From positions 182,749 through 246,748 of the forward strand of contig JAJEFA010000001.1 in NCBI GenBank assembly GCA_022820725.1: a DNA stretch of 64,000 nucleotides, in the 5' to 3' direction. Numbering within the stretch: position 1 is the first letter of the stretch; each line of letters opens with the position of its first letter. This stretch comes from Candidatus Binatia bacterium (lineage in GTDB: Bacteria > Desulfobacterota > Binatia > Bin18). Below, piece after piece: positions 1 through 64,000 of the stretch. A program made the translations under genes and the position numbers. The notes under the pieces are model-generated. The model saw only the letters and a program-made list of their open reading frames with translations. It did not search any database and had not been told where the DNA came from.

Positions 1-1266
1 GTCACCCTGGGAGCGGTGACCAAACACGATGTGACTGCCGAGGCGGTGGACATTGTGCCCGATGTCCGGGCGGCCATGCATTTTTTTGGAGCCGAAAACG
101 GTCATGTCGTCGAACGGACGAACTGGACGCTGATTGCCGATGATGGGCGGAATTATCTGAAAGTCTCGCCCCATCGCTATGACGCGATTACCGCTGACGC
201 CACCCACCCGGCCGCGGCCGAGTCCTGGATGCTCTACACGCTGGAGTATTACCAACAGGTCTATGACAAACTGAACGACACCGGCGTCTACGTCCAGTGG
301 CTGCCTTTGCACAACATGGCGCCGACCGATTATCTGTCGGTGCTGTACACCTTTCGGCGCGTGTTCCGCGAAGAGACCTTGCTCCTGTTCACGAGCCGCT
401 ACACCCTGCTGGTGGGAGCCAAACAGCCCCTTGCCCTGTCTCCCGCGGTCCTGGACCAACGCCTCGGTCAGCTCAGCGCGGAGGTCCGCGCCGACCTGGA
501 AGAGATCGGTATCACCCGCGGGCAGGATATTCTCAAGTATATTATTTTTGACGGGCCGCGTATCGATGCCCTGGTCGGAGATGACTATCCGCTCCTGACC
601 GACGATCATACCTCGGTCGAGTTTGCCGAACTCAATCGGCTGGGCATAGCCGGCACCATGCCCTTTATCCTGGCTCGGCTCTTACCTCGTATTCATCCGG
701 ACCGGTTGGCCGAGCAGTACGGAGTTGAACCGACAACCATGCTCGCCCGCGCCCTCTTCATGCGCTCCAAGGCGGTGGGGACGGACGAGCCGCTCGAACG
801 TTCGTACATGGCCCTCAGCGAAGTGAACCAGGCCTCCCGCCTCACCCCGGACGATAAGGATATTGACTATTACCGCGAGATTACCACCCTGGAATTTCTG
901 GATCTGCTGAGTGCCCGCTATGCGGAGTTGCTCAACTCCTCGAATCCGGGCACGCTCCTTCCCAAAGCGAGGCTGGCCGCCCAACTGCGGCCGGACAATC
1001 CGTTTGTTCAGGAACTGCTCGGTGTGACTTTGCTGAAATTGGAGCAATACGAAGAAGCGCTTGCCCCGCTCGAAGCGGCCGTGCAGGTCAGACCGGGCGA
1101 TTTCAATTATTTGTCGAACCTGGCGTTTGCCTATGAGCAGGTCGGACGCTATGCGGACGCGCTGCGTATGCTCCAACGGGCCAAGGAGGCCAACCCCAAC
1201 GCGGCCCAAGTCCTGGACCAGGCCACTGCCCGCGTGGAACACAAGATGCGGGCCGCGGGGCAGTAG
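1..1266 (+). CDS. Spermidine/spermine synthase-like (PABS) domain protein with C-terminal TPR repeats; 5' end truncated by the window edge (reading frame is open from nt 1)
   Basis: Translation VDIVPDVRAAMHFF...DGRNYLKVSPHRYDAITADATHP resembles the C-terminal half of the PABS fold. The C-terminal region has TPR-like repeats (LKLEQYEEALAPLEAAVQVRPGDFNYLSNLAFAYEQVGRYADALRMLQRAKEANP). In-frame sense codons run to position 1, so the gene starts upstream of the window. Confidence 0.55.
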   Translation, partial: VTLGAVTKHDVTAEAVDIVPDVRAAMHFFGAENGHVVERTNWTLIADDGRNYLKVSPHRYDAITADATHPAAAESWMLYTLEYYQQVYDKLNDTGVYVQWLPLHNMAPTDYLSVLYTFRRVFREETLLLFTSRYTLLVGAKQPLALSPAVLDQRLGQLSAEVRADLEEIGITRGQDILKYIIFDGPRIDALVGDDYPLLTDDHTSVEFAELNRLGIAGTMPFILARLLPRIHPDRLAEQYGVEPTTMLARALFMRSKAVGTDEPLERSYMALSEVNQASRLTPDDKDIDYYREITTLEFLDLLSARYAELLNSSNPGTLLPKARLAAQLRPDNPFVQELLGVTLLKLEQYEEALAPLEAAVQVRPGDFNYLSNLAFAYEQVGRYADALRMLQRAKEANPNAAQVLDQATARVEHKMRAAGQ

Positions 1267-1398
1267 CGGCACAGCCCAGGACCCGACCCTTCCCGAGACG
1301 TGGGATGCATATTGTGTCGATTGCTCCCTCCGGGCCGGCCGGTCGCGCCCTCACCCGGCCCTGCGGGCCACCCTCTCCCAGGGGGCGAGGGTAAAAGA

Positions 1399-1426
1399 GT
1401 AGGGACGACCGGCCGGTCGCCCCTAC
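1399..1426. repeat. REP-like 28-bp palindrome GTAGGGaCGACCGG|CCGGTCGCCCCTAC (one arm mismatch), between the convergent PABS/TPR gene and ispG
   Basis: Seen directly in the sequence. Belongs to the GTAGGGGC...GCCCCTAC palindrome family also found at 3800-3882, 10706-10733, 55000-55027, 57250-57277 and 57317-57344. Confidence 0.6.
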
Positions 1427-1476
1427 CGCAGCGTGATTTGCGCGAGTGGCGGGGTGGGTTTCCTTTGACCGTGCCC

Positions 1477-2637
1477 CTAGGACGGCGGTGTATGGCCGGT
1501 GGTCGCTTCCAACTGACGCTCGGCAATCAACCGGTCAATCTCGTCTTTGAGGCGGTCCAGAACAACGTCGTACTTGAAGTGACCGAGCTTGACGCTCTTC
1601 TTCTTGAGATTCACCGTGGTCGGTCCACACCACAGCCCCAGGTCCGCATCGTCGGTTTCTCCGGGACCGTTGACCCGGCAGCCCATGACGGCAATGGTGA
1701 TGTCGTGCTGCTTGGCGTAGGCGGACATGGCCTTGACCTCCTGCGCCAGCTCGACGAATTTCTCATTTTCAACCCGCGAGCAGCTTGGACAGGAGATGAT
1801 ATTCAGGCCCTTTCCGAAGTCGGGGACTGAGATGAAACGGCCGTTCTGCGTGTCGTTGAGAATGGAGAAGCCGGCGCTGACTTCCTCGTGTTTGCGCTCG
1901 TTGGGCAGGGTCAGGGACACGCGAATCGTATCGCCCACACCATTGGCCAACAGCTTCTCAAAAGCAATCCGGCTCTTGATCACGCCGTCCGGCGGCAGGC
2001 CGGCCTCCGTCACGCCCAGATGAAGGGGCACATCCGGTCGCGCTTGGGAAAACCGCGTATTGGCTTCAACGACCTTGGCCGGGTCGGAGTCCTTAAGCGA
2101 CACCACAAAGCGCTCGTATTGCAGGTCTTCCATGAGCTGGCAGTGATACAGAGTTGACTGGACCAGAGCTTCCATCTGATCGCCGGGATATTTTTCAAGA
2201 AACGCGGGGGCCACCGAACCGCAGTTGACGCCAATCCGAATGGCGACATCATGTTCCCGGGCGACATCAACCAGCCAGGCCACCTTCTCCGGAATGGTTT
2301 TCCGTTTTTCAATATGGTGCAGATGGCCGGGGTTGTAGCGGATTTTGTCAACATGGGGTGCGACCTGGTTCGCAACTTTATAATTCTCCTGAAGGTCTAC
2401 GGAGAGAGTTGCCGTGGTTTGGGCCCGGATCTCTTTGAGGGCCGCGGCCTCTTTGGGATTGTCCACCGCAATACGGACAACACCCGCTCCGGCTTCTTCG
2501 AGTTGATGCACCTGAGCGACGGTGGCATCGATGTCCGTTGTTTTGGTCGCGCACATACTCTGCACAACGATGGGGGCGCCCGCCCCAACCTGGACTTTGC
2601 CAATCCGGACCGCACGAGTAGGTTTTCTTTTCGACAT
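1477..2637 (-). CDS. ispG: 4-hydroxy-3-methylbut-2-enyl diphosphate synthase (IspG/GcpE)
   Basis: 386-aa ORF. N-terminus [35 protein letters not shown] and overall length are typical of bacterial IspG. C-terminal region has a CxxC...C cluster ([12 protein letters not shown]...[12 protein letters not shown]). Confidence 0.9.
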
Positions 2638-2658
2638 GCTTTCAACCAGTTCTCAGGT

Positions 2659-2829
2659 CTAATGTTTCACCGGCATTTGAACAATGGGAGCATTGGGGTG
2701 CTGTTCGGCGTGTTCCTCCAGCCGCTGCTGGACCTCGGCTATCCATTGCCGGGCCTTTTCCTCGTCGATTTCTCCGGCGTCTCTCTTGCGGGCGACCTCA
2801 TCCACAAACCGCTCGAAAAATGTTTTCAT
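2659..2829 (-). CDS. Small hypothetical protein, 56 aa (MKTFFERFVDEVARKRDAGEIDEEKARQWIAEVQQRLEEHAEQHPNAPIVQMPVKH); not in the supplied ORF track because it is shorter than 60 aa
   Basis: Hand translation of the minus strand between ispG (start at 2637) and folD. ATG start, TAG stop, charged helical composition, GC-rich third positions. No recognisable homology. Confidence 0.3.
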   Translation of the reverse strand: MKTFFERFVDEVARKRDAGEIDEEKARQWIAEVQQRLEEHAEQHPNAPIVQMPVKH

Positions 2830-2924
2830 ACACCACCTTTTTCCGTCCTTCGCCTATCACGAAATCGACGGATGAGCTAGGCGGCCCGCTTCCGTCCGTT
2901 TGTGTCAAATGATACCGTCTCCGC

Positions 2925-3803
2925 ATGGGTGCCCAGATCGTCAAAGGCAGGGTCATCGCCCAGTCAGTGTATACGGAACTTGAAGCGGAAATTTCAGGGT
3001 TGATCCAGCGCACCGGACGAAGACCCGTCCTGGTCAGTATTTATATCGGCTCGAACCCGGCTATCGAAGTCTATATTCGATCCATGAATCGGATTGCCCG
3101 GGGGTTGGGGATTGAGTATCGCTGGTACCATCTCCCGGACAATGCCCAAGAGGCTGAGGTGCTGCGTCGTTTGGAGCAGCTGAACCAGGACCCTGAAGTC
3201 ACCGGCGTGATTATTCAGCTCCCCCTGCCTGAACATGTCCGCCGCTCGGTTCTGGTCAACCATATTGCCCCACAAAAAGATGTGGACGGCACCCATCCGG
3301 AAAATGTCGGGGCCGCCGTCACCGGAGAGATACGGATTGGCTCCTGTACCGCCCTGGCCGTCATGCGCCTTTTGGACGCAACCGGGATCGACATGGAAGG
3401 GAAAGAGGCGGTTATTGTCGGACACAGCGACCTGGTGGGGAAGCCGCTCAGCCTGATGCTGGTCGATCGCTTAGCCACCGTGACCATCTGCCATATCGCG
3501 ACCGCTCAGCGGGGGCTGTTAGCCGACCATGTCCGTCGGGCAGAGGTCCTCGTTGTGGCCGTCGGTTCTCCTGGGTTGATCAAGGGCGACTGGGTTCGCC
3601 CTGGGGCAGCCGTGATCGATGTTGGCATCAATCAGGTGGGCTCACGCCTCGTCGGCGATGTGGAATTTGACACGGCCAAAGAACGCGCCGCATTTATTAC
3701 GCCGGTTCCGGGCGGTGTCGGACCGGTGACAGTGTCGATGCTCATGAACAATACCGTCAACGCCTTCCGTACCCAGGTGGGACATCTGTCCGAAGCGAAG
3801 TAG
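2925..3803 (+). CDS. folD: Bifunctional methylenetetrahydrofolate dehydrogenase / methenyltetrahydrofolate cyclohydrolase (FolD)
   Basis: 292-aa ORF with ...VLVSIYIGSNPAIEVYIRSMNRIARGLGIEY..., GHSDLVGKPLSLMLV and VTICHIATAQ motifs typical of FolD. The stop codon TAG (3801-3803) is supplied by the left arm of a REP palindrome. Confidence 0.9.
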   Translation: MGAQIVKGRVIAQSVYTELEAEISGLIQRTGRRPVLVSIYIGSNPAIEVYIRSMNRIARGLGIEYRWYHLPDNAQEAEVLRRLEQLNQDPEVTGVIIQLPLPEHVRRSVLVNHIAPQKDVDGTHPENVGAAVTGEIRIGSCTALAVMRLLDATGIDMEGKEAVIVGHSDLVGKPLSLMLVDRLATVTICHIATAQRGLLADHVRRAEVLVVAVGSPGLIKGDWVRPGAAVIDVGINQVGSRLVGDVEFDTAKERAAFITPVPGGVGPVTVSMLMNNTVNAFRTQVGHLSEAK

Positions 3804-3882
3804 GGGCGGCCCTTGTGGCCGCCCAGGGCATGGCACATAGGGTCAACCTTCCAAGCCGGGCAACCACAAGGGTTGCCCCTAC
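3800..3882. repeat. Composite REP-like element GTAGGGGC-[GGCCcttgtGGCCGCCC ... GGGCAACCacaaGGGTTGCCC]-CTAC between the convergent folD and PDZ genes; likely bidirectional terminator/insulator
   Basis: Outer arms match the GTAGGGGC/GCCCCTAC family. Two internal hairpins (8-bp stems). A half-site ACGTCGCCCCTAC follows at about 3913-3927. Confidence 0.5.
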
Positions 3883-3971
3883 CGCGAATAATCTGTGACC
3901 CGCATCCTCGACAACGTCGCCCCTACACGGCCTTCACAATCTCAAATCCCATACTGCCTATAAGGACGGAT

Positions 3972-4691
3972 TTACGGCCCCAGCGGTTCTTCTTCGAGCG
4001 TCACCGTGATTTGGAGGGGCTGGTTCCTGCGCAGGACGGAAAAGGCGACCTGATCTCCGGGGCTGTAGCGCTGCATGATTTCCGTAAAGTCCTGGGCGGT
4101 CCGAACCGGAATGTTTTCGATCGCGACAATCAGATCGCCGGCCGGATGGCGCTCCCGCGTGAGATGATCGTGCGCGGCAACAAGCGGCATGACAAACGGA
4201 CCGGCCGGTGACATGGCCAGCGCAATGATGGCGGCCTTCTTCACTAAATCGTTCCGGTCGTGCTGCGTGGGTGCATTCACACCCTCGAAACCGGAACGAT
4301 GCGCCGGACTGCCCTCAATCACGCTTAAGACCAGGACGCCCTCCGGTCCCTCCTCAGCTGTGGCATACAGGACGCCGAGATAGGTTCGTTTGGACTCGGT
4401 GACAGATGGGTCGGGCCATTCCGGGAATTGACCGTCCGTTGCAGCGGAGGACCAGTCTTCGTGCGGCTGCCAGTCTTCGAAATCAGACGCCGAGGGTGCG
4501 ACCGGGACGGCCGGTTGGGTCAGGCTGCCCTGGACAGGAATCTCCAGCACTTGCGGGGCGCCAACCGGCTGAGGATGCTGGGCCGCCTCAGCCGGAGCGC
4601 TCTGCGCCCGGATGAGGCCCGGCGAGGTCCAGAGACCGGCGGTCAGCACACCGGCCAGAATAACTGGAAACCAGAGGACACGCGCCTGCAT
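3972..4691 (-). CDS. Secreted PDZ-domain protein (signal peptide plus C-terminal PDZ)
   Basis: PDZ-like segment VLVLSVIEGSPAHRSGFEG...GDLIVAIENIPVRTAQDFTEIMQRYSPGDQVAFSVLRRNQPLQITV. Start placed at Met17 (MQARVLWFPVILAGVLTAGLW, a signal-peptide-like sequence preceded by AAAGGGGG). The ORF track starts at 4739. Confidence 0.65.
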   Translation of the reverse strand: MQARVLWFPVILAGVLTAGLWTSPGLIRAQSAPAEAAQHPQPVGAPQVLEIPVQGSLTQPAVPVAPSASDFEDWQPHEDWSSAATDGQFPEWPDPSVTESKRTYLGVLYATAEEGPEGVLVLSVIEGSPAHRSGFEGVNAPTQHDRNDLVKKAAIIALAMSPAGPFVMPLVAAHDHLTRERHPAGDLIVAIENIPVRTAQDFTEIMQRYSPGDQVAFSVLRRNQPLQITVTLEEEPLGP

Positions 4692-4770
4692 TATCGGACC
4701 CCCTTTTACCGTCCTCGCTCTTGACCGCTCATTATTCATCCCTCGCTCTCAAAGCGCAAGCAGGCGCGTA

Positions 4771-5325
4771 TTACCGGGCCGATTTGAGCTTGGCCAGCTC
4801 AGCCTCCAGCTCGCTGACCGGAAGAACCTCCCCGGGGTTCTGCATGACGCGGACAAAGCGCACGATCCCGTCCGTATCGATCAGCACATAGGCTCTCTGG
4901 CTGAGCCGCTTTTCCCGGTCCAGCCAGCCGACATAGTTTTCAACCACCTCGGGGGCGTCAAACGCGCTCAACAACGGATAGCTGAGGGCCAGTTGTTCGC
5001 GAAATATACGCTGGGAAGCCGTGTGATTCGTACTGATTCCCAGGACCACCGCGTCGAGTTGCTTTTCCTGCCGAGCATCCTGCCCGGTTGCTAACTGAAG
5101 GGTTCAGCCTGGGGTAAAGTCCAGAATATAAAACAGCAGCAGGACATTCCGTTTGCCCGCAAACTCCGAGAGACAGACCGTCTCACCGTCCTGTGCGGGC
5201 AAACAGAAGGCGGGCGCGGGGCTCCCGACCTCAACCGCGGCACCGACGGGATGACCCCACAGCAGCAGACCGGCGACGAGGACTACGCACCAATTCCAGT
5301 TCGATTTGCTCATACCCATTCTCAT
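4771..5325 (-). CDS. Bcp/PrxQ-type peroxiredoxin with signal peptide, interrupted by an in-frame TGA (5104-5106) exactly at the peroxidatic Cys position: candidate selenocysteine peroxiredoxin, otherwise a pseudogene
   Basis: Track ORFs 5104..5451 and 4771..5049 are in the same frame, separated by a TGA plus 18 sense codons. The joined protein ...LLLFYILDFTPG-[TGA]-TLQLATGQDARQEKQLDAVVLGISTN...PLLSAFD...RAYVLIDTDGIVRFV aligns block by block with E. coli Bcp (FYPKAMTPGC-TVQACGLRD / VDVLGISTD / TLLSDED / SFLIDADGKIEHVF). Start at the MRMGM (5325) behind GGGGGAGGGGGG; a signal peptide follows. Confidence 0.6.
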
Positions 5326-5336
5326 CCCCCCTCCCC

Positions 5337-5801
5337 CTAGCGTACGGCATACACATCGTAGCGCACTGCGCCCCGTTCCAGATACGCTTCTCCGACCCCG
5401 ACACACAGGCAACGATTCATCCAGAGATAGTCGGGGTGAGCGGTCTGACACCAGGGATTCGTCCGAATCGGCGTTCCGCTCGGCGGAAGCGCGCCGTCCA
5501 GAAACTGCTGATAGCCGTCCGCACCCAAATCCAACACGCCATTATAGGTCACATAAATCAACGCGCCGTCGTTCGCCTCAACAGTCGCCCGCACATCGAG
5601 ATACGCCACCCCATCGGTCCGGACGGTCAGCCAGTCCGCGCCAACCGGGCGCAGCCGGCCTTGCAGTTTGGGACCTTCAACTTCGCCGCCCGTGATGTAG
5701 ACATTGACCCGGGCACCGCCGGGTACCGGCCCTATTGTTTCAGGCGGCATCTCCAGGGTGGCGGTATAGGAAAAGAGGTGCTCCATAGTATACTCGAACA
5801 T
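5337..5801 (-). CDS. DUF3237-family protein (hypothetical), immediately upstream of the peroxiredoxin gene
   Basis: Start placed at MFEYTMEHLFSYTATLEMPPETIGPVPGGARVNVYITGGEVEGPKLQGRL..., typical of DUF3237 proteins. The longer track ORF (to 5870) adds a low-complexity N-terminal extension. Confidence 0.55.
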   Translation of the reverse strand: MFEYTMEHLFSYTATLEMPPETIGPVPGGARVNVYITGGEVEGPKLQGRLRPVGADWLTVRTDGVAYLDVRATVEANDGALIYVTYNGVLDLGADGYQQFLDGALPPSGTPIRTNPWCQTAHPDYLWMNRCLCVGVGEAYLERGAVRYDVYAVR

Positions 5802-5892
5802 GTCATCTCCTTGTTGTGGCGGCGGCGACCGGACAAGAGCAGACCTACCCCGTCCTCCCCGGAGCGTCAAGACAAGGGAAAGGAGTCAGCCT

Positions 5893-6114
5893 ATGGCAAA
5901 AGCCCAATACTGTCTCATGTGTGCCGACGAACTCTACCAGATGAGCAACTACGGAGAGCCGGCGGACGGCAAGTGGCCGCCCATGGTTGAAGACGACACA
6001 TACGGGACGCTGATTATCTGTCCCGCGTGCGAGGCGGAGCACCTCACCTTTATTGACGACACCCCCGGCCATCCGCCGGTGCGGCGTATTCGGATGCTCA
6101 AGCCCCGCGAATAG
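5893..6114 (+). CDS. Small zinc-ribbon protein (73 aa, two CxxC pairs: CLMC ... CPAC)
   Basis: Start placed at MAKAQYCLMCADELYQ, preceded by AAGGAG. Divergent from the DUF3237/Prx operon and convergent with the KamA-like gene. Confidence 0.45.
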   Translation: MAKAQYCLMCADELYQMSNYGEPADGKWPPMVEDDTYGTLIICPACEAEHLTFIDDTPGHPPVRRIRMLKPRE

Positions 6115-6116
6115 CC

Positions 6117-7511
6117 TCAGTGTCCGGCTGAAGCCTGCGCCTGTATGGCCCGGTATTCGGGCTCAAAGAAAAACTGGGATTCCCCGCCGGCAGGTTTGAG
6201 GTGGTCGAGCCAGGTCGCGTTGGGGTCAAACTTGGCAAAGAACGGCCGCTGGACCCAATCGGCATTACGCCCCTGGATAAAGCGCAGGACAAAGACCTTT
6301 TCGCCGTTTATTTCGGTGATGCCCTGCACCTCGACCTTGCCCGGCCCCGCACTCATCGACGGACCACGGGCGGTACGCGCCAGGCCGGAGACCTGGGAAA
6401 TGGCCTCGCGGTAAATCTCCCAGGCCCGAGCCAGCGGCACCTCAAAATAGTGCCGCGCCCCGGTATCGCGTTCAACAAACATATAGTACGGAATGATGCC
6501 CAAGCGGACCTGTGTCCGCCACATCCGGGTCCACACCGCGGCATCATCGTTGATATGGGCCAGCAGCGGCCCCTGACCGCGAATGACCGCGCCGGTCGAG
6601 CGCAGACGCCGGATGGCTGCACGGACCTGTGGCTGTTCCAATTCTCTCCAGTGGTTATAGTGCGCCATGAACGCCACGTGTTTACCAGCGGCGACAAGCT
6701 GCTCACACAGGCGCATGAGGTCGTCGGCATCCGCATCGCTCGTAAAACGGAAAGGCCAGTAGGTCAGCGCTTTCGTACCGATCCGAATGGTTTGGACGTG
6801 CTCGAACTCCGGTTGGATCAAAGGACGCAGGTATTCGGCCAAATGGTGGGTCTTCATGACCATCGGGTCTCCGCCGGTCATGAGCAGATCACTCACCTGC
6901 GGCTGTGAGGCCAGATAGCTATGCAGCTGACCGGCGTCGTTTGAATTAAACCGCAGCTCCTGAATGCCCACGAACTGCGCCCAGCGAAAGCAGAAGGTGC
7001 AATAGGTATGACATGTCTGGCCCTGGCTCGGAAAAAAGAGGACGGTTTCGCGATACTTGTGCTGCATGCCGGGCAGCGATTCGCCGTCCATGTGCGGGAC
7101 ATTCATCTGCTGCTGGCCGGCGGGATGCGGGTTCAGCCGGATGCGGATCTCATCTGCGGCGGCTTTGATTGCGATCCGATCCGCCCCTTTCCTGAGCAGG
7201 TCAGCCACATGCTCAAAGTCTTCCGGCTGCAACATGCCCGGCTGCGGAAAAGTCAACTGGAACATGGGGTCATCGGGGATATTGTCCCAATCAATGAGAT
7301 TCTCGATGACGTACGGATTTATGCGAAAGGGCAGGACAGTGGCGACAACCCGCATCTGAAAACGTTGCTCATCAGATAAGCGTTGCAGTTGCGGAATCTG
7401 GTCGAGGTGACGCTCATTGTACACCTTGAAGCGCGGAGCGGAGGATTCGGACGTGACGGCAATGGACGATCCGTTTGCAGTACCAGGGCCATGAGTGGTT
7501 TCGTTCAGCAT
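6117..7511 (-). CDS. KamA-family radical SAM protein (lysine 2,3-aminomutase-like)
   Basis: Radical SAM CxxxCxxC motif (TCHTYCTFCFRW). Family-typical length and conserved blocks (PSQGQTCHTYC..., GGDPMVM..., RIGTKALTYWP). Start at MLNETTHGP (Met13), preceded by GGAGG. Confidence 0.8.
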   Translation of the reverse strand: MLNETTHGPGTANGSSIAVTSESSAPRFKVYNERHLDQIPQLQRLSDEQRFQMRVVATVLPFRINPYVIENLIDWDNIPDDPMFQLTFPQPGMLQPEDFEHVADLLRKGADRIAIKAAADEIRIRLNPHPAGQQQMNVPHMDGESLPGMQHKYRETVLFFPSQGQTCHTYCTFCFRWAQFVGIQELRFNSNDAGQLHSYLASQPQVSDLLMTGGDPMVMKTHHLAEYLRPLIQPEFEHVQTIRIGTKALTYWPFRFTSDADADDLMRLCEQLVAAGKHVAFMAHYNHWRELEQPQVRAAIRRLRSTGAVIRGQGPLLAHINDDAAVWTRMWRTQVRLGIIPYYMFVERDTGARHYFEVPLARAWEIYREAISQVSGLARTARGPSMSAGPGKVEVQGITEINGEKVFVLRFIQGRNADWVQRPFFAKFDPNATWLDHLKPAGGESQFFFEPEYRAIQAQASAGH

Positions 7512-7548
7512 AGAGATACCTCCTCCGAGGAGTCTCCTCTTTCCCACT

Positions 7549-7627
7549 CACACCGCTTCGTACCCACCCACACCGCTTCATATCAACTCACACCGCTTTA
7601 CCAACGCATACCGCTTCATACATTGCG
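7549..7627. repeat. Four imperfect direct repeats of about 20 bp (CACACCGCTTCgtacccacc / CACACCGCTTCatatcaact / CACACCGCTTtaccaacg / CAtACCGCTTCatacattgcg) in the promoter region of the KamA-like gene
   Basis: Seen directly in the sequence; periods of 20, 20, 18 and 20 nt; 38 nt upstream of the kamA-like start codon. Confidence 0.5.
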
Positions 7628-7699
7628 AGCCTGAGAAAAGAGGGCAGCTCTCCCTTCTGGAGAGCGGAGGGAGACTGTAGAAAGAAACAGGCGAAAAGT

Positions 7700-7763
7700 C
7701 AAATAAAAAAGGGCGCTTATAAGAACAAGGTTTTATTCCAGACCAAGGAGAGAGGGCGCCCTT
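7700..7763 (-). terminator. Putative intrinsic terminator of clpB (stem AAGGGCGC/GCGCCCTT followed on the minus strand by a TTTTTTATTT run)
   Basis: Inverted repeat at 7709-7716 / 7756-7763 with an A-run at 7701-7710 on the plus strand (a T-run on the minus strand), about 55 nt downstream of the clpB stop. The loop is unusually long (about 39 nt), which lowers confidence. Confidence 0.45.
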
Positions 7764-7816
7764 CTACCCCCCTGGTCTGAATACGCAGCCACCTCGTGAG
7801 CATGATGAGGAAGCAT

Positions 7817-10438
7817 TTACGCCACCTCAGCCACCGGTGCGGTCGTGAAGGTGAGGTCGTGGTGGTCGTAGTCGACGATCACGTGGGCGTTCTCCGCCAC
7901 CTCGCCAGCGATGATTTTCCGGCCAAGATTGGTCTCTATCTCTTTCTGGAGGAGGCGTTTGAGGGGCCGCGCCCCATAGGTCGGGTCATAGCCGGTGTGG
8001 GCGAAGTATTCCTTAGCGCTTTCCGTCAGTTCAAGCGTGATGTGTCGCTCGGCCAGCCGCTCCCGCAAGTGCGCAAGCTGAATCTCGACGATCTGTTTGA
8101 GGTGGTCCCGGTTCAGGCTGTGGAATACCACAATCTCGTCGACCCGATTCAGAAATTCCGGCCGGAATTCGTTCCGCAGGGCATCCAGCACATCTCTCTT
8201 CATGCGCTCATACGCCTCGGCGTCATCACCGCCCCGATAGCCCAGGATCAACTGGCTGCCGACATTCGAGGTCATGATGATAACGGTGTTCTTAAAATCA
8301 ACCGTCCGGCCGTGCCCATCGGTTAACCGTCCGTCGTCCAGAATCTGGAGTAAGGCATTGAAGACATCGGGGTGGGCCTTTTCGATCTCGTCGAACAGGA
8401 TGACCGAATAGGGTTTCCGCCGGACCGCTTCGGTCAGTTGTCCGCCTTCGTCATAGCCGACATACCCCGGAGGCGCACCAATGAGACGCGCGACCGTATG
8501 CTTCTCCATATATTCCGACATATCGAGCCGGACCATATTCGTCTCATCGTCAAACAAAAACTCGGCCAGCGCACGGGCCAGTTCGGTTTTGCCCACCCCG
8601 GTCGGCCCCAGAAAGATGAACGACCCAATCGGCCGGTGCGGGTCCTTGAGTCCCGAGCGGGCCCGAATCACCGCGTCGGCCACCGCCTGGACGGCCTCTT
8701 CCTGACCGATCAGCCGGTGGTGCAACAACTCGCCGAGTTGCAACAATTTTTCCCGTTCGCCTTCGAGCAGCTTTGCGACGGGAATACCCGTCCAGCGCGA
8801 GATAATGGCGGCAATATCGTCCTCGTCAACCTCCTCCTTGAGGAGGCGACTCGGACCCTGTTCGCTCTGGAGCTTGGCTTCTCCATCCGCCAGGTCGCGC
8901 TCAAGCTGGGCCAGCTTGCCGTATTTCAGTTCGGCGACCCGGTTGAGATCGTAGTCGCGTTCGGCCTTTTCAATGGCGCGCCGGGTCTGTTCAATGTCCT
9001 CTTTGAGACTGCGGAGCTGACCGATGCTGTTCTTCTCCATCTCCCACCGGGCAGTCAGCGCCCCGGCCTCAGCCTGGCAATCCGCCAGCTCCTTTTCCAG
9101 CTTCTCCAGCCGGAGCCGCGAGGCCTGGTCGGTCTCCTTGCGCAGGGCCTCGCGCTCAATTTCAAGCTGCAAGACCCGCCTGGACACCTCGTCCAGTTCG
9201 GTCGGCATGGAGTCGATTTCGGTGCGGAGCCGGGCCGCGGCTTCGTCCATCAGATCAATAGCCTTGTCCGGCAAAAAGCGATCGCTGATGTAGCGGTGCG
9301 ACAAGACCGCCGCGGTCACCAGCGCCGCATCCTTGATGCGAACCCCGTGGTGGATTTCGTAGCGTTCGCGCAGCCCGCGCAGAATGGAAATCGTGTCTTC
9401 CACGGACGGCTGGTCAACCGTGACCGGCTGAAAGCGCCGTTCCAGCGCCCGGTCCTTTTCCACATATTGACGATACTCGTCCAGCGTCGTCGCCCCGATG
9501 CAGTGCAGCTCGCCACGGGCCAGCATCGGTTTCAGCAGATTGGACGCGTCCATGGCGCCCTCCGACGCTCCCGCGCCGACCACCGTATGCAACTCGTCTA
9601 TAAACAGCACCACCTCGCCCTCGGACTCCTGGATCTCTTTGAGCACGGCTTTGAGCCGCTCTTCGAACTCACCCCGAAATTTTGCACCGGCAACCAGCGC
9701 GCCCATATCCAGGACGATCACGCGGCGATTCTGCAAACTTTCCGGCACATCGCCGCTGACGATGCGCTGGGCCAGCCCTTCCACAATGGCGGTCTTGCCC
9801 ACACCTGGGTCACCGATCAGCACCGGATTATTCTTGGTGCGGCGAGAGAGCACCTGTACGATCCGACGGATTTCATCATCCCGGCCAATCACCGGGTCAA
9901 GCTTGCCCAGGCTCGCCGCCTGCGTCAGGTCCCGACCATAACGTTCCAGGGCCTGATAGGTGCCCTCCGGATTTTGACTGGTCACACGCTGGTGGCCGCG
10001 TACTTTCCGGAGCGCCGCAAGCAGACGCTCTCGGCTCAGGCCGTGGTCGCGCAGCAAACGGCCCGTCACGCCCTCGTCTTCCAGCATGGCCAGCAGCAGG
10101 TGCTCAACGCTGACGTAGTCGTCTTTCAGTTCCTTGGCTTCATCTTCAGCGCGGGTGAGCACCTGGGACAAGCGCTGAGTGACATAAACATGGTCCGGAC
10201 CACTGGCCGGGCCGGAAACCTGCGGAATGCGATCCAGCAACTTTTCAAGCTCAGCGGTCAGCGCGTCGAGGGACACTCCGGCCTGAATAATCAGCGCCGG
10301 GACGATTCCGTCGGGAGATTCCGTGAGTGCGGCCAATACATGTTCAATATCAACTCCCTGGTGATTCCGTCGGGTTGCCAGCGCCTGGGCCTGGCGTAGA
10401 GCTTCCTGCGATTTTTCCGTCAAGCGGTTGAGATCCAC
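7817..10438 (-). CDS. clpB: ATP-dependent chaperone/disaggregase ClpB
   Basis: Two AAA+ modules ([13 protein letters not shown]... and [12 protein letters not shown]...), a coiled-coil middle domain and a C-terminal D2-small domain. Canonical N-terminus (V)[17 protein letters not shown] at a GTG (10438) preceded by GGAGGAAGGAGG. The track ORF extends 36 codons further upstream to an ATG at 10546. Confidence 0.9.
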
Positions 10439-10439
10439 G

Positions 10440-10530
10440 CTGCCCTCCTTCCTCCAGCCATTCGAGTTTGTCGTTTTTAACTGACTGTGACTTTTGACTG
10501 TCAAAAAGGTAAGGCTGATTTGGGGCGTGT
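10440..10530 (-). promoter_or_regulatory. clpB upstream region with TTGACAGTCAAAAGTCACAGTCAG (direct ACAGTCA repeat); putative promoter/operator
   Basis: TTGACA-like hexamer and repeated ACAGTCA motif about 55-30 nt upstream of the GTG start; no CIRCE consensus seen. Confidence 0.2.
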
Positions 10531-10705
10531 CAAGGAGAAATGACACAATACGCCATCCCCTCCACGCCCGTCTCTCTCAGCGGGAAGGTCGACTCCCTCT
10601 CCTCTGAAGGGCTGAGGACCCGCCAGTTTTGGAGAGAGCGGGAATCCGGGGTGCGGGAAATCGCCGGTGCGACACCGGGCAGGCGCTTTGGTATCACACG
10701 TCTCC

Positions 10706-10733
10706 GTAGGGGCAATTCATGAATTGCCCCTAC
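10706..10733. repeat. REP-like 28-bp perfect palindrome GTAGGGGCAATTCATGAATTGCCCCTAC
   Basis: Seen directly in the sequence, 23 nt downstream of the aminotransferase stop. Same outer arms as the family; different palindromic core. Confidence 0.6.
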
Positions 10734-10755
10734 CGCATCGTATGCCCGTGATCGT

Positions 10756-12123
10756 TTACCCGGCGGCTCTTTCTTTTCGATCCATCAGATCCACGACTTT
10801 GGGCGACTTCGTTTCCGCCACCCAACTCGTCAGACGCTGCACGGCTTCAATCATATCTCCGCACCAGCGCTCAATGAAATCGGCCGGGAGGTCGTGGTCG
10901 AGCGGAATCGCCTCGCTCGCGGTGAGGGCTCTCGCGCCGTCAAAGCCGACATAGGCAACCCGGGCGGTGAGTTCCTCCCGCGGGCGCTGAAACGCCGAGC
11001 CGGGCAGGACGGCAACACCGGTATCGCGCAGGAGCGCCTCGCACAGAGAGTCGCTGTCCATAATACCGCGCTGCGCCAGCCGCTCGGCAAAAGGGGAAAA
11101 ATCCGGAAAGAGATAAAAAGCGCCAACCGGCGCGTGCACCCGGACGCCGGCCGCCTGAAGAATCTGCGTACAGCGTTGGCCCAGGTCCGACAGAATGCGG
11201 CGGACGTGTGAGAGATAGCGCTCAATCCCGATGCTCGCCTGAAACGCCCGGGTCGCCGCATATTGAATCGGGGCGCTGACCGACGTATAGGTCTCACTGG
11301 CCACGGCCGCCATCGCTTCCATCAGCCAGCTCAAATCCGGTGGAAAGGTAAACGTCCCGAGCCGCCACCCGCCGGCTCCGCACCATTTGGACAGCCCGGA
11401 ACTGATGATGGTGCCTTCCGGATAGAAGCGGGCAACAGACACATGTGCTCCCCGGTGGTGCAGTTGACCATAAATTTCATCGGACAGCAGAATCACCCCG
11501 AACTGCCGGGCGACCGCGGCCAACTCTTCAAGCTCGTGCGCCGTATAGCTGCCCCCTTCGGGGTTCCCAGGATAATTCAATACGAGAATACGCGGCCGGT
11601 CCGGATCGGCTTTACAGATGGCCTCCAGGCGCTGTGGGGAGACGCGCCAGTTCTCTTCGAAGGTCGTCGGTATGAGATTGACGGTGCGACCGATGATACG
11701 AGCCTGGGGGATATAGGACACCCAGGCTGGAGACGGCACGAGCAATTCGCCGTAAAAGGTCAACTGCAGGAGGAACAGCAGCTCTTTTGAGCCGGGTCCG
11801 ACCAGGACACCCTCGGGGCGGGCCTGCACGCGATCTTTCTGTCGATGAAACTCCGCCACTGCTTCCCGCAGGGCGGGCAGACCGGTGACCGGCAGGTAAT
11901 CGTCTTCGTGGGCGTGCAGCCTGAGCGCGTTCACCACTTCGGACGGAATGGGAAACGGCGATTGGCCCAGCCCGAGTTTATAGACGCGGTGCCCTTCGCG
12001 GCGGAGCGCGTTGCTCCGCTCATTGATCGCTAAGGTTGCTGATTGTCCAAGCCCCCGCACGTTGAGGTTGAGGCTACCACATCGGTGATGACCCTGAGGT
12101 TCCACTGCATCCACCTCCCCCAC
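10756..12123 (-). CDS. Class I/II PLP-dependent aminotransferase (AspC-like)
   Basis: N-terminal block ...RGLGQSATLAINERSNALRREGHRVYKLGLGQSPFP and SKWCGAGGWRLG (PLP-lysine region) are typical of fold-type I aminotransferases. GTG start per ORF track. Confidence 0.75.
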   Translation of the reverse strand: MGEVDAVEPQGHHRCGSLNLNVRGLGQSATLAINERSNALRREGHRVYKLGLGQSPFPIPSEVVNALRLHAHEDDYLPVTGLPALREAVAEFHRQKDRVQARPEGVLVGPGSKELLFLLQLTFYGELLVPSPAWVSYIPQARIIGRTVNLIPTTFEENWRVSPQRLEAICKADPDRPRILVLNYPGNPEGGSYTAHELEELAAVARQFGVILLSDEIYGQLHHRGAHVSVARFYPEGTIISSGLSKWCGAGGWRLGTFTFPPDLSWLMEAMAAVASETYTSVSAPIQYAATRAFQASIGIERYLSHVRRILSDLGQRCTQILQAAGVRVHAPVGAFYLFPDFSPFAERLAQRGIMDSDSLCEALLRDTGVAVLPGSAFQRPREELTARVAYVGFDGARALTASEAIPLDHDLPADFIERWCGDMIEAVQRLTSWVAETKSPKVVDLMDRKERAAG

Positions 12124-12267
12124 CGGCCCCTGTTGTTGTCTTCACGGCCGGTGCGCTCTGCGCGCCACCCTCCCAGAATACCGCATGTCTCGGAGAGACA
12201 CAAACACAAACGAGTTTTCAGCCGCGCAGCGGTGCAAAACGGGGGAATGACGGAAACACCGAACCCA

Positions 12268-15200
12268 TCAATATTTCTTCTGCCAGAGAATATGGGCTTC
12301 GCTGGCACCGCCCGAACTGGAGGACGTATCGATCTGCCAGTTCGGACCGAGCTGATATTCCAGGGAGACTTTCCGCTCACCCTTCTTCGTCAGGTCATGA
12401 GCGACGGATACCTGTAACCCCTTGGGCAAAGAGAAACCAAAGCCGACCGTCCCGCCGGCGATATCCAGATTCGAGAGTTTGAGGCCGGCCCCAAGCCTCT
12501 CCAGCCCAAGCGCTTGAGAGACCGACTCGCCGATCTTGGTCGCGGCGTAACCGCTCGTGATCGCCAGCGCCTGTTTCTCAAGGTCAAGCTTTTCGCCTTG
12601 ATCCAGCGCGCTGGCCGGCTTCCCAAACAGGAGAACGGCCAGGATATCGGCATGCTCCAGTTCCGGCTGGCTGCGTAAGACGAGGCTGGGTTCGTCTGCG
12701 GTTCCCCGGACCACGGCTTCAACGACATGGTCGGGCGCCTGGTATTGCGCCACAATGTCCAGACTCGGATTGATTTTTCTCCCCCCGGTAAACTGGACTG
12801 TGCCCCCGTCCAGGGTGAAACGCCGCCCCTGGAAACCCGCCCAGCCTTGAACCACTTTGATATCCCCGACCAGGCGGGGCTCCGCCCCGCGTTCTTTCGT
12901 CACCGTGACCGCCCCAGTCAGATCAACTGCCGTGTTCGCGTGTTCGATCCGGGTATTGCGGTGGACTCGGACAGTCAGATCCATGGTCGCATTACGGGCG
13001 GCCCTGCCCTCGGCCCTTTGTTCTCTGACCGCGGCGTGCTCGGCCAGAGAGCGAGCGGTCTCACCCACCGGGATAACGAGAATGGTTTCGTCCCGATTGA
13101 CCGGCCTGCTATCGAGAAAGGCCAGGTCCGGGTGAAGGGTGGCCCGCAGAACTTCCACCGTACCGCTCAGATGTGGTGCGGTGAGGGCTCCGGATATGTT
13201 GACAGCCGCACCGACCTCGGCCTGGTACTGCCTGGTATGAATCGCCGGCCATTGATGAGCGGTCAGGGTCATATCTATGCCCTGTGGCGCGTAATTGGAT
13301 AAGCTGATGACCCCTTGCCCTGTCATCTTGCCTTTTCCGGAGACCGCAGAGATTTCCTCAATGCGCAGCGTCTCGGGCTGGGCGACCAGTACAAGAGTCG
13401 CATCGGAGATCGTCGTTCCGAGTGGAGCGACCGTCACCTGACCATTGCGGAGCGTGATTGTTCCTCGCGGGAACAGGTCCGTGAGCGGTCCGTGCAAGGC
13501 CATGTCAACATGCAGTTCCCCGGCAATATCGCTGGCTCCTTTGCCACTCAGAGCGTTCAGAAAGGCCAGGTTCAATCCGCTGGAGCGCGCGCGGGCGTCG
13601 AGGTCTCCCAGGATTCCGGTTGTGAGCCCGTTGTGCCAGTGCAGGGCAAGCGGCAGCGCCCCGGAGACCTGCAAGGCATGCTGCCCATCCTGCTCAAAGG
13701 TCAGGTCGAGCGTGGCCTGCCCGTCCCGATAGGTAAACGAAGACGACAGCCCTTTATATGGCTGTTCAGCGATGCGTAACGGATCGATAGCCAGGTTTCC
13801 CTCGATAATCGGGGTCTCGGCAGTCCCGGAGAGCCGGATATGCGTAGACAGCGCGCCGGCAACGGTCGGCATATCCGGTACGAGCGGGCGCAGCCCGGCT
13901 ACGGCCAACTCCTCGACCCATACCTGAAAATCCTGCGCGCCATGCGTTGAGACACGTCCCTCTATGGAAATACGTTGCTCCCCGTTCCTCAGTTGCAGGG
14001 CCTCAATCGCTATGGCCCCGGGCTGCTGTGTCACCGTAGCAGGTGCTTCCAATTCCCAGACGCCGTCGGGCAGTGCCAGTGCAAGCGCGTTCACGGACGC
14101 GCTCAACCGGTCGGGCCGCCGGACAATCTGCGTATCCAGATACTGCTTCCGAGACGCGCTATCCGTCGCGTGAACCGTCAACTGTCCCCCGAGAGCCTCT
14201 GTGTGCGTCAACTCCAGTTGGGCAGCAACAGATTGCAGTTCAACCCCGGCATGCAGTCCGGACAATTCAACCCCTATCCTCCCCGTCGGCCACAGTTCGC
14301 CTCCGGTCAGACGATACTCGATCATTCCTTGAGTGAGCGTCCCCCCTTGCAGCGCAACAGCGCGTGTCTGCCCGGTACCAGAGACGGCAAGTCTGGTCAG
14401 ATTGCCCTCAGCTTCACCCGCCAGTGTGAGCTGGCCTGTCCCCTTTTGGCCGGCCAGAGCCAGCCACGGGGCCAGGTCGGAGACGTTGAGCTGATACGAC
14501 AGTTTCCCCATCTCCGCTAACGTCGTCCCCAGTTCCCCCCGCATCGCCAGGCTGGCACTCCGGGCTTTGAGTTGAACATCAGCGATTTCCACCCTGCCCT
14601 CGGCCACCGAGGCATCAAGCCGTCCACTCCGTATCGATATGGGGCCAAGACGCGAAGGAGCAAGCGTAAACAAGGCCCGGGCATCCATGCCGGACAGGTC
14701 CATCCCTCTGCCCCGCACCGTACCGGACAGGTTGAGATCGCTCGTCATGACCGGGTGGGTACCGGCTTTTGCCTGCGTTCCGTTTTCTGCTCCCGCACCC
14801 GGAACCATTTTTTGCAAGTCAAGGTGGTCAACCGCAAGCGTGAACGTGTACGCAAGCTCGTCCGCAAGCCGGATTTCGGCCTTCCAATCTGCCCGACCCG
14901 AGCTCGCGGCAATCGTCCCTGCGACCTCGCCGACCTGCTGCGTGACGCTACCGGCCAGCCCCACCTCGCCGACCCGCCACTCCCCAATACGAAAGTCCCG
15001 ACCTTGAGCCACGGCATTGCCGCTCAGGCCGGCCAGATCGGCCCCCTGCCCCGCCAATTCCAGGCTCCCCTCAAAGATACCGCCCAGGGCGGCGCTGCCG
15101 CGCAGCTTTGTGAGGTCAAAGCGAGAGAAAGCCACCGTGCCGGTGTATCTGGGCTCGCTCTGACTCAGGTCGGTCCACACCTGCCCCGTGAGTTCCGCGT

Positions 15201-16143
15201 CGGCGACTGCCAGCCGGATGTCGGTGTGCAGGTCGGCGAGTTCGCCCGCAACGCGGACTTCTCCCAATATCGCTTCATGGATTGGCCAGCCGGGAACCAT
15301 CGCAGCCAGGTCAGCCCCAGCCAGCTTTTGAATGGAAAGTGTTCCGTCCAGTGTCAGCGTGTCCAGGTCTGCGACTCGGCCGCTCAACCGCATCCGGGAC
15401 TGTGCGGAAGTGAGATCAATATGAGGGATGTCAATGGAGAGATGTTCCAGGTCTCCGTACACCGACGCCGCAGCGGCGAGGCTTAGCCGTGGAGCCGGAG
15501 CCGCGGCAATACTGGTCGTCAATCTGTTGCATACGACCTGCCATTGATCGCCCTCCAGCGCGGCCCTGGCCTCAAGGGTCATCTCGTGCAAACGATACGG
15601 AGCATGGCCGGCAGAAACGACCTCGACCGCCCCGTTGTGGATAGTGACGGCACCGAGAACAATACCCGGACCGATTCCCGGCGAGGGGTCTGCGCCCCGG
15701 TCCGGGTTCGGAACCAGGGCTTGAACCAGATCCCAATTGCCCGCCCCGTCTTGGGCCAGTCGAACGACAGGCTCATACACGTCAACCCGCGTCAGGCTCA
15801 CCCGACCGCTGAGCAGCGGACGGAGCGCATACCGGACGGTCAACCGAGGAATATGCACGACCTCTTTTTTATCATACCGAACGGTCAGATCGGTGAGTTG
15901 CAGACCCCGCCACACCGACCCGCCCAGACCGCCCAGGCTGACCTCTCCGGGCAGGGCGGTGTTCAGGGTCGAGACGATCCGGCCGTGCAGGAATTTCTGG
16001 AACGGCGCAGTCCGCAGGAAAAGGAGCGCCCCAATAACGAGAACAACGCCCAGGCCTCCGACAATCAGCAGCGTCCGCCACACGTACCGCACCCGTTCTC
16101 CCTCCCTCAAAACGATTGTCCGATGCCGAAATGGACGCGCCAC
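12268..16143 (-). CDS. tamB: Translocation and assembly module protein TamB (AsmA-like / DUF490)
   Basis: 1291 aa with an N-terminal TM anchor (LLIVGGLGVVLVIGALLFL), a long beta-rich body and a DUF490-like C-terminus. Directly downstream of, and overlapping, the Omp85-family gene. Confidence 0.8.
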   Translation of the reverse strand: MARPFRHRTIVLREGERVRYVWRTLLIVGGLGVVLVIGALLFLRTAPFQKFLHGRIVSTLNTALPGEVSLGGLGGSVWRGLQLTDLTVRYDKKEVVHIPRLTVRYALRPLLSGRVSLTRVDVYEPVVRLAQDGAGNWDLVQALVPNPDRGADPSPGIGPGIVLGAVTIHNGAVEVVSAGHAPYRLHEMTLEARAALEGDQWQVVCNRLTTSIAAAPAPRLSLAAAASVYGDLEHLSIDIPHIDLTSAQSRMRLSGRVADLDTLTLDGTLSIQKLAGADLAAMVPGWPIHEAILGEVRVAGELADLHTDIRLAVADAELTGQVWTDLSQSEPRYTGTVAFSRFDLTKLRGSAALGGIFEGSLELAGQGADLAGLSGNAVAQGRDFRIGEWRVGEVGLAGSVTQQVGEVAGTIAASSGRADWKAEIRLADELAYTFTLAVDHLDLQKMVPGAGAENGTQAKAGTHPVMTSDLNLSGTVRGRGMDLSGMDARALFTLAPSRLGPISIRSGRLDASVAEGRVEIADVQLKARSASLAMRGELGTTLAEMGKLSYQLNVSDLAPWLALAGQKGTGQLTLAGEAEGNLTRLAVSGTGQTRAVALQGGTLTQGMIEYRLTGGELWPTGRIGVELSGLHAGVELQSVAAQLELTHTEALGGQLTVHATDSASRKQYLDTQIVRRPDRLSASVNALALALPDGVWELEAPATVTQQPGAIAIEALQLRNGEQRISIEGRVSTHGAQDFQVWVEELAVAGLRPLVPDMPTVAGALSTHIRLSGTAETPIIEGNLAIDPLRIAEQPYKGLSSSFTYRDGQATLDLTFEQDGQHALQVSGALPLALHWHNGLTTGILGDLDARARSSGLNLAFLNALSGKGASDIAGELHVDMALHGPLTDLFPRGTITLRNGQVTVAPLGTTISDATLVLVAQPETLRIEEISAVSGKGKMTGQGVISLSNYAPQGIDMTLTAHQWPAIHTRQYQAEVGAAVNISGALTAPHLSGTVEVLRATLHPDLAFLDSRPVNRDETILVIPVGETARSLAEHAAVREQRAEGRAARNATMDLTVRVHRNTRIEHANTAVDLTGAVTVTKERGAEPRLVGDIKVVQGWAGFQGRRFTLDGGTVQFTGGRKINPSLDIVAQYQAPDHVVEAVVRGTADEPSLVLRSQPELEHADILAVLLFGKPASALDQGEKLDLEKQALAITSGYAATKIGESVSQALGLERLGAGLKLSNLDIAGGTVGFGFSLPKGLQVSVAHDLTKKGERKVSLEYQLGPNWQIDTSSSSGGASEAHILWQKKY

Positions 16144-17966
16144 GGCTCATCATCGTCCGCAGGATCGATGGGGAAACCCACATCGAACCGCAGCGGCCCG
16201 ATACGTGTGGCGTAGCTCAGCCCAAAGCCGGGCGCAAATTGAAGATCATCAACCGGAATATCGTAGCTCTCAAGCGAGAGCTGACCAAAATCGAGGAAGA
16301 CCGCCCCGGCCAGTTCACGCCATAACGGTCGCCGCAGTTCGACCGACCCTTCGATCATACTCAGTCCTCCGAGCGGGTCGTCCGCCGCGTTCAGGGCACC
16401 AAGTTTACGTCGGCCATAGCCCCGCACACTCCCATCGCCTCCGGCATAAAAGCGCTCCGACAGGGGGATATTACGCGGTGAGCCGAAAAAGTCGCTCAGG
16501 CCCATTTTCAGGCGAGAGGCAAGGACAACTCCCCATCCGAGACGCTGATAGTGCTTCGCCTCAGCCGTCAGGTTAAAGAACCGATAATCGCCACCCCAGA
16601 CTGTCCCGGCTTGGTTGGCAACCACGGACAGCATCCCACCCTGGGTCGGATTCAGGGGGTCTTCAGTCGTATCCCAGACCAGCCCAAGAGTCGGGCCGGA
16701 CAATAGACCCTCGCGCCGCAGGCCCTCCAGAGCCCGGATGGTGGAACCGCCGACTTCGTTGAACTTCAGAAACTCGACCCGATAGCCAATAAAGCCGGAG
16801 AAGGTCGGAGAGAAATAGCGCTCGATGCGCGGACGCAGACGGGAATAATTGAGGAGATACGTATCTTCATCTTCCTGCCCTTGCTGGATGTCGCTGCGCA
16901 GCAGCGTGTCATGGTCGAGGAAGTAGGGCTGCACGAAGGTGGCTCCTATAGAGCGCTGGATGGCGGACAAACGCAGTTCCGCAGACAGGCGGCGACCGCC
17001 CCCCAACCAATTCCGGTGCTGCCAGGCCGCTCGACCGATAAACTCCTCGTCCGTACTATAGCCGGCCCCAAGCCGAATGCTGCGTGGCTCTTTCTCGGCC
17101 ACACGGATACGGATGGGGACCTGACGCGGTTTCTCGCCCTCCTGCCGGAATTCCATCTGGACCGAGTGAAACAGGTCCAGATTCAGCAGATTCCGGCGCG
17201 ACTGCTCTATAGCTGCCAGAGCAAACGGCTCGCCGGGCGCATAGGTCAGTTCTCTGAGTACGAGGTGCGGATCAACCTTCCGCGTCCCGGCAATATCGGT
17301 TGCTCCAAATGTGGTCGGCGGTCCCGGCGAGATGGAGTACGTCACCCGCGCCTGCCGGGTATTCAGGTCAACCTCGGCTTTGCGCTCGATTTCAACCCAG
17401 GAATGACCATGCTGAAGAAAAACCTGACGCAGCGCCTGATCGGTCTGTACGTAGGCCGCCTCAGTGAAGAGCGCCCCGGACTCAAGCGGGAGACGCTCGG
17501 GAAGCGCCACACCGGTCCGGGCTTTTGTTCGGACATCGACGCTCAGCGCTCCAACCGTAACCGGCTCGTTTTCTTGAATCCGCACCACCAGGGAAACGCG
17601 CCCCCGTGCGTCATCGGTGTGCAGGTCATACGTCACCTGAGCCTGATAATAGCCCCGAGTTTCATAATAGTGCCGAACCCGTTCGAGATCCCGCGTAAAT
17701 GTGACGGGATCAAAGAGCGGCTGCTGTTTCCACGGCATATACCAGGGCCGGATTGTGGTTTGCAGCTCAGCCAGCAGGGTCTCGGTATCGAACTGCTCGT
17801 TGCCGGAAAGCGCAATCGACTCGACCCGCCAGGCACGCTCCGGGTCGAGCTGTTCGAGCGAACGGGCAAAAACGACCGCCCCTCCCCAACCCAGCAGCCA
17901 GACGAAGCAAAAAAGGACTATGCCGGACACGGACCAGCAACCCTTTTTATCTCGCGGCTTTGTCAT
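16107..17966 (-). CDS. tamA: Omp85-family outer membrane protein TamA (POTRA domains plus C-terminal beta-barrel)
   Basis: Signal peptide MTKPRDKKGCWSVSGIVLFCFVWLLGWGGAVVFA; C-terminal barrel ending ...DDDEPWRVHFGIGQSF (aromatic terminal residue). Start moved to Met53 (17966) to avoid overlap with yihY. Confidence 0.8.
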   Translation of the reverse strand: MTKPRDKKGCWSVSGIVLFCFVWLLGWGGAVVFARSLEQLDPERAWRVESIALSGNEQFDTETLLAELQTTIRPWYMPWKQQPLFDPVTFTRDLERVRHYYETRGYYQAQVTYDLHTDDARGRVSLVVRIQENEPVTVGALSVDVRTKARTGVALPERLPLESGALFTEAAYVQTDQALRQVFLQHGHSWVEIERKAEVDLNTRQARVTYSISPGPPTTFGATDIAGTRKVDPHLVLRELTYAPGEPFALAAIEQSRRNLLNLDLFHSVQMEFRQEGEKPRQVPIRIRVAEKEPRSIRLGAGYSTDEEFIGRAAWQHRNWLGGGRRLSAELRLSAIQRSIGATFVQPYFLDHDTLLRSDIQQGQEDEDTYLLNYSRLRPRIERYFSPTFSGFIGYRVEFLKFNEVGGSTIRALEGLRREGLLSGPTLGLVWDTTEDPLNPTQGGMLSVVANQAGTVWGGDYRFFNLTAEAKHYQRLGWGVVLASRLKMGLSDFFGSPRNIPLSERFYAGGDGSVRGYGRRKLGALNAADDPLGGLSMIEGSVELRRPLWRELAGAVFLDFGQLSLESYDIPVDDLQFAPGFGLSYATRIGPLRFDVGFPIDPADDDEPWRVHFGIGQSF

Positions 17967-18000
17967 ATGAGGCACCAGAAAAAATAGGGGAAAAGAGCGG

Positions 18001-19314
18001 TCAAGGCCGTTCATACTCCAAGGGATCGTCGGTGGCCAGAGAGCGGAGCGTGATGCCGTCAAGGGCCTGCTCAACCGCCCGATTCCGCCGGTCGAGCAGA
18101 GTCGAGATGACATCTCCGCCATCCATTACGGCAGGCTCGCCCCCAGGCGTACGCAGGATATCCAGCACGCTCGCGACCGCAATCTGCTCGGGCGGACGGC
18201 CAGGGACTATACCTTCCGGCTCAACGGTCTGCAAGAGCACGCCTTTTGCCAGCAGTGTTTCAATCAGCGGCTCCAGCGCAGAGAGCTGAACGCGGATATT
18301 TTTGGCAAGAGCGGCAACCGACCACGGCGTTTGTTCGGCAAGATAGCGCCGCGTAATGGCGACCAGGGCAGTCAGCGCGAGCCGTTCCTGCGACAGCGGG
18401 GTTTTGCCATCCAGTTCGGCTCGATAGGAGTTCGGATGTTGATGAAAACAGGCGACTTCGGCACCCATCAAAATAATCAGCCAACTGGCGTACACCCAGA
18501 TAAAAAAGAAAACCAGGATGGCAAAACTCGAATAGATGGCCGCATAGCGTGCGGAACCGGCAATAAAGGCGGCAAAGCCGACCCCGGCCAACTGCCATAA
18601 AACGGCCGCGACCACCCCGCCTAATAAGGCGGAGCCAAAGCGTACGGCAGTATTGGGAACAAAGACGTACAAAAACGTGAAGGCAATACACAAAAAGGCG
18701 AACGGCATCAGTTGCGTCGCCACAATAATGAGCGGACCAAGCAACTCGTTCGCAATCATATACTGCACCACGGTGTGACTCTGGGCCGAGGCGATAACGG
18801 TCAATGCCGTAAAGACCAGCACCGGACCGACCAGGACCACACTCAGATAGTCACTGCATTTCTTGCCCCAGGTACGAGAGTGCCGCACTTGCCAGATATA
18901 GTTGAACGAGTCTTCAATTTTGCTGATCAGCGAGACCACGGTATAGAACAGGGTCGCCACCCCGACCGCGCCCAGCACCCCCACACGCAAGTTGCTGACA
19001 AACTCCAAGGCCCACCGGGTAATTTCAGTCCCCTGCTCGCCCAACGGCTCCAGGGCTTGAGCCAGAGACGGCTCAATGAGATTGTGCACCCCGAATGCCT
19101 TGAGCACGGCAAACATGACCGCCAAGAGCGGCACCAGGGACAGCAGGGTGACATAGGTGAGCCCCATGGCCCGCAGGCTGAGCGCGTCGTCCTGAACTTT
19201 TTTGCGGACCGCAGAAAAAAAGGAATAACCCCGTGGCAGCCACTGTGTTAGCGCTGCCCACAGGTGCTGGAGAGCGAAACTCTGTACCTTTTTGACGCGA
19301 TACTCCTGGTTCAT
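18001..19314 (-). CDS. YihY/BrkB-family inner membrane protein with a C-terminal soluble extension
   Basis: Multi-TM N-terminal region (LTYVTLLSLVPLLAVMFAVL...) characteristic of YihY/virulence factor BrkB, plus a C-terminal extension of about 140 aa. Confidence 0.7.
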   Translation of the reverse strand: MNQEYRVKKVQSFALQHLWAALTQWLPRGYSFFSAVRKKVQDDALSLRAMGLTYVTLLSLVPLLAVMFAVLKAFGVHNLIEPSLAQALEPLGEQGTEITRWALEFVSNLRVGVLGAVGVATLFYTVVSLISKIEDSFNYIWQVRHSRTWGKKCSDYLSVVLVGPVLVFTALTVIASAQSHTVVQYMIANELLGPLIIVATQLMPFAFLCIAFTFLYVFVPNTAVRFGSALLGGVVAAVLWQLAGVGFAAFIAGSARYAAIYSSFAILVFFFIWVYASWLIILMGAEVACFHQHPNSYRAELDGKTPLSQERLALTALVAITRRYLAEQTPWSVAALAKNIRVQLSALEPLIETLLAKGVLLQTVEPEGIVPGRPPEQIAVASVLDILRTPGGEPAVMDGGDVISTLLDRRNRAVEQALDGITLRSLATDDPLEYERP

Positions 19315-19463
19315 GCCGCAGTCTATCCTATAGCTTAAAAAACAACCTTTTCTTTAGGCGGAGGTATTTGAATGTTTGTGGCCCATTCCATTCTCAAACA
19401 ATATGAAAATCAAGAGCGAACGGCCCAACGCTCAACATCGGTTCCTCTTGAGGGAAACATTGA

Positions 19464-20747
19464 ATGACCGGCTCCGGCACAACTGCGCGGTTGCTTCTCT
19501 TGTTCGGTGTTTTCTCCTGTGTATTGACGGCGCCTCCCCGTACCGCCCATGGTGTTACTTCGCTCTGGCAGCGTGAAACGCTGACCGGAGATTGGGGGAC
19601 ACTCCGCACAAGGCTCGAAGAGAGAGGCGTGAGTTTTGAGGGAGTGTACACGGGCGAGACCTTTTCTAATATTGGCGGTATCCGGCAGAAAACCGTCTAT
19701 CTCGACAATGTTGCCTTGACGCTGACCTTGGATGGCAAAGTATTACTCGGCTGGCCTGGGGTACGGCTGTTTGTCCATGGCCTGGGCAATCAGGGTGGAG
19801 ACCCGAGTCGCCATATCGGCGACGTGCAAATCGTTAGCAATATTGAAACGTTTGATACCTGGAGGCTGTACGAAGCATGGGTCGAACAACAGCTTTTTGA
19901 GGAAAGGCTTTCCCTCCTGGCTGGCCTGTATGACCTGAATAGCGAGTTTGATTACATCCGGACCGCTCAACTCTTTCTCAATAGTTCCTTTGGTATTGGC
20001 CCTGAGTTCTCCCTGAGTGGTGAAAACGGTCCCTCAGTTTTCCCCACGACATCTTTAGGATTCAGGGTCCGCCTCCAACCCTCTCCCCAGATATATTTCC
20101 AAACGGCTATTCTGGATGGCATTCCAGGAGACCCGCATGACCCCAAAGGGACGCAGATTATCTTAGATGATGATGACGGGATACTGGTGGCAACCGAAAT
20201 GGCCTATCTCGTTGGAGTAGAAGAGACCTCTCCATTCCCGTACGGAAAATACGCTCTGGGCGGATGGACGTATACGACGGATTTTAACGATGCTGTCTCC
20301 ACCGATAGAGCTGGTCAGCCGATTCGTCGAGGGGGGACGTTTGGCCTGTATGGCTTCGCCGAGCAGACAATTCTTCGTGAACAACAAGACCCGTCCCAGG
20401 GGCTGGCACTGTTTATACGCCTCGGTATCGCAGACTCACGGGTCAATCGTTTTGGCTTGTATACTGGAGTGGGTGTGGTTTATACGGGCCTATTGCCACA
20501 ACGTCCTGATGACCAGCTAGGCTTTGGGATAGCTGCCCTGCACAACAGTCATCGATTTAGACGGGCACGGAGCATTGCAGGACAGCCAACGGCGCATGCG
20601 GAGATCGAAGGTGAGGTGACTTATCGAGCAGGAATCCTGCCGTGGCTGACAGTGCAGCCTTCGTTCCAGTATGTCATCAATCCCGGTACGGAAAAGGCTA
20701 TTCCGGATGCCTTCGTCATGGGATTACGATTTGAAATTCTCCTTTAA
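19464..20747 (+). CDS. Carbohydrate-selective porin, OprB family
   Basis: Signal peptide, beta-barrel composition and conserved OprB-like N-terminal region (SLWQRETLTGDWGTLRTRLEERGVSFEGVYTGE...NVALTLTLDG); C-terminal F. Confidence 0.7.
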   Translation: MTGSGTTARLLLLFGVFSCVLTAPPRTAHGVTSLWQRETLTGDWGTLRTRLEERGVSFEGVYTGETFSNIGGIRQKTVYLDNVALTLTLDGKVLLGWPGVRLFVHGLGNQGGDPSRHIGDVQIVSNIETFDTWRLYEAWVEQQLFEERLSLLAGLYDLNSEFDYIRTAQLFLNSSFGIGPEFSLSGENGPSVFPTTSLGFRVRLQPSPQIYFQTAILDGIPGDPHDPKGTQIILDDDDGILVATEMAYLVGVEETSPFPYGKYALGGWTYTTDFNDAVSTDRAGQPIRRGGTFGLYGFAEQTILREQQDPSQGLALFIRLGIADSRVNRFGLYTGVGVVYTGLLPQRPDDQLGFGIAALHNSHRFRRARSIAGQPTAHAEIEGEVTYRAGILPWLTVQPSFQYVINPGTEKAIPDAFVMGLRFEILL

Positions 20748-20927
20748 AATATTGCGTATATTTATGTATGATGGGGGGAAATCCACGAGGGGGGATCATC
20801 AGGCACTCTGATCGAAGGCGCCTTGCTGAAGCGCACTGAGAAACCCGGTCCAACGAAGCTGGGGCAAAAGTCCTTGAATACCCCCACTGTGGCGCTGCCA
20901 CTCTTTGGCCGAAGGTAAGGATATTGC

Positions 20928-21719
20928 GTGTTACTGTCTGTTATTATCCCCGCCTATAATGAAGCGACGACGATCCGGGTTATTCTTGAGCGCGTTGCCC
21001 GTACCCCGTTTGCCAAAGAGCTGATTGTGGTGGACGACGGGTCGAGCGACGGGACACGAGACATCCTGCGCACCATCCAAGCCGAGTTTGCCCCACCTGC
21101 TCAGTCCCTCGGCCTCCCCCCGGACGCGCCGGCGTGTACCCTCACCGTCCTCTTCCACCCCCACAACCGGGGCAAAGGCGCGGCCATCCGCACCGGCCTT
21201 CGGGCGGTCACGGGCGACATCGTGCTCATTCAAGACGCCGACCTGGAATACGACCCGGCGGACTACGTCTCCCTGCTCAGTCCCATCCTGGACGGCAAAG
21301 CCGAAGTGGTCTACGGTTCACGCTTTGCGGGTTCTCCCCGGCGGGTGCTGTTTTTCTGGCACTCGATCGGCAATAAGTTTCTGACCCTGCTGTCGAATCT
21401 GTTCACCAGTCTGCATCTGACCGATATGGAGACCGGCTATAAAGTCTTTCGGACAGAGGTCATCCAGGGGCTCCCTCTGCGCTCGGACCGGTTTGGCTTT
21501 GAACCGGAGATTACCGCCAAAATTGCCCAGCGGGGGGCCCGGCTCTATGAAGTCCCCATCTCGTATGCCGGGCGAACCTATGCCGAGGGGAAAAAAATCA
21601 ACTGGAAAGACGGGCTGGCGGCCGTGTGGGCGATCATGCGCTATAACCTGATCGACGAAATCAGTGCGGCTGGCGAGAAAACGCTCTCCCGCATGGATAC
21701 ATGTCTTAGGCAAAGGTAA
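20928..21719 (+). CDS. GT2 glycosyltransferase, polyprenol-phosphate sugar transferase-like (DPM1/ArnC-like)
   Basis: LSVIIPAYNEATTI...LIVVDDGSSDGT...IQDADLEYDP motifs. GTG start behind AAGGTAAGGA. Confidence 0.8.
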   Translation: MLLSVIIPAYNEATTIRVILERVARTPFAKELIVVDDGSSDGTRDILRTIQAEFAPPAQSLGLPPDAPACTLTVLFHPHNRGKGAAIRTGLRAVTGDIVLIQDADLEYDPADYVSLLSPILDGKAEVVYGSRFAGSPRRVLFFWHSIGNKFLTLLSNLFTSLHLTDMETGYKVFRTEVIQGLPLRSDRFGFEPEITAKIAQRGARLYEVPISYAGRTYAEGKKINWKDGLAAVWAIMRYNLIDEISAAGEKTLSRMDTCLRQR

Positions 21720-22166
21720 GGACGGTTCGGCGAAGATCAAGATGTAGAACGGAGAATAGCCGACCTGTCCCGAAGCATTTTTTATAATGAGAGAGCTGAG
21801 GTGACAGCTATACTATCCGGAGAGGGTTAGGCACTTGTGGATCAGGGAGCTATGGTCGGGGATGGAACACAAAATCTATCTCGGGGATGCCGGTGAGGAG
21901 GAGTAGGCGGTAGTCGCGTTGTATAGGGGGTAGAGAGCCGGCGTAGCGGAATCTTTAGCGATGACATGTGACGAAACGGCCTCCGCGGGAGCACTAGCAG
22001 CGAGCCACCATATACCAATTCCCCACGGGACCAATAGTCCCACTCCCGCTGGCGCTGGTACACTTCGAAGCCAACTGGTACAGTTCGACCCGCCAAGTGC
22101 TGCACTTTGAACTTCAAAGTGGGGTCATTGTCCTGGTACCCGACCTTTCACCCGGGGAGGAGGCCC

Positions 22167-23105
22167 ATGAAGATTCTGATTGCCTATGACGGTTCGAGCT
22201 GTGCCGACGCGGCCTTAAACGACCTCCGCCGAGCAGGACTACCGGCCGAGGTGAAGGCGAGAATTCTCTCGGTCGCCGATGTCTGGGTCGCCCCAAGGCC
22301 AGACAAAGAAGTGTGTCTCCAGCCAGTCATAACAGTACGGGAAAAGCGGGTTATTGCGGCTCGGAATCAGGCTCACGAAAAGGCGATGCACGCGGTAGAG
22401 GAGGCTCGGGCGCTTGCAGTCCGGGCTTGCAGACGGGTACAAGCGAACTCTCCGAGCTGGGAAGTTTCAGCCGAAGCCGGTGCCGATTCCCCCGCCTGGG
22501 CAGTGCTCAAAGAGGCACATGACTGGAAGCCAGACCTGATTGTTCTTGGTTCGCACGGTCGTTCTCCTCTAGACCGTCTCATGCTGGGCAGTGTCTCTCA
22601 GAAAGTCGTGACGGAAGCACGGTGTTCAGTACGAGTGTCACGGGGTCAAAATAAACAAGCCGACTCTCCCATACGAATTGTTCTTGGCGTCGATGGCTCA
22701 CCTGGGGCGGACGCTGCGGTGCGTACACTGACCCAACGGTCCTGGCCTTCGGACACGAGGGTCTATGTCGTTGCGGTCATTAACCCTGTTTTGGCCACAG
22801 CCATACTCTGGCGCGAAACGTATGAGCAAACACAAGACGTCCAAGAACGGGTCCAAGCCTTGGTTGAAGCGGTGGTCGAGCAGTTACGGGGGGCAGGGCT
22901 CGCCGCCTCTCCCCATATCCTCAGCGGCAACCCAAAGCAGGTTCTTGTAGAAGCAACTGAGCGTTGGGATGCAGACTGCATTTTTGTCGGGGCACGGGGG
23001 CTACGCGGAATCGGGAGATTCTTTCTCGGCAGCGTGTCAGCCGCGATCTCCTCGCGGTCACACTGTTCGGTTGAGGTCGTACGGACAGACAGCGAAAATG
23101 AATAA
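22167..23105 (+). CDS. Universal stress protein with tandem UspA domains
   Basis: Two USP modules (MKILIAYDGSSCADAAL...DLIVLGSHGRSPLDRLMLGSVSQKVV and IRIVLGVDGSPGAD...DCIFVGARGLRGIGRFFLGSVSAAISSRSHCSVEVVR). Start at MKIL behind GGGGAGGAGG. Confidence 0.8.
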   Translation: MKILIAYDGSSCADAALNDLRRAGLPAEVKARILSVADVWVAPRPDKEVCLQPVITVREKRVIAARNQAHEKAMHAVEEARALAVRACRRVQANSPSWEVSAEAGADSPAWAVLKEAHDWKPDLIVLGSHGRSPLDRLMLGSVSQKVVTEARCSVRVSRGQNKQADSPIRIVLGVDGSPGADAAVRTLTQRSWPSDTRVYVVAVINPVLATAILWRETYEQTQDVQERVQALVEAVVEQLRGAGLAASPHILSGNPKQVLVEATERWDADCIFVGARGLRGIGRFFLGSVSAAISSRSHCSVEVVRTDSENE

Positions 23106-23109
23106 TTAG

Positions 23110-23340
23110 ATATGAGAGCTTTGTCACCAGCACCGGACACGGAGCATGGCGGATCACCCGCTCGGCTACGCTGCCGATAAACACATGGGCGAGTCCGATC
23201 CGCCCGTGTGAACCCATCACAATCAGGTCTACTTGTTGCGTTAATGCCTCATCGCAAATCGCCCGAAACCGGCCCCCGCGTCTCCCATCTGCTAAACTCT
23301 CTACGCTCATGTCTGCTATTCTCGTGGGAGAAGCATCCAT
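23110..23340 (-). pseudogene. Remnant of a universal stress protein gene (C-terminal half only: ...VDLIVMGSHGRIGLAHVFIGSVAERVIRHAPCPVLVT), convergent with the tandem USP gene
   Basis: Only the C-terminal ATP-binding half of a USP domain is present. The N-terminal half is missing because kef starts at 23359. The reading frame then runs antisense into the neighbouring USP gene (the track ORF 22921..23793 is an artefactual extension). Confidence 0.4.
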
Positions 23341-23358
23341 TTCTGCTACACTGCGCGT

Positions 23359-25008
23359 ATGCCTGAAGTCGCATATCTCAAAGACTTGGTCATTGTGTTG
23401 GGGGTGGCGGTGGCGGTCGTCACCCTCCTGAGGCGCGCGCACTTTCCCTCGATTGCCGGGTTCATCCTGACCGGGGCGCTCGTCGGGCCGACCGGCCTCG
23501 GGCTCATCAACGACGCCCATCATGTCGAGGTCCTGGCCGAGGTGGGCGTCGTCCTCCTGCTCTTCGGGATCGGGCTGGAACTCTCGCTCGACCGGCTCCA
23601 GCGTCTGTGGAAAGTCATCCTGCTGGGCGGGGGGCTGCAGATCGCCCTCACGGTTGCGTGCACGGCAGTGTTGGCCATGTGGTTCGGACTGTCGCTCGGC
23701 CCCGCGCTCTTCCTGGGCTGTGTCGTCGCGGTCTCCAGCACGGCCATCGTCTTGCGTGCGCTTTCCACGAGCGGCGAACTCGAAGCGCCGCACGGCCGCC
23801 TGGCGGTTGGCATCCTCGTCTTCCAGGACCTGTGTGTGGTGCCGATGATGTTGGCCGTGCCCTACCTGGCTGGAGAAGGGGGCGCCATCGGGGACATTGC
23901 CATGACGGTCGGCACGGCCCTCATGGTCCTCGTGGGGGTGTTGCTCGCTGCGCGCCGTGTCGTCCCCCGCTTGCTCGCGTTCGTGGCCCGGACCCGCGAG
24001 CGCGAACTCTTCATTCTGAGCGTCTTTCTCGTCTGCTTCGGCACGGCCTGGGCATTATCGGTGGCGGGCATCTCCCTGGCCCTCGGGGCGTTTCTGGCCG
24101 GCCTGGTCGTCGCGGGCAGCGAGTTTCGGCACCAGGCGATGTCAGAGGTAATCCCGGCCCGCGAGGTCCTGGCCAGTCTGTTCTTCGTGTCTGTCGGCAT
24201 GTTGCTGAATGTGGCGGACATCGGTGCGCACCTGCTAGCGACCGTCGGGCTCCTGGGCGTCATCCTCATCGGCAAGTTCGCGATTATTCTCGGCACCGCG
24301 CTGCTCCTCCGCCTGCCCTTGCGGGTGGGCATCCTGTCCGCCGCCACGCTGTGCCAGATTGGGGAATTCTCCTTCGTGCTCTTGAACGCCGCTTACGGAA
24401 CCGACCTCCTCACAGCCGCGCTGGCCCACAATCTGCTGATGGCCATTGTCCTCTCCATGCTGCTGACACCGCTGACCATTGCGTTTGGGCCCAGCCTAGT
24501 CGGCGGTGCGGCGTATGTGCCCTGGCTGAACCGACTCTTGGGGGCAGAACCACCCGGCATCGATCTGCCCGAGCCGCCCAGCGGCCATGTCATCGTGGCC
24601 GGCTATGGTCTGACGGGCCAGCGCGTCTGTCGGGCTGTGCGAGGGATGGGGTTGACCTATGTCGCGGTTGACCGGAACCCGGACAAGGTCCGCGCGGCCC
24701 ACGCCGCCGGCGACCGGGCCGTCCTCGGAGACGTTGCGCAACAGGAGGTGCTGGAGGAGTTGGGCTGCCGGCAGGCCCGTCTGGTGGTCGTGAATATCAA
24801 CGACACGAGTGCCGCCGAATCCGCCGTCCGTACAATTCGGGCGACCGCCCCGCACGTCGCGGTGATCGCCCGAGCCCCGTACGAGATGGACAAGGACTCG
24901 CTGCAATCCGCCGGTGCCGCCGAGGTCATTACGGCCGAAGCCACGGCCAGCGAGGCGATCGTGGCAACCTGTCTGGCGGCTCTCCGCACGACGCAGCCAC
25001 CGGCCTAA
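23359..25008 (+). CDS. Kef-type monovalent cation:proton antiporter (CPA2) with C-terminal RCK/TrkA-N domain
   Basis: 12-13 TM N-terminal region with ...ILTGALVGPTGLGLI...LLLFGIGLELSL... and a C-terminal NAD-binding-like GYGLTGQRVCRAV...VAVDRNPD domain. Confidence 0.85.
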   Translation: MPEVAYLKDLVIVLGVAVAVVTLLRRAHFPSIAGFILTGALVGPTGLGLINDAHHVEVLAEVGVVLLLFGIGLELSLDRLQRLWKVILLGGGLQIALTVACTAVLAMWFGLSLGPALFLGCVVAVSSTAIVLRALSTSGELEAPHGRLAVGILVFQDLCVVPMMLAVPYLAGEGGAIGDIAMTVGTALMVLVGVLLAARRVVPRLLAFVARTRERELFILSVFLVCFGTAWALSVAGISLALGAFLAGLVVAGSEFRHQAMSEVIPAREVLASLFFVSVGMLLNVADIGAHLLATVGLLGVILIGKFAIILGTALLLRLPLRVGILSAATLCQIGEFSFVLLNAAYGTDLLTAALAHNLLMAIVLSMLLTPLTIAFGPSLVGGAAYVPWLNRLLGAEPPGIDLPEPPSGHVIVAGYGLTGQRVCRAVRGMGLTYVAVDRNPDKVRAAHAAGDRAVLGDVAQQEVLEELGCRQARLVVVNINDTSAAESAVRTIRATAPHVAVIARAPYEMDKDSLQSAGAAEVITAEATASEAIVATCLAALRTTQPPA

Positions 25009-25309
25009 GCATGCCAGACACGCCCGCGGTAGCCTCCCGAGCGTTGCCCACCCACGGCCGAGGCCACGGGCGGCCGTCCCGCTCTTTGCCTTCTGTCTGA
25101 AGATTTTTCGGCAGGGCGATCCTTTTCCCTAAGTCGTTCACCCGCGCGTGCCCAGCCTCGGCCCGTAAGTCCCTGATGTTCTTACACTTGCCCACGACCG
25201 CGCCACCCGCCGTGTTGGCGTGTATGAATATCCTTTCTCAAAAAAGACAATTCTGTGAGTGGGGGAAATACGTTTACCTAGCGCAAATTACGATGCCGTG
25301 TAGCGCGTC

Positions 25310-25380
25310 TCTCTCCTCCTTAAGGAGTGCGGGCTTCCAGCCCGCAAGCGGCCAAGATGGCCGCTCTCCCAGGCGGGGAG
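25310..25380. repeat. Copy of the three-hairpin repeat family (CTCCTTAAGGAG / GCGGGCTTCCAGCCCGC / GCGGCCAAGATGGCCGC / CTCCCAGG) in the kef-hydrolase intergenic region
   Basis: Same hairpin 1 as the copies at 63061-63200 and 63861-64000. Hairpin 2 carries compensatory GGGC/GCCC to GGCC/GGCC changes that preserve the stem. 3' CTCCCAGG motif conserved. Confidence 0.5.
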
Positions 25381-25560
25381 CCACACCCCCCCCGACCGCT
25401 TAGGGCAGGCCCGTATCCTTCCCGACGAGCGCGGACTGGCACGGCTACAACGTATCGTAAACCGCTCTAGCGTTCTTCTTTCACCACTACCGTTGCGCGT
25501 CCCACTTGTGTTCCACAGTATTTTCGCCTACCCGAGTGAGACAACAAAAAGGAGGAAGAT

Positions 25561-26205
25561 ATGGAAGAGCACATCACCTTTCCGGTTGGCGAGGGCGATA
25601 ACACCATCACCCTGGAAGGGCTCCTTTCGACCTCACACCAGGCTCCCGCGCTTGGAGCGGTGCTGTGTCATCCCCATCCGCTGTATGGGGGCGAAATGCA
25701 CAACAACGTAGTGTCAGCGTTGGCCCACGCCTTCCAAAAGGAGAATATCGCCACGCTGCGATTCAATTTCCGTGGGGTGGGACGCAGTGAAGGCACCCAC
25801 GACGAAGGCGAGGCCGAGCGCGAGGATGTGAAAGCGGCGGTCACGGCTCTGCTGGACCGGCAGCCCGTCTCGACCGTCGTGGTTGCCGGCTATTCGTTTG
25901 GCTCGATGGTCGGCCTGCAAGCCGGGGCGGAAGACGACCGCGTCCACCGCCTGATTGGCGTCGCGTTCCCGCTTGGCTTTCGCGACCCGGCATTTCTTGT
26001 CAACGTGACCAAACCGATCCTGCTCATCAGCGGCGACCGGGACAGCTACTCCCCCATCCCCGACCTGACCGAGCTGGTTGCAAAAATATCAGCCCCCAAG
26101 CAGCTCGAAACCCTGAGCGGCGCGGACCATTTCTTTATGGCCAGAGAGGGCGAAGTCGCCCAGGCCGCAGTCTCGTTTCTTCAGCAGACCGAGAGCAAAT
26201 CATGA
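25561..26205 (+). CDS. Alpha/beta-fold hydrolase (COG2945-like)
   Basis: GYSFGSMVG nucleophile elbow, N-terminal HPHPLYGG motif; AAAAAGGAGG Shine-Dalgarno 6 nt upstream of the ATG. Confidence 0.7.
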   Translation: MEEHITFPVGEGDNTITLEGLLSTSHQAPALGAVLCHPHPLYGGEMHNNVVSALAHAFQKENIATLRFNFRGVGRSEGTHDEGEAEREDVKAAVTALLDRQPVSTVVVAGYSFGSMVGLQAGAEDDRVHRLIGVAFPLGFRDPAFLVNVTKPILLISGDRDSYSPIPDLTELVAKISAPKQLETLSGADHFFMAREGEVAQAAVSFLQQTESKS

Positions 26206-26332
26206 TGCTGCTACACAGCATCATGATTTGCTCCAGCGATGCTCCGCCAGTCCGCTCTATGTGTCTGATTTTTCAGGCGATAGCTCCTCGCCTGCATCGC
26301 CCTCCCCCGGTGGGGAGACGGGGGTCGTGGGG

Positions 26333-26746
26333 TCAGTTCACCATCTCCAGCAGGGCCTTCATGACCTTCTGCAAAAACTCTTCAACTTCTTCCAATACCT
26401 GGGTATGACTGGCGGATTGTTTATGGCTGACGGATGGTTCTAGCTTCTCATGGTGCATGACCCACCACGGCACACCATCCCTCGGACCGCCCTCTCGGAG
26501 TCTCAGCTCTATCGCCTTCCCCACAAGCTCTTCAGCGGCCAAAACAATGTGGTCAGAATGGAGGGTGACAGAGCAAACCCGGTCGAATCTAGGCAATTCA
26601 CACCCGGTTTCCGTACGGGGAGGACCCTCATTTGACAAGTCTGCAAGATGTAACGTCTTATCTGATTTGACCACCTCAAGATGAATCTTGCGTAACCGGT
26701 CCTTGATCTCTTCATACATCATGTCCAGTTGCTTCTCCTTGTCCAT
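26333..26746 (-). CDS. Hypothetical protein (about 137 aa), in a lower-GC patch downstream of corC
   Basis: ORF without recognisable motifs. Local GC is visibly lower than its surroundings. Start placed at the MDKEKQLDMMYEE Met. Confidence 0.35.
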   Translation of the reverse strand: MDKEKQLDMMYEEIKDRLRKIHLEVVKSDKTLHLADLSNEGPPRTETGCELPRFDRVCSVTLHSDHIVLAAEELVGKAIELRLREGGPRDGVPWWVMHHEKLEPSVSHKQSASHTQVLEEVEEFLQKVMKALLEMVN

Positions 26747-26821
26747 GTCTGCTTCTCCCTGGCTCCTGGAGTGTGCATCCATTTCCCGAGCGCTTCCATG
26801 AGGGCGGCAAGGGTATGAGAG

Positions 26822-28087
26822 TCAGTGTTTGCTCTCTTCAGGAGGTAGCTCCTCGCCTGCATCGCCCTGGGCAATGCGCATCCGCACCTGGACCGCCCGG
26901 CCGCCTTGCTCCTCAACCACCTCGGCAACCGCGTTTCGGAGGCGGACCTGGTCGCCGACCTTGAGCAGCCGATTCAAGCGGCTGACCAGCAGCCCCGACA
27001 GCGTATCCACATCGGGCGCATACAGATCAAGCCCCAGCTCCCGGTTCACTCGCTCGATCGGCAACTGCCCGCTCACCTTGAAGATATCGGCACCTTCGGG
27101 CACGATTTCCGGCGGCTCGCTGTCAAACTCGTCCTGCACGTCGCCGACAATCTGCTCAACCACGTTCTCCATGGTAATGACACCGACAACCGAACCGAAC
27201 TCATCGTCAACCAGGGCCATCTGCTGGTGGGTGCTCTGCATCTCTCGCAAGAGCCGGCTGATCGGCAGGGTCTCGGGGATATGTCGGATAGGCCGCGCGA
27301 CCGACCTGAGAACGCCATCGTCGTCGCCCGTCAGGCCCAGCAGGTCCTTGACGTGAACCAGCCCGATCACCTCGTCCAGTGACCCGATACACAGCGGAAA
27401 GCGCGTGTGGCGCGTGTCCTTGGCGATTTCCAGGCATTTTTCAAGCGACCAGTGCACATCGAAGAACACCACATCCCGGCGGGCAACCATCACCTGGCGC
27501 GCCAGCATATCGTCAAAATGAAAAACCGCGTTGAGGAGTTGCAGTTCCGAGGCGGACAACTCGCCCGCCTTCCGTCCCAGATGGATATCGGCCCGAATCT
27601 CATCCTCCGTGACGGCGGGCACACCCAGGCCGCCGGTAAAGAAGCCGGTAAACGCCTGCGTGACCCGAATGAGAGGTGCAAGACCTCTCTGCATCAGCGT
27701 CAGCGGCCAGACGATCAGATGCCAGATGGTGCGCCAGTGGGTTGCCCCGTACGTCTTGGGAAGAATCTCGCCCACAAACAGGATGGCAACGGTCAAACCG
27801 ATGGAAAACGCCGGCACCCAGACTGCGCCCAGCATCTGCGCGGCGTACATTCCGCAGAGTGTTGCCCCGGCCGTGTTCGCAATCGTGTTGAGTATCAGGA
27901 TCGCCGAGGTCGGGCGGGCGATGTTCGCCTTCATGGCGATGAACCGCTCGGCCAGGCGGGCGTGTTTCCCCTCTGCCCGCTCGGCCTCAAGCGACCCGAT
28001 ACGGGTCGAGTACAGTGTGGCTTCGAACAGCGAGCACATGCTCGATATCAGAACCGTCAACCCGGCAACGACAAGCAGCATCGTCAT
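26822..28087 (-). CDS. corC: CNNM/CorC-HlyC family Mg2+/Co2+ efflux protein (DUF21, CBS pair, CorC_HlyC)
   Basis: N-terminal DUF21 TM domain, central CBS pair (...VVFFDVHWSLEKCLEIAK...IGLVHVKDLLGL...) and C-terminal CorC_HlyC domain. Start at MTMLLVV behind GGAGGGG. Confidence 0.8.
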   Translation of the reverse strand: MTMLLVVAGLTVLISSMCSLFEATLYSTRIGSLEAERAEGKHARLAERFIAMKANIARPTSAILILNTIANTAGATLCGMYAAQMLGAVWVPAFSIGLTVAILFVGEILPKTYGATHWRTIWHLIVWPLTLMQRGLAPLIRVTQAFTGFFTGGLGVPAVTEDEIRADIHLGRKAGELSASELQLLNAVFHFDDMLARQVMVARRDVVFFDVHWSLEKCLEIAKDTRHTRFPLCIGSLDEVIGLVHVKDLLGLTGDDDGVLRSVARPIRHIPETLPISRLLREMQSTHQQMALVDDEFGSVVGVITMENVVEQIVGDVQDEFDSEPPEIVPEGADIFKVSGQLPIERVNRELGLDLYAPDVDTLSGLLVSRLNRLLKVGDQVRLRNAVAEVVEEQGGRAVQVRMRIAQGDAGEELPPEESKH

Positions 28088-28115
28088 CTTTGCCCCTCCG
28101 CTCTGTGAACCCGAT

Positions 28116-29426
28116 TCATAACAGCGATGAAAACACGGTCGCCAGCCCAAGAAAACTGAAGAAGCCAAAGACATCGGTGACCGTGGTCAGCACGATGGAG
28201 GAGGACTGCGCCGGGTCCTGCCCCATTCTCGCCAGGAGCACGGGGATCAGCGCTCCGGCAACGCCGGCAATGGCCATCGCCAGCACCATCGCCAGGCCGA
28301 TGACGAGCACCAGTCCGGGCGACCCGCTCCACACGTAGACACCGGCACAAGTGACAAGGGCGACGCCCAGACCGTTCACCAGGCCGGCAGCAAATTCCTT
28401 GGTCACGACCTGGGGCCAGTGGCGCAGGGTGATCTCACGCAGGGCCAGCCCGCGCAGAACGACGGCCAGGGCCTGCGCGCCGGTGTTGCCCGATTGACCG
28501 GCCACAACCGGCAACAGGACGGCGAGCGCGGTGAACCGGGAGATCGTATCCTCGAAGACTCCAACCACAGCCGCCGCCAGGAATGCGGTGGCCAGGTTGA
28601 TCTGCAACCAGGGCAGGCGCTTGCGAATGGCGAAGCTCACTTTCGAAAGGGCGCGCTCTTCCTTGCTCGCGCCCGTCATGCTGACGAGGTCGGCGCTGAG
28701 TTCTTCTTCGACCGCGGACACCATTTCGTTGAGCCGGATGATCCCCAGCGGCTTGTTGTCATAGTCGACCACCGGAATGCTGGTCAGCTTGTGGCGCTCC
28801 ATAGTCTCGACGATCTCTTCACGGGTGGTGAATGCGGAGACGGCCACCGGTACCCCGGTGACCAGGGACAGCAGGGTCGTTTCCGCCTCGGCCAGCACCA
28901 CCTCTTGAATGGGAACAGTCCCGGACAGACGCCCGTCGCGGTCCACAATCAACAGATCAAGCACGCGCCGTCGCTGTCGTATCGACCGCAGCCGTTCCAG
29001 GGCCTCCTCGACTGTCATATCAGGCTGAAAAACCGTAATGCGGGGGTCCATGAGCCGGCCGGCACTGTCCGCGGGATGCTGCATGAGAGTGTGCAACTCC
29101 TTCGCCTCTGCCCGCGCCAAACCCGCCAGGAGGTCGTCACAGCGTTGTGTCCCGAGTCCGCCCAACAATGCGCCGGCCTGGGGAGGGTCCAAATTGCGGA
29201 TCAGTTGTCTGCCGTGATCGAGATCGATCTCCGCGAGAATATCCAGGGCCTTTGCCGGCGACAGACGGCGGAATGCTTCGATACACGTTTCCGGCGCCAC
29301 GTGGGAGAGCATCTCATCCGCCTCGGATGGCGTCGAGGTTTCGAGGTGATCCGCCGCTTCCTCCGGATGGCGTTCAAAAAAGTCCCGGGCGAGCAATCGT
29401 TCGACTGCAAGGCTAGCGGTTGGCAT
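28116..29426 (-). CDS. mgtE: Magnesium transporter MgtE
   Basis: MgtE_N domain, CBS pair and a 5-TM C-terminal channel domain (...ALAVLLPVVAGQSGNTGAQALAVVLRGLA...). Confidence 0.85.
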   Translation of the reverse strand: MPTASLAVERLLARDFFERHPEEAADHLETSTPSEADEMLSHVAPETCIEAFRRLSPAKALDILAEIDLDHGRQLIRNLDPPQAGALLGGLGTQRCDDLLAGLARAEAKELHTLMQHPADSAGRLMDPRITVFQPDMTVEEALERLRSIRQRRRVLDLLIVDRDGRLSGTVPIQEVVLAEAETTLLSLVTGVPVAVSAFTTREEIVETMERHKLTSIPVVDYDNKPLGIIRLNEMVSAVEEELSADLVSMTGASKEERALSKVSFAIRKRLPWLQINLATAFLAAAVVGVFEDTISRFTALAVLLPVVAGQSGNTGAQALAVVLRGLALREITLRHWPQVVTKEFAAGLVNGLGVALVTCAGVYVWSGSPGLVLVIGLAMVLAMAIAGVAGALIPVLLARMGQDPAQSSSIVLTTVTDVFGFFSFLGLATVFSSLL

Positions 29427-30255
29427 GGCGCGTCTCTCCCGGCTGATTGGTCACAGGGGAACCGGCACTCGACCCTCCGAACATCTCACTGAGTCCGAGT
29501 GAGTAGAACTCACTGAGGGAGGCCAGCAGGTGCATGGCCGGGGGGCGACTCTTCCGGGTCTCCAGATGTTTGAGGGTATCGGCTCCAATAGTCCCCAGGA
29601 ATGTTCCCTGCGAATCCACAACCGCAATGGGTTCCGGCGCCGCGTGCCTGGCACCCAGCGTCTGGGCGCTGGCATGGGAAGGCATCCCCGGCGTCGTGTC
29701 CAGTTCCAAAGACTCGACAGGCGTATCACGTCTGCTACCAAGCAACTGGCCCGGTGTCACAGCACCCACAAGACGCTGGGAGCGGTCAAGCACGAAGACC
29801 CGAGAGGCGACCGGACCGCCGCTTTCGCTGAGACGGGTCAGCGCTTCTCCTGCCGTGAGGTCGGAGTGGAGCGTGAGCGCCGACGGGTCGGCGAGCGCCC
29901 CGGCCGACTGGGCCGGATACTTCAGCGCTTGATCGAGCGACACCCGAGCAGTGGCCGAAAGACCACCGAGCGCATCTTCCCGGACCGCCGGTTCCAGGTG
30001 GCGCAACAGCGCGGCGGCAATCGACACTGGCACCTGCTCCACGACCCGCGAACGCTCTCCCTCCGGCCAGTGGGCGAGGCATGAACCGGCCAGGACGGGA
30101 GCAAAGCAGGCAAGCACACCGGCAGCGCTCTCGACGGGCGCTGCCTGCAAGGCGGCCACGATTTCACTCGGCGAGAATCCTTCCAACACCCGTGCCGCTT
30201 CCTCGGGGTGACGGTTCATATGCACATATGCCGCCCTTTGCGTAGCCGTCTGCAT
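29413..30255 (-). CDS. Soluble MgtE_N-like plus CBS-domain protein (no membrane domain), translationally coupled to mgtE
   Basis: N-terminal resemblance to the MgtE cytosolic domain followed by a CBS-like segment (VFVLDRSQRLVGAVTPGQLL). Overlaps the mgtE start by 14 nt. Confidence 0.5.
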   Translation of the reverse strand: MQTATQRAAYVHMNRHPEEAARVLEGFSPSEIVAALQAAPVESAAGVLACFAPVLAGSCLAHWPEGERSRVVEQVPVSIAAALLRHLEPAVREDALGGLSATARVSLDQALKYPAQSAGALADPSALTLHSDLTAGEALTRLSESGGPVASRVFVLDRSQRLVGAVTPGQLLGSRRDTPVESLELDTTPGMPSHASAQTLGARHAAPEPIAVVDSQGTFLGTIGADTLKHLETRKSRPPAMHLLASLSEFYSLGLSEMFGGSSAGSPVTNQPGETRHANR

Positions 30256-31070
30256 CAGTCCCTCCTCAGTACTACCGATATTTCGTCACAATACTTTCTT
30301 GCCGGGAGATGCACCTGACCGTCAGCCGCATCAAGCACAATGGACGTGGGGGTGATTTCTCGCACGATGCCTTCAATGCCGGCTACACGCACGACATCGC
30401 CGACCCGGTATGCCTTTGCCGCGTAGTACGAGGCCATGATGTTACTCACAATCGGGCCTGAGCCCAGGCTGAGCGAGAGCGCTACTCCCCCCAGGGTTGC
30501 GGCAATAATGATGAGAATCGTCGTTGTGAAGAGTCCGCTCTCCAGGCCGATTTCCTGCGCCCCAACGAGGAGGGCAACCACAAGGACGGCTATCTGGGCG
30601 ACCCGTCCGAGAACTGACGCATACTCGACGCCGGCCGCCGCCGCCACCCGTGTCGTCCACCGATTGACCAGAATTCCTGCGCCCAGTCCCATAAAGACCA
30701 GCACGACCGCTAACAGGACGCGGGGCAGGTAATAGGCGATACTCTGCAACAGGTCCGTCACGACCGGCAGGGGCAGCTTGTCGATCGCAGCAGCCACGAA
30801 GAACAACAGCACGACCCAGTACACGAGCGTTCCGATGATCCGTGGGGCATCCTCGGCGAGTCTCGTTCCGCTGAGACTTTCAGCCAGACGGAACTGTGTG
30901 TTGATGCGGGCGACAGCCGCCACGATAATCTTTCTCGTGAGGAAACGGGCAATAATCGCCGCAATCCAGCCCACCAACAGCAGGCCGCCCGCGCCCAGGG
31001 CCGCAGGCAGCATCGGAGCGAGACGCTCTGATATGTGCTCCAGGACGTTCGTCCAACTGGAAAAATTCAT
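30255..31070 (-). CDS. Small-conductance mechanosensitive channel (MscS family)
   Basis: 3-TM N-terminus plus MscS beta-domain signature ...YRVGDVVRVAGIEGIVREITPTSIVLDAADGQVHLP. Start at MNFSSW behind AGGAGGAG. Confidence 0.7.
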   Translation of the reverse strand: MNFSSWTNVLEHISERLAPMLPAALGAGGLLLVGWIAAIIARFLTRKIIVAAVARINTQFRLAESLSGTRLAEDAPRIIGTLVYWVVLLFFVAAAIDKLPLPVVTDLLQSIAYYLPRVLLAVVLVFMGLGAGILVNRWTTRVAAAAGVEYASVLGRVAQIAVLVVALLVGAQEIGLESGLFTTTILIIIAATLGGVALSLSLGSGPIVSNIMASYYAAKAYRVGDVVRVAGIEGIVREITPTSIVLDAADGQVHLPARKYCDEISVVLRRD

Positions 31071-31175
31071 GGCTCCTCCTGAAAGGTTTGTCACAGGAAT
31101 CAGGGATTCCGACTACAAAGGTGAAGCAGCAACGCTCATGAAAACAGGAAGTAAGAAAATCCACACATGATGGTA

Positions 31176-31943
31176 TCATGCGGATTCAAAGAAAAGGGTG
31201 AGAGCCCTCTCGAAGCGGCGCTTCAATTCGCTCAGCCGTTTGGAGTCCATAGCCAGGGTTTCCCGCTCAAACCAGGGCGCTGCCAAATAGAGCGAACGGT
31301 TCATCTCAACCTGAATCCAGGGCAGGGGCCTGCCGCCGTAGGTACGCGTAATATAGCCACCCGAAAACGGCTGATTGAGCGTCACTTCGTGTTCTTGCAG
31401 CTCAAAGGCCCGCCGTAAGCAGTCGGCCAGGCGCCGGGCGGTCTCCGGCGGACAGGCCTGACCCCGGGCGTTGCCCAAACAGAAGAGGGGACGGGGTTGG
31501 CCCACGTCGGGCGAAATCTGCGGCCCGACCGCCTGCATGGAATGACAATCAAGGGCCAGCTTGATTGTCGAGTTGTGGACGGCGGCGCGAAGCCGCTGGT
31601 GATACGGTGCATAGTATCGTTCCAGCAGGGTGTCGATTAACGCGGCATCAAGTTCTTGCCCACGCGCGTAAATCTTCTTGCCCACACAGGTCAGCGTCTT
31701 GACCACACCGTCCGGGTTCCGGGGCGGCCGGTCGTCGCGGGCGCGGTTCAGGTCCACGAAGGTACGAGGAATATGCGTGGCGACCACCGCGGCGACTTTT
31801 TGGCCGAGGTCGTATATCTCCCGCACAAAAGGATCGATATCGTCGTGAATATCGAGCGGGTCGAGACACACCCTGTCCTTCACCTCGGCAGGCACCCCCA
31901 TGCCGCCGTGCGGGATGGAAAGCAAGACGGGCAGCGTGTCCAT
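31176..31943 (-). CDS. N-formylglutamate amidohydrolase (FGase)-family protein
   Basis: LSIPHGGMGVPAEV...DLNRARDD... blocks typical of the FGase/zinc-carboxypeptidase-like fold. Start codon overlaps the ggt stop (TAATG). Confidence 0.6.
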   Translation of the reverse strand: MDTLPVLLSIPHGGMGVPAEVKDRVCLDPLDIHDDIDPFVREIYDLGQKVAAVVATHIPRTFVDLNRARDDRPPRNPDGVVKTLTCVGKKIYARGQELDAALIDTLLERYYAPYHQRLRAAVHNSTIKLALDCHSMQAVGPQISPDVGQPRPLFCLGNARGQACPPETARRLADCLRRAFELQEHEVTLNQPFSGGYITRTYGGRPLPWIQVEMNRSLYLAAPWFERETLAMDSKRLSELKRRFERALTLFFESA

Positions 31944-33568
31944 TACAGGCCCCCTGCCGTCCCGTCCCGACGGACTTCGGCCACCCCCTGAAAGCCGTTC
32001 CGCGTCTGGCATTTCAGGACTGCATGAATCGCGCCAAGGTAGAAGGCGTAGGGCTTGCGCCGGTCAATCTTATAGCCCATGTTTTCAAGATAACTGACCA
32101 CGCTGGGATCAAAGCGGTCGGCCTCAATGCTGAGCTTGCCCCCAATAGAACAGTGAAAGCGGGGATGCCGCATGGCTTCATCCATGGACAGCCTGCCATC
32201 ACCGCAGTGGACCAGAAACTGGCCGACCGTTGAAAAGATGCGTTCACTCCCCGGACTGCCCGTCACCATCCAGAGTTTGTCGTCATGAAAAATCAGGGCC
32301 GGCGCAACCGAAGTCCAGGGAACCCCGTTGGGTCTGAGATAAAAGGGATGAGCCGGATTCTTGACCTCAAAGGCATCCATATAATTGTTATAGAGAAAAC
32401 CAAGCTCCGCGGCGGCAGCCTTTGAGCCATAAACCAGCTCTATTGACTGCGTAATCCCAACGGCGTTGCCTTCCGCATCCATAACGGACAGGTGAGTGGT
32501 CTCACTCGGTCCCTCAGGCGGGTCAATCAATGGGAGATGGATATCCATATCGTCCCGAATCGACTTTGCCAGTTCTTTGGCAAACTTCCGGTTGATCATC
32601 TTTTTATCGGGAAACTGGGGGTAGGTATTCGGATCAAACGGACGCTCACGACGTTGCAAAAACGCCTTACGAAAGGTTTCGGCGATAAAGTGATAGGACT
32701 CCTTTGAGCGGCTCCGCAGAAACCTGGACGGCAGGTGGCTGAGCATCAACAGCACGAGCAGCAGCGTGCGCCCGGCGGCAGGCGGAGGAAGGGTGACAAT
32801 AGACAGGTCCCGGTACCGTCTTCTGAGGGCCGGCCGCTCAACCGGCCACGGTATGAGCGCCAGGTCATCCGCGCGCAAAAACCCGTCATTGGCCCGCATG
32901 TCCGCATCAATTTGCTGAGCGATCCTGCCCTGATAAAACGACCGGGGCCCATGAGCGGCGATATGTTCCAGGGTGGCCGCCAGTTCAGGCTGCTTGAAAA
33001 TCTCCCCGGCACCGTACGGCACCTTGCCTTCCTTGAGAAAATAGCGCGCTCCGGAACGTGCCGGGATGGCCAGGAACTGTTCCAGCGAGCGGTCCTGGAG
33101 GTCATGCTGAAGCGGCGTGATCGCATAGCCGTCCTGGGCGATCCGGATGGCCGGTTGTACGACGGTTGACCAATCCAGTTTGCCGTACCGAAAATTGAGA
33201 TAGCCCAGGACGGCCACGGTGCTGGGGACCGTGGTGGCTCGATAGCCAACCGCGTGATCGCCCTTGTCGAACTGACTGATATGGGCGAGCGAGGGCGCGC
33301 GGGTCGAGCCATCGATGGTGATGGTTTTCCCCCGGAGGTGCAGAATGGCCATCGTCTGCCCGCCAATTCCACTGGCCTGCGGTTCGCACACCCCGACCGC
33401 GAGAGCGGCGGCGCAGGCCGCATCGACGGCATTGCCGCCCTGCCGGAGCATTTCGACGCCAGCCTGGGTGGCATCGGGAAAGGCAGTGGCGACCATGCCG
33501 TTTTCGGCAGCCGCCGCTTTTTGATCTGCGGTTGGGGCGAAACGGCCCTCCGAGGTGGCGATCTTCAT
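31943..33568 (-). CDS. ggt: Gamma-glutamyltranspeptidase
   Basis: MVATAFPDATQAGVEMLRQGGNAVDAA... N-terminus and the autoprocessing/catalytic region ...GSETTHLSVMDAEGNAVGITQSIE... (Thr nucleophile motif), about 540 aa. Confidence 0.85.
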   Translation of the reverse strand: MKIATSEGRFAPTADQKAAAAENGMVATAFPDATQAGVEMLRQGGNAVDAACAAALAVGVCEPQASGIGGQTMAILHLRGKTITIDGSTRAPSLAHISQFDKGDHAVGYRATTVPSTVAVLGYLNFRYGKLDWSTVVQPAIRIAQDGYAITPLQHDLQDRSLEQFLAIPARSGARYFLKEGKVPYGAGEIFKQPELAATLEHIAAHGPRSFYQGRIAQQIDADMRANDGFLRADDLALIPWPVERPALRRRYRDLSIVTLPPPAAGRTLLLVLLMLSHLPSRFLRSRSKESYHFIAETFRKAFLQRRERPFDPNTYPQFPDKKMINRKFAKELAKSIRDDMDIHLPLIDPPEGPSETTHLSVMDAEGNAVGITQSIELVYGSKAAAAELGFLYNNYMDAFEVKNPAHPFYLRPNGVPWTSVAPALIFHDDKLWMVTGSPGSERIFSTVGQFLVHCGDGRLSMDEAMRHPRFHCSIGGKLSIEADRFDPSVVSYLENMGYKIDRRKPYAFYLGAIHAVLKCQTRNGFQGVAEVRRDGTAGGL

Positions 33569-35754
33569 GCCTGGAATCCCTCTGCGGCAAGGCGAATGGT
33601 CATCGCCAGGACGGCAGCACGGTCGATTAAGCTGTCGCGCAGAATATACTCGTTGGGGGTCTGCGTCGCGCCGCCGATCGGGCCAAATCCGTCCAGGGCG
33701 GGAATCCGGTCCGGGACGTGACAGATATCAGACGAAGTGTCCCGATGCGCCTGGCAGACTTTGACTTCTAATCGTTTGGCCACCTGTTCGACATGGTCGT
33801 AGAATTCCTGATCCTTTTCGTTATCGACAACAGGAAGCCGCGATACCCGCCTGGACACCCGGACCTGACAGCGCGGCGGGAGATTTCTCCGCGCAATCCC
33901 CCGGATCTGCTCTTCGAGTCGTTCCCCCTGGTCCGGCTCACGAAATTGTACGGAAAGCGCAGTACTCGCAAAGTCGGGAGCCAGGCCATACAGCGTGCGC
34001 CCTTCGAGCTGGGTCGGCTTGATAAAGATGCCGCTCTCTTCGGATGTCAGTCTGTCCCAGGCGGTCAGCTTTTGACACAGGATTTTGATCACGTCAGGAA
34101 ACTTCCCGTTCTCGCCGGTCTTGCTGTTCGATACTTCAATCTGAAAATCACTCCGACCCGAACACGAGGTCACAATGCCACCCTCAAGACTGCCGCTCTT
34201 GAGACCGACGACATAGTGAGAGTTCAGGGCGAGTTCTTCAACGATCTTCCGGCTGAAGCGGCCGCCCAGGGCGTCATCCGTGGTCAGCAGGACACCGCAG
34301 CGGATGCGGTGCAGGCGGCGAGTGAAACGCAGCGCCCGCAGGGCCGCCAGCATGACCGCCAGACCGCCCTTGCTCTCGGTAACTCCCGAACCGTAGAACC
34401 GCCCGCGCTCCTCGCGAAAGGAGACAAAGTCGCGATAGGAATAGAGGGTGTCGAGGTGGGACAGCAGCAGGATATCGTTGCGTTTACTATCGTGATTGGA
34501 GAAGTACAGGACGTTGCCCACTTCGGTCTGCGGATAGACCTGTCTTTTGAATCGCAACTGGCTCAGGACCTTGGAGAGCCAACTGCCGAATTCGTTGACC
34601 CCTTCGGAATTATAGACGTAGGTATCCATTCCAACCATGGAACGCAGGTCGTCTTCCATAGTGGTCAGGTTGCTGCGGATGTGAGACCGCACCTGGACAC
34701 GCAAGGGTTGCGTCTCATCAGGCTTCTTTTCCCGGTTCGGGAGACTGATGACGTTTGGGTCGGGCCGGCCAAAATACCGGACGGCAGCAACATCAAGCAT
34801 GCGGTTGACCAGCGTTTCATAAGTGTAGCCGGCGGTCTGGGCGGCATGCACGTACGACCCGGTTCTCCCCAGACTGGCCATCGAGTTGATTTCCAGGACG
34901 TAGGGCTTGCCGTCAGCGTCCATACGCACATCAATGCGGGAGAAGTCGTACAGCCCCAGCGCATCGAATGAGGCCCGGGCCAACTGACGGAGTTCTTCCG
35001 TCATGGTGTCGGACAGCTTGGCCGGACAGATTTTCTGTACCGGCTGCTGGAGTTTATTGTCCTGGGTCTGAATCGCGTTGGGGTCGCCGCCAAAGTCGAA
35101 TTCAACAATAGGCAGCACCTCCAGGTCCGGGCCGTTGCCGAGCAGGCCCACCGCGAACTCGCGGCCGGCAATAAAGGCTTCGACCAGCGCCTGCTGATGA
35201 TAGTTGTCGATAATCTCCTTAACGGCCTCCCGCAGGTCGTCCTTGTTGTCAACGATCTTGAGACCCATGGAGACGGCTTCCATCTTGGGTTTGACAATGA
35301 CGGGATAGGTGACGCCGTCCATATCGTCGTCCGGCCTGGCAAAAAACCAGAATCCCGGAGTTGCCACACCGTGTTGCTGAAACACGATCTTGGCCATGAT
35401 TTTGTCCAGCGCGACGGCGTGCGCCTGGGGGCCGGAGCCCACATAGGGAACGCCCAGCATTTCCAGCATGGCCGGCATATGGGTGTAACGGCTCTGCCCC
35501 TGGATGCCGTAGGCCATATTAAAGACCATGCCCGGCCGTTCCCCGGCCAACACGCGCGGCATGAAGTCCCGCAACTCATCCGCGACATCGATATTGCCCT
35601 CAACCACGCGGACGTTATGACCGCCCTTTTCCAGGGACGAGGCCACGAGTTCTACGGTATGTGGATTATAGGTTTCCTTGGTCTGCGGGCCGAAGGTGTT
35701 AATCACGTCCGAGGGATGGACTTCCCGCTTGTTGTAGATCACTGCCACTTTCAT
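33565..35754 (-). CDS. Fusion protein: N-terminal D-Ala-D-Ala-ligase-like ATP-grasp domain plus C-terminal M20-family metallopeptidase (ArgE/DapE/CPG2-like) domain
   Basis: N-terminal MKVAVIYNKREV...MLEMLGVPYVGSGPQAHAVALDKIMAKIVFQQHGVATPGF...VIVKPKMEAVSMGLKIV (Ddl-like). C-terminal ...GVTESKGGLAVMLAALRAL... (M20 signature). 4-nt overlap with ggt. Confidence 0.75.
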   Translation of the reverse strand: MKVAVIYNKREVHPSDVINTFGPQTKETYNPHTVELVASSLEKGGHNVRVVEGNIDVADELRDFMPRVLAGERPGMVFNMAYGIQGQSRYTHMPAMLEMLGVPYVGSGPQAHAVALDKIMAKIVFQQHGVATPGFWFFARPDDDMDGVTYPVIVKPKMEAVSMGLKIVDNKDDLREAVKEIIDNYHQQALVEAFIAGREFAVGLLGNGPDLEVLPIVEFDFGGDPNAIQTQDNKLQQPVQKICPAKLSDTMTEELRQLARASFDALGLYDFSRIDVRMDADGKPYVLEINSMASLGRTGSYVHAAQTAGYTYETLVNRMLDVAAVRYFGRPDPNVISLPNREKKPDETQPLRVQVRSHIRSNLTTMEDDLRSMVGMDTYVYNSEGVNEFGSWLSKVLSQLRFKRQVYPQTEVGNVLYFSNHDSKRNDILLLSHLDTLYSYRDFVSFREERGRFYGSGVTESKGGLAVMLAALRALRFTRRLHRIRCGVLLTTDDALGGRFSRKIVEELALNSHYVVGLKSGSLEGGIVTSCSGRSDFQIEVSNSKTGENGKFPDVIKILCQKLTAWDRLTSEESGIFIKPTQLEGRTLYGLAPDFASTALSVQFREPDQGERLEEQIRGIARRNLPPRCQVRVSRRVSRLPVVDNEKDQEFYDHVEQVAKRLEVKVCQAHRDTSSDICHVPDRIPALDGFGPIGGATQTPNEYILRDSLIDRAAVLAMTIRLAAEGFQA

Positions 35755-35901
35755 GGACCTGCTTCTTCTCCTCTGGGAGCGAAAAAACAGGCTTCAGGAG
35801 CCTACCTCAGGTTCGCTCCGCCTTGGCTCCCGCGAAGAAGCGTGACGAACCAAACGCGGCCGGTAGAGCAGCGATTACGACCATAGATATCAGCTTTATT
35901 T

Positions 35902-36939
35902 TTAATAGGCTACTCTTCTCACCGCCTCAAACGGCTGCTCTGCATCCTCGGCCGTGGCGGTGATGGCGTCCAGTGTCTGCCGCAGGTCGTGATTGTTTTG
36001 CTCGTACACCCGCTCGAAGACGCGCAGGTCTTGGAGATAGGTCAGATAGTGCAGGATGACCGCGTTATTGAGCTGCACGGAGGCAAAATCGGAGGTTTGC
36101 GCAACAGCCCCGGGCAGTTGGCGAAATTCTTCCTGGAGCTGGGTGAATACGTCTTTGCGCTGCGCCAGCTTTCCCGCTTCGGGCAAGGCCGAGTCGTATA
36201 ACGCGGTCAGCCGCTGCCGGGCCTGTTCGAGAAAGTGGGAAACGGCCAACTCCTTTTCCCAGGTGGCTCGCAGGTGTCGGGTCAGAGCGTGGGTCTCCCC
36301 GTGCGCTTTGACAAAAAAGGCGATGGCGCCGCGATACCCGGCAAAATTGGCGAGCGATTCGTTAAAGGCCGTCTGCCCGGACAGATAAAACGTATTGTGA
36401 AACAGCTCGTGCAGCACGATATTGGCCAGGGTGACCCCATCATATCCCAGCAGTTGCGGCAGAAGCGGGTCGGCAAACCAGCCCAGAGTACTGAAGGCGG
36501 CCGCGGTCCGAATATAGGTGTCAAACCCCTGCGTCTCCAAACGCCGGGCCTCCGCGTCGGCCTGCGCGCTCTCAAAAAACCCCTTGTAGGAGACCCGGCC
36601 GACAATGGGAAACCACCAGGTATAGGCTTCCAAACGCGTCCGGTGGGCCGCGGTGACCACGTAAATGGTCGGTGGCGAGGGGAGTTCGGACACGCTGCCA
36701 TAACTCCCCCCGACCCGGAAGCCGAGGTCCTGCTCGGCAAAGTCCCGGACGCGTAGGACGAGCCGGAGCTTTTCCTGGGTGGACAGGTCGAGCTGGCCGG
36801 GCTGCCGCAAGATGTCGGCAATCGGTCTGCGGTACCACAGAATTTTTGCCTCTTCATAGCCGGCCCGCAGAATATACAAGGGCGTGCAGGCCGGCAGCAC
36901 GCACAGGCAAGTCAATAGGACCCAATGCCGCACCCGCAT
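35902..36939 (-). CDS. Predicted zinc aminopeptidase lipoprotein (COG4324/DUF2268-like, HExxH)
   Basis: Signal peptide with Cys (LLTCLCVLPACT) and HELFH zinc-binding motif (NIVLHELFHNTFY). Confidence 0.55.
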   Translation of the reverse strand: MRVRHWVLLTCLCVLPACTPLYILRAGYEEAKILWYRRPIADILRQPGQLDLSTQEKLRLVLRVRDFAEQDLGFRVGGSYGSVSELPSPPTIYVVTAAHRTRLEAYTWWFPIVGRVSYKGFFESAQADAEARRLETQGFDTYIRTAAAFSTLGWFADPLLPQLLGYDGVTLANIVLHELFHNTFYLSGQTAFNESLANFAGYRGAIAFFVKAHGETHALTRHLRATWEKELAVSHFLEQARQRLTALYDSALPEAGKLAQRKDVFTQLQEEFRQLPGAVAQTSDFASVQLNNAVILHYLTYLQDLRVFERVYEQNNHDLRQTLDAITATAEDAEQPFEAVRRVAY

Positions 36940-36949
36940 AGCCGCCTCG

Positions 36950-38767
36950 CTATATTTCTTCCAGAACGGGTCCGTCCGTGTGGGCTGGTGCGGTGCCGGC
37001 GGCGTGGGCGTACTGCAATTGGTAGAGGCGCCAGTAAATGCCGCGCTGCGCTATCAATGCCTGATGGGTGCCGACTTCCCGCAGCCGGCCCTTGTGCAGA
37101 ACGATGATGCGGTCGGCATTCTGAATGGTGGAGAAGCGATGCGCAATCACCAGGGTGGTCCGGTTCTGCATCAGCTTGGTCAGCGCATCCTGAATGAGCA
37201 CCTCGGTCTCCGGGTCAACGCTTGAGGTGGCTTCGTCCAAAACCAGAATGGCCGGGTCATAGGCCAAGGCGCGGGCAAACGACAGGAGCTGGCGCTGGCC
37301 GGCGGACAGGTTGGCGCCCCGCTCGTGCAGGTGTTCGTGGTAGCCGCCCGGCAGCTCCCGAATAAAGCCCTCCGCATTCACATGCCGGGCGGCCTGCCGC
37401 AGGTCGTCCGGCGTCAGGTCGGTCCGGCCCAAACTCAGATTGGTGGCCACATCGCCGACAAACAGGAAGACATCCTGCAGCACCACGCCAACCCGGCGGC
37501 GCAGGGCGTGCATATCCCACTCGCGAATATCGACGCCGTCCACCAGGATGCGGCCGCGCTGAATATCATAAAAGCGGTTGAGCAGCTTGCTGATCGTGGT
37601 CTTGCCCGCGCCGGTCGCGCCGACCAGGGCAATGCTCTCACCAGGGGCGACCGAAAAGGACACGTCCCGCAGCACCCATTCCTCCTCGTTGTACGCAAAC
37701 CAGACATGCTCGAAGTCAATCCGGCCCGCCACCTCGTGCGGCCGATGTGCCGCAGGCGGAGAGGTGATCGTGACCGGCGTGTCCAGCAGTTGAAACACGC
37801 GCTCAACCGCGGTCATGGCCGTCTGCATGGTGGTGTATTTGGTACTGAATTCCCGGATCGGCACAAAGAACTTCTGCAGATACTCGATAAAAGCCACCAG
37901 CGTCCCCAGGGCGACCAGACCCTGGCCGACCTGGCCCGCGCCATACCACAGCATAAGCGCAATCGAGATGATGCTCAGCGCCTCGACAATGGAGAACAGA
38001 CTGGCCTCATACATATTGGAGAGGTGGTTGGCGTCGCGGTGGGCGCGATTGCGCTGCTCAAACTCGGCAAACATTTTTCGTTCCTGGGCAAACACCTGTA
38101 CCACCATAATCCCGGACAGGGTTTCCTGCAGAAAGGCGTTGATCCGCGCCAGGCGTTCCCGGATGGTCCGGTAGGTCACCCGCGTCCGGGTCCGAAAAAA
38201 ATTCAGGATGAGCAATAACGGGGGCAGGAGGGCCAGCGTCACGACCGCCAGGTGAAAATCGATGGACAGCATAATCACGACAATGCCCACCAGGGTCAGG
38301 ATGTCCATGAAGATGGTCAGCGTCCCGGCGGAGAACGCCTCGTTAATGGCATCGACATCCGTGGTCAGACGGGTGACCAGGCGCCCGACCGGCGTACGCT
38401 CAAAAAAGCTCGCCGGCAGTTCCTGCACGTGGGTGAACAAGTCGCGCCGCAGATCGGCCAGACTGCGCTGGGCGACCAGCATCGTGGCCTGGAACTGCGC
38501 ATAGAAAAACAGAAACTCGCCGAGCAGGGCGGCGGCAAACAGCAGACCAATGCGCGTCAGCCCCGCAGCGTCCCCCTGCTCAATATACCAATCCACGCCC
38601 AACTTGAGCAGATACGGCTGGGCCAGGAGACAGGCGGAGGTCAGCGGCAGACAGACCACGGCCACGATAAAGGTCGCGCGGTACGGCCGGATATAGACCC
38701 ACAGACGGCGCAGGAGCGCCAGGTCATAGGTTTTGCCGAGGGCGGCTTCGTCTTGTCCCTGGTTCAC
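36950..38767 (-). CDS. ABC exporter, fused permease/ATPase half-transporter (MsbA/multidrug-like), subunit 2
   Basis: 6-TM domain followed by a nucleotide-binding domain with Walker A GATGAGKTT, signature LSAGQRQLL and Walker B ILVLDEATS. Confidence 0.85.
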   Translation of the reverse strand: MNQGQDEAALGKTYDLALLRRLWVYIRPYRATFIVAVVCLPLTSACLLAQPYLLKLGVDWYIEQGDAAGLTRIGLLFAAALLGEFLFFYAQFQATMLVAQRSLADLRRDLFTHVQELPASFFERTPVGRLVTRLTTDVDAINEAFSAGTLTIFMDILTLVGIVVIMLSIDFHLAVVTLALLPPLLLILNFFRTRTRVTYRTIRERLARINAFLQETLSGIMVVQVFAQERKMFAEFEQRNRAHRDANHLSNMYEASLFSIVEALSIISIALMLWYGAGQVGQGLVALGTLVAFIEYLQKFFVPIREFSTKYTTMQTAMTAVERVFQLLDTPVTITSPPAAHRPHEVAGRIDFEHVWFAYNEEEWVLRDVSFSVAPGESIALVGATGAGKTTISKLLNRFYDIQRGRILVDGVDIREWDMHALRRRVGVVLQDVFLFVGDVATNLSLGRTDLTPDDLRQAARHVNAEGFIRELPGGYHEHLHERGANLSAGQRQLLSFARALAYDPAILVLDEATSSVDPETEVLIQDALTKLMQNRTTLVIAHRFSTIQNADRIIVLHKGRLREVGTHQALIAQRGIYWRLYQLQYAHAAGTAPAHTDGPVLEEI

Positions 38768-40551
38768 AGTTCCGCCAGTTCCTCTTCGAGCGCCTGATCC
38801 TGAAAGAGTTCCGTATACATGCTCCCCCGCTCGACCAACTCCGTGTGCGTTCCCATCTCGACGATCCGTCCCGCATCCAGGACAACGATGAAGTCGGCGT
38901 CCCTGATGGCCGACACCCGGTGGGAAATGATCAGCACGGTCTTTTCCGTGGTGCTCGTCCGCAGCGCCTGGAGAATCTTCCCCTCCGTGGTCACATCAAC
39001 GCTGGACAGCGCGCAGTCCAGGACGAGGATGGGCGTGTCGGCCAGCAAGGCCCGGGACAGCGTCAGGCGCTGCTTTTGCCCGCCCGAGAGCGTCATCCCC
39101 CGCTCACCGATGACGGTCTCATACCCTTTGGGAAAATCCTCAATCTCACCGTCAACACTGGCCAGGACGGCCGTCCGGCGCACATCGCCGCCGTCCACCT
39201 CGGGCTGAGAAAAGGCGATATTGTCTTCAATGCGGGCCGAAAAGAGAAACGGATCCTGGGGCACAAAACCGATGCAGCGCCGGAGCTCGGCCAGTGAAAA
39301 AAGCCGAATATCCCGTCCGTCAATGGTGATGGCACCGCGTGTGACATCGAACAGACGCGGCAGCAGATGGACCAGGGTACTCTTGCCCGCGCCCATACGC
39401 CCGACAATGCCGACGGTTTTTCCGGCCGGGACCGTAAACGTAATATCGTGCAGGACCGTCCGTCCGTCAGGGACATGCCCATTACCCGCCTCGCCGCCCG
39501 GCCTCCGGTCATCAAGCGGATAGGCAAAATCCACGTGCCGAAACCCAATCTCGCCCCGCACCGTTTGCCCGCTCCGGCTCGCGCCGTTCTCCCGACCGTC
39601 AACGATATCGGGCCGGGTCTGCCAGATCACCTCCAGCCGTTGCATGGCCGCTTTGCCACGCTGATACAGGGAGATCAGCCAGCCCATGGCCATGGTCGGC
39701 CAGGCCAGCAGGTGGAGGTAACCCATAAACGCCACCAGGTCGCCCAAACTGAGCCGGCCGGCAATGACCTGTGAGCCGCCGTACCACAACACGACCAGCA
39801 GCCCGGTTCCGGATATGCCCTTCATCAGCGGCGGGAACAGGCCGCGCAGGCGGGCCAGGGCAATATTCTCGGTCTTGAAGCGCTCATTCAGCCCGCCAAA
39901 GACGCCGTTCTGCCAGGCCTCACGCACATAGGCACGAATGACCGGCATACCGCTGACGCTCTCCTGGACGCGACTCGACAGGTCGGCCAGACCGGCCTGC
40001 ACGTTGAGTGTACGCTCCATGAGCTGGCGGCTCATCGCCCTGACCACCAGAAACATGAAGGGATACGGAGCGATCGCCAACAGGGTCAGGATCGGGTCCA
40101 TGGCCAGCATGGCCGCCATGGCATACACGTAATACAGCGGGGTGTTGAGGATATTAATGATGCCCAGGCCGAGCAGCAGACGCACCGCGGTCACGTCGTT
40201 GACCAGGCGTGACATCAGGTCGCCGATGGGCTGGCGCTGGTAATAGCTCAGGGAGAGGGTCTGTAGATGGGCAAACAACTCGTTGCGGAGTTGGTACTCG
40301 ATATCCCGCCCGACGTTGAAGATCAGAAAGCGCGAAAAAGAGCGGACAACCCCCTGGAGCAGGGCGATCCCGATAATGAGCAGGACCGTAGACACGATCT
40401 CGCGGACCGGGCGGCCGTGCTCGATCCCTTCAACCGCCTGCTTGAGCAGCCACGGGATGGACATCGCCAGGGTCGCCGTCATCACCAGACAGGCGATGCC
40501 GCGCATATACCGATACCGGTATTGATAAATATAGCCCCACAGACGTTGCAT
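38764..40551 (-). CDS. ABC exporter, fused permease/ATPase half-transporter, subunit 1 (heterodimer partner)
   Basis: TM domain plus NBD (GRMGAGKSTL, LSGGQKQRL, ILVLDCALS); 4-nt overlap with the downstream subunit. Confidence 0.85.
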   Translation of the reverse strand: MQRLWGYIYQYRYRYMRGIACLVMTATLAMSIPWLLKQAVEGIEHGRPVREIVSTVLLIIGIALLQGVVRSFSRFLIFNVGRDIEYQLRNELFAHLQTLSLSYYQRQPIGDLMSRLVNDVTAVRLLLGLGIINILNTPLYYVYAMAAMLAMDPILTLLAIAPYPFMFLVVRAMSRQLMERTLNVQAGLADLSSRVQESVSGMPVIRAYVREAWQNGVFGGLNERFKTENIALARLRGLFPPLMKGISGTGLLVVLWYGGSQVIAGRLSLGDLVAFMGYLHLLAWPTMAMGWLISLYQRGKAAMQRLEVIWQTRPDIVDGRENGASRSGQTVRGEIGFRHVDFAYPLDDRRPGGEAGNGHVPDGRTVLHDITFTVPAGKTVGIVGRMGAGKSTLVHLLPRLFDVTRGAITIDGRDIRLFSLAELRRCIGFVPQDPFLFSARIEDNIAFSQPEVDGGDVRRTAVLASVDGEIEDFPKGYETVIGERGMTLSGGQKQRLTLSRALLADTPILVLDCALSSVDVTTEGKILQALRTSTTEKTVLIISHRVSAIRDADFIVVLDAGRIVEMGTHTELVERGSMYTELFQDQALEEELAEL

Positions 40552-40560
40552 GCGTTCCGC

Positions 40561-41856
40561 TCAGTTTACCGGGGCTTCCATCGCTGACACGGCCCTTGAG
40601 TCCCTCCCCTCCAAACCGCTCGCGACCCGCATCATCAGCCCCACCGTGGCCCACCACACCAGCGCGACTTCCGCGTCCCCCCAGTTATACTGGGTCAGAC
40701 CGCCGATCAGAAACCCGACCAGGCCGAGCCAGCAGCCCAGGGTCAGGCTTTTCAGTGGCTCGGTCCGCTGTCTCGCATAGGCACGCCAGCCCGTCATGAT
40801 AATCGAGCCGACCAGGAAGAGAAAGGCCGCCAGGCCCAGCAGGCCGGTATCCACCCACATCTGGAGGAAATTATTGTGCGCGTGCGCATCGGTGTCGGCC
40901 TGGGGATAGCGCTGATAAAACGCCTCCCGAAACTGCTTATAGTTCCCAAACCCCCAGCCGGTCAGGGGCCGCTCTGTGATCATATCGATATTGGCCAGCC
41001 AGATCTGGCTGCGCCCGATATTGGCCTCAAAGTCAAAGATCGACAGGCCCCGTTCGCGCACCCCCGGCCCGGCACTGACAAAGAGCAGACCGCACACCGC
41101 CACCCCTCCAACCACGGCCAGCACGGCGCGACGGCCCTGTATCAGCCCATACAGGACCAGCACCACGCCATAGGCGACCCAGACCCCGCGCGTGAGGGAG
41201 AAAAACAGGGCCAACAGCATACACACCCACCCGCCGACCAGCAGGAGACGCTGCGTTTTCAACCGCCCGGGAGACAACCCCCGGGCGGTGATCAGACACA
41301 GCGGAAAGAGCAGGGCATGGGCGTAGGTAATCCCGGACGGATGCAGCCCTTTGACCCGGTAGCCCTCCTGGCGGCCAAACCAGAACGGGTCAAGGTTGGA
41401 CTCCTTGCCGACCAGAGTCTTGGCCAGATCGAGCCCGGTAAAATGCTGCACGATGCTGTACACCGCAACCGCTCCGGCGACCCAGAGCGCCACGGTCAGC
41501 AGTTTTTCGACCTCCCGCCCACTCCGGACGAGCACAAAGACCGCCAGACAGCCGCCCATGAGCCACATTTTCCGATAGCCGATGAAGGACTGAAGCGGAT
41601 CGGGGCTCAGAACGCTTGAGACCAGGAGCGCGGCAAAAAAAGCGCCAAAGGGCCACCACAGCGGCGTTCGGGGCAGAGCGCGGGTCCGCCACAGCGTATA
41701 GCCGAGGCAGGCCAGCAGACAGCCCAGCGCGGTTTGCTGAAAGGCGATGGGGAGATTCCAGACGGCAAAAAACAGCACCAGCAGGCTGACCCGCAGAGCA
41801 TCCTCCCACCGCTGAGGCTGTATCAGGGCCGGCACCATCCGCATCCTATACGCCAC
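40561..41856 (-). CDS. O-antigen ligase / polymerase-like membrane protein (Wzy_C / WaaL family)
   Basis: About 11 TM helices with a large periplasmic loop near the C-terminus (...RSQIWLANIDMITERPLTGWGFGNYKQ...AHNNFLQMWVDTGLLG...), typical of O-antigen ligase family proteins. Confidence 0.65.
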   Translation of the reverse strand: MAYRMRMVPALIQPQRWEDALRVSLLVLFFAVWNLPIAFQQTALGCLLACLGYTLWRTRALPRTPLWWPFGAFFAALLVSSVLSPDPLQSFIGYRKMWLMGGCLAVFVLVRSGREVEKLLTVALWVAGAVAVYSIVQHFTGLDLAKTLVGKESNLDPFWFGRQEGYRVKGLHPSGITYAHALLFPLCLITARGLSPGRLKTQRLLLVGGWVCMLLALFFSLTRGVWVAYGVVLVLYGLIQGRRAVLAVVGGVAVCGLLFVSAGPGVRERGLSIFDFEANIGRSQIWLANIDMITERPLTGWGFGNYKQFREAFYQRYPQADTDAHAHNNFLQMWVDTGLLGLAAFLFLVGSIIMTGWRAYARQRTEPLKSLTLGCWLGLVGFLIGGLTQYNWGDAEVALVWWATVGLMMRVASGLEGRDSRAVSAMEAPVN

Positions 41857-43324
41857 GCCGGGTCAGGATGACCTTGACCGTCTCGGTCAAGACACGGACG
41901 TCCAGCCACAGCGAATAATTATAGATATAGGCCAGGTCGTATTTCAGCTTGTACTCGGGCGAGGTGTGGTATTCGCCGTTGACCTGGGCCAGGCCGGTCA
42001 GGCCGGGTTTGACCTGAAGACGTTCCGCATAACCGGGAATCGTCTGCTGAAACTCGGCCACAAACTCGGGCCGCTCCGGGCGGGGCCCAACCAGACTCAT
42101 GGAGCCGTTGAGGACGTTGAAGAGCTGCGGGATTTCGTCAATCCGGGTGGCCCGCAGCAGGCGGCCGACCGGCGTCACCCGGCTGTCGTCCGAGCGGGCC
42201 AGCACCGGACCGGTTCGGGCCTCGGCCTCATTGACCATGGTGCGCAGTTTATACAGGGTGAATTCCTTTCCGTGCCGGCCCACCCGACGCTGCCGGTACA
42301 GCACCGGCCCTGACGACGAGAGTTTGATCAGGCAGGCGGCCACGCACACCAGCGGCAAACACACGACCAGCAAGACGCCGGCAATCAGGCGATCACCGAG
42401 ACTTTTCATCACAAAGGCCAGTTCTTCACGCGGATTTTTCAGCACCTCGACCAGGGGCACATCGTGCAGACGCACGGACGACACCCGTCCCACCAGAATG
42501 TCATAGACGGAGGGGACCACGAGGACGCGCGGCCGTTCGGACGCCATGTGGCCGCTGGGCAGATTCAACAGCCGGTCAACAAACGTGTCTTTCCAACTGG
42601 CGGACGACAGGAGAATCACCTCATCGATCTCGACCCGTTCAAGGACCTGGGGCAGACCGTCTATCCTGCCCAGCCACGGGACACCCACCTCTTCCGGTGT
42701 CTGACAGGCGGATTCCTCCAACCCGATTGCGCCGACGACATCGAGACCGGGAGACGGATGGAGGTCCGTCAGGCTGGAGAGAAACATCCGCACATCCTGC
42801 GCCAGACCGATCAGCAGGACACGCACCGGGCTGGAGTGTCCGAGGCGATGGTTCGCCCACAGCCGCACGCCAATAATGCCCAGGGTATTAAACACCCAAA
42901 AGACGACCAGCACGGAGCGCGGGAAGGACAAGTCGCCCCGAAAGAAATACCACGCCGCGGTGGCCAGCAGTTGGATGCCGAGGGCCGTCGCCACCCGCGT
43001 CACCAAACGGACACGCCGGTGCAGTGCCGGCTGGTCGTACAAGCCGAAGAAATAGAGCAGTGCCACCTGCGTCCCCAAGAGCAACAGCAGGGGATGGACC
43101 ACTTCCGCGAAACGCGAAGCCGGCAGGAAATCCGCCGTCAGGGGAAAGGGCAGATAAACACGCAGGGAAAAGGCACTCCCATACGCAATGCCGGCCCACA
43201 CCAGGTCGGCCAGCATCAGCAGGAGAACGGTCTGATCGCTTCTGCGGGGTGACCGTCTTCCGGAGTCGCGTGTTCTTCCTGGCGTTTGAGACCCTGGCGT
43301 TTGAGACGGAAACACGGGCTTCAC
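41846..43324 (-). CDS. Polyprenyl-phosphate sugar phosphotransferase (WbaP/exopolysaccharide 'bacterial sugar transferase' family), initiating enzyme
   Basis: C-terminal catalytic domain ...LYRQRRVGRHGKEFTLYKLRTM...IDEIPQLFNVLNGSMSLVGPRP..., N-terminal TM segments. Start placed at the GTG overlapping the upstream GT2 stop (GTGA). The track ORF runs to 43540 but would overlap the GT2 gene by 220 nt. Confidence 0.75.
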   Translation of the reverse strand: MKPVFPSQTPGSQTPGRTRDSGRRSPRRSDQTVLLLMLADLVWAGIAYGSAFSLRVYLPFPLTADFLPASRFAEVVHPLLLLLGTQVALLYFFGLYDQPALHRRVRLVTRVATALGIQLLATAAWYFFRGDLSFPRSVLVVFWVFNTLGIIGVRLWANHRLGHSSPVRVLLIGLAQDVRMFLSSLTDLHPSPGLDVVGAIGLEESACQTPEEVGVPWLGRIDGLPQVLERVEIDEVILLSSASWKDTFVDRLLNLPSGHMASERPRVLVVPSVYDILVGRVSSVRLHDVPLVEVLKNPREELAFVMKSLGDRLIAGVLLVVCLPLVCVAACLIKLSSSGPVLYRQRRVGRHGKEFTLYKLRTMVNEAEARTGPVLARSDDSRVTPVGRLLRATRIDEIPQLFNVLNGSMSLVGPRPERPEFVAEFQQTIPGYAERLQVKPGLTGLAQVNGEYHTSPEYKLKYDLAYIYNYSLWLDVRVLTETVKVILTRRGV

Positions 43325-44139
43325 AACGTATTGCTCTCCCTCGGGGCGTTTGGAAATCGTGCGTACAGCGCCCGACGAGAGACTATATACCGATGCTTCC
43401 AAAAGTAGTAGGCAAGGCCACGCAGGTGTTTCCAGCCAATGCGCGAGAAGGCCGAACGGGCGATGCGTTGCTCGGCATGCGTCACCACCGCGGCCGGCTG
43501 GTAGACCACCTGCCAACCCGCCTGGTGCAGGCGCAGACACAGATCGACATCTTCCGGACCGTAGAAAATCCGTTCGTCCAGCAGGCCGACCTCATCCAGC
43601 GCCCGCCGGCGGATGAGCTGGCAGGCACCGATCACATAGTCCACCGGCCGGAGCGTATCGTGCGCCCAGTCCGCCAACTCGGCCCGCCGGGCGGCGCGGC
43701 GCGTGAGCGCCGACGGAAAACGACGCCCGAGTTTGTCCAGGAGGGTCGGAAACAAACGGCACGACAGACACAGTTGTCCCTCGGCATCTACGAGCTTGGG
43801 CCCGCACAGGCCAACCTCCGGCCTGGCGTCAAGCAACTGCACGAGTTGATCCAGCGCGCCGGGATGCACGATCGTATCATCATCCAGGATGAGGATATAT
43901 TCTCCGCGCGCACACCGGATGCCCTGATTCCGCGCGGGTGCAACCCCGAGGTTTTTCCGATTCGCAATAATACGAACCTGGGGAAAGCGGTCTCTCAACA
44001 CCGCCACCGTCCGATCCCGCGAGCCGTTGTCCACCACAATCACCTCGTGGCTGGCCGTCAAACCGGCGGGCAGCGAGGCCAGACAGGCTTCAATCTTCCG
44101 GGCGGAATTCCAGGCCAGAATGACGACTGAAACCTTCAT
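43321..44139 (-). CDS. GT2 glycosyltransferase
   Basis: MKVSVVILAWNSARKIEACL...VIVVDNGSRD...ILILDDDT (DxD) motifs. Confidence 0.8.
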   Translation of the reverse strand: MKVSVVILAWNSARKIEACLASLPAGLTASHEVIVVDNGSRDRTVAVLRDRFPQVRIIANRKNLGVAPARNQGIRCARGEYILILDDDTIVHPGALDQLVQLLDARPEVGLCGPKLVDAEGQLCLSCRLFPTLLDKLGRRFPSALTRRAARRAELADWAHDTLRPVDYVIGACQLIRRRALDEVGLLDERIFYGPEDVDLCLRLHQAGWQVVYQPAAVVTHAEQRIARSAFSRIGWKHLRGLAYYFWKHRYIVSRRALYARFPNAPRESNTL

Positions 44140-44162
44140 TGTTGTGTCCCAGATTGATTAGA

Positions 44163-45185
44163 TTACCCGGACCGTCTTGACTCTACCGAAGCCGCGGTAT
44201 CCCACCGTTTGGTCGACACAAAAGGCCGGTACAAACTGTAGAAGCCGGCCCGTTTGAGGCGTCTCCGGGCCCACAGCCCGGCCAGACCACGAATGCCCAG
44301 GGCCAGGAGGACCAGCCCATATTCATGTATCCGAATAGTACGCAAAAACTCGGCCCAGGGATACGCCGCGACCGGGCCGTTTGCGAGCAGATTGGCGTGC
44401 TGGCGGCGAATCTGCATTTTGCCGCCCTCGGCCCGCACCCGCTCGGCAAAATAATCGCGCCACGTCTGCGGCAGGACAAAAAACACCTGGGCCTGAACGG
44501 CTTTACGCACGTGCTGTTTGCCGACCGCAACCGTCAGCCAGGCATCTTCCAACAGCAGGTCTTCCGGCATGGGCCCGCTCAGCACATCCTTGCGTATCAG
44601 GAAGAGGCGCCCCCCGGCATTGCCGAAGTTGAATCGGTACGGCAGCGCGCCCATCCGGCTCCAGATACTCGCCTCGGCCTCCAGCATCGGGACTTCACGC
44701 GCGGCAACCAGCCCCACCTGCGGCTCCGCCCGCATACGCGCGTATAAATAGGCGATAGCCTGTGGATCAATGCGGACATCGGCGTCACAGAACAGAAGCA
44801 GGTCGCCGCACGCCCATTGCCACAAGGTATTCATGGCTCGGGGTTTCCCCCGCCAGGCCGCCAGCAGCACGCGGCACGTCAATGCGCCCTGCCCCTCAGC
44901 CCCCGGAGAGGACTGATACTGTTCATGCGTTTGAGCCGGCCCCGTGGAGGAGAGCGCAATCTCCCGGAGCGATATCGCGTGACGCGCACAAAAAGCCCGG
45001 ACCGCCAGCAACGGCGGACAGGGCCGGTCCGAGCCGACCCCGTTAAGGCAGATGAGCAGTTCCCGCACACAGCCGGCCGGAAGCTGTGAAGACAGACCGG
45101 CCGCCAACAGACTCTCCAGCGTGCTGCCCAGGTCCGGTTCATCCGCCCGGCACGGGACGACGAGAGAGAGCGTTTCGTCAATCAT
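44163..45185 (-). CDS. GT2-like glycosyltransferase (divergent)
   Basis: LSLVVPCRADEPDLGSTLESLL... and LFCDADV (DxD-like) motifs. The start among several in-frame ATGs (45185-45350) is uncertain. Confidence 0.5.
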   Translation of the reverse strand: MIDETLSLVVPCRADEPDLGSTLESLLAAGLSSQLPAGCVRELLICLNGVGSDRPCPPLLAVRAFCARHAISLREIALSSTGPAQTHEQYQSSPGAEGQGALTCRVLLAAWRGKPRAMNTLWQWACGDLLLFCDADVRIDPQAIAYLYARMRAEPQVGLVAAREVPMLEAEASIWSRMGALPYRFNFGNAGGRLFLIRKDVLSGPMPEDLLLEDAWLTVAVGKQHVRKAVQAQVFFVLPQTWRDYFAERVRAEGGKMQIRRQHANLLANGPVAAYPWAEFLRTIRIHEYGLVLLALGIRGLAGLWARRRLKRAGFYSLYRPFVSTKRWDTAASVESRRSG

Positions 45186-45409
45186 AGAGGTCTTGTCGGG
45201 AGGTTTGGGGAGTAGAGGATATCCCCGTCCGGGTAATACTGGAGCTTCATGTCTACCTCCTGCCCTATTATGGTTTGAAACTCCGATCAAAGAAAGCGTT
45301 GAAGATTGTCTCATTATCGGATGAAATTTCATCCTGGGCGATTCCTCCATCCCGCGGAGAGATTATACATGAGTTTGTCTGGATTCTCAGCGGTTTGGCG
45401 AGCGGCCCC

Positions 45410-46765
45410 TCAGGGCAAAAGACGCCGATAGTGCTGTGCGAGCAGAGCGGCGTCTGCGCTGATTGATCTGACGGCAGGGAATGCGTGTGAGAGTCGATCG
45501 ACCAAATCCGGTTCGGTAAGAAAACGGTTCATCTTTTGACGCAGGTCATCGATATCACGCGGCTGAAACAGGAGGCCGTTCACGCCGTCCCTTACCCATT
45601 CGCGCATGCCGCCAAAGTCGGCCGTAATCACGGGGGTATGGGCCAGAAAGGCCTCCCGAATCACCAGCGGAGCATTTTCATACCAGATCGAGGGCACGAC
45701 GACAACATCCACCTCAGCCAGAATACGACCGAGTTCATGCTGCTCGTAGCGGCCCATGCACCGGATATGGGGTGAGCTGGCCAACTGGGAGCGGAAGCGT
45801 TTCTCGTCCGGATAGGGCGCATAGGCCGCCTCGCCGCCGTAGATATGCAATTCCGCCTGGGGCAGGGTCTGAAAGGCCTCGACCAGCAGATGGACGCCTT
45901 TCACCGGGTCAACAACCCCAATATAGCCAAAGGTGAGGGGCCGCTTGCCCCCGTTTTTCTGAGGAATAAGGGCTTTCTGAGCGGGCTGAATCGTGCCGGT
46001 CTGCAAGCCACACTCGTGAAACAGAATTTTCTCCGGCGGTACGCCAAAAGCCACAAACTGCTCGCGCAGAAAGCGCGACGGCGCCAGAAACAGTGAAACC
46101 GACGCACACAGCGCCCGGATATGGGCCATGCGAGCCTGAATCTGTTGCTGGGCCGCGAGCGAGACGGACTGGGACCCGGCGCGTTGACCGTACCAGCGCC
46201 GGGCCTGCTCTCTGAGCCGGGATTGTCGGCCAAGGAGCGGTTTCAGCCAGCGGTAGAGGACCGACATCTTTGTATCGAGCACATGGTGAAAACACTGGGC
46301 ACAGCCGGTGTCGGTCTGGCCGGGACAGACCGATAGATCGGGTTTCAGAAACCGGCCGCGCTGGCAGATCAGCCAGTAGTCGTGCAGCGTCATGACCACC
46401 GGAATCCGGCGCCGGACCGCTTCACGTACACACGTTGTGGACAGGTATACCAGGTGCTGAAAATGGACGATGTCGGGCTGGAAACGATCCAGCACTGCCC
46501 CAAAACGGGCGGCAATGGCGTCGTTTTGATAACTGTCGGCAAAGCTCGTGCTCTGCCGCAGGGTATTGTTGACTCGCACAATCTCAACATTCTCAACGCT
46601 CGTTGTTTCCACCGCGTACTCAGGCTGCCGGACGTTCTCACGCCGCGCAAAAACCGAGACGGCGTGACCCTGCCGCGCCAGTTCCTGGGCAAGAGCGGCC
46701 GCGTAGGTTTCGGTCCCTCCCAGATATTCCGGCGGTAAGCCGTTGACGACCTGGACAATACGCAT
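45410..46765 (-). CDS. GT4 glycosyltransferase (glycosyl transferase group 1)
   Basis: MRIVQVVNGLPPEYLGGTETYAAALAQELARQGH... N-terminal domain and the C-terminal EX7E-type region ...VVVPSIWYENAPLVIREAFLAHTPVITADFGGMRE.... Confidence 0.8.
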   Translation of the reverse strand: MRIVQVVNGLPPEYLGGTETYAAALAQELARQGHAVSVFARRENVRQPEYAVETTSVENVEIVRVNNTLRQSTSFADSYQNDAIAARFGAVLDRFQPDIVHFQHLVYLSTTCVREAVRRRIPVVMTLHDYWLICQRGRFLKPDLSVCPGQTDTGCAQCFHHVLDTKMSVLYRWLKPLLGRQSRLREQARRWYGQRAGSQSVSLAAQQQIQARMAHIRALCASVSLFLAPSRFLREQFVAFGVPPEKILFHECGLQTGTIQPAQKALIPQKNGGKRPLTFGYIGVVDPVKGVHLLVEAFQTLPQAELHIYGGEAAYAPYPDEKRFRSQLASSPHIRCMGRYEQHELGRILAEVDVVVVPSIWYENAPLVIREAFLAHTPVITADFGGMREWVRDGVNGLLFQPRDIDDLRQKMNRFLTEPDLVDRLSHAFPAVRSISADAALLAQHYRRLLP

Positions 46766-46792
46766 GGGTCTGTCCTGTCTCAACCCAGCCCC

Positions 46793-48511
46793 TTACGGCC
46801 CTAGTGCATAGGCCTCAAGTCGCGAGGGACCATCATCGTGCTTACAGGTCGGTATATACAGAACATTGTCATGAATGAGCGGCAGCAGATTGCGCGACCT
46901 CCAACCGAGCATCTTTTGTCGCGCAATAATATGCCCATCCCGAACACGAACGCCCAGAGCAAAGTTCATGTCACCAACCCAGGCGTATTCCTCGCCGGTC
47001 TCTCCAAATGGTGCAACAACGACCCGGGTGGGATGATAACGAAAACGAACCCGTGACTCCTGGGTTGAAAAATCCGGTGCCTGCCAGAACCGTTCAAAAC
47101 GCGGCTTCCCGTTTGCCAGGGTGATTTTCAATGCCACCAGACCGGCGGAGTGGGTGGAATCGGGCATAAAGGTCGGAATGATAACAACCGGCGTTCCGTC
47201 CACTTCAGTCAGCGTCGGTTTCGTTACGATCATCCCGGCCCAGTCAATCTTACAGGTGTCTTCAGCGGTCCCACACACCTCAACGAGCTGGTGTCGATCA
47301 TACAGCAGCCCCATATGCTCAGCATCAACAAGATAAGCGCTGCCATCCTTGCCGGCTTGTACGTAAACGGTTGGACCATCCGGGACTTCAACTTTGACCG
47401 GTGAGTTTGCTCCGAGGTCATAATCCATCCAGGCAATGCACTCCCAGAACGTTTTGTCGTCACACACGCCAGAAGCGGGCCGGAGAGCGTCGTCACCGGC
47501 TGGTAGCCGGGGAAGAAAGAGATTCTTGCATGACTCAAGACAGGCCAGAGCCGGTTCGCTGGGGTCAAATCCGGCGCATAATTGCACGTCACAGCCAGAT
47601 TCAAACGCGAGTCCGGGGCCAACTCGCATCAGCGTGTTCGCATAATTTTGACGGGGTGGATCAAGCTGACCATTCCCGGTCGGAATAAGTAACTCGAAAC
47701 CGTCCCCTACAGGAAACACCTGCGGTCCTGCAGGAGCCCATACCCCGCCGCCGCAAATCGTATGCCGTGCGCCTGACTTCCCTTCCTGAGGGCATGAGTC
47801 CTCCGGTGTGGTCAACAAGACCCCGGAAATGGCTGCCTGTGCCCCCCTGTCCAGCCAGGCACTCAAGTCAAGCTCGAAGACCCAGCCATGCCAGGGCTGA
47901 ATATCCATATAATTCCCGAACGACACATAGGCATAGCCGAGGTGGTCATCTCCTCCAGGAGCATACACAAGGGCGGAGCGCGAGAGGGCAGTGGCCGGGT
48001 TGAAGCGGACAACTCCCGTCCCATTGCTGCTTGTCTTTTGGGCCTGTAATTCGACTATGGGGAAGGCCGGGTCGAGCCGGCGCTGATCCAGATCAATGAC
48101 CGCCACCCTATGGCTGATGCGCTCATACGAACGAAGTGCACGGACTTGATAGGCGACAACAAGTTTATTTTGGAATTGAACGGGAGTCGCCAACAGCCAG
48201 GGCCGGTAGCCCTCGGGCACCGGAAGACGCAGCTCCCAGACGCGCTGGCCGGTCTTGGGCTGCACCCCGGCAAGCAGTCCGTCGGAGGCGGCGACTAAAA
48301 TAAACGCAGAGTCTTGGGACGCGACGGGTAAAGGAGAGGCCGAAATACAGCCGGCAAACGAGTGTTTTTGATCTGTATCCTCTGGAAATATCCGTGTGAG
48401 TTGCGGAACAGCGGCCGCATCCTGCCTTGTGTCGTCCCCTGAAGCACACGCCACAAATCCGTACAACGTCACGAACAGGAGTATCTTTGGGATGATCTTG
48501 CCGAAGTGCAT
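46793..48511 (-). CDS. Secreted/lipoprotein beta-propeller protein (PQQ/BamB-like repeats), in a lower-GC patch
   Basis: Signal peptide MHFGKIIPKILLFVTLYGFVACASG (start behind AAGAGGA). Repeated DG.L.A...TG...W-type blades, many Cys pairs. Function unknown. Confidence 0.5.
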   Translation of the reverse strand: MHFGKIIPKILLFVTLYGFVACASGDDTRQDAAAVPQLTRIFPEDTDQKHSFAGCISASPLPVASQDSAFILVAASDGLLAGVQPKTGQRVWELRLPVPEGYRPWLLATPVQFQNKLVVAYQVRALRSYERISHRVAVIDLDQRRLDPAFPIVELQAQKTSSNGTGVVRFNPATALSRSALVYAPGGDDHLGYAYVSFGNYMDIQPWHGWVFELDLSAWLDRGAQAAISGVLLTTPEDSCPQEGKSGARHTICGGGVWAPAGPQVFPVGDGFELLIPTGNGQLDPPRQNYANTLMRVGPGLAFESGCDVQLCAGFDPSEPALACLESCKNLFLPRLPAGDDALRPASGVCDDKTFWECIAWMDYDLGANSPVKVEVPDGPTVYVQAGKDGSAYLVDAEHMGLLYDRHQLVEVCGTAEDTCKIDWAGMIVTKPTLTEVDGTPVVIIPTFMPDSTHSAGLVALKITLANGKPRFERFWQAPDFSTQESRVRFRYHPTRVVVAPFGETGEEYAWVGDMNFALGVRVRDGHIIARQKMLGWRSRNLLPLIHDNVLYIPTCKHDDGPSRLEAYALGP

Positions 48512-48711
48512 ACGAGACAATCCTCTTCCAAATTTATACACACGAGGATGACTTGTGTTGTATCTTCTACGCCATTGGAACCAACGTCGAAGAGGTTGAA
48601 GGGTCTGTCTGAACGTTATACCTACGCTAAAGCTGAGGCGGGATACAGGGCCGTCTTATTCCGCTCCCTTTGATCCCGTTGCACCCCCCACTCTGCTGTA
48701 CGCTGACGTTG

Positions 48712-49788
48712 CTATTCATGGTCGCCACCCGCCTCTCCCTTCTCGAGAATGACAACCGTGAAGTCCTCAGTCTGAGCCACAATCTCTCGCAAGAAGAGCC
48801 CTATCCCGTCGGGGATGAGTGGGCGAGGCATGCCCCGTTGTGTCTGGCAGACGAGTTGCTTCTTCTCGTCTACATATAAATCGAATTGATGCAACTGTTC
48901 CCACCCCTGGCGGCTCCCCTCTCTGGTGTGGAAATCGAGTACCAGAATGCCACCGGAGCGCAAACACGCCCCGGCCTGCCCGACAACCGCTATCGGGTCT
49001 TCAACGTGATCAATCGCATTGCGGGTATGAATAATATCGAAGGTCTCTGGAGGGAGCACTGACGTCAACTCTTCAGCATAGATATTCAGTTCGCGATGGC
49101 ACGCCACGGCCGGCAGGCCAGAAAGTCCGTGTCGCTCCAAGATGATCCGATACATATCAAGCAAAGGATCAACGCCGGTGACATGCAACAATCCCTGGAG
49201 AACACCCCAGCGCAATACGGAAATTGGGCCACAGCCGATGTCAAGCGTATCGACCGGCTTCGTAGCCTGTCCTTGGAAACGCCGAATATAGGGGAGAAGA
49301 AATTGAGGAAAGAGTCGCTCACAGTGGGTACGACTGAGATGTTGGAGAATATACTGAGTCCAGCGGGTTGGTTGTCCGTCCCATTCATTGACGCCACCAA
49401 TTTCAAAGTCATGATGAGCCACCTCCTGACACAGCGCGCTTTCCCGGACGGCTGAGGGAGGAGGATAGGCACTATGCGTATAGGCGCATCCGAGCGCTTG
49501 GCACTCGCGTTGTACTGAGGCGGTAAAATCAGCCCGATCCGTTATGACTCCTACGACCCGGCAAGCACCAGACGCTTCCTCCGTAAGGGTCCCCGGTTCC
49601 AGGGGGGCAGAACGGACCAACATCGCATCCACACTCAGCCAGTCCCGCCAGACCAGAAGGAGACGGCGCGCTTCATCAGGAGCAACGCCGGTCTGTTCAT
49701 CAATGACCAGGGTAAGACCACGCCTGCTTCCTCCATTGGTCTCGCGGACCTGACGAAGATTAAACAAAAAACGCATAAGAATATGCAT
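48712..49788 (-). CDS. Class I SAM-dependent methyltransferase with an N-terminal extra domain
   Basis: Motif I LDIGCGPISVL, post-I and motif II/III region ...IIHTRNAIDHVEDP...GGILVLDFH. Confidence 0.6.
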   Translation of the reverse strand: MHILMRFLFNLRQVRETNGGSRRGLTLVIDEQTGVAPDEARRLLLVWRDWLSVDAMLVRSAPLEPGTLTEEASGACRVVGVITDRADFTASVQRECQALGCAYTHSAYPPPSAVRESALCQEVAHHDFEIGGVNEWDGQPTRWTQYILQHLSRTHCERLFPQFLLPYIRRFQGQATKPVDTLDIGCGPISVLRWGVLQGLLHVTGVDPLLDMYRIILERHGLSGLPAVACHRELNIYAEELTSVLPPETFDIIHTRNAIDHVEDPIAVVGQAGACLRSGGILVLDFHTREGSRQGWEQLHQFDLYVDEKKQLVCQTQRGMPRPLIPDGIGLFLREIVAQTEDFTVVILEKGEAGGDHE

Positions 49789-49838
49789 ACGATACTCACC
49801 TTGGCCGACCCGGCGTTCCGCTCAATGTTGACCGTATC

Positions 49839-50528
49839 CTACGACCGGACGGACAGCCGCAAGGTATGCGCATTGCCGTTCCAGCTCGGCGCTCCGGCCT
49901 CATAGCGGAACCCGGCCACTTCACACATGGCTCTGAGCGCCTCAGCCGTCGGCAGCCACCACCAGGGGCCGAAATCCTCAAAGCGCCACTCCGCCACCTC
50001 CTGCGTGATGCCGAACGCCCCGTCTCCGACAATGGCCTGCCAATACGCCTGGACAATCTCACGCTCGCGGCCCTGGAGAGCCGGAATACACAGCATGGCC
50101 GCGGCGGGCAGCTCAAGCACCCCTTTTGCTCCTTCAATCCGAGTTGCGGTAACGGCCGAGGTCAGAACGAGAGCCTCACGCGTTATCCTGCGTAAGGCGC
50201 GTAAGAACTGCATCGGCTCGGGCATGTGATACAGCACCCCGGAGCAGTGCACGACATCGAACTGCGGGCAGGGGTCCGCCGCGGCCAAGGTCAGGATGTC
50301 GGCGCTCACGCACTCAACGGCCGGCAGCCGGAGCGTGCGCCGCCGCTCGTCAAATAACGCCCACAGCTCGCTGTCTACAGGCGAGACATCAATCATGGCC
50401 AGCGTGCGCGCACCGTGCGCATGGGCAACGGAGACCTTCTCATTGACCGTCCCCCACAGCCCGCCGACATCGGCAAACGATTTTCCGGCCACAACCTGGC
50501 GAATATAGGTATCCCGCACATCCCTCAT
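49839..50528 (-). CDS. Class I SAM-dependent methyltransferase
   Basis: ...FADVGGLWG... motif I-like and ...VVHCSGVLYHMPEPMQFL... region. Confidence 0.6.
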   Translation of the reverse strand: MRDVRDTYIRQVVAGKSFADVGGLWGTVNEKVSVAHAHGARTLAMIDVSPVDSELWALFDERRRTLRLPAVECVSADILTLAAADPCPQFDVVHCSGVLYHMPEPMQFLRALRRITREALVLTSAVTATRIEGAKGVLELPAAAMLCIPALQGREREIVQAYWQAIVGDGAFGITQEVAEWRFEDFGPWWWLPTAEALRAMCEVAGFRYEAGAPSWNGNAHTLRLSVRS

Positions 50529-50760
50529 GGGGTTCCCTCACACAGCAGTGCAGCCACCGCCTGATTCTACTGTCCTAACGCTCGGACGAATTCTAATAAG
50601 ACGGAAGCATGCACCGAAGCAATACCCCCCACATCACATCATCCACCAAGCTGGGATGGTAAAAGGCAAGTTGCTCTACTCCGCCCTGTCACCCGCGACG
50701 ATCCCATTGACCTTGATCCCTGTGACGCTATGGTGAGCTACCCCTGAGGAGATCGGCCCC

Positions 50761-51018
50761 ATGCGTACGGATACCGTTGTACGAGCCCGCATTGATCCTG
50801 ATATAAAGGCACGAGCGGCTGAAGCACTGGAAGTGCTGGGACTGTCCGTATCGGACGCCATTCGCCTCCTGCTGATACACATAGCGGAGGAAAAGCGCCT
50901 GCCGTTCACAGACCGAGAACCCAATGCCGTCACCGCCAAGGCGATAAACCAGTTGGAAAGCGGTAAGGGAAAACGCTTCGACACACCGGACGACCTGTTT
51001 CAAGACTTGGGTATCTGA
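50761..51018 (+). CDS. dinJ: DinJ/RelB-family type II antitoxin (ribbon-helix-helix); no cognate toxin gene adjacent
   Basis: MRTDTVVRARIDPDIKARAAEALEVLGLSVSDAIRLLLIHIAEEKRLPF is a close match to DinJ N-termini. GAGGAG Shine-Dalgarno. The downstream space is occupied by the convergent HigA-like gene. Confidence 0.7.
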   Translation: MRTDTVVRARIDPDIKARAAEALEVLGLSVSDAIRLLLIHIAEEKRLPFTDREPNAVTAKAINQLESGKGKRFDTPDDLFQDLGI

Positions 51019-51028
51019 CTGAACGTGC

Positions 51029-51316
51029 TCACGCCGGGCGAATGACTTCAATCTTTAACCCCGTCGCCCGCACGACCGGAGCTAGCGTCGACCACCGGGG
51101 GTTCCCCTTGGCCGACAGTACGCGGTACAGACTCTCCCGGGGAATCCCCGCCCGTTTGGCGACCACCGCCATGCCTTGTGCTTCAGCGACTTTCCGCAGC
51201 GCTTGCAGGAAGACGGCCGGCTCCTCGTCCTCTGCCGCTGCCGTCAGATATTCGGCGCTAAAACCGGGATCTTTGAGCTGTTCCCGCAGCCACTCGTTAT
51301 GCTTCACCTGTTTCAT
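51029..51316 (-). CDS. HigA-family 'addiction module antidote' protein (COG3636-like HTH); no killer gene upstream
   Basis: ...FSAEYLTAAAEDEEPAVFLQALRKVAEAQGMAVVAKRAGIPRESLYRVLSAKGNPRWSTLAPVVRATGLKIEV matches the antidote family consensus. Start placed at Met35. Confidence 0.6.
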   Translation of the reverse strand: MKQVKHNEWLREQLKDPGFSAEYLTAAAEDEEPAVFLQALRKVAEAQGMAVVAKRAGIPRESLYRVLSAKGNPRWSTLAPVVRATGLKIEVIRPA

Positions 51317-51421
51317 GATCCCCTCGCTTGCGGCTGACCCCGAGTGTGTCACGGTCTTGACCGCCAATTCTTCAACCGCGCCTTCGCTTCGGCAATATAC
51401 CTTGCGGGCCTCATACATTCT

Positions 51422-53746
51422 TCAGAGTGCCCTCTCACGCAGCAAGCGCCGTTTGAGACGATTTTTCAGGGAAAGCAGCCACGGACGGTTGGTCTTGAGC
51501 AGGGCGGTATAGAGCGGCAAGAACATCCGGCGGACCGAAAAATACAGCACCGTCCGCCAGGAGTGGCCGTACGCGGCCACAAGATGGGCCGGAATCAAAC
51601 GCGTTCCTTGCTCTTGCCCGGCGCCCTGCTCCCGTTCCTGCCACAGCCAGTCCGTCACCGTCGTGATCCGCAGATACTCCACCGCCTGCGTTGCACAGGC
51701 GCGTCCGAGACCGAGACCGGGAACCGGCGCGGTGGCCGCTGCCCGCTCCTGCCGTGCGGCTTCACAGGCCGCCAGAACGGTATCGGTCATCTGCTCCAGC
51801 CGGAAGTAATCCTCAATACGCTGGCGCCCCTGTTGGCCCATGCTCTTGCGCTGCTCCGGCTCGTCCAGCAGTCGGGCCAGAACGGTCGAATACTGCCGGG
51901 CTTCGTCTTCTTCCGATCCACGGCCGATCAACACCCCGCATTCAGGCGTGACCAGCTCACGCTGTCCGCCCACGTCAGCCCCCACCACCGGCACTCCGCA
52001 GGCCAGGGCCTCATAGACCGAAAGCGCGATCCCCTCCCACTCCGAGGGCAGAAAGAAAATATCCGCCGCGGCCAACAGGTCCCGAATATCCGTATTGGAC
52101 AACTCCCCGACAAGACGGACCCGCCGTTCCAGCCGGTGCTTGCGGACAAAGGACTTGAGCCAGGCAAAATCCGGCCCGTCGCCGGCAACCACTAACACGA
52201 AATCAGTGTCGCCCCGGGCAAGGCGCAGCGCGGTCTGCGCCAGAACCTTCGGTTGCTTTTGGGCGCACACGCGCCCGACAAACACAATCAGCGGCGTTGA
52301 TTCGGCAATGTCGTAGTGCCGGCGGGCACGGCGGCCCCGCTCGGCGTCGGGCCGCCAGGAGTCGGCGTCGATATTCGTATGACACACCTGGATCGCATCC
52401 GGGTTGGCGCCGCGGGCCGCCATCCAGGCTTTCAGATGCTCCGACGACACCAGGCTGCGGTCAAGCGTTTCCTGATAGGTGACCGACATCTGCGGATAGC
52501 CGCCGTTCTTCCACGCCTCTTCCTCAATATGGCAAAAATCGAGCAGGGGCAGCTTTGGAAAATGCGCCCGCAGATAGGGCAGGAGCTGGTAGCCGAACTC
52601 GCTGTGCGAGACGAGCACCGCGTCCATCTCCCGGCTGTGGATGAGAGAGCGCACAAAGCGCGGATAATCCGCGGGCCGCAGAAAACGGTGCAGGAGAAAA
52701 ATATCGGGGGTCAGGCGGGCAAACTGGGCCAGCCAGGGATGATCGCTACTGAGCGTCGTCGCTATGCTCACCTCCCAGCCGCGCCGGACAAGCTGGCCGA
52801 GCAGATCCAGGTTGAACTTGTCCGACCCGCCCATAGCCAGCCACGGCACGATCAGCAGCAGACGCGGCTTTTCCTTGTGGAGTTTGTTCTCCCACGGGAG
52901 GGTATCGGACACGGTTTCATACGGCGCGAGCGGCGCGGCCTGGGGAGTGGGAAAATCCTCCCAGAGGCGCGGGTAGCGCTGGCGCATTTTTTTCCGAAAG
53001 GCATCCTCGCGCTTCCCGCCATCCCAGTTGTCCCAGCGGTCGCCGTGATTCTCGCGGCGGCGGTACCAGTCGAGATATTCCGGCAGCGTCGTGCCCCAAT
53101 GGCCCTCACTGGCGCAGTGCAGCCAGAAGTCCCAGTCTTCCAGCCCGCCCCGGATCGTTTCGTCATAGCCGCCGACGGCGGTATGCACGCTGCGGCGCAC
53201 CGCGCCGGTGATGTCCACCAGGTTCTGCTCCAGGAAGACCCCCCCGTTGTGGAAGCCCTGCTCCCACAGGTACTCGCTGGCGTCAAAGCCGACCGAGTAG
53301 CCCTTCACAAAGGCGAATTCGGGATAGGACTCCAACAGCCAGACCCATTTTTCTATGGCGGTCGGCTCCAGCAGATTATCCGTATCGAGCTGGACGACGT
53401 ACTCCGCACGCGCGGCCCGGTACGCGGTATTGCGTCCGGCGCTGGGCCCCTGGTTGACCTCGTGGTCAATTACCCGAATCCGGGGGTCCGTGTTGCGGTA
53501 GGAGTCGAGAATAGCCAGGGCCTCCGGGTTGGTCGAGCCGTCGTTGACGATAATCCACTCCCACTGCTGGAAGGACTGCCGCAGGACGGACCGCGCCGTG
53601 TCATGAAAAATCGCGCCGGTGTTGTAATACGGCGTCACGATGGTCACCGCCGGCGGGACGCTCGGGTCAATCGGACGATAAGCATAGACCGGACGCCGGT
53701 CCGAGGCCGGCGTATTCGTATAATCGGGACTGTTGGGATCAATCAT
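51422..53746 (-). CDS. Bifunctional glycosyltransferase, N-terminal GT2 plus C-terminal GT4 domains
   Basis: GT2 domain: VTIVTPYYNTGAIF...IIVNDGSTNPE...VQLDTDN. GT4 domain: ...LIVFVGRVCAQKQPKVL...IFFLPSEWEGIALSVYEALACGVPVVGADVGGQRELV. Confidence 0.8.
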   Translation of the reverse strand: MIDPNSPDYTNTPASDRRPVYAYRPIDPSVPPAVTIVTPYYNTGAIFHDTARSVLRQSFQQWEWIIVNDGSTNPEALAILDSYRNTDPRIRVIDHEVNQGPSAGRNTAYRAARAEYVVQLDTDNLLEPTAIEKWVWLLESYPEFAFVKGYSVGFDASEYLWEQGFHNGGVFLEQNLVDITGAVRRSVHTAVGGYDETIRGGLEDWDFWLHCASEGHWGTTLPEYLDWYRRRENHGDRWDNWDGGKREDAFRKKMRQRYPRLWEDFPTPQAAPLAPYETVSDTLPWENKLHKEKPRLLLIVPWLAMGGSDKFNLDLLGQLVRRGWEVSIATTLSSDHPWLAQFARLTPDIFLLHRFLRPADYPRFVRSLIHSREMDAVLVSHSEFGYQLLPYLRAHFPKLPLLDFCHIEEEAWKNGGYPQMSVTYQETLDRSLVSSEHLKAWMAARGANPDAIQVCHTNIDADSWRPDAERGRRARRHYDIAESTPLIVFVGRVCAQKQPKVLAQTALRLARGDTDFVLVVAGDGPDFAWLKSFVRKHRLERRVRLVGELSNTDIRDLLAAADIFFLPSEWEGIALSVYEALACGVPVVGADVGGQRELVTPECGVLIGRGSEEDEARQYSTVLARLLDEPEQRKSMGQQGRQRIEDYFRLEQMTDTVLAACEAARQERAAATAPVPGLGLGRACATQAVEYLRITTVTDWLWQEREQGAGQEQGTRLIPAHLVAAYGHSWRTVLYFSVRRMFLPLYTALLKTNRPWLLSLKNRLKRRLLRERAL

Positions 53747-56267
53747 TTTTTCTACTCTGGCCGGCTACTTTGGCCGGAAATTCCTGAACCGGCTTGACCA
53801 GTTTCAAGCGGGTGCCCAGGCGGCCCCACCAGCTCTGCTGCCAGTGGCGTGTCTGCGCCTGCCAGTGTTCAGTCTGTTCTTCGTGCTGCCGGGCAATCTT
53901 CTCCCAGTTGTTGCGCTGTTCTTCCATCCACGCCCTGGCTTTCTCCAGCTCGCCGATCCACGCCTGCTGCTCCTGCACCATACGTTCTCGTTCCTCCGCC
54001 TGGGTCTGCCAGTTCGTCCGCTGCGCTTCCAACCACGTTCTGCCTGTTTCGAGCTCCTCTATCCAGCCCTTGAGTTCCCGAATGAAGGTATTCTGGGTCT
54101 CGACCACGTTGCGCCAACTGGCCTGCTGGCCTTCCAGCCAGACTTTCCCGCGCCGGAGTTCCGCGGTCCACTGCCGCAGCCTGACCAGCGCGTCGAACGC
54201 TTCTTCAAGGACCGGGCCGTCGGCGTGCGGTCCCCGCTCCCGGTACAACCGGAGGCCGCGGCGGGCGGCGGTGGTTATTTCCTCCACCCCGCGCTCGAAT
54301 TGGTAGGCGTGCGAGGCATTAGCGCCGTGCCAGCGATAGCGCACCAGGGGACGCGCCAGAAAGCCCACCCGATACCTCAGGCACAGCCGGAGCCACATGG
54401 CATAGTCACAGGCAAAGCCCAGGTCCCGGTCGAACCCGCCCTGTTCGATGAGCGCGCGGCGGCGGGCCAGGACGGTCGGCGCGCACACCCGGTTGCCGTT
54501 GAAGAGCAGGGTCCGAAAATACTCCGGCCCGTCCCAGACCGTGTCGTCGGTCGCGTCCTCAATCCAGTCGGCAAACGCGCTTGGCGCCGACTCCTCGACC
54601 AGCGTTTCCACCCCGGAATGGACGAAACCGACGGTTTCGTCCGCGCTCAACACCTGGACCTTGCACTCCAGATTTTCGGGCAGCATCACATCGTCCTGAT
54701 GAAAGAGACACACAAACGCTCCACCGGCGAGTTCGAGACAGCGGTTCCAATTGGCCGGGATACCCAGCCGCTCCGGGTTGCGGTGCAGCTGTATTCTCGG
54801 GTCGGAAAAGGATTGAACAATATCGAGCGTGGCGTCGGTTGAGCCGTCGTCAACAACCAGGAGTTCAAAATCCTGATAGGTCTGGTGCAGGATGCTGCGC
54901 AGCGCCGCTTCAATATACTTCGCCCCGTTATACGTGGGCAGACAGACGCTCACCGCGCGGGCCGATGTCGGTCGCGGCCTCTCCTCACCCGCCGGGAGAG
55001 TAGGGGCGACCGGCCGGTCGCCCCTACTTGCTTCCGTTGGTCTATCCCGCACGGCCTCATACACGGCCTCCATATCCTGCGCGTACGCCTGCGGGTCTCG
55101 GATGGGTGTCGAGGCTGGCGTGAGCTGTTGACGCAACCGGGTATCGGTCCGCAGCCGCTCCAGGCAGCGCCCCAGGTCGTCGGCGTTCTCGGGTTCAAAC
55201 AGCAGGCCGTTCACCCCGTCCCGAATGACTTCGGGCAGGGCGCCGCGCCGGGCGGCAATGACCGGCAGGCCGGCCTGAAGGGCCTCTCGCGTGACCAGCG
55301 AAAAGGTTTCCTCGCACACGCTGGGCACAACCAGCACGTCGTGCCGGGCCAGAATCGCACTCAATTCGTCGTGGGCATAGGTGCCGCAAAAACGAATGGG
55401 CAGGCCGGCCGCGTCCGCCTCCAGTCGGTCGGCATAGGCGCGCCGGTCCGCGGCCCGCTCACCGTACAGGGAGGCGGCAAAACTGCCGGCCGGCACACCG
55501 TGTACGGCCTGGATCAACAGATGCGGGCCTTTATGCGGCACCAGCGCACCGATATACAACACCCGCATGGGCTGCCGGTCGTCCCGGCGTCCATATGGGA
55601 TAGGCACGACACCGGGGGCCAGGACCTGGAGACGCGGTTCCACAAAAGGAAAAATCTCCTGCATCCTCTCGGCCAGAAATCGGGACGGAACAATGACCCG
55701 CTGTGGCATATGCAGGAGTTGTTCAAAATAGGCAAAGCGCCGGCGGGCCTCCTCCGCAGTCGTCTCCGCCTGGAGGCAGGCAATACAGCGCTCGCCCCGG
55801 TCCGGTCCCGGACACAGCCGGGTGTGGTTGTCTATCAGGTGGATGCGGGCGCAGGCAAAAAAGAAGTCGTGCAGGCTGAGCACGACCGGATAGCCGAGCC
55901 GGGCCGAGGTCCGGAGTACGCTCCCGGACAGATGGATGACGTGCTGAACGTGCACGACATCGGGACGCGAGTCGGTCAGTATCCGGTGGAACGCCTCGTC
56001 GAGAAACGGATGGTCATACTCCAGGCGAAAATGTGAGGCATGGCTGAGAGTGTTGACCACCCGCACGACGCGCACCCCTTTGTGTCCGCTGACAGCCGGC
56101 GCATCCTCCCGCACCGAGCATTCCTCGGCAGCGGGGTCGGTGGTCCGGGCAAAGACCGTCACCGCATGGCCTCTCTGGGCGAGCGCCTGAGCCAGGGTTG
56201 CGGTAACGAGTTCCGCCCCACCCCACTTCTCGGGCGGATAGCCGTGCACGACCTGGAGAATACGCAT
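53739..56267 (-). CDS. Trifunctional-architecture glycosyltransferase: GT4 domain - linker containing a REP palindrome - GT2 domain - C-terminal W-rich coiled-coil repeats
   Basis: GT4 domain: MRILQVVHGYPPEKWGGAEL...CGTYAHDELSAILARHDVLVVPSVCEETFSLVTREALQAGLPVIAARRGALPEV. GT2 domain: VSVCLPTYNGAKYIEAAL...LLVVDDGSTD. C-terminal region: about 35-aa repeats WLEGQQASW...WIEELETGR / WLEAQRTNW...WIGELEKAR / WMEEQRNNW.... 8-nt overlap with the downstream GT2-GT4 gene. Confidence 0.8.
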   Translation of the reverse strand: MRILQVVHGYPPEKWGGAELVTATLAQALAQRGHAVTVFARTTDPAAEECSVREDAPAVSGHKGVRVVRVVNTLSHASHFRLEYDHPFLDEAFHRILTDSRPDVVHVQHVIHLSGSVLRTSARLGYPVVLSLHDFFFACARIHLIDNHTRLCPGPDRGERCIACLQAETTAEEARRRFAYFEQLLHMPQRVIVPSRFLAERMQEIFPFVEPRLQVLAPGVVPIPYGRRDDRQPMRVLYIGALVPHKGPHLLIQAVHGVPAGSFAASLYGERAADRRAYADRLEADAAGLPIRFCGTYAHDELSAILARHDVLVVPSVCEETFSLVTREALQAGLPVIAARRGALPEVIRDGVNGLLFEPENADDLGRCLERLRTDTRLRQQLTPASTPIRDPQAYAQDMEAVYEAVRDRPTEASRGDRPVAPTLPAGEERPRPTSARAVSVCLPTYNGAKYIEAALRSILHQTYQDFELLVVDDGSTDATLDIVQSFSDPRIQLHRNPERLGIPANWNRCLELAGGAFVCLFHQDDVMLPENLECKVQVLSADETVGFVHSGVETLVEESAPSAFADWIEDATDDTVWDGPEYFRTLLFNGNRVCAPTVLARRRALIEQGGFDRDLGFACDYAMWLRLCLRYRVGFLARPLVRYRWHGANASHAYQFERGVEEITTAARRGLRLYRERGPHADGPVLEEAFDALVRLRQWTAELRRGKVWLEGQQASWRNVVETQNTFIRELKGWIEELETGRTWLEAQRTNWQTQAEERERMVQEQQAWIGELEKARAWMEEQRNNWEKIARQHEEQTEHWQAQTRHWQQSWWGRLGTRLKLVKPVQEFPAKVAGQSRKND
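55000..55027. repeat. REP-like 28-bp perfect palindrome GTAGGGGCGACCGGCCGGTCGCCCCTAC located in-frame inside the GT4-GT2 linker (encodes SRGDRPVAPT)
   Basis: Seen directly in the sequence; identical to the copy at 57317-57344 and nearly identical to 1399-1426. Confidence 0.6.
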
Positions 56268-56274
56268 AGGCCGT

Positions 56275-57264
56275 TTATTTCTGTTTTATGCTCTCCTGTA
56301 AAGAAATCCGCCGTACCAGGGAGGGCGCCAGGCTCTGCTTGCGTTCGCCGAGCCAGGTGCCCCATAGTGCCGCAAGATGCCAGGCCAGGGCCAGGGCCCC
56401 CCAGCGCAGCCCGACCCGCAGCCGTCCCCGGTGTGTGAGCCAGCGCCAGAACGACAGGTCCCGGCGGGCGGCGCGCCAGGCTGTTGACGGCGTACGGCCC
56501 AGGCACAGACTGGAGGCCGCATCCAGATCGCTCAGCGCGCGGGCATGATCGAAATGCCGCCGGAAATTGGGCCAGGGGCCATACCCGTGGGAATGGTACA
56601 CCAGCGAATCGGCCCGATAGGCGGTCTGATAGCCGGCCTCAAGCACCCGCCTGGCCCACAGCTGGTCCTCGGCGAATTCCACCTCGGGGAAAGGGTGTTG
56701 CTGCCATACGCTGCGGCGCAACACCGAACTGACGTTCGAGAAAAAAGAAAAAGGAGCCGGATTGTCGGCATAATCGGGGGCGGCGCTGCTGTTCAGGCAG
56801 GATTCCGCCCGGCCCGACAGCTCGTCTTCAACAATGCGCCGCCACTCCATGGGGTGACAGTGCGGGCGGGGGAGATGGCGGCTATACGCCCCGGCAATGG
56901 ACGAATCGGCCCGGAGGGGGGCCAGCAGCGCGTCCAGCCAGTCGGCATTGGCGGGAGTCGCGTCCTGGGTCAGAAACACCAGATAGTCGCCCCGCGCGTA
57001 GCTTGCGGCCAGATTGCGGGTTTTGCCGTGGCCGAACTCCTGGGGCGGGATCCGTATGACGCGCACCGTGTGGGCCGCAAGAATGGCCAGGGTGTGATCG
57101 CGCGAACCGGAATCCACGGCAATGATCTCGTCGAGTTGAAAGCGGCCCCGTTGTTGACCGATACGGTCCAGCACTTCGGCCAGATAGCGCGCGCCGTTTT
57201 TTGTGACCAGGAGAACGGATATACTTGGCAGATCGGTCATAGCGTCTGGGTAGGGGCGACGCAT
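56275..57264 (-). CDS. GT2 glycosyltransferase (rhamnosyl/galactosyl-transferase-like)
   Basis: ISVLLVTKNGARYLAEVL...IIAVDSGSRD...VFLTQDA motifs. Track start ATG (57264) is the centre (GCATGC) of a REP palindrome whose left arm (AGGGG) lies at Shine-Dalgarno distance. An alternative start is the MTDLPS Met at 57240. Confidence 0.75.
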   Translation of the reverse strand: MRRPYPDAMTDLPSISVLLVTKNGARYLAEVLDRIGQQRGRFQLDEIIAVDSGSRDHTLAILAAHTVRVIRIPPQEFGHGKTRNLAASYARGDYLVFLTQDATPANADWLDALLAPLRADSSIAGAYSRHLPRPHCHPMEWRRIVEDELSGRAESCLNSSAAPDYADNPAPFSFFSNVSSVLRRSVWQQHPFPEVEFAEDQLWARRVLEAGYQTAYRADSLVYHSHGYGPWPNFRRHFDHARALSDLDAASSLCLGRTPSTAWRAARRDLSFWRWLTHRGRLRVGLRWGALALAWHLAALWGTWLGERKQSLAPSLVRRISLQESIKQK

Positions 57265-57277
57265 GCGTCGCCCCTAC
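57250..57277. repeat. REP-like 28-bp perfect palindrome GTAGGGGCGACGCATGCGTCGCCCCTAC
   Basis: Seen directly in the sequence; overlaps the 5' end of the GT2 gene. Confidence 0.6.
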
Positions 57278-57316
57278 ATCCCCTCTCGGGCTGGGTGATG
57301 TTCATTGTGTCGTGAG

Positions 57317-57344
57317 GTAGGGGCGACCGGCCGGTCGCCCCTAC
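57317..57344. repeat. REP-like 28-bp perfect palindrome GTAGGGGCGACCGGCCGGTCGCCCCTAC
   Basis: Seen directly in the sequence; 40 nt from the previous copy, between the GT2 start and the methyltransferase stop. Confidence 0.6.
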
Positions 57345-57354
57345 TCCCCAGCCG

Positions 57355-58188
57355 TCAGGCTTTTGTCTTGCGGCACACAATCGCGGCATTGTCGGGCCGT
57401 GCCCACATGCTGTTGATGGCCTCATTGGCTCCCTCCGCCCAAGTGGTCACTGCTTTTTGCTGCGCTTCCATCTGCTGCCGGAGGCGTGCTTCCAGGGCCG
57501 GCAGGTCCGCAGCAGGCACGAGTCGCAACCGGCGCAGGAGTCGAAAATACCCGGCCCGGAGTTTCTCTTTCAGCCAGCCTCTGGGCCGTGGGGGCCGGTC
57601 CCGGCCCGCCTCCACGGCCTGCGGCAGGACGAGCGGCGCCAGCAGATGGGGCACGTCCTCACGGTTGGTGTGTATCACCTCAAGGCCGGCGTGCCGGCAG
57701 ACCGCCTCAAGCAGCTCGGGATGATAGAAACGGACGTGCTCGGGGTCACGCCAGAAGCCCAACAACTGCATGCGGATGGATTCGGGGTTGGGTACGACGA
57801 TCACCACGGTGCCCGCAACGCTGACGCGAGGCGCAAGGAGTTCAAAAAACCGCAGCACCTGCTCAAAGGGCAGATGCTCCAGAAAATGCGAGCAAAAGAC
57901 CCCGTCATAGGTCTCGGTCGTCTGCTCCAGAAAGGCGAAGACATCCTGCTCGACAATATCCCAGCCGTGCTGTTTCACCCAGGCCACCACCGTGGGATTG
58001 CGTTCAACCCCGAGCGCGGGAATGCCGTGCTCGGCCAACAGTTCCAGGAAAATGCCCGAGCCGCAGGCCAGGTCCAGCACCTTGTGACACCCCCGAAAAT
58101 GGGCCACATAGCCGCTCTGCATCTCCCGGTTCCGCTGCCGGTCGCGCAGCGTGAATTCATACTCGGCGTAGTCGAAGCGAGCGGCCAC
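57355..58188 (-). CDS. Class I SAM-dependent methyltransferase (candidate O-polysaccharide terminal methyltransferase)
   Basis: Motif I VLDLACGSGIFLELL and ...VFCSHFLEHLP...GTVVIVVPN. Start placed at GTG (58188) behind AGAGGA, 11 nt after the wzm stop. The upstream part of the 470-aa track ORF lies in a different frame over wzm and is rejected. Confidence 0.6.
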   Translation of the reverse strand: MAARFDYAEYEFTLRDRQRNREMQSGYVAHFRGCHKVLDLACGSGIFLELLAEHGIPALGVERNPTVVAWVKQHGWDIVEQDVFAFLEQTTETYDGVFCSHFLEHLPFEQVLRFFELLAPRVSVAGTVVIVVPNPESIRMQLLGFWRDPEHVRFYHPELLEAVCRHAGLEVIHTNREDVPHLLAPLVLPQAVEAGRDRPPRPRGWLKEKLRAGYFRLLRRLRLVPAADLPALEARLRQQMEAQQKAVTTWAEGANEAINSMWARPDNAAIVCRKTKA

Positions 58189-58199
58189 CGCGTATCCTC

Positions 58200-58982
58200 T
58201 TAGAGATAATCGGCAAAAAATCCCCGGCAGCGTCCAAAGGCATACCGGCCAAACCAGAAGAGCCCGACCGCCCAGCAGACGCTGTACGCCAGCGCGCCGC
58301 CCAGGTTCAGACTGCCCGACAGGATAATCGAGCGATAGCCATCGGTAATCGCCACCATCGGGTTCAGGAGAAACAGCACACCGATGGATTCCGGGATGAG
58401 GCTGGCCGGATACAGAATCGGGGTCAGAAAAAACCACAGCGTAAACCCGGCGGTGGCGAGCTGTTCGACATCCCGAAAGAAGACATTGCCGCAGGCGAGC
58501 AGCATGCCCAGCCCGGTCGCCAGGAGCAGCGCCAGACCCAGGGGCAGGCACAGCAACAGCCCGACCCCGCCGATGAACGTGCCTTTCCACACCATCAGCC
58601 CGAGCAGGAACAGCAGGAACCCGACGCCCTGCACCAGAAAGCTGGCCAGCACCACCGCCACGACCAGCAGTTCCGACGGAAATTGCAGCTTCTTCACCAC
58701 ATTGGCGTTGTTGGTGATGGCCGTCACCGAGCGCAGGCAGGCCTCCTGAAACGCCAGCCACGGCCACAGGCCACAGAACACAAACTCGGCAAAGCCGTGC
58801 CCGCCCTCAATCTCGCCCACCCGGTAAATCGCCGAGAACACCATGGTGTATAGCCCTAACAGGATGGCCGGCTGGATCAAGGACCACAGGCCGCCCAGAC
58901 TCGTACCGGCAAAACGCGCGCCGATCTCACGCCGGACCATGGTCACCAGGAGATAGCGATGGGTCGTCAGGGTGGTAAACAT
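58200..58982 (-). CDS. wzm: ABC-2 type polysaccharide export permease (Wzm/KpsM-like)
   Basis: 260 aa, 6 TM helices, N-terminal ...YLLVTMVRREIGARFAGTSLGGLWSLIQP... typical of ABC-2 permeases. Confidence 0.75.
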   Translation of the reverse strand: MFTTLTTHRYLLVTMVRREIGARFAGTSLGGLWSLIQPAILLGLYTMVFSAIYRVGEIEGGHGFAEFVFCGLWPWLAFQEACLRSVTAITNNANVVKKLQFPSELLVVAVVLASFLVQGVGFLLFLLGLMVWKGTFIGGVGLLLCLPLGLALLLATGLGMLLACGNVFFRDVEQLATAGFTLWFFLTPILYPASLIPESIGVLFLLNPMVAITDGYRSIILSGSLNLGGALAYSVCWAVGLFWFGRYAFGRCRGFFADYL

Positions 58983-59083
58983 ACGCTACAGCCGTCGGAT
59001 TACACTCCGCCCATCCGACCTACGGGCTGGCTCTCTTTCCTCCATCTTCTTCCTTCCAGGGGGGGACGCATGACAACGCCGGA

Positions 59084-60763
59084 CTAACGGGACACCAGGA
59101 AATCGCCGATGACGAGATGATCCATGCCCGTCTGCCGGAACATGGCAATGGCGTCATGCGGCGTGTTCACGATCGGGTCCCCCTTCAGATTGAACGACGT
59201 GTTGAGCAGCCCGTGAATCCCCGTCAGTTTGCCGAATTCGGTAATCAGCGCGTGGTAACGCGGGTTGGCCTCGGGGGTCACGACCTGCGCGCGGGCCGTG
59301 GCATCGACGTGCATGGCGGCGCTCAGGTCGCGCCGGCCGGCCGGGGTCGTCGGCAGCGCCATGGTCATATAGGGGGCCGACATGGACGTGGGGAAATAGC
59401 GCCCGCGCTGCTCCACCACCACCGAGGGTCCGAAGGGCCGCCAGTCCTCGCGGTGCTTGACCCGGTTGTTCACCCGATCCTTCATGGCCGTATCAGCGGG
59501 GTTGGCCAGGATGGAGCGGTTCCCCAGGGCGCGCGGTCCCATTTCCATGCGGCCCTGAAACCAGCCCAGGATATTGCCGTCGGCCAAAAGCTCGGCCCCG
59601 CGGGTGGTCACGTCCGAGCAGGCTTCATACGAGACACCCGTCTCCTCAAGGGCGGCTCTGATGTCCTGATTGCGCCATTCCGGGCCAAAATAAGCGTGGG
59701 GCAGGGGGACAGGGCGTTTGCCCGTTTCCCTGGCGTACAGCGCAAATGCCGCGCCGATGGCGCAACCCGGGTCGTTGGCCGCCGGCGGCACATAGAGGCG
59801 CTGCACCGCGGGATGGGCGGCCAGTTCGCCGTTCATCTTGGCGTTCAGGCCCACCCCGCCGGCCAGACAGAAGTCGTGCCAGCCGGTCTGCGCAAAGAGC
59901 AGATCAAACAGATGCGCCCCGATCCGCTCGGTCACCGCCTGGAGCGAGGCCGCAATATGCTCATCCGTGCCGTTGATCGGGTTTCTCCGATACGCCCGCG
60001 GCGGCCCGAAAAAACGACTCAGCCCCACCGGCACCTCGGACAACCAGCTCACGATTGCCTGCGACCAGTAATCGTACGGCCGGGTGACAAACCCCTCCGG
60101 CGTGGGGGTCACGATTTGATCGAACACCTCGGCAAAGCGGTCCTCGCCGTACGAGGCCAGGCCCATGACGCTGCCCTCGCCGTCCAGAAACGTAAACCCG
60201 AGAAAATTGGTCACCGCGGAGTAGAGCATGCCCAACGAGTGCGGCATGGGGATTTCGGCCAGGTGGGTGATCCGCGTGCCCTCGCCCTTTGCCAGTATCG
60301 CCGTGACCGCCTCTCCGCGCGCGTCCAGCGAGAGGATATTGGCTTTTTCAAATGGCGAGCACAGGAAGGCGGTCGCCAGATGGCAGTCGTGGTGGTCGAT
60401 CACTTCGAGCCGGACGCCGACAGTTTCGGCGAAGGTCTCGACATAGCTGCGGATCATTTGCAGGTTTCTGAAATAGCTGAGCAGGTCGTGCGGATGACGC
60501 TGGAAGTGCGAGAAAAACGGCTCGACCTTCCAGTCGTCGCACAGGCTGCGGGCACAGTCGTAATAAAACGCCAGAGCGTCGATGTCACGGAAATCGACCC
60601 CGGCCTTACGCAGGCAGAAGCGGATGGCCTGATGGGGGAATTTGCCGTGGGCGTGTTTTTGCCGGATCAGGCGTTCTTCCTCGGCATAGGCGACCAGCTC
60701 CCCGTCCCGGACCAGGGCCGCGGACGCATCGTGAAACAGCCCGGTCACACCCAGGACGATCAT
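59084..60763 (-). CDS. NodU/CmcH-family carbamoyltransferase
   Basis: MIVLGVTGLFHDASAALVRDGELVAYAEEERLIRQKHAHGKFP... N-terminal domain and the C-terminal YrdC-like half, about 560 aa. Confidence 0.85.
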   Translation of the reverse strand: MIVLGVTGLFHDASAALVRDGELVAYAEEERLIRQKHAHGKFPHQAIRFCLRKAGVDFRDIDALAFYYDCARSLCDDWKVEPFFSHFQRHPHDLLSYFRNLQMIRSYVETFAETVGVRLEVIDHHDCHLATAFLCSPFEKANILSLDARGEAVTAILAKGEGTRITHLAEIPMPHSLGMLYSAVTNFLGFTFLDGEGSVMGLASYGEDRFAEVFDQIVTPTPEGFVTRPYDYWSQAIVSWLSEVPVGLSRFFGPPRAYRRNPINGTDEHIAASLQAVTERIGAHLFDLLFAQTGWHDFCLAGGVGLNAKMNGELAAHPAVQRLYVPPAANDPGCAIGAAFALYARETGKRPVPLPHAYFGPEWRNQDIRAALEETGVSYEACSDVTTRGAELLADGNILGWFQGRMEMGPRALGNRSILANPADTAMKDRVNNRVKHREDWRPFGPSVVVEQRGRYFPTSMSAPYMTMALPTTPAGRRDLSAAMHVDATARAQVVTPEANPRYHALITEFGKLTGIHGLLNTSFNLKGDPIVNTPHDAIAMFRQTGMDHLVIGDFLVSR

Positions 60764-60969
60764 GCCTCCCCCTCGGCGGCAAGCTGGCTGCGGACCGCGT
60801 GGGCGATGGCGGCCGGATCGGTCAGGGCCGAGGATGAGACAATGCTCAGGAACAGCCGCGCGGCCTGGAACACCTGCGCCTCGGTCAGGGTCGTGGCGAA
60901 CTCGTCCTCAAGCGCGCGCAGGGCCGCCGCGCGCTGCGTCTCGTCCAGGAAACGTCCGTTCTCCGGCAT
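60760..60969 (-). CDS. Small hypothetical protein (69 aa), translationally coupled (4-nt overlap) to the carbamoyltransferase
   Basis: ATG behind CAGGAGGAG; acidic/helical sequence; no recognisable homology. Confidence 0.4.
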   Translation of the reverse strand: MPENGRFLDETQRAAALRALEDEFATTLTEAQVFQAARLFLSIVSSSALTDPAAIAHAVRSQLAAEGEA

Positions 60970-60985
60970 GTGGTCTCTCCTCCTG

Positions 60986-61022
60986 CTTTCCCTTCTCCTG
61001 GGAGCGCGGGCATCTTGCCTGC
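60986..61022. repeat. Truncated copy of the three-hairpin/TIR element (…CTCCTGGGAGCGCGGGCATCTTGCCtGC…) between the hicB stop and the small ORF
   Basis: About 30-nt near-identity with the left end of the 61505-61582 copy. Confidence 0.4.
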
Positions 61023-61027
61023 TTCTC

Positions 61028-61273
61028 CTATTGATTCATCACGCCCAGCATCTTATTGGCGTAGTCTTTGCCGCACGTAATGGGAGGTAGCGGTTTGCCG
61101 TCGTTCTTGTACAGGGCAATCGTTTCGTCCACAATTTCGCATAATTCCGCAAAGACTGCTTTTTCGTCTTTCCCGTGACAGCCGCCATAGAACAGTCCCG
61201 GACAGCTCCCAACAAAGCACTGATCTTCGTCGGACCATTCAACAATCTTGACGTACCGGGCGCTCTCTTTCAT
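61028..61273 (-). CDS. hicB: HicB-family type II antitoxin
   Basis: ...YVKIVEWSDEDQCFVGSCPGLFYGGCHGKDEKAVFAELCEIVDETIALY matches the HicB N-domain pattern (Y.V..E...G.Y.A.VPDLPGC..-G-T.EEA..). 4-nt overlap with hicA. Confidence 0.6.
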   Translation of the reverse strand: MKESARYVKIVEWSDEDQCFVGSCPGLFYGGCHGKDEKAVFAELCEIVDETIALYKNDGKPLPPITCGKDYANKMLGVMNQ

Positions 61274-61485
61274 CGCTTGGACTCCTCAATCGCGGCCTTT
61301 ACAGCTTTCTCCTGATAGTGCTTTGCATCTGCCCCAAGTTTACCGGCGATAGTGACGGATTTAGTCACCCTGGGATGCACGAAATTTCTATGACTTCCTT
61401 TTCCGCCCCGATCCACAAACCCTGCTGCTTCGAGGTCTCTGATAAGGGCTCTGATTTTTCGAGGCATCCGTATTATAGCGGACAC
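61270..61485 (-). CDS. hicA: HicA-family type II toxin (mRNA interferase)
   Basis: KIRALIRDLEAAGFVDRGGKGSHRNFVHP... contains the HicA GSH...HP signature; 71 aa. Confidence 0.65.
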   Translation of the reverse strand: MSAIIRMPRKIRALIRDLEAAGFVDRGGKGSHRNFVHPRVTKSVTIAGKLGADAKHYQEKAVKAAIEESKR

Positions 61486-61504
61486 GCAGGGCGGCCCCTA
61501 TATG

Positions 61505-61582
61505 TTCCTTCTTCTCTCCTGGGAGCGCGGGCATCTTGCCCGCCTTGCCTTTGCGGGCTGGAAGCCCGCACTCCCAGGGGGG
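61505..61582. repeat. Inverted-orientation copy of the three-hairpin element with terminal inverted repeats CCTGGGAG ... CTCCCAGG (MITE-like), abutting the wzt stop codon
   Basis: CTCCTGGGAG-CGCGGGCATCTTGCCCGC-cttgccttt-GCGGGCTGGAAGCCCGC-aCTCCCAGGGGGG. This is the reverse complement of the hairpin 1 / hairpin 2 core of the copies at 63061 and 63861, with an 8-nt insert between the hairpins. Confidence 0.55.
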
Positions 61583-61583
61583 A

Positions 61584-62789
61584 TCACGTCCAGCGGTGCG
61601 GCAGGCGGCACACGCCCAGCTCGCGGCTCTCGCCCCGCACCGAAAAGTCCTTTTCCACGGTATCAAACATGCGCAGGCCGGACGGGTCAAGAACATGGGT
61701 CCGAAAGGTGTAGTTGCCGGGCAACAGGCTGAGGCTGACCTCATACCCGATCCGAAAGGTGTGCGTGTCCACGCGCTGGGGTTCGACCCGGTCCATGTCG
61801 CTGAAAATACCGTACACGCCGAACTTGTCGTTCCGCCGGACATGGCCGACCGCAAAGACGGGCGGCTGGCCGTCCGGCACCTCGGCGATCATTTCGATCC
61901 GGGCGGTCTCGCCCAGGTCAAACACGTCGGTTTCCCGGTTGTCGGTGTCCAGCAGGCGGACCTGGCGCAATCGGCTGGGCCGGGCCGCATCGGCCACGGG
62001 CTGCGCCTCCGCCTGCTGCTCTTCCCGGGCCTCCAGCTCACGCAGATAGTCCTCAAACGCCAGCGTCACCTCGGCCGCCCCTCCCCAGGCGCGAACCCGG
62101 CCGTGGTCGAGCCACAAGGCTTTCTGGCACAGCTTCTGGACGTGGTACATGCTGTGGGAGCAGAACAGGAGCGTTTTGCCCTCATCCAGAAACGCCTCCA
62201 TGCGGCGGATACACTTCTTCTGAAACGCCTCGTCGCCGACCGACAGGACCTCATCCGTAATCAGGATATCGGGCCGGATGCTGGTGGCCACGGCAAAACC
62301 CAGGCGCATATACATACCCGAGGAATAGGTTTTGACCGGCTGGTCGATAAAGTCGTCCAGTTCGGCAAAGGCGATAATCTCCGGCACCAGGGCCTCGGTT
62401 TCCGCGCCCTCCAGGCCCAGCATGGCCGCGGAAAAATAGATATTCTCCCGCCCGGTATATTCCGGGTGAAAGCCCGTGCCCAGCTCCAGCAGCGCCCCCA
62501 CCCGGCCGGCCACCTCAATCGTGCCGGACGAGGGCCGGGTCACGCCGGAGATGAGCTTGAGCAGGGTGGATTTGCCCGAGCCGTTGCGCCCGATAATGCC
62601 GCACGACTGGCCGGCTTCCAGGTGCAGGTTCACGTCCTGCAGGGCCCAGAAGTCCTGGTGATAGCGGCGGGACGAGACAAACAGTTCCTTGAGCCGGTCG
62701 AACGGCCTGGTGTACAGCTTATAGCATTTGCCCAGATGCTGCGTGCGGACAACCCAGTCGGACGAGGCAGAGCGAGACACAACCGACAT
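61584..62789 (-). CDS. wzt: Polysaccharide-export ABC transporter ATP-binding protein Wzt with C-terminal substrate-binding extension
   Basis: Walker A GIIGRNGSGKSTLLK, signature YSSGMYMRLGFA, Walker B ILITDEVLSVGD, plus an extension of about 150 aa (beta-rich) as in Wzt_C domains that recognise modified O-polysaccharide termini. Confidence 0.8.
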   Translation of the reverse strand: MSVVSRSASSDWVVRTQHLGKCYKLYTRPFDRLKELFVSSRRYHQDFWALQDVNLHLEAGQSCGIIGRNGSGKSTLLKLISGVTRPSSGTIEVAGRVGALLELGTGFHPEYTGRENIYFSAAMLGLEGAETEALVPEIIAFAELDDFIDQPVKTYSSGMYMRLGFAVATSIRPDILITDEVLSVGDEAFQKKCIRRMEAFLDEGKTLLFCSHSMYHVQKLCQKALWLDHGRVRAWGGAAEVTLAFEDYLRELEAREEQQAEAQPVADAARPSRLRQVRLLDTDNRETDVFDLGETARIEMIAEVPDGQPPVFAVGHVRRNDKFGVYGIFSDMDRVEPQRVDTHTFRIGYEVSLSLLPGNYTFRTHVLDPSGLRMFDTVEKDFSVRGESRELGVCRLPHRWT

Positions 62790-63059
62790 TTACAATAGTT
62801 TCACAATCGCCGCGACCGCCGTTACGATGCCCAGCCCCATCAACCAGAGATGCTTGTATAAAGCCTCAAAACGCTCCGCCATCCACGTTTCCAGGGCCGC
62901 GATTTCAGCCTTCACCTCAGCGATATCGGCCTTGGTCGCCACACTCTCGGTAAACGCCTCCCGGATCGTGTCCGTGATCGCCTCGGCCTGTTGCGCCTCA
63001 AAGCCCGCCGCGGTCAGCGCCTTGGCCGCGTGTAAGGTATCAAACGTTGCGCTCGCCAT
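62790..63059 (-). CDS. DUF1640-like small coiled-coil protein with C-terminal membrane anchor
   Basis: MASATFDTLHAAKALTAAGFEAQQAEAITDTIREAF...ATKADIAEVKAEIAALETWM...LWLMGLGIVTAVAAIVKLL; start codon directly abuts the repeat copy. Confidence 0.45.
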   Translation of the reverse strand: MASATFDTLHAAKALTAAGFEAQQAEAITDTIREAFTESVATKADIAEVKAEIAALETWMAERFEALYKHLWLMGLGIVTAVAAIVKLL

Positions 63060-63060
63060 A

Positions 63061-63200
63061 GGGCCCCCAGCCTACCAACTTGCCCGGCAAAACGCAAAGC
63101 TCCCGCCCTCCTGTTCCTGGAGGGAGGGGGCTCCGGGAGGGCGGGCTTCCAGCCCGCAGGCGGGCAAGATGCCCGCGCTCCCAGGGGGGAAAGAGGAAAT
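63061..63200. repeat. Full-length copy 1 of the three-hairpin element (140 bp)
   Basis: ...CCCTCCtgttcctGGAGGG...GCGGGCTTCCAGCCCGC-ag-GCGGGCAAGATGCCCGC-gCTCCCAGGGGGG-aaagaggaaat; 97% identical (4 mismatches in 140) to the copy at 63861-64000, exactly 800 bp away. Confidence 0.6.
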
Positions 63201-63207
63201 CTGCCTT

Positions 63208-63441
63208 TTAATCAAAGATGTCCGGGGGAAGCTGGAACACATGGATAATGTTCCTGAGCATCCGCACGGGAATTTCCGTCTTATTCCCGTGGTAGGGAAT
63301 TGTACTATGGATTTCCCTGCCATCAATGTCGGGATGATAAATCATGCGGTGGCTTCCCTTCCCGCGTGTCACATGAATGAAAAAACGGCGATCATACGCA
63401 CGGAGACGGCGAACAACGTCTGCATATTCCCGAGACCGCAT
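63208..63441 (-). CDS. hicA: HicA-family type II toxin (divergent)
   Basis: ...FFIHVTRGKGSHRMIYHPDIDGREIHSTIPYHGNKTEIPVRMLRNII... contains the GSH....HP core and a C-terminal region resembling the dsRBD-like HicA fold. Confidence 0.5.
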   Translation of the reverse strand: MRSREYADVVRRLRAYDRRFFIHVTRGKGSHRMIYHPDIDGREIHSTIPYHGNKTEIPVRMLRNIIHVFQLPPDIFD

Positions 63442-63453
63442 GGCGGGTCCAGG

Positions 63454-63810
63454 CTAGGCGGTGACCGGCTCGAACGTTTCTGACCGTGGTTCCGGGAGGG
63501 GGATGTTCCCGACCCGCAGATGGGTCAACGACCCCTCCCGATGAGCGAGCTGCCCTTTCAACGCCTCTCGTTTGGCCTCCGCATACATCGTGAAATACTG
63601 GGGTTCCGCAGGGATGAAGATATTATCCAGGGTGTCATGCTGGACCGCGAATGTCACCTGCGTCACAATGGCGTCATACAAGTCCTCCAGGGCTTTCTCG
63701 AAGGTCTCTCCGTACCCCATCAGACTCATTTCCAGGGCAATCGCGCACCAGGAAGCATCGTCTTCCTGTATGCCAAGCACGTTGAGGTTCAGTTCCAGTT
63801 TCAGGTCCAT
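63454..63810 (-). CDS. hicB: HicB-like antitoxin (118 aa)
   Basis: Located immediately upstream of the HicA-like gene with a 12-nt spacer. N-terminal half ...WCAIALEMSLMGYGETFEKALEDLYDAIVTQV... is compatible with the HicB RNase-H-like antitoxin domain. Weaker assignment than for the 61028 cassette. Confidence 0.45.
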   Translation of the reverse strand: MDLKLELNLNVLGIQEDDASWCAIALEMSLMGYGETFEKALEDLYDAIVTQVTFAVQHDTLDNIFIPAEPQYFTMYAEAKREALKGQLAHREGSLTHLRVGNIPLPEPRSETFEPVTA

Positions 63811-63860
63811 TACGCATCCCCCTGCTCGCTCGTGATGCTATTCAGGACAGGTCGGCCATA

Positions 63861-64000
63861 GGGCCCCCAGCCTACCAACTTGCCGGGCAAAACGCAAAGC
63901 TCCCGCCCTCCTGTCCCTGGAGGGAGGGGGCTCCGGGAGGGCGGGCTTCCAGCCCGCAGGCGGCCAAGATGCCCGCGCTCCCAGGAGGGAAAGAGGAAAT
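63861..64000. repeat. Full-length copy 2 of the three-hairpin element, truncated by the window end
   Basis: Direct repeat of 63061-63200; with copy 1 it brackets the hicBA cassette. Confidence 0.6.

Follow-up and report, generated by a model that had tools for sequence, protein, structure and literature searches.

The 28-bp palindromes scattered through the window, that is, the whole 64-kb stretch of DNA analysed here, are very probably REPs of the GTAG-tagged superfamily, in the "double-foot" form that accompanies the RAYT transposases (TnpAREP) of subclass 2.4. They are a repeat of a published kind, an ordinary feature in a new uncultured host, with nothing novel in kind. Each unit opens with GTAG, the guide tetranucleotide, followed by a hairpin with three basal G-C pairs (GGGC...GCCC), and the 28-bp form adds the reverse-complement foot CTAC at its 3' end, so that both strands read alike. 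The tag GTAG was present in all nine units, CTAC closed all five 28-mers, and GGG...CCC was found directly after GTAG in every copy, the sole exception being a mismatch at 1399. Two of the three 28-mer variants were letter-for-letter entries of Table S1 of PMC6006769; the variant with core GACGCATGCGTC and the single-foot unit with a CTTGT loop (CCCTTGTGG) were absent from that table. The preliminary description had called the elements "REP-like", and this was borne out by the GTAG head, the G+C-rich hairpin, the dispersed and mostly extragenic copies, and the link of the same 28-mers to RAYT genes elsewhere. Its remark that no described REP family could be named for them was wrong, given the subclass 2.4 assignment and the two variants found verbatim in PMC6006769.

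The existence of a scattered palindrome family, as proposed earlier, was confirmed by four exact copies of GTAGGGGC-N(8-38)-GCCCCTAC, at 10706-10733, 55000-55027, 57250-57277 and 57317-57344, all of the N12 form, while none of 100 dinucleotide-preserving shuffles of the window contained a match. The exact octamer GTAGGGGC was found 12 times on both strands of the window, every time inside one of the elements described below. These four 28-mers were perfect palindromes, as had been stated for the whole family, and the fifth, at 1399, carried one mismatch; three shared a common core, and two of these were fully identical. Within the 64 kb plus flanks, we counted seven loci in the window and two more no further than 2.5 kb beyond its right end, with eight of nine units at gene ends or outside coding sequence. 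Among short-read Logan contigs, five ends of four contigs lay in or at REP edges, a hint of multi-copy sequence.

The double-foot REP at 1399-1426 has the core GACCGGCCGGTC, a left-foot mismatch (GTAGGGaC) and a DNA hairpin of -8.9 kcal/mol. Two convergent genes end on either side of it, a TPR/spermine-synthase-like gene with its stop codon at 1266 and gcpE with its stop codon at 1477; a sister strain has a perfect palindrome at this site. The element at 3800-3882 is a REP doublet with the GTAG ends outward and a 33-nt spacer, a head-head dimer or REPIN-like arrangement of two 25-nt units, GTAGGGGCGGCCCTTGTGGCCGCCC and, on the minus strand, GTAGGGGCAACCCTTGTGGTTGCCC. The first is a single-foot REP on the plus strand (3800-3824), with GTAG followed by GGGCGGCC-CTTGT-GGCCGCCC, that folds at -11.8 kcal/mol with GTAG unpaired, and its TAG (3801-3803) is the stop codon of folD (2925-3803). 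The second, inverted relative to the first (3858-3882, minus strand), has GTAG followed by GGGCAACC-CTTGT-GGTTGCCC and folds at -9.5 kcal/mol. A compensatory change, GG/CC against AA/TT, distinguishes the two units, and the 83 nt together fold as a single long hairpin with -28.1 kcal/mol and z = -4.3. The 83-bp element noticed before was real, and it is better read as two inverted 25-nt units than as outer arms flanking two hairpins. The half-site mentioned near 3913-3927 was also present and was placed at 3906-3926 on the minus strand as a degenerate remnant, GTAGGGGCGACGTTGTCGAGG, that kept its foot; its hairpin is decayed, folding at -2.3 kcal/mol (z = 0.46), not above its shuffles. The double-foot REP at 10706-10733 (core AATTCATGAATT, perfect palindrome, -11.9 kcal/mol) lies upstream of clpB, 22 nt downstream of the stop of an aminotransferase gene (10756, minus strand); its sequence is that of the Chlorobium chlorochromatii REP of Table S1 of PMC6006769, and an identical 28-mer is found on Pseudanabaena, Nostoc and Brasilonema plasmids.

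The remaining three copies of the window are all perfect palindromes. The REP at 57250-57277 (core GACGCATGCGTC, -14.6 kcal/mol; the 28-mer is also carried by two IMG/VR contigs) is directly 5' of a GT2 gene, and gene callers start this gene at the ATG of its CATG centre. At a distance of 39 nt, the copy at 57317-57344 (core GACCGGCCGGTC) is 10 nt downstream of the stop of a methyltransferase gene (57355, minus strand), and two Logan contigs terminate at 57318. The copy at 55000-55027 has the same core, corresponds to the Chloroflexus aggregans REP of Table S1 of PMC6006769 and lies in frame within an 842-aa ORF, called as a single product, that encodes a GT4-GT2 glycosyltransferase (53739-56267, minus strand). 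It is translated as RGDRPVAPT in the interdomain linker, a clear-cut case of a REP that is read as part of a protein. In an alignment of homologues that have the REP peptide with others that lack it, the peptide replaced a short variable segment of the linker. The idea that the REP had joined GT4 to GT2 was rejected, since the GT4-GT2 fusion is the ancestral state, with homologues as little as 48% identical measuring 790-870 aa.

The elements had been described as lying mostly at 3' ends between convergent genes. This is correct for the 1399 and 3800 sites and not for the majority, as only two of six sites are so placed: the 10706 and 57250/57317 sites are between co-directional genes, and the 55000 site is inside an ORF. 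Most copies are nonetheless 0-50 nt past a stop codon (the 3800 copy overlaps the folD stop, and the distances are 10, 22 and 50 nt for 57317, 10706 and 1399), the hairpins are stable in folding, and E. coli REPs are reported to influence mRNA stability and termination (PMC6006769). These positions would fit palindromes selected at gene ends mainly as transcription terminators or as hairpins that stabilise RNA 3' ends, with their REP likeness secondary. We regard this as improbable. A terminator scan of positions 1-12,500 called none of the three REP sites located there, inspection by eye found no T-run after any copy in the window, and no Rfam family matched. Moreover, one copy is translated in the glycosyltransferase and another is directly 5' of a gene start, the same 28-mers occur inside RAYT coding sequences and phage genes, and relatives have intergenic gaps of just 3-10 bp at the same junctions. 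The terminator- or insulator-like character suggested at first was not upheld, given the scan result for the three sites within 1-12,500, the lack of T-runs by eye and the translated copy.

The hairpins of the family fold at about -9 to -15 kcal/mol, with z values from -2.6 to -7. The earlier proposal of a hairpin conserved by compensatory change held for the stem: RR/YY combinations of the single-foot units were complementary in 51 of 54 cases, and the other three were G.T. It did not hold for the 12-nt cores, which do not vary freely in place; the core variants are discrete sub-families common to several phyla, each found inside its own RAYT lineage. Of 49 distinct cores, 25 had a self-complementary central tetranucleotide, where a free loop predicts about three, an excess that a simple hairpin model leaves unexplained and that counts against the REP reading. 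So does the predicted fold of the double-foot form, in which GTAG is paired with CTAC; in the E. coli structure it is an unpaired guide at the hairpin foot (PMC3479197, PMC6006769); our literature search found no biochemical test of any double-foot REP. A two-fold symmetry that is perfect through the centre, together with a constant outer 8 bp, would be expected of operators for a dimeric DNA-binding protein, regulatory or nucleoid-organising, that recognises them as double-stranded DNA. This reading is highly improbable, as promoters are not where the sites occur (they are found at 3' ends, within ORFs and in structural regions of phages), several cores occur within one genome, a non-symmetric single-foot form coexists with the palindromes, and the same sequences recur across phyla, in genomes of 36-69% G+C, and within RAYT genes.

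The link to RAYT genes came from metagenomes. An exact search of JGI metagenomes with the GACCGGCCGGTC 28-mer gave at least 120 stretches (0.73 Mb among the matches listed), and in the 120 stretches listed, 11 loci contained a total of 13 full-length ORFs resembling RAYTs. About 2.4 Mb of other loci yielded no such ORF. All 13 carried a REP within the ORF, in frame and read as VGATGRSPL, right after the HUH-motif stretch MPNHIHGIV, and several of these loci had extra REP copies 22-174 nt from the gene or overlapping its end. The ORFs matched only the NCBIfam family NF047646, "REP-associated tyrosine transposase", with E values of 1e-15 to 1e-19, and they also matched TnpAREP of PDB entry 4ER8. 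Two loci (L220 and L323) had two tandem RAYTs each, of which one carried GACCGGCCGGTC REPs and the second AATTCATGAATT REPs. Exact 28-mers were also present in IMG/VR contigs, in phage genes and phage structural regions, and no exact 28-mer was found in the INPHARED phage collection. Plasmid-borne RAYT/Y1 homologues were examined as members of the cognate subclass and rejected: the RAYTs on plasmids of Kovacikia, Gloeocapsa and a Chloroflexota bacterium had GTAG REPs of other kinds beside them (GTAGGATGCGTTA..., GTAGGGTGCGC...), flanking the gene on both sides in Kovacikia and on the Chloroflexota plasmid and on a single side in Gloeocapsa, and the Y1 genes of Chlorohelix, Bernardetia and Fulvitalea had no flanking GTAGGGGC. 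A scan of a genome collection with ClpB gave, as the best among the matches listed, a "Syntrophobacterales" MAG with 78% identity. There was no close relative among these matches, and the loci listed showed only single-foot GTAGGGGC hairpins, in Udaeobacter, Spirulina and Sulfotelmatobacter.

The metagenome loci also bear on the idea that the palindromes derive from an insertion sequence or MITE, as fragments of its terminal inverted repeats. The 83-bp doublet resembles a small inverted-repeat element, and an IS1595-type zinc-ribbon protein is encoded about 5 kb past the right end of the window. Still, target-site duplications were not seen, most copies had no longer common unit around them, and no locus examined had a DDE transposase bounded by the motif, while both the literature and the metagenome loci link REPs to Y1/HUH RAYTs. 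An origin of this kind is hardly credible.

For the REP reading, a mechanism can be outlined by analogy with E. coli TnpAREP, a demonstrated case of the HUH/Y1 mechanism. A RAYT whose gene lies elsewhere in the genome would recognise the hairpin and GTAG on single-stranded DNA and would cleave and rejoin the REP, so that copies spread or are exchanged; RAYT activity on these REPs in this organism is our inference. The 28-bp palindromes may have formed when inverted doublets like that at 3800-3882 lost their centre. The effects on neighbouring genes, i.e., the folD stop, the nine linker residues of the glycosyltransferase and the ATG and TAG codons on offer, would be by-products, and a 3' RNA hairpin effect is possible as a conjecture.

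Comparison with relatives (92-97% GcpE identity) showed that the elements turn over, since orthologous sites in these close relatives were empty or different. At the gcpE/TPR junction, the site was empty in both relatives compared, L339 and L340, with a gap of 6-10 bp versus about 210 bp here. The PDZ/folD site was empty in L340, with 3 bp between the genes, and had no REP in L339; the 3' end of folD diverges from those of the relatives from the REP onward. Between the aminotransferase gene and clpB, both had a single-foot REP instead, much like the unit at 3858-3882, with the GGGCAACC/GGTTGCCC stem and the loop CCCCGT in place of CTTGT.

The elements may also be relics, spread by an ancestral RAYT or by transfer and now persisting passively or through host use with no active RAYT. 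This is unlikely, though several observations are in line with it. No RAYT was found in the window and about 15 kb of flanks (about 79 kb) by gene-call Pfam lists, by phmmer/jackhmmer with an E. coli TnpAREP query checked against 4ER8, or by an HUH...Y..NP regular expression. Two strains 99.4-99.6% identical had the same REPs at all three sites compared, with no presence/absence polymorphism. One half-site is decayed (3906-3926), one copy has a mismatch, and the linker REP, being common to glycosyltransferase homologues with 85-95% identity at the protein level, seems to be an old insertion. On the other hand, RAYTs are typically single-copy, so their absence from 79 kb says little. Four of the five 28-mers are perfect, three of the five have the same core, two are fully identical, and the linker peptide is intact in a homologue that has diverged by 15% in protein sequence, which argues for renewal, conversion or selection over neutral decay.

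The self-complementarity of the whole 28 bp, "loop" included, together with the in-frame master copy in each cognate RAYT, raised the speculation, which we consider doubtful, that the double-foot symmetry is functional rather than an accident of deletion and that the transposase gene is coupled to its own substrate. If so, the symmetry could offer the same substrate on both strands (leading or lagging template) or allow cruciform or dimer processing, and the RAYT gene and its substrate could be coupled via autoregulation or co-transfer. Such coupling would explain letter-perfect 28-mers across phyla, from 36% to 69% G+C. The elements would then be a recurrent source of linker peptides and of stop and start codons (TAG and ATG, on both strands) in this lineage.

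Although the biology here opens no new question, an uncultured lineage now joins the organisms that host subclass 2.4 REP/RAYT systems, and there is a practical side for annotation. The elements need to be masked or labelled as REPs; when unlabelled, they mislead gene callers, as seen in the start codon placed in the CATG centre at 57250, the ORFs that run through REPs and the folD stop supplied by one. They also fragment short-read assemblies and mark spots where close relatives differ.

Among known systems, the broadest comparison is with the 24 families of GTAG-tagged palindromic repeats described by Di Nocera et al. (2013, PMC3733652). As in the main text of that paper, the elements here have a GTAG tag and stems in the described range of 6-13 bp, complementary stem substitutions define sub-families, head-head dimers occur, and copies are found downstream of ORFs between co-directional or convergent genes, with occasional intragenic ones. 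The tag there is unpaired and at one end only, and doubly tagged perfect palindromes are not described in that text; it contains neither of the strings GTAGGG and CCCTAC, the family consensus sequences being in figures. The REPINs of Pseudomonas fluorescens are comparable to the 3800-3882 element only, which likewise consists of two inverted REPs and a spacer in one long hairpin, the REP doublet being the proposed mobilised unit in the REPIN/RAYT model (Bertels & Rainey 2011, PMC3116915). In contrast to REPINs, the window has a single doublet and its commonest form is the collapsed 28-bp palindrome, and Pseudomonas REPINs belong with other RAYT groups, with GTGG/GTAG heads and stems unlike those found here. 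The E. coli REP/BIME and TnpAREP system (RayT, PDB 4ER8) shares GTAG at the foot of a G+C-rich hairpin, dispersed and mostly extragenic copies, inverted doublets and an HUH/Y1 gene flanked by its own REPs, here seen in the metagenome RAYT loci. E. coli REPs are imperfect and bulged, with a single unpaired GTAG (PMC2817692, Table 1), whereas here the foot is duplicated and self-paired. The closest likeness is to the subclass 2.4 REPs, whose stems open with three G-C pairs and whose double-foot form has 5' GT[AG]G and 3' C[TC]AC (PMC6006769). Table S1 of that study lists GTAGGGGCGACCGGCCGGTCGCCCCTAC for C. aggregans (ACL24704.1) and GTAGGGGCAATTCATGAATTGCCCCTAC for C. chlorochromatii (ABB27827.1), and the double-foot REP of Caldilinea aerophila is GTAGGGGCGAAAAATTTTTCGCCCCTAC (Quentin et al. 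2018, BMC Genomics 19:475, PMC6006769). The host differs from that survey set in being of an uncultured lineage that was not surveyed, with close protein homologues labelled "Desulfurellaceae bacterium" at NCBI. The elements of the window share with subclass 2.4 the 28-nt length, the GTAG/CTAC feet, the GGG/CCC base and the 4-nt self-complementary centre, as well as the coexistence of single-foot "canonical long" REPs and in-frame insertion into coding sequence.

A pattern search for GTAGGGGC-N(8-38)-GCCCCTAC gave four exact matches, at window positions 10706-10733, 55000-55027, 57250-57277 and 57317-57344, and no match in 100 dinucleotide-preserving shuffles of the window, confirming that the scattered 28-bp palindromes are real. 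Counting both strands, the octamer GTAGGGGC had 12 exact occurrences, always within the elements already listed in the preliminary description. The repetitive extragenic palindrome (REP) at 1399-1426 has one mismatch in its left arm, and a perfect palindrome is found there in the sister strain (ERZ25068633 ctg159183). The 83-bp feature at 3800-3882 was present, but is better described as two inverted 25-nt units, GTAGGGGCGGCCCTTGTGGCCGCCC and, on the opposite strand, GTAGGGGCAACCCTTGTGGTTGCCC, in each of which GTAG is followed by an 8-bp stem enclosing a 5-nt loop; the two are distinguished by a compensatory change (GG/CC versus AA/TT). The half-site noticed near 3913-3927 was recovered as a remnant at 3906-3926 of the minus strand, but its folding was no longer better than that of shuffles. 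Folded as single-stranded DNA, the perfect 28-mers were predicted to give 12-bp hairpins with energies between -11.9 and -14.6 kcal/mol. The copy with the mismatch, at 1399, reached -8.9 kcal/mol, and overall z values ran from -2.6 to -7.0. The doublet 3800-3882 was predicted to form a single long hairpin of -28.1 kcal/mol. In the double-foot REPs, i.e., the 28-bp palindromes with GTAG and CTAC ends, these two ends pair with each other in the predicted fold.

In the single-foot form (GTAG plus hairpin), GTAGGGGC-RR-CCCTTGTGG-YY-GCCC, RR and YY were Watson-Crick complementary in 51 of 54 combinations and the remaining three were G.T, in agreement with the proposal that hairpin potential is kept by compensatory change; judged from sequence, stem pairing is clearly maintained. 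A scan of IMG/VR that put no constraint on the 12-nt core gave 146 sites, of which 79 were perfectly palindromic, and the central tetranucleotide was self-complementary in 25 of the 49 distinct cores with the outer four pairs matched (about 3 expected by chance). This symmetric centre exceeds the hairpin requirement, and would fit an origin from inverted doublets or an identical substrate on both strands. An alternative reading of the palindromes as operators for a dimeric protein is unlikely and has specific evidence against it.

The neighbours of the REPs were taken from Pfam and stored gene calls. The REP at 1399 separates the stop codons of gcpE and of a TPR/spermine-synthase-like gene convergent with it, and the doublet at 3800 begins at the last codon of folD, with a convergent PDZ gene opposite, so that the TAG of GTAG is the folD stop codon. 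The REP at 10706 is 22 nt past an aminotransferase stop, with clpB downstream of it in the same orientation; those at 57317 and 57250 lie in the gap separating a methyltransferase stop from the start of a co-directional GT2 gene, and that at 55000 is within an 842-aa ORF with GT4 and GT2 domains. Convergent genes are thus found at only two of six sites, not at most of them as had been proposed. In the stored call, the GT2 gene (56275-57264) begins with the ATG in the CATG centre of REP 57250-57277; the Pfam domain start agrees better with an in-frame ATG at 57240. CATG-centred double-foot REPs supply TAG and ATG on both strands. A primary role as terminators or RNA stabilisers has specific evidence against it, despite the terminator-like positions suggested earlier: a consensus terminator scan of 1-12,500 called none of the three REP sites in that region, no T-run was seen by eye after any copy in the window, and Rfam had no match in the window.

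The REP at 55000 is translated as RGDRPVAPT in the variable interdomain linker of the GT4-GT2 protein (54960-55060, minus strand). The sister strain and homologues 83-85% identical share this peptide (P0121, the sister-strain protein, P0123 and P0187), which was degenerate in one 80%-identical homologue (P0135). A shorter segment, e.g., PRPGP, takes its place in most relatives, and in others the peptides derive from different repeats, as LRLGSGQAL or PSPLPEGEGR... modules; across homologues, in-frame insertions of small repeats appear to have a hot spot in this linker. In-frame REPs within host genes have been reported before (PMC3733652; PMC6006769). A REP-made fusion of the two domains was ruled out, as two-domain homologues of 790-870 aa were found down to 48% identity.

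The window was 100% identical to ENA ERZ23491296 scaffold KELL22-1_..._116 (155.7 kb), and the sister strain, at 99.4-99.6% identity, had REPs at the same three sites within the part that the two share. In Logan short-read contigs of the same organism, five ends of four contigs fell inside REPs or at their edges (window 1412, 3828, 10707 and, twice, 57318), the expected assembly effect of a multi-copy repeat or strong palindrome. The organism is diderm (TamB, Omp85, OprB), with about 60% G+C; close GcpE homologues (92-99% identical) are on many contigs of 4.4-5.2 Mb, and some close homologues are labelled "Desulfurellaceae bacterium" by NCBI. From about 46,800 rightwards, a gene island is replaced relative to the sister strain (L206 1-3664; 99.5% identical elsewhere), with methyltransferases and glycosyltransferases in the window versus a sulfatase and unknown genes in the sister strain, whose contig has, at another place, a 95%-identical counterpart of the 842-aa glycosyltransferase (P0121). 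Small toxin-antitoxin-like genes, RelB with an HI1420-downstream family gene, occur within the glycosyltransferase island, and a short way past the right end of the window there are genes of HicA-like and IS1595 zinc-ribbon type (window 49,800-51,400 and locus L208 19346-20003).

Turnover was assessed in three relatives with conserved gene order (GcpE 97%, 92% and 89% identical). The gcpE/TPR junction has 6-10 bp between stops in two relatives versus about 210 bp including REP 1399 here; the PDZ/folD junction has 3 bp in one relative and 127 bp without a REP in another, and divergence at the folD 3' end starts exactly at the position of the doublet. The place of the AATTCATGAATT double foot past the aminotransferase is taken in both relatives by a single-foot REP (GTAG[G/A]GGCAACCCCCCGTGGTTGCCC), and a decayed cluster of both variants was found at another location in the most distant relative. 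This differing occupancy of orthologous junctions shows that REPs were gained, lost or exchanged within the clade.

Other repeats were also observed. Two further AATTCATGAATT-type copies lie 1.9 and 2.5 kb past the right end of the window and have a common downstream GGAYCAGCCCGAAC; REPs of this type in this organism share the upstream motif CAYCCCACRTCT (window 10695-10705; L208 4254 and 4814; an orphan at window 1304, minus strand), so the variant may be one section of a larger repeat or have a preferred target. A second REP-like family, CCTGGGAGCGCGGGCATCTTGCCCGC(CT)GCGGGCTGGAAGCCCGC, frequently in inverted or tandem hairpin pairs (window 61000, 61521-61583, 63182 and 63982; L208 4405-4480, 5977, 6782 and 7582), is clustered at 61-67 kb among small ORFs (HicA-like, CCDC90-like), and one Logan contig begins within it, at 61577. 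Adjoining REP 1399, positions 1340-1392 contain a CCCTCTCCC-AGG-GGGCGAGGG hairpin and a GGGTGAGGG-type motif; 87 nt from this REP into the adjoining repeats showed 78% identity to an unrelated metagenome contig (L285), and relative L340 has a similar hairpin, which suggests composite repeat clusters. In IMG/VR contig 2820084079_000003 (L031 4657-5292), two GTAGGGGC-N12-GCCCCTAC elements with A+T-rich cores lie in one intact unidentified 211-aa ORF, and in L005 two REP copies flank a gene beside a long, possibly tail-related ORF; such REPs therefore occur also in viral or prophage sequence.

In JGI metagenome contigs, exact matches to the GACCGGCCGGTC 28-mer were found in at least 120 stretches from many samples (0.73 Mb in the 120 listed). 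Among the matches listed, 13 full-length ORFs of 188-402 aa with HUH (MPNHIHGIV) and Y..NP motifs were found at 11 loci, and all 13 had an internal GTAGGGGC-N12-GCCCCTAC element; at several loci, extra REP copies were 22-174 nt from the gene or overlapped its end. In the alignment, the internal REP, translated as VGATGRSPL, is immediately C-terminal to the HUH motif, and a Fulvitalea homologue is without this segment. The only matches of these ORFs were to NCBIfam NF047646, "REP-associated tyrosine transposase" (RAYT), in two stretches with E of 1e-15 to 1e-19, under the 80-bit cut-off, to Pfam Y1_Tnp, weakly, and to PDB 4ER8. The host loci ranged from 36 to 69% G+C, and control loci (ClpB neighbourhoods and IMG/VR contigs, about 2.4 Mb) had no such gene. 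Two loci, L220 and L323, each had two tandem RAYT genes, one with internal and adjacent GACCGGCCGGTC REPs, the other with AATTCATGAATT REPs at the equivalent position, translated as VGAIHELPL. The supposedly variable core, whose pairing is indeed maintained, is therefore a group of discrete sub-families, every one with a RAYT lineage of its own, which explains the identical 28-mers in this bacterium, Chloroflexi, Chlorobi, plasmids of the cyanobacteria Pseudanabaena, Nostoc and Brasilonema, and IMG/VR contigs.

The anatomy, the identity to catalogued REPs, the RAYT association of the same sequences elsewhere and the turnover among relatives support the elements being, very probably, REPs of the RAYT system of subclass 2.4. 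In single-stranded DNA, an HUH/Y1 enzyme would act on the hairpin with its GTAG guide and so spread and exchange the REPs; the cognate RAYT of this genome is putative. Specific evidence stands against their being IS or MITE ends. No RAYT gene was found in the window and flanks (about 79 kb). Of the four rivals, each facing specific counter-evidence, only that of relics without an active enzyme retains plausibility.

Published work settles the class of these elements. REPs are defined by a GT(A/G)G head and a G+C-rich palindrome, occur frequently as head-to-head pairs, mainly downstream of ORFs, and are RAYT-linked (Nunvar et al. 2010; Di Nocera et al. 2013, PMC3733652); "REP-like" was thus correct. 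Quentin et al. (PMC6006769) describe REPs of subclass 2.4, whose stem base has three G-C pairs, and the double-foot form, which combines 5' GT[AG]G with 3' C[TC]AC. Their Table S1 has neither the GACGCATGCGTC variant nor the CCCTTGTGG single-foot unit, contains GTAGGGGC 105 times, and flags as double foot GTAGGGGCGACCGGCCGGTCGCCCCTAC (Chloroflexus aggregans), GTAGGGGCAATTCATGAATTGCCCCTAC (Chlorobium chlorochromatii) and GTAGGGGCGAAAAATTTTTCGCCCCTAC (Caldilinea aerophila). Two of the three window 28-mers are therefore published sequences, and the consensus, at first not assigned to a described REP family, can be assigned to one. By sequence comparison, the palindromes are members of a described family, down to exact sequences, and hence already known.

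Follow-up and report, generated by a model that had tools for sequence, protein, structure and literature searches.

The window, that is, the whole 64 kb stretch of Candidatus Binatia DNA that was analysed, carries on its minus strand a small peroxiredoxin gene interrupted by a single in-frame TGA, with a DUF3237 gene upstream of it and a gene for a PDZ-domain protein downstream. The features of the locus are as follows.

5337..5870, minus strand: upstream DUF3237 gene (DUF3237, E 5.6e-35)
5326..5337, minus strand: purine-rich ribosome-binding stretch GGGGGAGGGGGG, directly 5' of the first ATG
4771..5325, minus strand: complete coding sequence of the putative selenocysteine (Sec) peroxiredoxin, 184 codons plus the stop TAA at 4771-4773
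5236..5325, minus strand: predicted signal peptide (MRMGMSKSNWNWCVVLVAGLLLWGHPVGAA) ahead of the mature N-terminus VEVGSPAP, recognised from sequence features by inspection
5203..5205, minus strand: codon of Cys41 (FCLP), which does not vary within the family and opens strand 41-44 of the AF2 model
5173..5175, minus strand: codon of Cys51 (VCL), which does not vary within the family and closes strand 49-51 of the AF2 model
5104..5106, minus strand: in-frame TGA, probable Sec codon 74 at the peroxidatic position (FTPG-U-TLQ), from the orthologues and the alignment with Cys homologues
5071..5087, minus strand: SECIS-like hairpin CCGGGCA-GGA-UGCUCGG, 7 bp, -10.0 kcal/mol
4894..4896, minus strand: codon of Arg144, the conserved peroxiredoxin active-site Arg, invariant in the 60-sequence alignment
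3972..4739, minus strand: downstream PDZ-domain protein (PDZ_2, E 7.6e-10)

Read on the minus strand from 5325 to 4771, the frame holds exactly one internal stop, the TGA at 5104-5106, which is codon 74 and directly follows ...LLLFYILDFTPG. The earlier note had stated that the open reading frames 5104..5451 and 4771..5049 share one frame and are separated by this TGA and 18 sense codons, and the translation bears this out. The coding sequence may begin at the ATG at 5325, 5319 or 5313, of which the orthologues favour 5313 (the M of MSKSNW). The ribosome-binding site that had been proposed ahead of the gene is found as a G-run, the first G of which also completes the TAG stop codon of the DUF3237 gene upstream. 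Public gene callers divide the peroxiredoxin gene into two fragments, and in a protein search all 38 of the listed matches at 60-98% identity were C-terminal pieces, with no full-length product among them. TGA is the commonest ordinary stop among the window ORFs taken as genes (18 of the 42 stops counted); hence UGA has not been reassigned genome-wide. The window was also scanned for other in-frame TGAs with coding-like flanks and, apart from the peroxiredoxin gene, these appeared by eye to be antisense artefacts. Likewise, the abutting pairs of ORFs joined by TGA at 38764/40561 and 32746/33565 represent either ordinary neighbours or spurious ORFs.

The assignment of the product to the peroxiredoxins is based on profile, alignment and structural comparisons. 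With U read as C, it matches the Pfam AhpC-TSA profile (PF00578) at 77.5 bits over a cut-off of 26 (E 1.1e-21), residues 33-157 covering positions 1-123 of 124, so that the alignment to the AhpC/TSA model suggested previously gives a match to the whole profile. In an alignment of 60 sequences the TGA falls, as had been claimed, at the position of the catalytic Cys, where about 50 Cys homologues have the Cys of TPGC, which makes a clear Sec/Cys pair. The nearest Cys homologue among the matches listed (P0039) is 44% identical. An AF2 model built from an alignment, with X at position 74, has a mean pLDDT of 83.6 (45 for a single-sequence model with X), and in it helix 76-80 begins two residues past residue 74. 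The predicted structure is a thioredoxin-like peroxiredoxin fold in which helix alpha2 has the catalytic residue at its N-terminal end, and its top Foldseek matches are all peroxiredoxins (Bcp1, Bcp4 and AhpE; target-normalised TM up to 0.89, E ~1e-13 to 1e-15).

The earlier note had called the protein a Bcp-type peroxiredoxin; the peroxiredoxin part of this description stands, and clean membership of Bcp/PrxQ does not. The best NCBIfam match is Bcp (PRK09437), at 63.3 bits below a cut-off of 140; PrxQ (NF053650) gives 55.8 bits (cut-off 260) and the Sec-peroxiredoxin equivalog PrxU (NF040737) 40.9 bits (cut-off 270), and the protein lies under every curated NCBIfam peroxiredoxin cut-off; no curated AhpE profile was among the NCBIfam matches at E up to 0.01. 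The Bcp/PrxQ proteins (Bcp1 and Bcp4 of S. solfataricus, PrxQ of S. tokodaii and Bcp of E. coli) do provide the top PDB matches, 2ywn (PrxQ; E 1.5e-16) and 3drn (E 5e-15). The Binatia protein, however, lacks the YGK...G insertion before the Arg that is typical of Bcp, and position Cp+5, where Bcp has its resolving Cys, is Ala or Ser in the orthologues. The 1-Cys AhpE of M. tuberculosis (Rv2238c) is also among the best matches (phmmer E 2.5e-15; Foldseek target-normalised TM 0.86-0.89, rmsd about 2 A) and shares with the Binatia protein the short loop ahead of the active-site Arg and the absence of a resolving Cys after the peroxidatic residue. Unlike the Binatia protein, AhpE is cytoplasmic and Cys-based, keeps the motif Pro (FFPLAFTGIC), is only about 30% identical and does not have the two extra Cys upstream of the catalytic position. 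The fold is thus nearest to archaeal Bcp and to M. tuberculosis AhpE, with about equal similarity to both.

Sec-containing peroxiredoxins are an established prokaryotic selenoprotein family (PMC13188914; PMC1794560). The known members (PF00578, TxxU; PrxU of Eubacterium acidaminophilum and proteins of Deltaproteobacteria and Clostridia) share with the Binatia protein the AhpC/TSA fold, a Sec (putative in Binatia) in place of the peroxidatic Cys in T-x-x-U, and a SECIS hairpin, here a candidate one, within the ORF just past the UGA. They differ in that the Binatia protein is no PrxU equivalog by the score given above, carries a predicted signal peptide, has lost the motif Pro, has two invariant N-terminal Cys and occurs with a PDZ partner or fusion. 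The hosts differ as well, being anaerobic Deltaproteobacteria and Clostridia in PMC1794560 and Candidatus Binatia here.

The signal peptide noted earlier was supported by inspection of features rather than by a trained predictor. Each of the 42 sequences shows a hydrophobic core, whose best 10-residue Kyte-Doolittle mean is 1.9-3.4, and an AxA-like motif of small residues (VGA, AFA, AWA, VFA) two to three residues before EVGSPAP, and most of them have an n-region with K/R. The Binatia peroxiredoxin is thus presumably exported to the cell envelope. The terms 'signal peptide' and 'periplasm' have no occurrence in the selenoprotein reviews PMC13188914 and PMC1794560. Among Cys-based enzymes, PprX of Caulobacter crescentus, a periplasmic peroxiredoxin of BCP/PrxQ type, is likewise small, carries an N-terminal signal sequence and acts in the cell envelope (PMC3322552), and it is the best functional counterpart of the Binatia protein. 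PprX differs in having Cys, the full PxxxTxxC motif and a resolving Cys. Its re-reduction needs a periplasmic thioredoxin-like protein fed by a transporter of DsbD/ScsB type (PMC3322552). No TlpA, ScsB or DsbD gene was found near the Binatia gene among the window ORFs scanned against Pfam.

The absence of a resolving Cys, which had been stated for the whole protein, holds only downstream of Sec, where there is no Cys; upstream stand the invariant C41 and C51, both in the N-terminal beta-hairpin of the mature protein. These two more likely form a structural cross-strand disulfide of the type typical of exported proteins than take part in recycling.

The DUF3237 gene, 11 nt from the peroxiredoxin start, is present in the orthologous locus L001 and absent from subclade B (L002), and is hence an optional member of the operon. 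The PDZ protein has its likely start at the ATG at 4691, behind AAAGGGGG, and has a predicted signal peptide of its own (MQARVLWFPVILAGVLTAGLW...) and no Cys. Its gene occurs in synteny in L001, and in subclade B (L002, L025, L026) it forms a fusion with the peroxiredoxin gene. As the PDZ protein also appears to be exported and one subclade has it in a single chain with the peroxiredoxin, it would be a physical partner, for which targeting or scaffolding is our guess.

Instead of a peroxidase, the protein might be an exported selenoprotein acting as a thiol/selenol oxidoreductase of the envelope, either TlpA/ResA-like or a reductase for oxidised clients delivered by the PDZ protein, and the conserved PDZ partner or fusion does suggest protein or peptide clients. 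Selenoproteins termed 'Prx-like thiol:disulfide oxidoreductase' are recognised as a class of their own (PMC13188914), and the scores under all the curated peroxiredoxin cut-offs would suit such a role. Moreover, the Pro of PxxxTxxC is replaced by I, V, L or M in all 41 orthologues. Since this motif is described as 'absolutely conserved' in peroxiredoxins (PMC3322552), peroxidase activity is an assumption. Nevertheless, Thr71, U74 (replacing Cys) and Arg144 are present and invariant, a UxxC or CxxU redox pair is absent, and the nearest structures are all true peroxidases, and the oxidoreductase alternative is considered unlikely.

The nature of codon 74 is best explained with the orthologues. 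A survey of genome contigs yielded 41 orthologous loci (39 species-representative genomes and 2 metagenome chromosomes), mostly of Candidatus Binatia and 60-99% identical. The earlier note had asked whether relatives carry TGC or TGA at this position; the codon is TGA in all 41, which goes beyond chance, and is TAA, TAG, Cys or any other sense codon in none of them. The 41 sequences have no further stops or frameshifts. In distant pairs, pS is 0.5-0.9 (near saturation) and pN 0.1-0.3 on either side of the TGA (24 codons upstream of it and 72 downstream), and both halves of the gene are under strong purifying selection. As the stop sits at the catalytic-Cys position in all 41 orthologues, comparison of the sequences indicates that UGA-74 very probably encodes selenocysteine, in what would be a secreted antioxidant enzyme.

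A candidate signal for the recoding lies immediately downstream. The weak stem seen by eye in the earlier note (CCGGG...CUCGG) exists as the 7-bp hairpin at 5087-5071 (-10.0 kcal/mol), and a stable hairpin thus follows soon after the UGA, its stem starting 17 nt after the codon and its apical loop GGA occupying nt 27-29 when the U of the UGA is counted as the first. Hairpins of 5-8 bp with a G-rich apical loop stand just 3' of the UGA in all three subclades, and their sequences differ, namely CCGGGC-AGGAU-GCUCGG in subclade A (that of the window), CCGGAC-GGGC-GUCCGG in subclade B and CCUCC-GGKCA-GGRGG in subclade C. In all three it is the most stable of the 121 windows of 27 nt scanned from -120 to +240 around the UGA, at -10 to -13 kcal/mol where -2 to -6 is typical. 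Bacterial SECIS elements are described as having a small apical loop with a conserved G as their hallmark (PMC1088965), and the apical loops shown or folded have G at their first two positions.

The SECIS of E. coli fdhF is likewise a hairpin inside the ORF immediately 3' of the UGA, and its loop GGUC at nt 22-25 matches, in sequence and position, the GGUC(A) of subclade C at nt 22-26 from the U of UGA. The window's own subclade differs in having its best stem 4-5 nt further downstream, and an equivalent of the bulged U17 of fdhF was not seen in the Binatia hairpins. U17 and G23/U24 of fdhF are determinants of SelB recognition. Single-sequence z-scores of the hairpins against dinucleotide shuffles are weak (mean -0.77). 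Changes within subclades are nearly all from G-U to G-C, and covariation did not exceed the shuffle controls. In subclade A, synonymous recodings are about as stable as the native hairpin (median fraction as stable 0.57), with no excess stability. As recodings of the same peptide fold about equally well, that test lends no support to RNA-level selection beyond the protein sequence. Rfam gave no SECIS family and no tRNA-Sec, either for the whole window at the gathering threshold or for 4980-5160 at E up to 10. The Binatia hairpin is regarded as a candidate SECIS element that may be bound by SelB.

The genes for Sec insertion were looked for in the window and the syntenic loci. ARAGORN found no tRNA-Sec in the 64 kb window and all 41 loci, tblastn with E. 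coli SelA, SelB and SelD gave no match at E up to 0.01 in the same DNA, and Pfam scans of 42 of the larger window ORFs showed no Sec-pathway, thioredoxin-like or DsbD/CcdA protein. These searches of the 64 kb window and ~300 kb of syntenic loci covered ~1% of a genome and neither support nor refute Sec. No work joining Binatia or Binatota with selenocysteine was found in the literature searched. Taken together, the invariant TGA, the purifying selection and the hairpin in each subclade lend strong support to the earlier reading of a Sec codon in a peroxiredoxin with a signal peptide.

The remaining alternatives concern what happens at the UGA. The comparative data show that the codon is read and not which residue enters, and the UGA may be recoded to something other than Sec, by a Cys-tRNA with a UCA anticodon acting through SelB or EF-Tu, or by near-cognate read-through with Trp or Cys. 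This is very unlikely. The codon occupies the one position where exchange of Sec and Cys is the rule in known selenoproteins (PMC1794560), peroxiredoxins accounting for 5 Cys-to-Sec events (PMC1794560), and downstream of it comes a hairpin of SECIS type whose loop is like that of fdhF. If the residue were Cys, reversion to TGC or TGT would be expected somewhere among the 41 lineages.

Alternatively, the UGA would be a true stop, which yields a secreted N-terminal peptide of 73 residues and, by re-initiation, a separate C-terminal protein of 110 residues. Gene callers do place starts just after the TGA, and an ATG stands one or two codons past it in four loci (L027, L029, L031, L033). The residues right after the TGA are, however, TLQL, TMQL, MLQL or TVQL among the 41 orthologues, so a start codon is not conserved there; most have no usable start near the TGA (ACC CTT/CTC/CTG CAG), and a Shine-Dalgarno sequence was not seen by eye. 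The stop is always TGA and never TAA or TAG, which is unexpected if termination alone mattered. Furthermore, the division at the active site cuts a single thioredoxin-like fold in half, and the C-terminal piece would have neither a signal peptide nor the catalytic residue. Termination at codon 74 is therefore highly improbable. The earlier note's own alternative, a recently inactivated and decaying pseudogene in which a Cys codon TGC or TGT became TGA, would take one base change and would agree with the broken gene calls, but it is effectively refuted by a TGA fixed in 41/41 orthologues down to 60% identity with neither a TGC/TGT form nor secondary lesions, by the selection on both halves (the sole frameshifted copy among the matches listed is P0037, on one metagenome contig), and by a synonymous divergence (pS up to 0.9) which shows that the orthologues are not one clonal sequence.

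The preferred reading, to which we assign a probability of roughly 80%, is that the gene yields one polypeptide of ~184 residues with a peroxiredoxin fold, which would be exported through its N-terminal signal peptide and in which UGA-74 would be read as Sec, directed by the hairpin 17 nt downstream together with, presumably, SelB and Sec-tRNA(Sec). Once in the envelope, the enzyme would use its selenolate to attack H2O2 or organic hydroperoxides, and the selenolate would become a selenenic acid, with Thr71 and Arg144 assisting the attack on the peroxide as in peroxiredoxins generally. For recycling the enzyme may depend on an external thiol reductant of the periplasm, as PprX with its Cys does, or may involve one of its invariant N-terminal Cys. 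We infer the Sec insertion, the peroxidase chemistry, the envelope location and the reductant alike.

The chemistry of Sec-peroxiredoxins is already known; the presumably exported, unannotated variant of Binatia is new. The fuller picture, for which we see an even chance, is that of the first recognised periplasmic Sec-peroxiredoxin, specific to Binatia and devoid of the otherwise invariant Pro, whose Cys pair serves either to staple the N-terminal hairpin or to resolve the selenenic acid and which forms a unit with an exported PDZ protein, fused to it in some lineages. The protein would join Sec at the peroxidatic site with export to the envelope, two properties described only separately in the literature found. 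Outside the cytoplasm the constraints of re-reduction and over-oxidation differ, and the resistance of Sec to irreversible over-oxidation could be the selective reason for its use. The lost motif Pro and the PDZ fusion offer testable handles on the determinants of peroxiredoxin reactivity and on the way in which a peroxidase of the envelope locates substrates or partners. The annotation would be corrected in at least 39 species-level genomes, where gene calls split the peroxiredoxin, and the presence of a Sec-peroxiredoxin gene would imply that Binatia decode Sec. If true, this would mean that a widespread, uncultured lineage of soil and groundwater uses selenium to defend itself against peroxides outside the cytoplasm.

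The gene at 5325->4771 is read, with a probability of about 0.8, as encoding a functional, exported peroxiredoxin-fold enzyme in which the UGA is recoded as selenocysteine (Sec). It is one open reading frame with a recoded UGA at the catalytic position, a peroxiredoxin fold that keeps its Thr and Arg, signal-peptide features and a linkage to a PDZ protein. The features concerned are the following.

5325->4771, minus strand: putative Sec-peroxiredoxin reading frame, 184 codons in a single frame, ending in TAA
5104-5106, minus strand: its sole internal stop, TGA, at codon 74, directly after ...NVLLLFYILDFTPG
5087-5071, minus strand: hairpin after the UGA, 7 bp, -10.0 kcal/mol
3972-4739, minus strand: next gene downstream, a Cys-free PDZ protein (PDZ_2, E 7.6e-10) with its own hydrophobic N-terminus
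5337-5870: upstream DUF3237 gene, abutting the peroxiredoxin start and missing from the orthologous contig L002

Translation confirmed that the two mechanical ORFs quoted in the earlier note share one frame, with the TGA and 18 sense codons between them, and the G-rich ribosome-binding stretch, the hydrophobic N-terminus and the stem CCGGG...CUCGG were found where that note had placed them. Its proposal that the TGA takes the peroxidatic-Cys position also held: the product with the stop replaced by Cys matched Pfam AhpC-TSA along the full profile (E 1.1e-21, 77.5 bits vs a cut-off of 26) as well as Redoxin, and when it was aligned with about 50 Cys-containing homologues, the TGA lined up with the Cys of their TPGC. 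TGA is the commonest ordinary stop among the window ORFs taken as genes (18/42 stops), so UGA is not reassigned genome-wide. Opposite the peroxiredoxin and DUF3237 genes lie two antisense ORFs, 4612-5094 (+, 160 aa) and 5193-5990 (+, 265 aa), which resemble the spurious frames common in DNA of 60% G+C.

The fate of this codon in relatives bears directly on whether the gene is intact. In a protein search with the joined sequence, the best 38 matches (60-98% identity) were without exception PDZ fusions or pieces of about 102-110 aa beginning just past the TGA position (1-4 residues past it for those of 105-110 aa), and the first full-length match was a Cys homologue, P0039, at only 44% identity. 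Public records returned only fragments and no full-length product of the Sec-peroxiredoxin gene. Since the close relatives all came back as post-TGA pieces, gene callers split each at the same spot. Orthologous DNA came from L001 and L002, both contigs of megabase size, and from 39 loci that turned up when one genome per species was scanned; nearly all these records are titled Candidatus Binatia. Codon 74 was TGA in 41/41 loci, never TAA, TAG, TGC or TGT, which settles the TGC-or-TGA check proposed earlier, and none of the 41 held a further stop or a frameshift. The N-terminal half is likewise kept across these loci, as a signal peptide followed by EVGSPAPxFCLP...VCLxDFxGxxNVxLLFYxLDFT[P/S/D]G.

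Nei-Gojobori counts against the window sequence, covering 24 codons before the TGA and 72 after it, gave pS of 0.5-0.9 and pN of 0.1-0.3 in distant pairs on both sides, and this low pN against high pS implies purifying selection on both halves. A decaying gene cannot give such a pattern, and the recently inactivated pseudogene, which the earlier note had kept as its alternative, is ruled out by the invariant TGA, the lack of any other lesion in the 41 loci and this selection. The selection tracks the minus-strand frame and not the antisense ORFs. Separate translation of the second half is unlikely, as the post-TGA codons (TLQL, TMQL, MLQL, TVQL) give no conserved start. Indirectly, selection on both halves in 39 species argues that the UGA must be read, and we regard the codon conservation as decisive evidence for its recoding. 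The only disrupted copy seen is P0037 (ENA contig, 27,881 bp), where the gene call opens with ~30 residues from a different frame (MPGRKNNSTPWFWASVPITPPPSASSANNWALSYPLL...), through either a frameshift or an assembly error. Several records (L006, L023, L024, L027-L032, L034) bear the titles 'uncultured Enterobacteriaceae bacterium', 'Chloroflexi', 'Deltaproteobacteria' or 'Thermodesulfobacteriota', which seem to be placeholders or to reflect outdated taxonomy, and the gene they carry is of Binatia type.

The orthologues form three subclades, of which A holds the window's own gene and B the PDZ fusions. They differ in peptide and nucleotide sequence past the UGA, yet a hairpin occurs in each.

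Subclade A: CCGGGC-AGGAU-GCUCGG, stem from 17 nt past the UGA
Subclade B: CCGGAC-GGGC-GUCCGG, one G-C pair of A replaced by A-U
Subclade C: (CU)CCUCC-GGKCA-GGRGG(AG), from 12-15 nt past the UGA

When a 27-nt window was slid from -120 to +240 around the UGA (121 positions, each subclade separately), stability peaked in every subclade at a position whose start lay +9 to +15 from the UGA's U; the mean was -10 to -13 kcal/mol there, and other positions typically gave -2 to -6. The E. coli fdhF SECIS, whose sequence was retrieved as a reference, has its apical loop GGUC at nt 22-25 from the U of UGA; by comparison, the subclade C loop (GGUCA/GGGCA) occupies nt 22-26 and the window's loop (GGA) nt 27-29. 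Both nucleotide alignments, between them covering all distinct sequences, show no variation at G22, G23 and C25. In work of the Böck laboratory, G23/U24 of fdhF are reportedly the SelB contacts. The hallmark of bacterial SECIS elements is a conserved G in a small apical loop (PMC1088965). Other results speak against a SECIS element: z-scores of single sequences, measured against dinucleotide shuffles, are weak (mean -0.77), variation inside subclades is nearly all G-U to G-C and does not exceed shuffle controls, and no Rfam family matched at the window or the hairpin region. In subclade A, moreover, recoding the same peptide with synonymous codons gives folds about as stable as the native one, so the amino-acid sequence itself carries the hairpin. 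The Sec family has an invariant Gly-Gln at U+7 and U+8, where Cys homologues have a Phe-Arg consensus, with Leu/Val in some; this fits, and does not prove, a peptide after Sec that was shaped by the RNA element. Overall, the SECIS evidence for the hairpin is moderate.

The window and fetched loci, at ~1% of a genome not informative on this point, contained no tRNA-Sec, and tblastn with the E. coli proteins found no SelA, SelB or SelD homologue in the same ~1%. Pfam scans of 42 of the larger window ORFs showed nothing relevant to Sec, and no publication was found linking Binatia or Binatota with selenocysteine.

The family fits none of the curated NCBIfam kinds of peroxiredoxin. Its scores fall below every cut-off: Bcp 63 vs 140, PrxQ 56 vs 260, Tpx 42 vs 123 and the Sec-peroxiredoxin PrxU 41 vs 270. 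The earlier label 'Bcp-type' is not a clean fit; S. tokodaii PrxQ/Bcp (2ywn, E 1.5e-16) and the 1-Cys AhpE of M. tuberculosis (E 2.5e-15) are its best solved relatives. An AF2 model (X at residue 74, 60-row alignment) has a mean pLDDT of 83.6, mostly >90 across the mature domain and falling in residues 81-90, which the hairpin region encodes. In Foldseek it matches Bcp1, Bcp4 and AhpE (target-normalised TM 0.82-0.89), with catalytic T71, U74 and R144 all in place. The Pro of PxxxTxxC, a motif called absolutely conserved (PMC3322552), is I/V/L/M in the whole family of 41 orthologues. A non-peroxidase oxidoreductase role, the main functional rival to a peroxidase, is considered improbable.

The description as 1-Cys without a resolving Cys holds for Cp+5, the resolving-Cys site of Bcp, which is Ala or Ser in the Sec family; it fails to account for two invariant Cys in the mature N-terminus, C41 (FCLP) and C51 (VCL), where Cys homologues have Thr, Ser or Asn. 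These flank a variable-length loop and, in the model, make up the outer ends of strands 41-44 and 49-51; they would form a cross-strand disulfide, natural in an exported protein. Less probably, they may serve in a resolving role.

Export was judged by inspecting sequence features, with no trained predictor. A hydrophobic core (best 10-residue Kyte-Doolittle mean 1.9-3.4) is present in all 42 sequences (the 41 loci and the window's gene), as is a small-residue motif (VGA, AFA, AWA, VFA) 2-3 residues ahead of EVGSPAP, and most sequences have K/R before the core. The signal peptides of L039, L040 and L041 include (T/A/I)-R-R-(F/L)-(H/Y)-L (e.g. MHTRRFHLLIG, ~75-80 codons before the TGA, at 2998 in these loci), which is similar to the twin-arginine (Tat) motif. 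RR is missing there in the window's subclade (MSKSNWNWCVVL...), and the export route may differ between subclades. The PDZ gene is syntenic in L001, and in subclade B (L002 9707-10852, L025, L026; P0020-P0030) the peroxiredoxin is fused in frame to this PDZ protein through a linker rich in Pro/Ser/Ala/Glu, the post-Sec part being 302 residues vs 110. Genes that are separate in some lineages and fused in others indicate, as a gene-fusion argument, that the two proteins act together in one compartment.

The wider neighbourhood holds further envelope genes. At 12268-18125 (-), a TamB-like protein (1292 aa) adjoins an Omp85/POTRA protein (TamA/BamA-like), which points to a diderm envelope consistent with a periplasmic peroxiredoxin. 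A gamma-glutamyltranspeptidase gene (31946-33727, -, Pfam E 3e-116) showed no link to the peroxiredoxin; such enzymes are usually periplasmic and act on glutathione, and it is a possible hint of envelope thiol metabolism. From ~38.7 to 63 kb runs a big envelope-polysaccharide cluster with an ABC exporter, a Bac_transf sugar transferase, many GT2/GT4 glycosyltransferases, methyltransferases, a carbamoyltransferase, a Wzm/Wzt-type ABC-2 transporter, a predicted multi-pass membrane protein, O-antigen-ligase-like by eye, and a 620-aa ORF without a Pfam match (46796-48655, -). Nearer the gene, ORF 5800-6114 (+, 104 aa, no Pfam match) overlaps the 5' end of the mechanical DUF3237 ORF, and at the matching place in L001 and L002 a 73-aa gene is called on the opposite strand. 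ORF 6117-7547 (-, 476 aa) has no Pfam match at E up to 0.001 and carries CxxxCxxC (CHTYCTFC), as in radical-SAM/KamA-like enzymes; at the same syntenic place, between ClpB and the peroxiredoxin gene, L001 and L002 encode a 464-aa protein without a Pfam match.

In the proposed mechanism, Sec would be inserted SelB-dependently with the hairpin as guide, and the protein exported and its signal peptide cleaved. The selenolate would then attack peroxide to give a selenenic acid, to be reduced by a periplasmic thioredoxin-like donor or a low-molecular-weight thiol, and the PDZ protein could be a scaffold or targeting partner. PprX, a known exported Cys-peroxiredoxin, is reduced via TlpA and ScsB/DsbD (PMC3322552). 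Among prokaryotic selenoproteins, Sec-containing peroxiredoxins (PF00578, TxxU) form an established family; PrxU was characterised in 2001, and a count in 2006 gave 12 members and five independent Cys-to-Sec events, mostly in anaerobic Deltaproteobacteria and Clostridia (PMC13188914; PMC1794560). The terms signal peptide and periplasm occur in neither paper (PMC13188914; PMC1794560), an absence of mention and not proof of novelty. The Binatia family would work like both the Sec-peroxiredoxins and PprX but belongs to neither curated family; what is new is that Sec is combined with export, together with the lineage, the motif without Pro, the pair of Cys and the PDZ partner or fusion. The Binatia Sec-peroxiredoxin brings no new principle; it is a solid, annotatable selenoprotein family with unusual features.

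Follow-up and report, generated by a model that had tools for sequence, protein, structure and literature searches.

A conserved trio of genes for a Ddl-like/M20-like fusion protein and two amidohydrolases, found from Binatia to marine archaea, with a possible role in glutamate-type amide turnover

The closest described relatives of the proteins considered here are the Ddl/VanA family of ATP-grasp ligases, the CPG2 or 'glutamate carboxypeptidase' branch of M20 peptidases, E. coli Ggt of Ntn hydrolase family T03, and HutG of family PF05013. Combinations of such enzymes occur in several known systems. Glutathione is made and broken down by a Ddl-like ATP-grasp enzyme (GshF), GGT and an M20 Cys-Gly dipeptidase, and poly-gamma-glutamate is degraded by members of the GGT family such as B. 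subtilis GGT and CapD, as well as by enzymes of FGase/M14-like fold (PghP). In glutathionylspermidine synthetase/amidase, one polypeptide carries an ATP-dependent amide ligase and a hydrolase-family domain that cuts the same kind of bond as the ligase forms. Among osmolyte clusters, asnO-ngg with an M42 peptidase gene leads to N-acetylglutaminylglutamine amide and ablAB to N-epsilon-acetyl-beta-lysine, and the ectoine cluster of N. maritimus contains an MscS gene.

The locus analysed here resembles these systems in part. Its fusion protein (FUS) is built like glutathionylspermidine synthetase/amidase, but the hydrolase-type domain is apparently inactive and separate hydrolases are encoded downstream. 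With the osmolyte clusters, as a working analogy only, it would share glutamate-type ATP-dependent amide formation, a dedicated peptidase, an aminomutase (in variant loci) and an adjacent mechanosensitive channel. GNAT-Ngg, AsnO, AblB and EctABC were absent from the Pfam annotation of the neighbourhoods, and the locus is not a member of these clusters because the enzyme families differ. No curated family model or published description of the module was found in the databases and literature searched.

Gene layout in the Binatia window

The window, the whole stretch of 64,000 nucleotides that was analysed, carries four minus-strand ORFs, which were checked in the DNA, by Pfam and by reading the junctions; the coordinates, domains and 4-nt and 1-nt overlaps given in a preliminary description were confirmed, and all its domain calls (FGase, GGT, Ddl-like ATP-grasp plus M20, COG4324 aminopeptidase) were correct by Pfam. 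The anchor gene of the module (33565..35754, minus strand; Pfam, NCBIfam) encodes the 729-aa FUS, in which Dala_Dala_lig_C (aa 140-320) and Peptidase_M20 (aa 429-720) were detected by Pfam in one protein. It overlaps by 4 nt, at gcATGAag, the gene for a 541-aa GGT-family Ntn amidohydrolase (31943..33568, minus strand; Pfam PF01019 G_glu_transpept, E 2.2e-116), which in turn overlaps by 1 nt, at ctgTAATGgac, the gene for an FGase-family metallo-amidohydrolase (31176..31943, minus strand; Pfam PF05013, E 6.5e-55) of 255 aa from the TAATG start, the longest ORF extending to 32012. A terminator-like hairpin with an 8-bp stem and a T-rich tail (31164..31182, minus strand; consensus scan and sequence read) overlaps the FGase stop codon and may, tentatively, be taken as the 3' end of a three-gene transcript.

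Upstream of FUS, an intergenic gap of 147 nt (35755..35901, minus strand), in which no Rfam family and no sigma-70-like match were found by Rfam and consensus scan, separates the trio from the gene for a PF10023/COG4324 lipoprotein aminopeptidase (35902..36939, minus strand; Pfam 'Aminopep', E 1.5e-81), the translation of which shows HELFH and a lipoprotein-type N-terminus ending in LPAC. Two half-size ABC exporter genes (36950..40551, minus strand, comprising 36950-38767 and 38764-40551; Pfam ABC_membrane and ABC_tran, with no NCBIfam model at cutoff) lie further upstream. Since only 10 nt separate the aminopeptidase gene from the exporter gene before it, as against 147 nt to the fusion gene, it is tightly packed with the exporters and not with the trio. 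Directly downstream of the trio, co-directional ion-homeostasis genes (26822..31094, minus strand) were annotated by Pfam as MscS-like (30255-31094), MgtE_N+CBS (29413-30255), MgtE (28116-29426) and CNNM/CorC (26822-28174).

Residues of the three proteins

The ATP-grasp domain of FUS (aa 1-328; 34771..35754, minus strand) is about 25-28% identical to Ddl, with a Foldseek TM of about 0.75-0.8, and Foldseek matched FUS to Ddl and to CPG2 separately. The Ddl fold and catalytic core (K144, E148, K215, R255, D257, E270 and N272) are kept as K155, E159, K234, R273, D275, E288 and N290, which were invariant in 78/78 FUS sequences, and the mean pairwise identity of the domain was 64%; activity as an ATP-dependent carboxylate-amine ligase is thus predicted for it. 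It differs from Ddl in falling below all Ddl and Van cutoffs, in the positions of Ddl S150 and Y216, which were not conserved among the 78 sequences, in the M20-like fusion, and in an extra invariant QSRYTH loop including Arg89-Tyr-Thr-His (N79, Y82, Q85, R89, Y90, T91 and H92 were all invariant). Because it scores 159 bits against the 243-bit NCBIfam cutoff for Ddl, has lost the specificity residues and is present in murein-less archaea, the domain is not a canonical Ddl. A D-amino-acid product, as formerly proposed, was not borne out either: the D-Ala-binding residues are not conserved and no racemase recurs nearby.

The M20-like domain of FUS (aa 350-729; 33568..34707, minus strand) has the catalytic and dimerisation fold of CPG2 over some 385 residues (Foldseek TM 0.74-0.75, E 1e-23) and shares the HxD motif and the GxG..KGG loop with it. 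Of its five zinc ligands, however, three have been substituted, and in two cases the new residue is basic (K519; R or G at 698). According to the CPG2 alignment and column counts, E176 is changed to S/T/A, E200 to K519, H385 to R/G/Q at position 698 and the bridging D141 to E or R, and in a side-by-side alignment stand-alone M20 neighbours keep all the motifs that this domain has lost. As most zinc ligands are gone, the domain is probably non-catalytic, with a binding, dimerisation or regulatory role, and the peptidase activity previously attributed to it is improbable.

The GGT-like protein is homologous to E. coli Ggt over the full length (E 2e-71), with CapD among its solved relatives, and shares the TTH motif and the autoprocessing/nucleophile Thr, T391 of the E. 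coli enzyme aligning to T357 (encoded at 32498-32500). Unlike Ggt it has no N-terminal signal peptide, and its TIGR00066 score is 356.1 against a cutoff of 357.85. At the substrate-binding positions R114, N411, Q430, D433 and G484 of Ggt the protein has a different, invariant set, namely R90, E377, Y396, A399 (A/S among orthologues) and S441; the substitutions at the last four positions were near-invariant in 52 orthologues. The acyl pocket is remodelled relative to true GGTs and has lost the Asp to which the alpha-amino group of a gamma-glutamyl substrate binds. The term 'gamma-glutamyl' in the preliminary description was supported by the glutamate-handling families, but not by this protein, in which the residues holding a free gamma-glutamyl alpha-amino group are missing.

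The FGase-like protein clearly belongs to the HutG family, and its PHxG, DxNR and CH motifs and E213 were conserved in 46 orthologues; it reaches only 40% of the equivalog cutoff of HutG (TIGR02017, 111 against 279 bits), and no histidine-utilisation genes were found in the Pfam/NCBIfam annotation of the neighbourhood. The sole solved relative was 2q7s (E 6e-12).

Conservation and gene neighbourhoods

The FUS search gave more than 1650 homologues with 52-96% identity over the full length, and 392 genomes encode a relative. By the neighbourhood survey, the order and strand of the trio are kept in ten or more bacterial phyla and in many archaea of the Nitrosopumilaceae, ranging from Binatia bacteria to marine ammonia-oxidising archaea. 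Among the 64 FUS-related loci whose sequence continues for 1.8 kb or more downstream, the GGT-like gene directly follows FUS in 37, lies downstream with inserted genes in 12 and is elsewhere in the locus in 4; where an FGase-like gene is present it stands directly after GGT in 41 of 42 loci. The three downstream genes stand together far more often than chance would allow. The cultured species N. ureiphilus has FUS with neither GGT nor FGase nearby. The aminopeptidase adjoins FUS only in two near-identical Binatia loci (L001 and L003) and was absent from the other 80-odd loci examined, and the ABC exporter genes stand beside FUS only in Binatia loci. The trio is thus a genuine conserved module, to which the aminopeptidase and the exporters do not belong; they are unrelated, lineage-specific neighbours. 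The expected co-occurrence of the Ddl-M20 fusion with ggt and FGase in other genomes was strongly upheld, and Pfam and co-conservation bear out that a ligase is combined with amidohydrolases, while co-conservation held for three genes and failed for a four-gene unit with the aminopeptidase, which accordingly drops out of the unit.

The two strongest functional clues both lay outside the preliminary description: recurrent ion transporters, and a glutamate-2,3-aminomutase-like gene in variant loci. Genes of the mutually unrelated Mg2+ transporter families MgtE, CorA and CNNM occur repeatedly next to or within the module in six lineages, in the company of MscS, K+ channels and Na+/H+ exchangers; equivalent ion-homeostasis genes were found in Nitrospinota, Nitrosomonas, Nitrosopumilaceae, Gemmatimonadota and Planctomycetota loci, and in Nitrosopumilaceae the ion-transport genes are inserted between FUS and GGT. 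The archaeal part of this signal is partly due to shared ancestry, and such neighbours were missing in several phyla for which the contigs are short. The literature mentions the ectoine cluster and MscS channels of these archaea. In six loci (Aminicenantes, Latescibacteria, Gemmatimonadota, Ignavibacteria and others; type-B), a KamA-family gene and an intact M20 gene precede FUS. The KamA-family proteins match glutamate 2,3-aminomutase best (574-595 bits, compared with 418-441 for lysine aminomutase) and lie below the equivalog cutoff of 650, so that beta-glutamate production by them is a prediction. In one of the six loci a GGT-like gene of the same subfamily, recognised by its E377 and Y396, is present too; no aminomutase was found within 10 kb in most type-A loci. 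In N. maritimus, beta-glutamate exceeds every other identified metabolite in abundance, with about 730 mM (PMC8269262), a value for strain SCM1, which is only a possible carrier of FUS.

Proposed function and alternatives

The relatives of the hydrolases all belong to glutamate-directed families (CPG2/'glutamate carboxypeptidase', GGT, N-formylglutamate amidohydrolase). From the families and the gene context, it is proposed, with a probability of roughly 0.4, that the trio makes and breaks a small glutamate or beta-glutamate amide tied to osmotic and cation (salt, magnesium) homeostasis. In this cytoplasmic module, FUS would spend ATP to join an acid of the glutamate type, either L-glutamate or beta-glutamate, to an amine, giving a small amide, a dipeptide or a short oligomer, and the dead CPG2-like domain may retain a pocket for glutamate or the product and serve to deliver substrate, to exert feedback control or to form dimers. 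The GGT-like Ntn hydrolase would cut the product from the acyl side and the FGase-like metallohydrolase from the N-acyl-glutamate side, and the module would control how much free (beta-)glutamate, with its K+/Mg2+ counter-ions, is present when osmotic or ionic conditions change, which would explain the adjacent or inserted Mg2+ transporters, MscS and K+ channels. Why two hydrolases should be needed for one bond is not obvious.

This last point bears on an unlikely alternative that still deserves weight, in which an iterative FUS, comparable to cyanophycin synthetase and RimK, makes (gamma/beta)-glutamyl oligomers or polymers inside the cell as a reserve that binds cations and is osmotically silent. 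The GGT-like enzyme would shorten such a chain from its N-terminal acyl end, and an FGase-like or M20 enzyme from its C-terminal glutamate end. Two exo-hydrolases with opposite recognition fit a chain better than a dipeptide, poly-gamma-glutamate breakdown is familiar for both hydrolase types, with CapD among the relatives noted above, and a polyanionic chain would explain the recurrent Mg2+ transporters. There is no sign of processivity in FUS, however, the nearest relatives of its ligase are dipeptide-forming Ddls, and no such polymer was reported for these organisms in the literature searched.

The preliminary description had proposed a coupled four-gene operon for building a peptide or tag of gamma-glutamyl or D-amino-acid type and then trimming it, M20 and COG4324 being the active peptidases. 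The domains, the overlaps, the mix of ligase and amidohydrolases and the trio stand, and fit a build-and-process logic; the aminopeptidase, the M20 activity and the D-amino acids were not supported. The aminopeptidase, not co-conserved beyond Binatia, is predicted to be exported as a lipoprotein, whereas none of the other three proteins has a signal peptide; the degenerate M20 metal site, the lost D-Ala residues of Ddl and a GGT-like pocket without an equivalent of D433 also weigh against this model, which is partly refuted by the neighbourhood survey and in its full form decidedly improbable.

Little credence is given to the addition of glutamate by FUS to F420, folate or methanopterin-type tails, as by CofF or MptN, with the hydrolases shortening the tail. 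In its favour, the solved structure nearest to the M20-like domain is that of CPG2, a glutamate carboxypeptidase acting on folate, and the partners come from glutamate-directed families; yet CofF and MptN are RimK-type, not Ddl-type, ATP-grasp enzymes, ion transporters and not cofactor-biosynthesis genes recur in the neighbourhoods, and the aminomutase-like partner of type-B loci would be left unexplained.

The chance is likewise slim for a glutathione-like peptide cycle, in which the ATP-grasp domain would be a GshF-type synthetase module, GGT would remove the gamma-glutamyl group and M20/FGase would split the dipeptide: although Pfam places all three classes here, no gamma-glutamylcysteine-ligase-type gene was found in any neighbourhood examined, the GGT-like protein has no alpha-amino-binding residue, the M20-like domain is degenerate, and the ion-transport and aminomutase contexts are not accounted for.

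A chance set of housekeeping genes (canonical D-Ala-D-Ala ligase, separate peptidase, glutathione GGT and HutG), suggested by the automatic names 'D-alanine-D-alanine ligase' or 'M20/M25/M40 family metallo-hydrolase' in public records, is refuted by scores below every equivalog model (far below for Ddl and HutG, just under for GGT), by the loss of the D-Ala residues, by occurrence in murein-less archaea, by the lack of a hut context, and by a synteny kept across domains of life.

Gene layout and conservation of the three-gene module

ORF translation recovered all four minus-strand genes named in the preliminary description, and their domain calls were borne out by Pfam. They encode an FGase-family protein (31176-31943; PF05013, E 6.5e-55), a GGT-family protein (31943-33568; PF01019, E 2.2e-116), a 729-aa fusion protein (FUS, 33565-35754) with a Ddl-type ATP-grasp N-terminal half and a Peptidase_M20 match in its C-terminal half, and a COG4324 'putative aminopeptidase' (35902-36939; PF10023) with an HELFH motif and a lipoprotein-type N-terminus. 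None of the four proteins reached the cutoff of a curated NCBIfam model. As read from the DNA, the FUS and GGT-like genes overlap by ATGA and the GGT-like and FGase-like genes by TAATG, while the aminopeptidase gene is separated from FUS by a 147-nt gap and from the upstream ABC exporter gene by 10 nt. A sigma-70 scan of the 147-nt gap gave no promoter match, and a hairpin with a T-run overlaps the FGase stop codon. At gathering thresholds, Rfam detected no riboswitch or leader RNA in the whole window; on eight related loci it detected nothing but a group II intron piece (domains D1-D4, RF02001, 38.8 bits) at 3128-3216 of an uncultured bacterium contig (L008), 2.5 kb upstream of FUS.

The aminopeptidase gene, the trio of FUS, GGT-like and FGase-like genes and their flanking genes all lie within a 17-kb co-directional string. 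Downstream of the trio are genes for an MscS-like channel, a soluble MgtE_N+CBS protein, MgtE and a CNNM/CorC protein, which together with a Usp-like protein (22107-23105) and a Na+/H+ exchanger with TrkA_N (23359-25008, plus strand) make up a dense ion-homeostasis stretch (22107-31094). Upstream of the aminopeptidase gene are two ABC half-transporters and exopolysaccharide genes. The lipoprotein aminopeptidase and the half-transporter pair (35902-40551, minus strand) come after a Wzy_C/O-antigen-ligase-like gene and may form a separate export/processing unit attached to the exopolysaccharide cluster. Among the glycosyltransferase and methyltransferase genes of that cluster, a 582-aa ORF (46793-48541, minus strand) had neither a Pfam nor an NCBIfam match.

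The window proteins were 96-97% identical to those of Candidatus Binatia MAGs, one of which is a 4.6-Mb chromosome. FUS had more than 1650 database relatives, many of them full length and 52-96% identical, and a relative was encoded in 392 genomes in a scan of one genome per species. For the synteny analysis, the best 80 loci of the 392 genomes were taken, and their ORFs were translated, searched with the window proteins and clustered. Nitrosopumilaceae or other Nitrososphaeria (ammonia-oxidising archaea) accounted for 46 of these 80, and the bacterial loci came from Binatia, KSB1, Chloroflexi, Gemmatimonadota, Latescibacterota, Chitinivibrionales, Calditrichota, Ignavibacteria, Nitrospinota, marine Nitrosomonas and Planctomycetota. 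Nitrosopumilus ureiphilus and Nitrosopumilus sp. K4 are cultured carriers. One locus labelled 'uncultured Enterobacteriaceae' (L002) carried a FUS 97% identical to that of Binatia and is therefore probably mis-binned. The FUS proteins of six Nitrosomonas, Nitrospinota and Planctomycetota MAGs (L040, L048, L070, L075, L073 and L077), several of which share the OFTM isolate prefix, were 64-78% identical to one another, which means either that the gene moved recently between marine taxa or that there was cross-talk in binning.

The usual arrangement, termed type A, was FUS, GGT-like and FGase-like genes in that order on the same strand. Among the 64 loci with enough downstream sequence, the GGT-like gene followed FUS directly in 37, lay downstream with inserted genes in 12 and elsewhere in 4, and was lacking in 11; the FGase-like gene directly followed the GGT-like gene in 41 of the 42 loci holding one. 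With independent gene calls and precomputed Pfam, the trio was seen again in Candidatus Magnetomorum HK-1 and two further metagenomic contigs. The COG4324 aminopeptidase and the ABC pair were found beside FUS in just two loci, L001 and L003, which are both from Binatia and nearly identical, so the conserved unit consists of three genes and not of four, as had been proposed with the aminopeptidase included. The trio is a conserved three-gene cytoplasmic module. A division of type A and type B loci (the latter with FUS after an aminomutase-like gene and an intact M20 gene) into aerobes versus anaerobes was not supported, type A being present also in Magnetomorum, KSB1 and Chitinivibrionales.

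Several loci showed further genes at or near the module. A methyl-accepting chemotaxis protein gene (6850-8289) lies between the GGT-like and FGase-like genes of Magnetomorum HK-1 (L083), and PAS and histidine-kinase genes follow. Two more trio loci have additional neighbours related to peptides or Mg: in one (L085), the FGase-like gene is followed at 12640-16263 by genes for an AIRS/AIRS_C (PurM-like) protein, an Rce1-like protease and an M1 aminopeptidase, and the other (L086) has an MgtC-family gene upstream (2368-3609). Just upstream of FUS in a Gemmatimonadales MAG (L009, 1468-3456), a second fusion combines a methyltransferase-like N-terminal region with a Ddl-like ATP-grasp.

The two halves of the fusion protein

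The closest solved structures to the ligase half were Ddls, with about 25-28% identity and TM of about 0.75-0.8 by Foldseek and alignment. The ATP-grasp catalytic core (ATP, Mg2+ and acyl-phosphate residues K155, E159, K234, R273, D275, E288 and N290) was invariant in 78 of 78 FUS sequences, as was a FUS-specific loop (N79, Y82, Q85, R89, Y90, T91 and H92) in the same alignment. The best Ddl model, NF002378, scored 159.1 bits against a cutoff of 243, and TIGR01205 scored 140.6 against 245.65. For the specificity positions, HMMER alignment to P. aeruginosa DdlB was used, with S150 and Y216 (E. coli DdlB numbering) as the residues of the D-Ala1 specificity network. Both positions were lost in FUS, S150 being replaced by V/T/I and Y216 by M/K/L/V. 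Judged from these residues and scores, the ligase site of FUS is intact but FUS is not a D-Ala-D-Ala ligase. The ammonia-oxidising archaea which carry FUS are without murein, and a canonical Ddl or peptidoglycan role was rejected on cutoffs, residues, taxa and context.

The M20-like half was matched by Foldseek, with the predicted structure, to the two-domain M20 folds of 1cg2 and 6xj5 (E 1e-23 to 6e-24; TM (target) 0.74-0.75 over about 385 columns). The FUS model, with a mean pLDDT of 75 and a pTM of 0.52, confirms the two folds, and its inter-domain geometry is not reliable. The active-site positions of carboxypeptidase G2 (CPG2) were located by HMMER alignment to CPG2 and counted by column over the 78 FUS sequences. 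The full set of five metal ligands (H112, D141, E176, E200 and H385) was not retained. H112 (FUS H433) was kept in 66/78, the bridging D141 was E in 61/78 and R in 12/78, E176 was S/T/A and acidic in 0/78, E200 was K in 62/78 and R in 5/78, and H385 was R in 46/78, G in 20/78 and H in only 2/78. The position of the general base E175 was D in 60/78 and E in 11/78, and thus acidic but mostly shortened. In some genomes a stand-alone M20 gene adjoins FUS, and the proteins from these genes keep all five ligands in the motifs HMDTV, GDMKGG, DEE, AEC and DHTPEE. Mean pairwise identity was 64% for the ligase domain versus 44% for the M20-like domain. Because the ligands are lost, intact neighbours keep them and conservation is weaker, the M20-like domain is most likely not a peptidase, and it would serve binding, dimerisation or regulation.

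Two parts of the preliminary description are not supported, namely an active M20 peptidase, most metal ligands of which are replaced, and a link with D-amino acids, to which nothing pointed in the neighbourhoods of the compared loci and for which the D-Ala specificity positions of Ddl are not kept. The relatives of FUS carry no public names other than 'D-alanine-D-alanine ligase' or 'M20/M25/M40 family metallo-hydrolase', and the automatic names 'D-alanine--D-alanine ligase', 'M20 family metallo-hydrolase' and 'gamma-glutamyltransferase' are misleading for hundreds of genomes. FUS would also be a clear example of a metallopeptidase domain that has become a pseudo-enzyme as part of a ligase.

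Partner enzymes, aminomutase-like genes and ion-transport context

The GGT-like protein scored 390 bits in Pfam against a cutoff of 27, fell just under the cutoff of TIGR00066 (356.1 against 357.85), and reached 245 against 990 with the E. coli-type model NF007187; no N-terminal signal peptide was found. The nucleophile and autoprocessing Thr (T357, equivalent to E. coli T391) was invariant in 52 of 52 orthologues. Relative to E. coli GGT, the pocket residues were changed from N411 to E377, Q430 to Y396, D433 to A/S399 and G484 to S441, and the position of R114 was occupied by S/T, with an Arg shifted two positions; the replacement residues were near-invariant across the 52 orthologues. In E. 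coli GGT, R114, N411, Q430 and D433 bind the alpha-amino and alpha-carboxylate groups of the gamma-glutamyl moiety. With the nucleophile kept and the pocket residues exchanged, the GGT-like protein therefore looks like an active Ntn amidohydrolase with a remodelled acyl pocket. It is speculated that a beta-glutamyl (3-aminoglutaryl) group could fit this pocket: its carboxylate is as far from the scissile carbonyl as in a gamma-glutamyl group, and one carbon fewer separates its amino group from that carbonyl.

The FGase-like protein matched PF05013 with 187 bits over profile positions 2-219 of 219, with its motifs conserved. TIGR02017 (HutG) gave 111.2 against 278.75, or 40% of the equivalog cutoff, and no hut genes were found in the window neighbourhood; a HutG role in the hut pathway was rejected on this cutoff and context. 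As judged by family membership, the partner enzymes of the trio all come from glutamate-directed amidohydrolase families.

Six loci (L014, L015, L016, L023, an Aminicenantes chromosome, L082, and a Latescibacteria contig, L084) were of type B, in which the GGT-like and FGase-like genes do not follow FUS and, in their place, a KamA-family radical-SAM gene and an intact CPG2-like M20 gene precede it. The best model for the KamA-family proteins was glutamate 2,3-aminomutase (TIGR04368), with 573.8, 584.9 and 594.9 bits against a cutoff of 650, and the lysine aminomutase model gave 418-441 bits, about 145-165 bits lower. The product of glutamate 2,3-aminomutase is beta-glutamate. A gene 4 kb away on the Latescibacteria contig encodes a GGT-like protein which belongs to the subfamily of the trio and shows its E377 and Y396 signature.

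Ion-transport genes were found beside the module in 6 of 8 Nitrospinota, 4 of 4 Nitrosomonas and 21 of 46 Nitrososphaeria loci, and also in Binatia, Gemmatimonadota and Planctomycetota. The recurrent neighbours were three non-homologous Mg2+ transporter families (MgtE, CorA and CNNM/CorC), MscS-type channels, a voltage-gated-type K+ channel, Na+/H+ exchangers and a CDF protein. The gene order MscS, MgtE_N/CBS, MgtE adjoins the module in three Nitrospinota loci (L049, L066 and L079) as in the window, and FUS is parted from the GGT-like gene by CNNM, CorA and K+ channel genes in many Nitrosopumilaceae. In N. ureiphilus, FUS occurs without its trio partners nearby, next to genes for a CBS-Na+/H+ exchanger, an SDF-family (glutamate/aspartate-type) symporter, an ion channel, a Usp protein and CNNM.

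A candidate cycle and its alternatives

The favoured reading, with a probability of about 0.4, is a synthesis/hydrolysis cycle for a (beta-)glutamate amide which would adjust the solute pool and its counter-ions. FUS would join glutamate or beta-glutamate to an amine partner to give a small amide, a dipeptide or a short chain, the inactive CPG2-like domain would bind the glutamate-type substrate or product, and the GGT-like and FGase-like enzymes, or the intact M20 protein in type B loci, would hydrolyse the product. Such a cycle could tune the free anionic solute pool and the K+/Mg2+ counter-ions during osmotic or ionic change. Against it, the aminomutase-like genes score below the equivalog cutoff, most type A loci are without an aminomutase nearby, and Nitrosopumilus maritimus SCM1 was absent from the best 120 matches to an archaeal FUS.

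In N. maritimus SCM1, beta-glutamic acid reached about 730 mM, more than any other metabolite identified there (Heal et al. 2021, PMC8269262). Apart from ectoine, osmolytes have not been identified in most ammonia-oxidising archaea, and in N. adriaticus and Nitrospina gracilis the amino-acid endometabolome is dominated by glutamic acid (Bayer et al., PMC11428151). The literature searched contained no paper on the genes behind the N. maritimus beta-glutamate pool. The trio is a candidate for this gap on three counts: its families handle glutamate, some genomes pair it with a glutamate-2,3-aminomutase-like gene, and genes for Mg2+, K+ and mechanosensitive transport surround it. A doubtful extension of the cycle sees in the module the genetic handle, so far missing, on the (beta-)glutamate osmolyte pool of marine nitrifiers and of other microbes from saline habitats. 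The ATP-grasp enzyme would tie up beta-glutamate or glutamate, reversibly, as a dipeptide or oligomer, the two dedicated hydrolases would release the solute, the dead CPG2-like domain would act as a sensing or binding module, and the operon would be wired to Mg2+/K+ transport and mechanosensitive channels. If true, Bacteria and Archaea would share a way of buffering compatible solutes that is new. The trio is worth experimental follow-up because it gives a concrete candidate answer to a question on the physiology of marine nitrifiers.

A version of the cycle in which the product is a storage polymer is somewhat less probable still. Remodelling of a cofactor tail, a glutathione-like peptide cycle and the four-gene trimming of a gamma-glutamyl or D-amino-acid peptide originally suggested are each very unlikely; from the last of these, a ligase-plus-amidohydrolase system of unnamed function stands, and the fourth gene, the active M20 domain and the D-amino acids do not. 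Housekeeping or chance grouping was excluded, and the trio is co-directional and adjacent in unrelated lineages.

The (beta-)glutamate cycle would be the same kind of system as the known ATP-grasp amidoligases with dedicated hydrolases, from which the trio is distinguished by the pseudo-M20 fusion, the GGT clade with a new pocket and the operon-level link to Mg2+, K+ and mechanosensitive transport. Full-text searches, with one published survey of ATP-grasp amidoligase neighbourhoods outside their coverage, returned no paper on the gene trio.

The window itself contains a gene for a divergent 476-aa KamA-family radical-SAM protein (6117-7547, minus strand), which scored 137.8 bits with TIGR00238, below the 199.2 cutoff, and had no Pfam match at E<1e-4. 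It was dropped as the aminomutase partner of the module on account of its other clade, its other taxonomic spread and its distance of 24 kb, and is probably unrelated to it. Its homologues in Ectothiorhodospira, Thiohalobacter and Thioalbus are at least 70% identical, and the sequences suggest an uncharacterised, highly conserved aminomutase-like clade.
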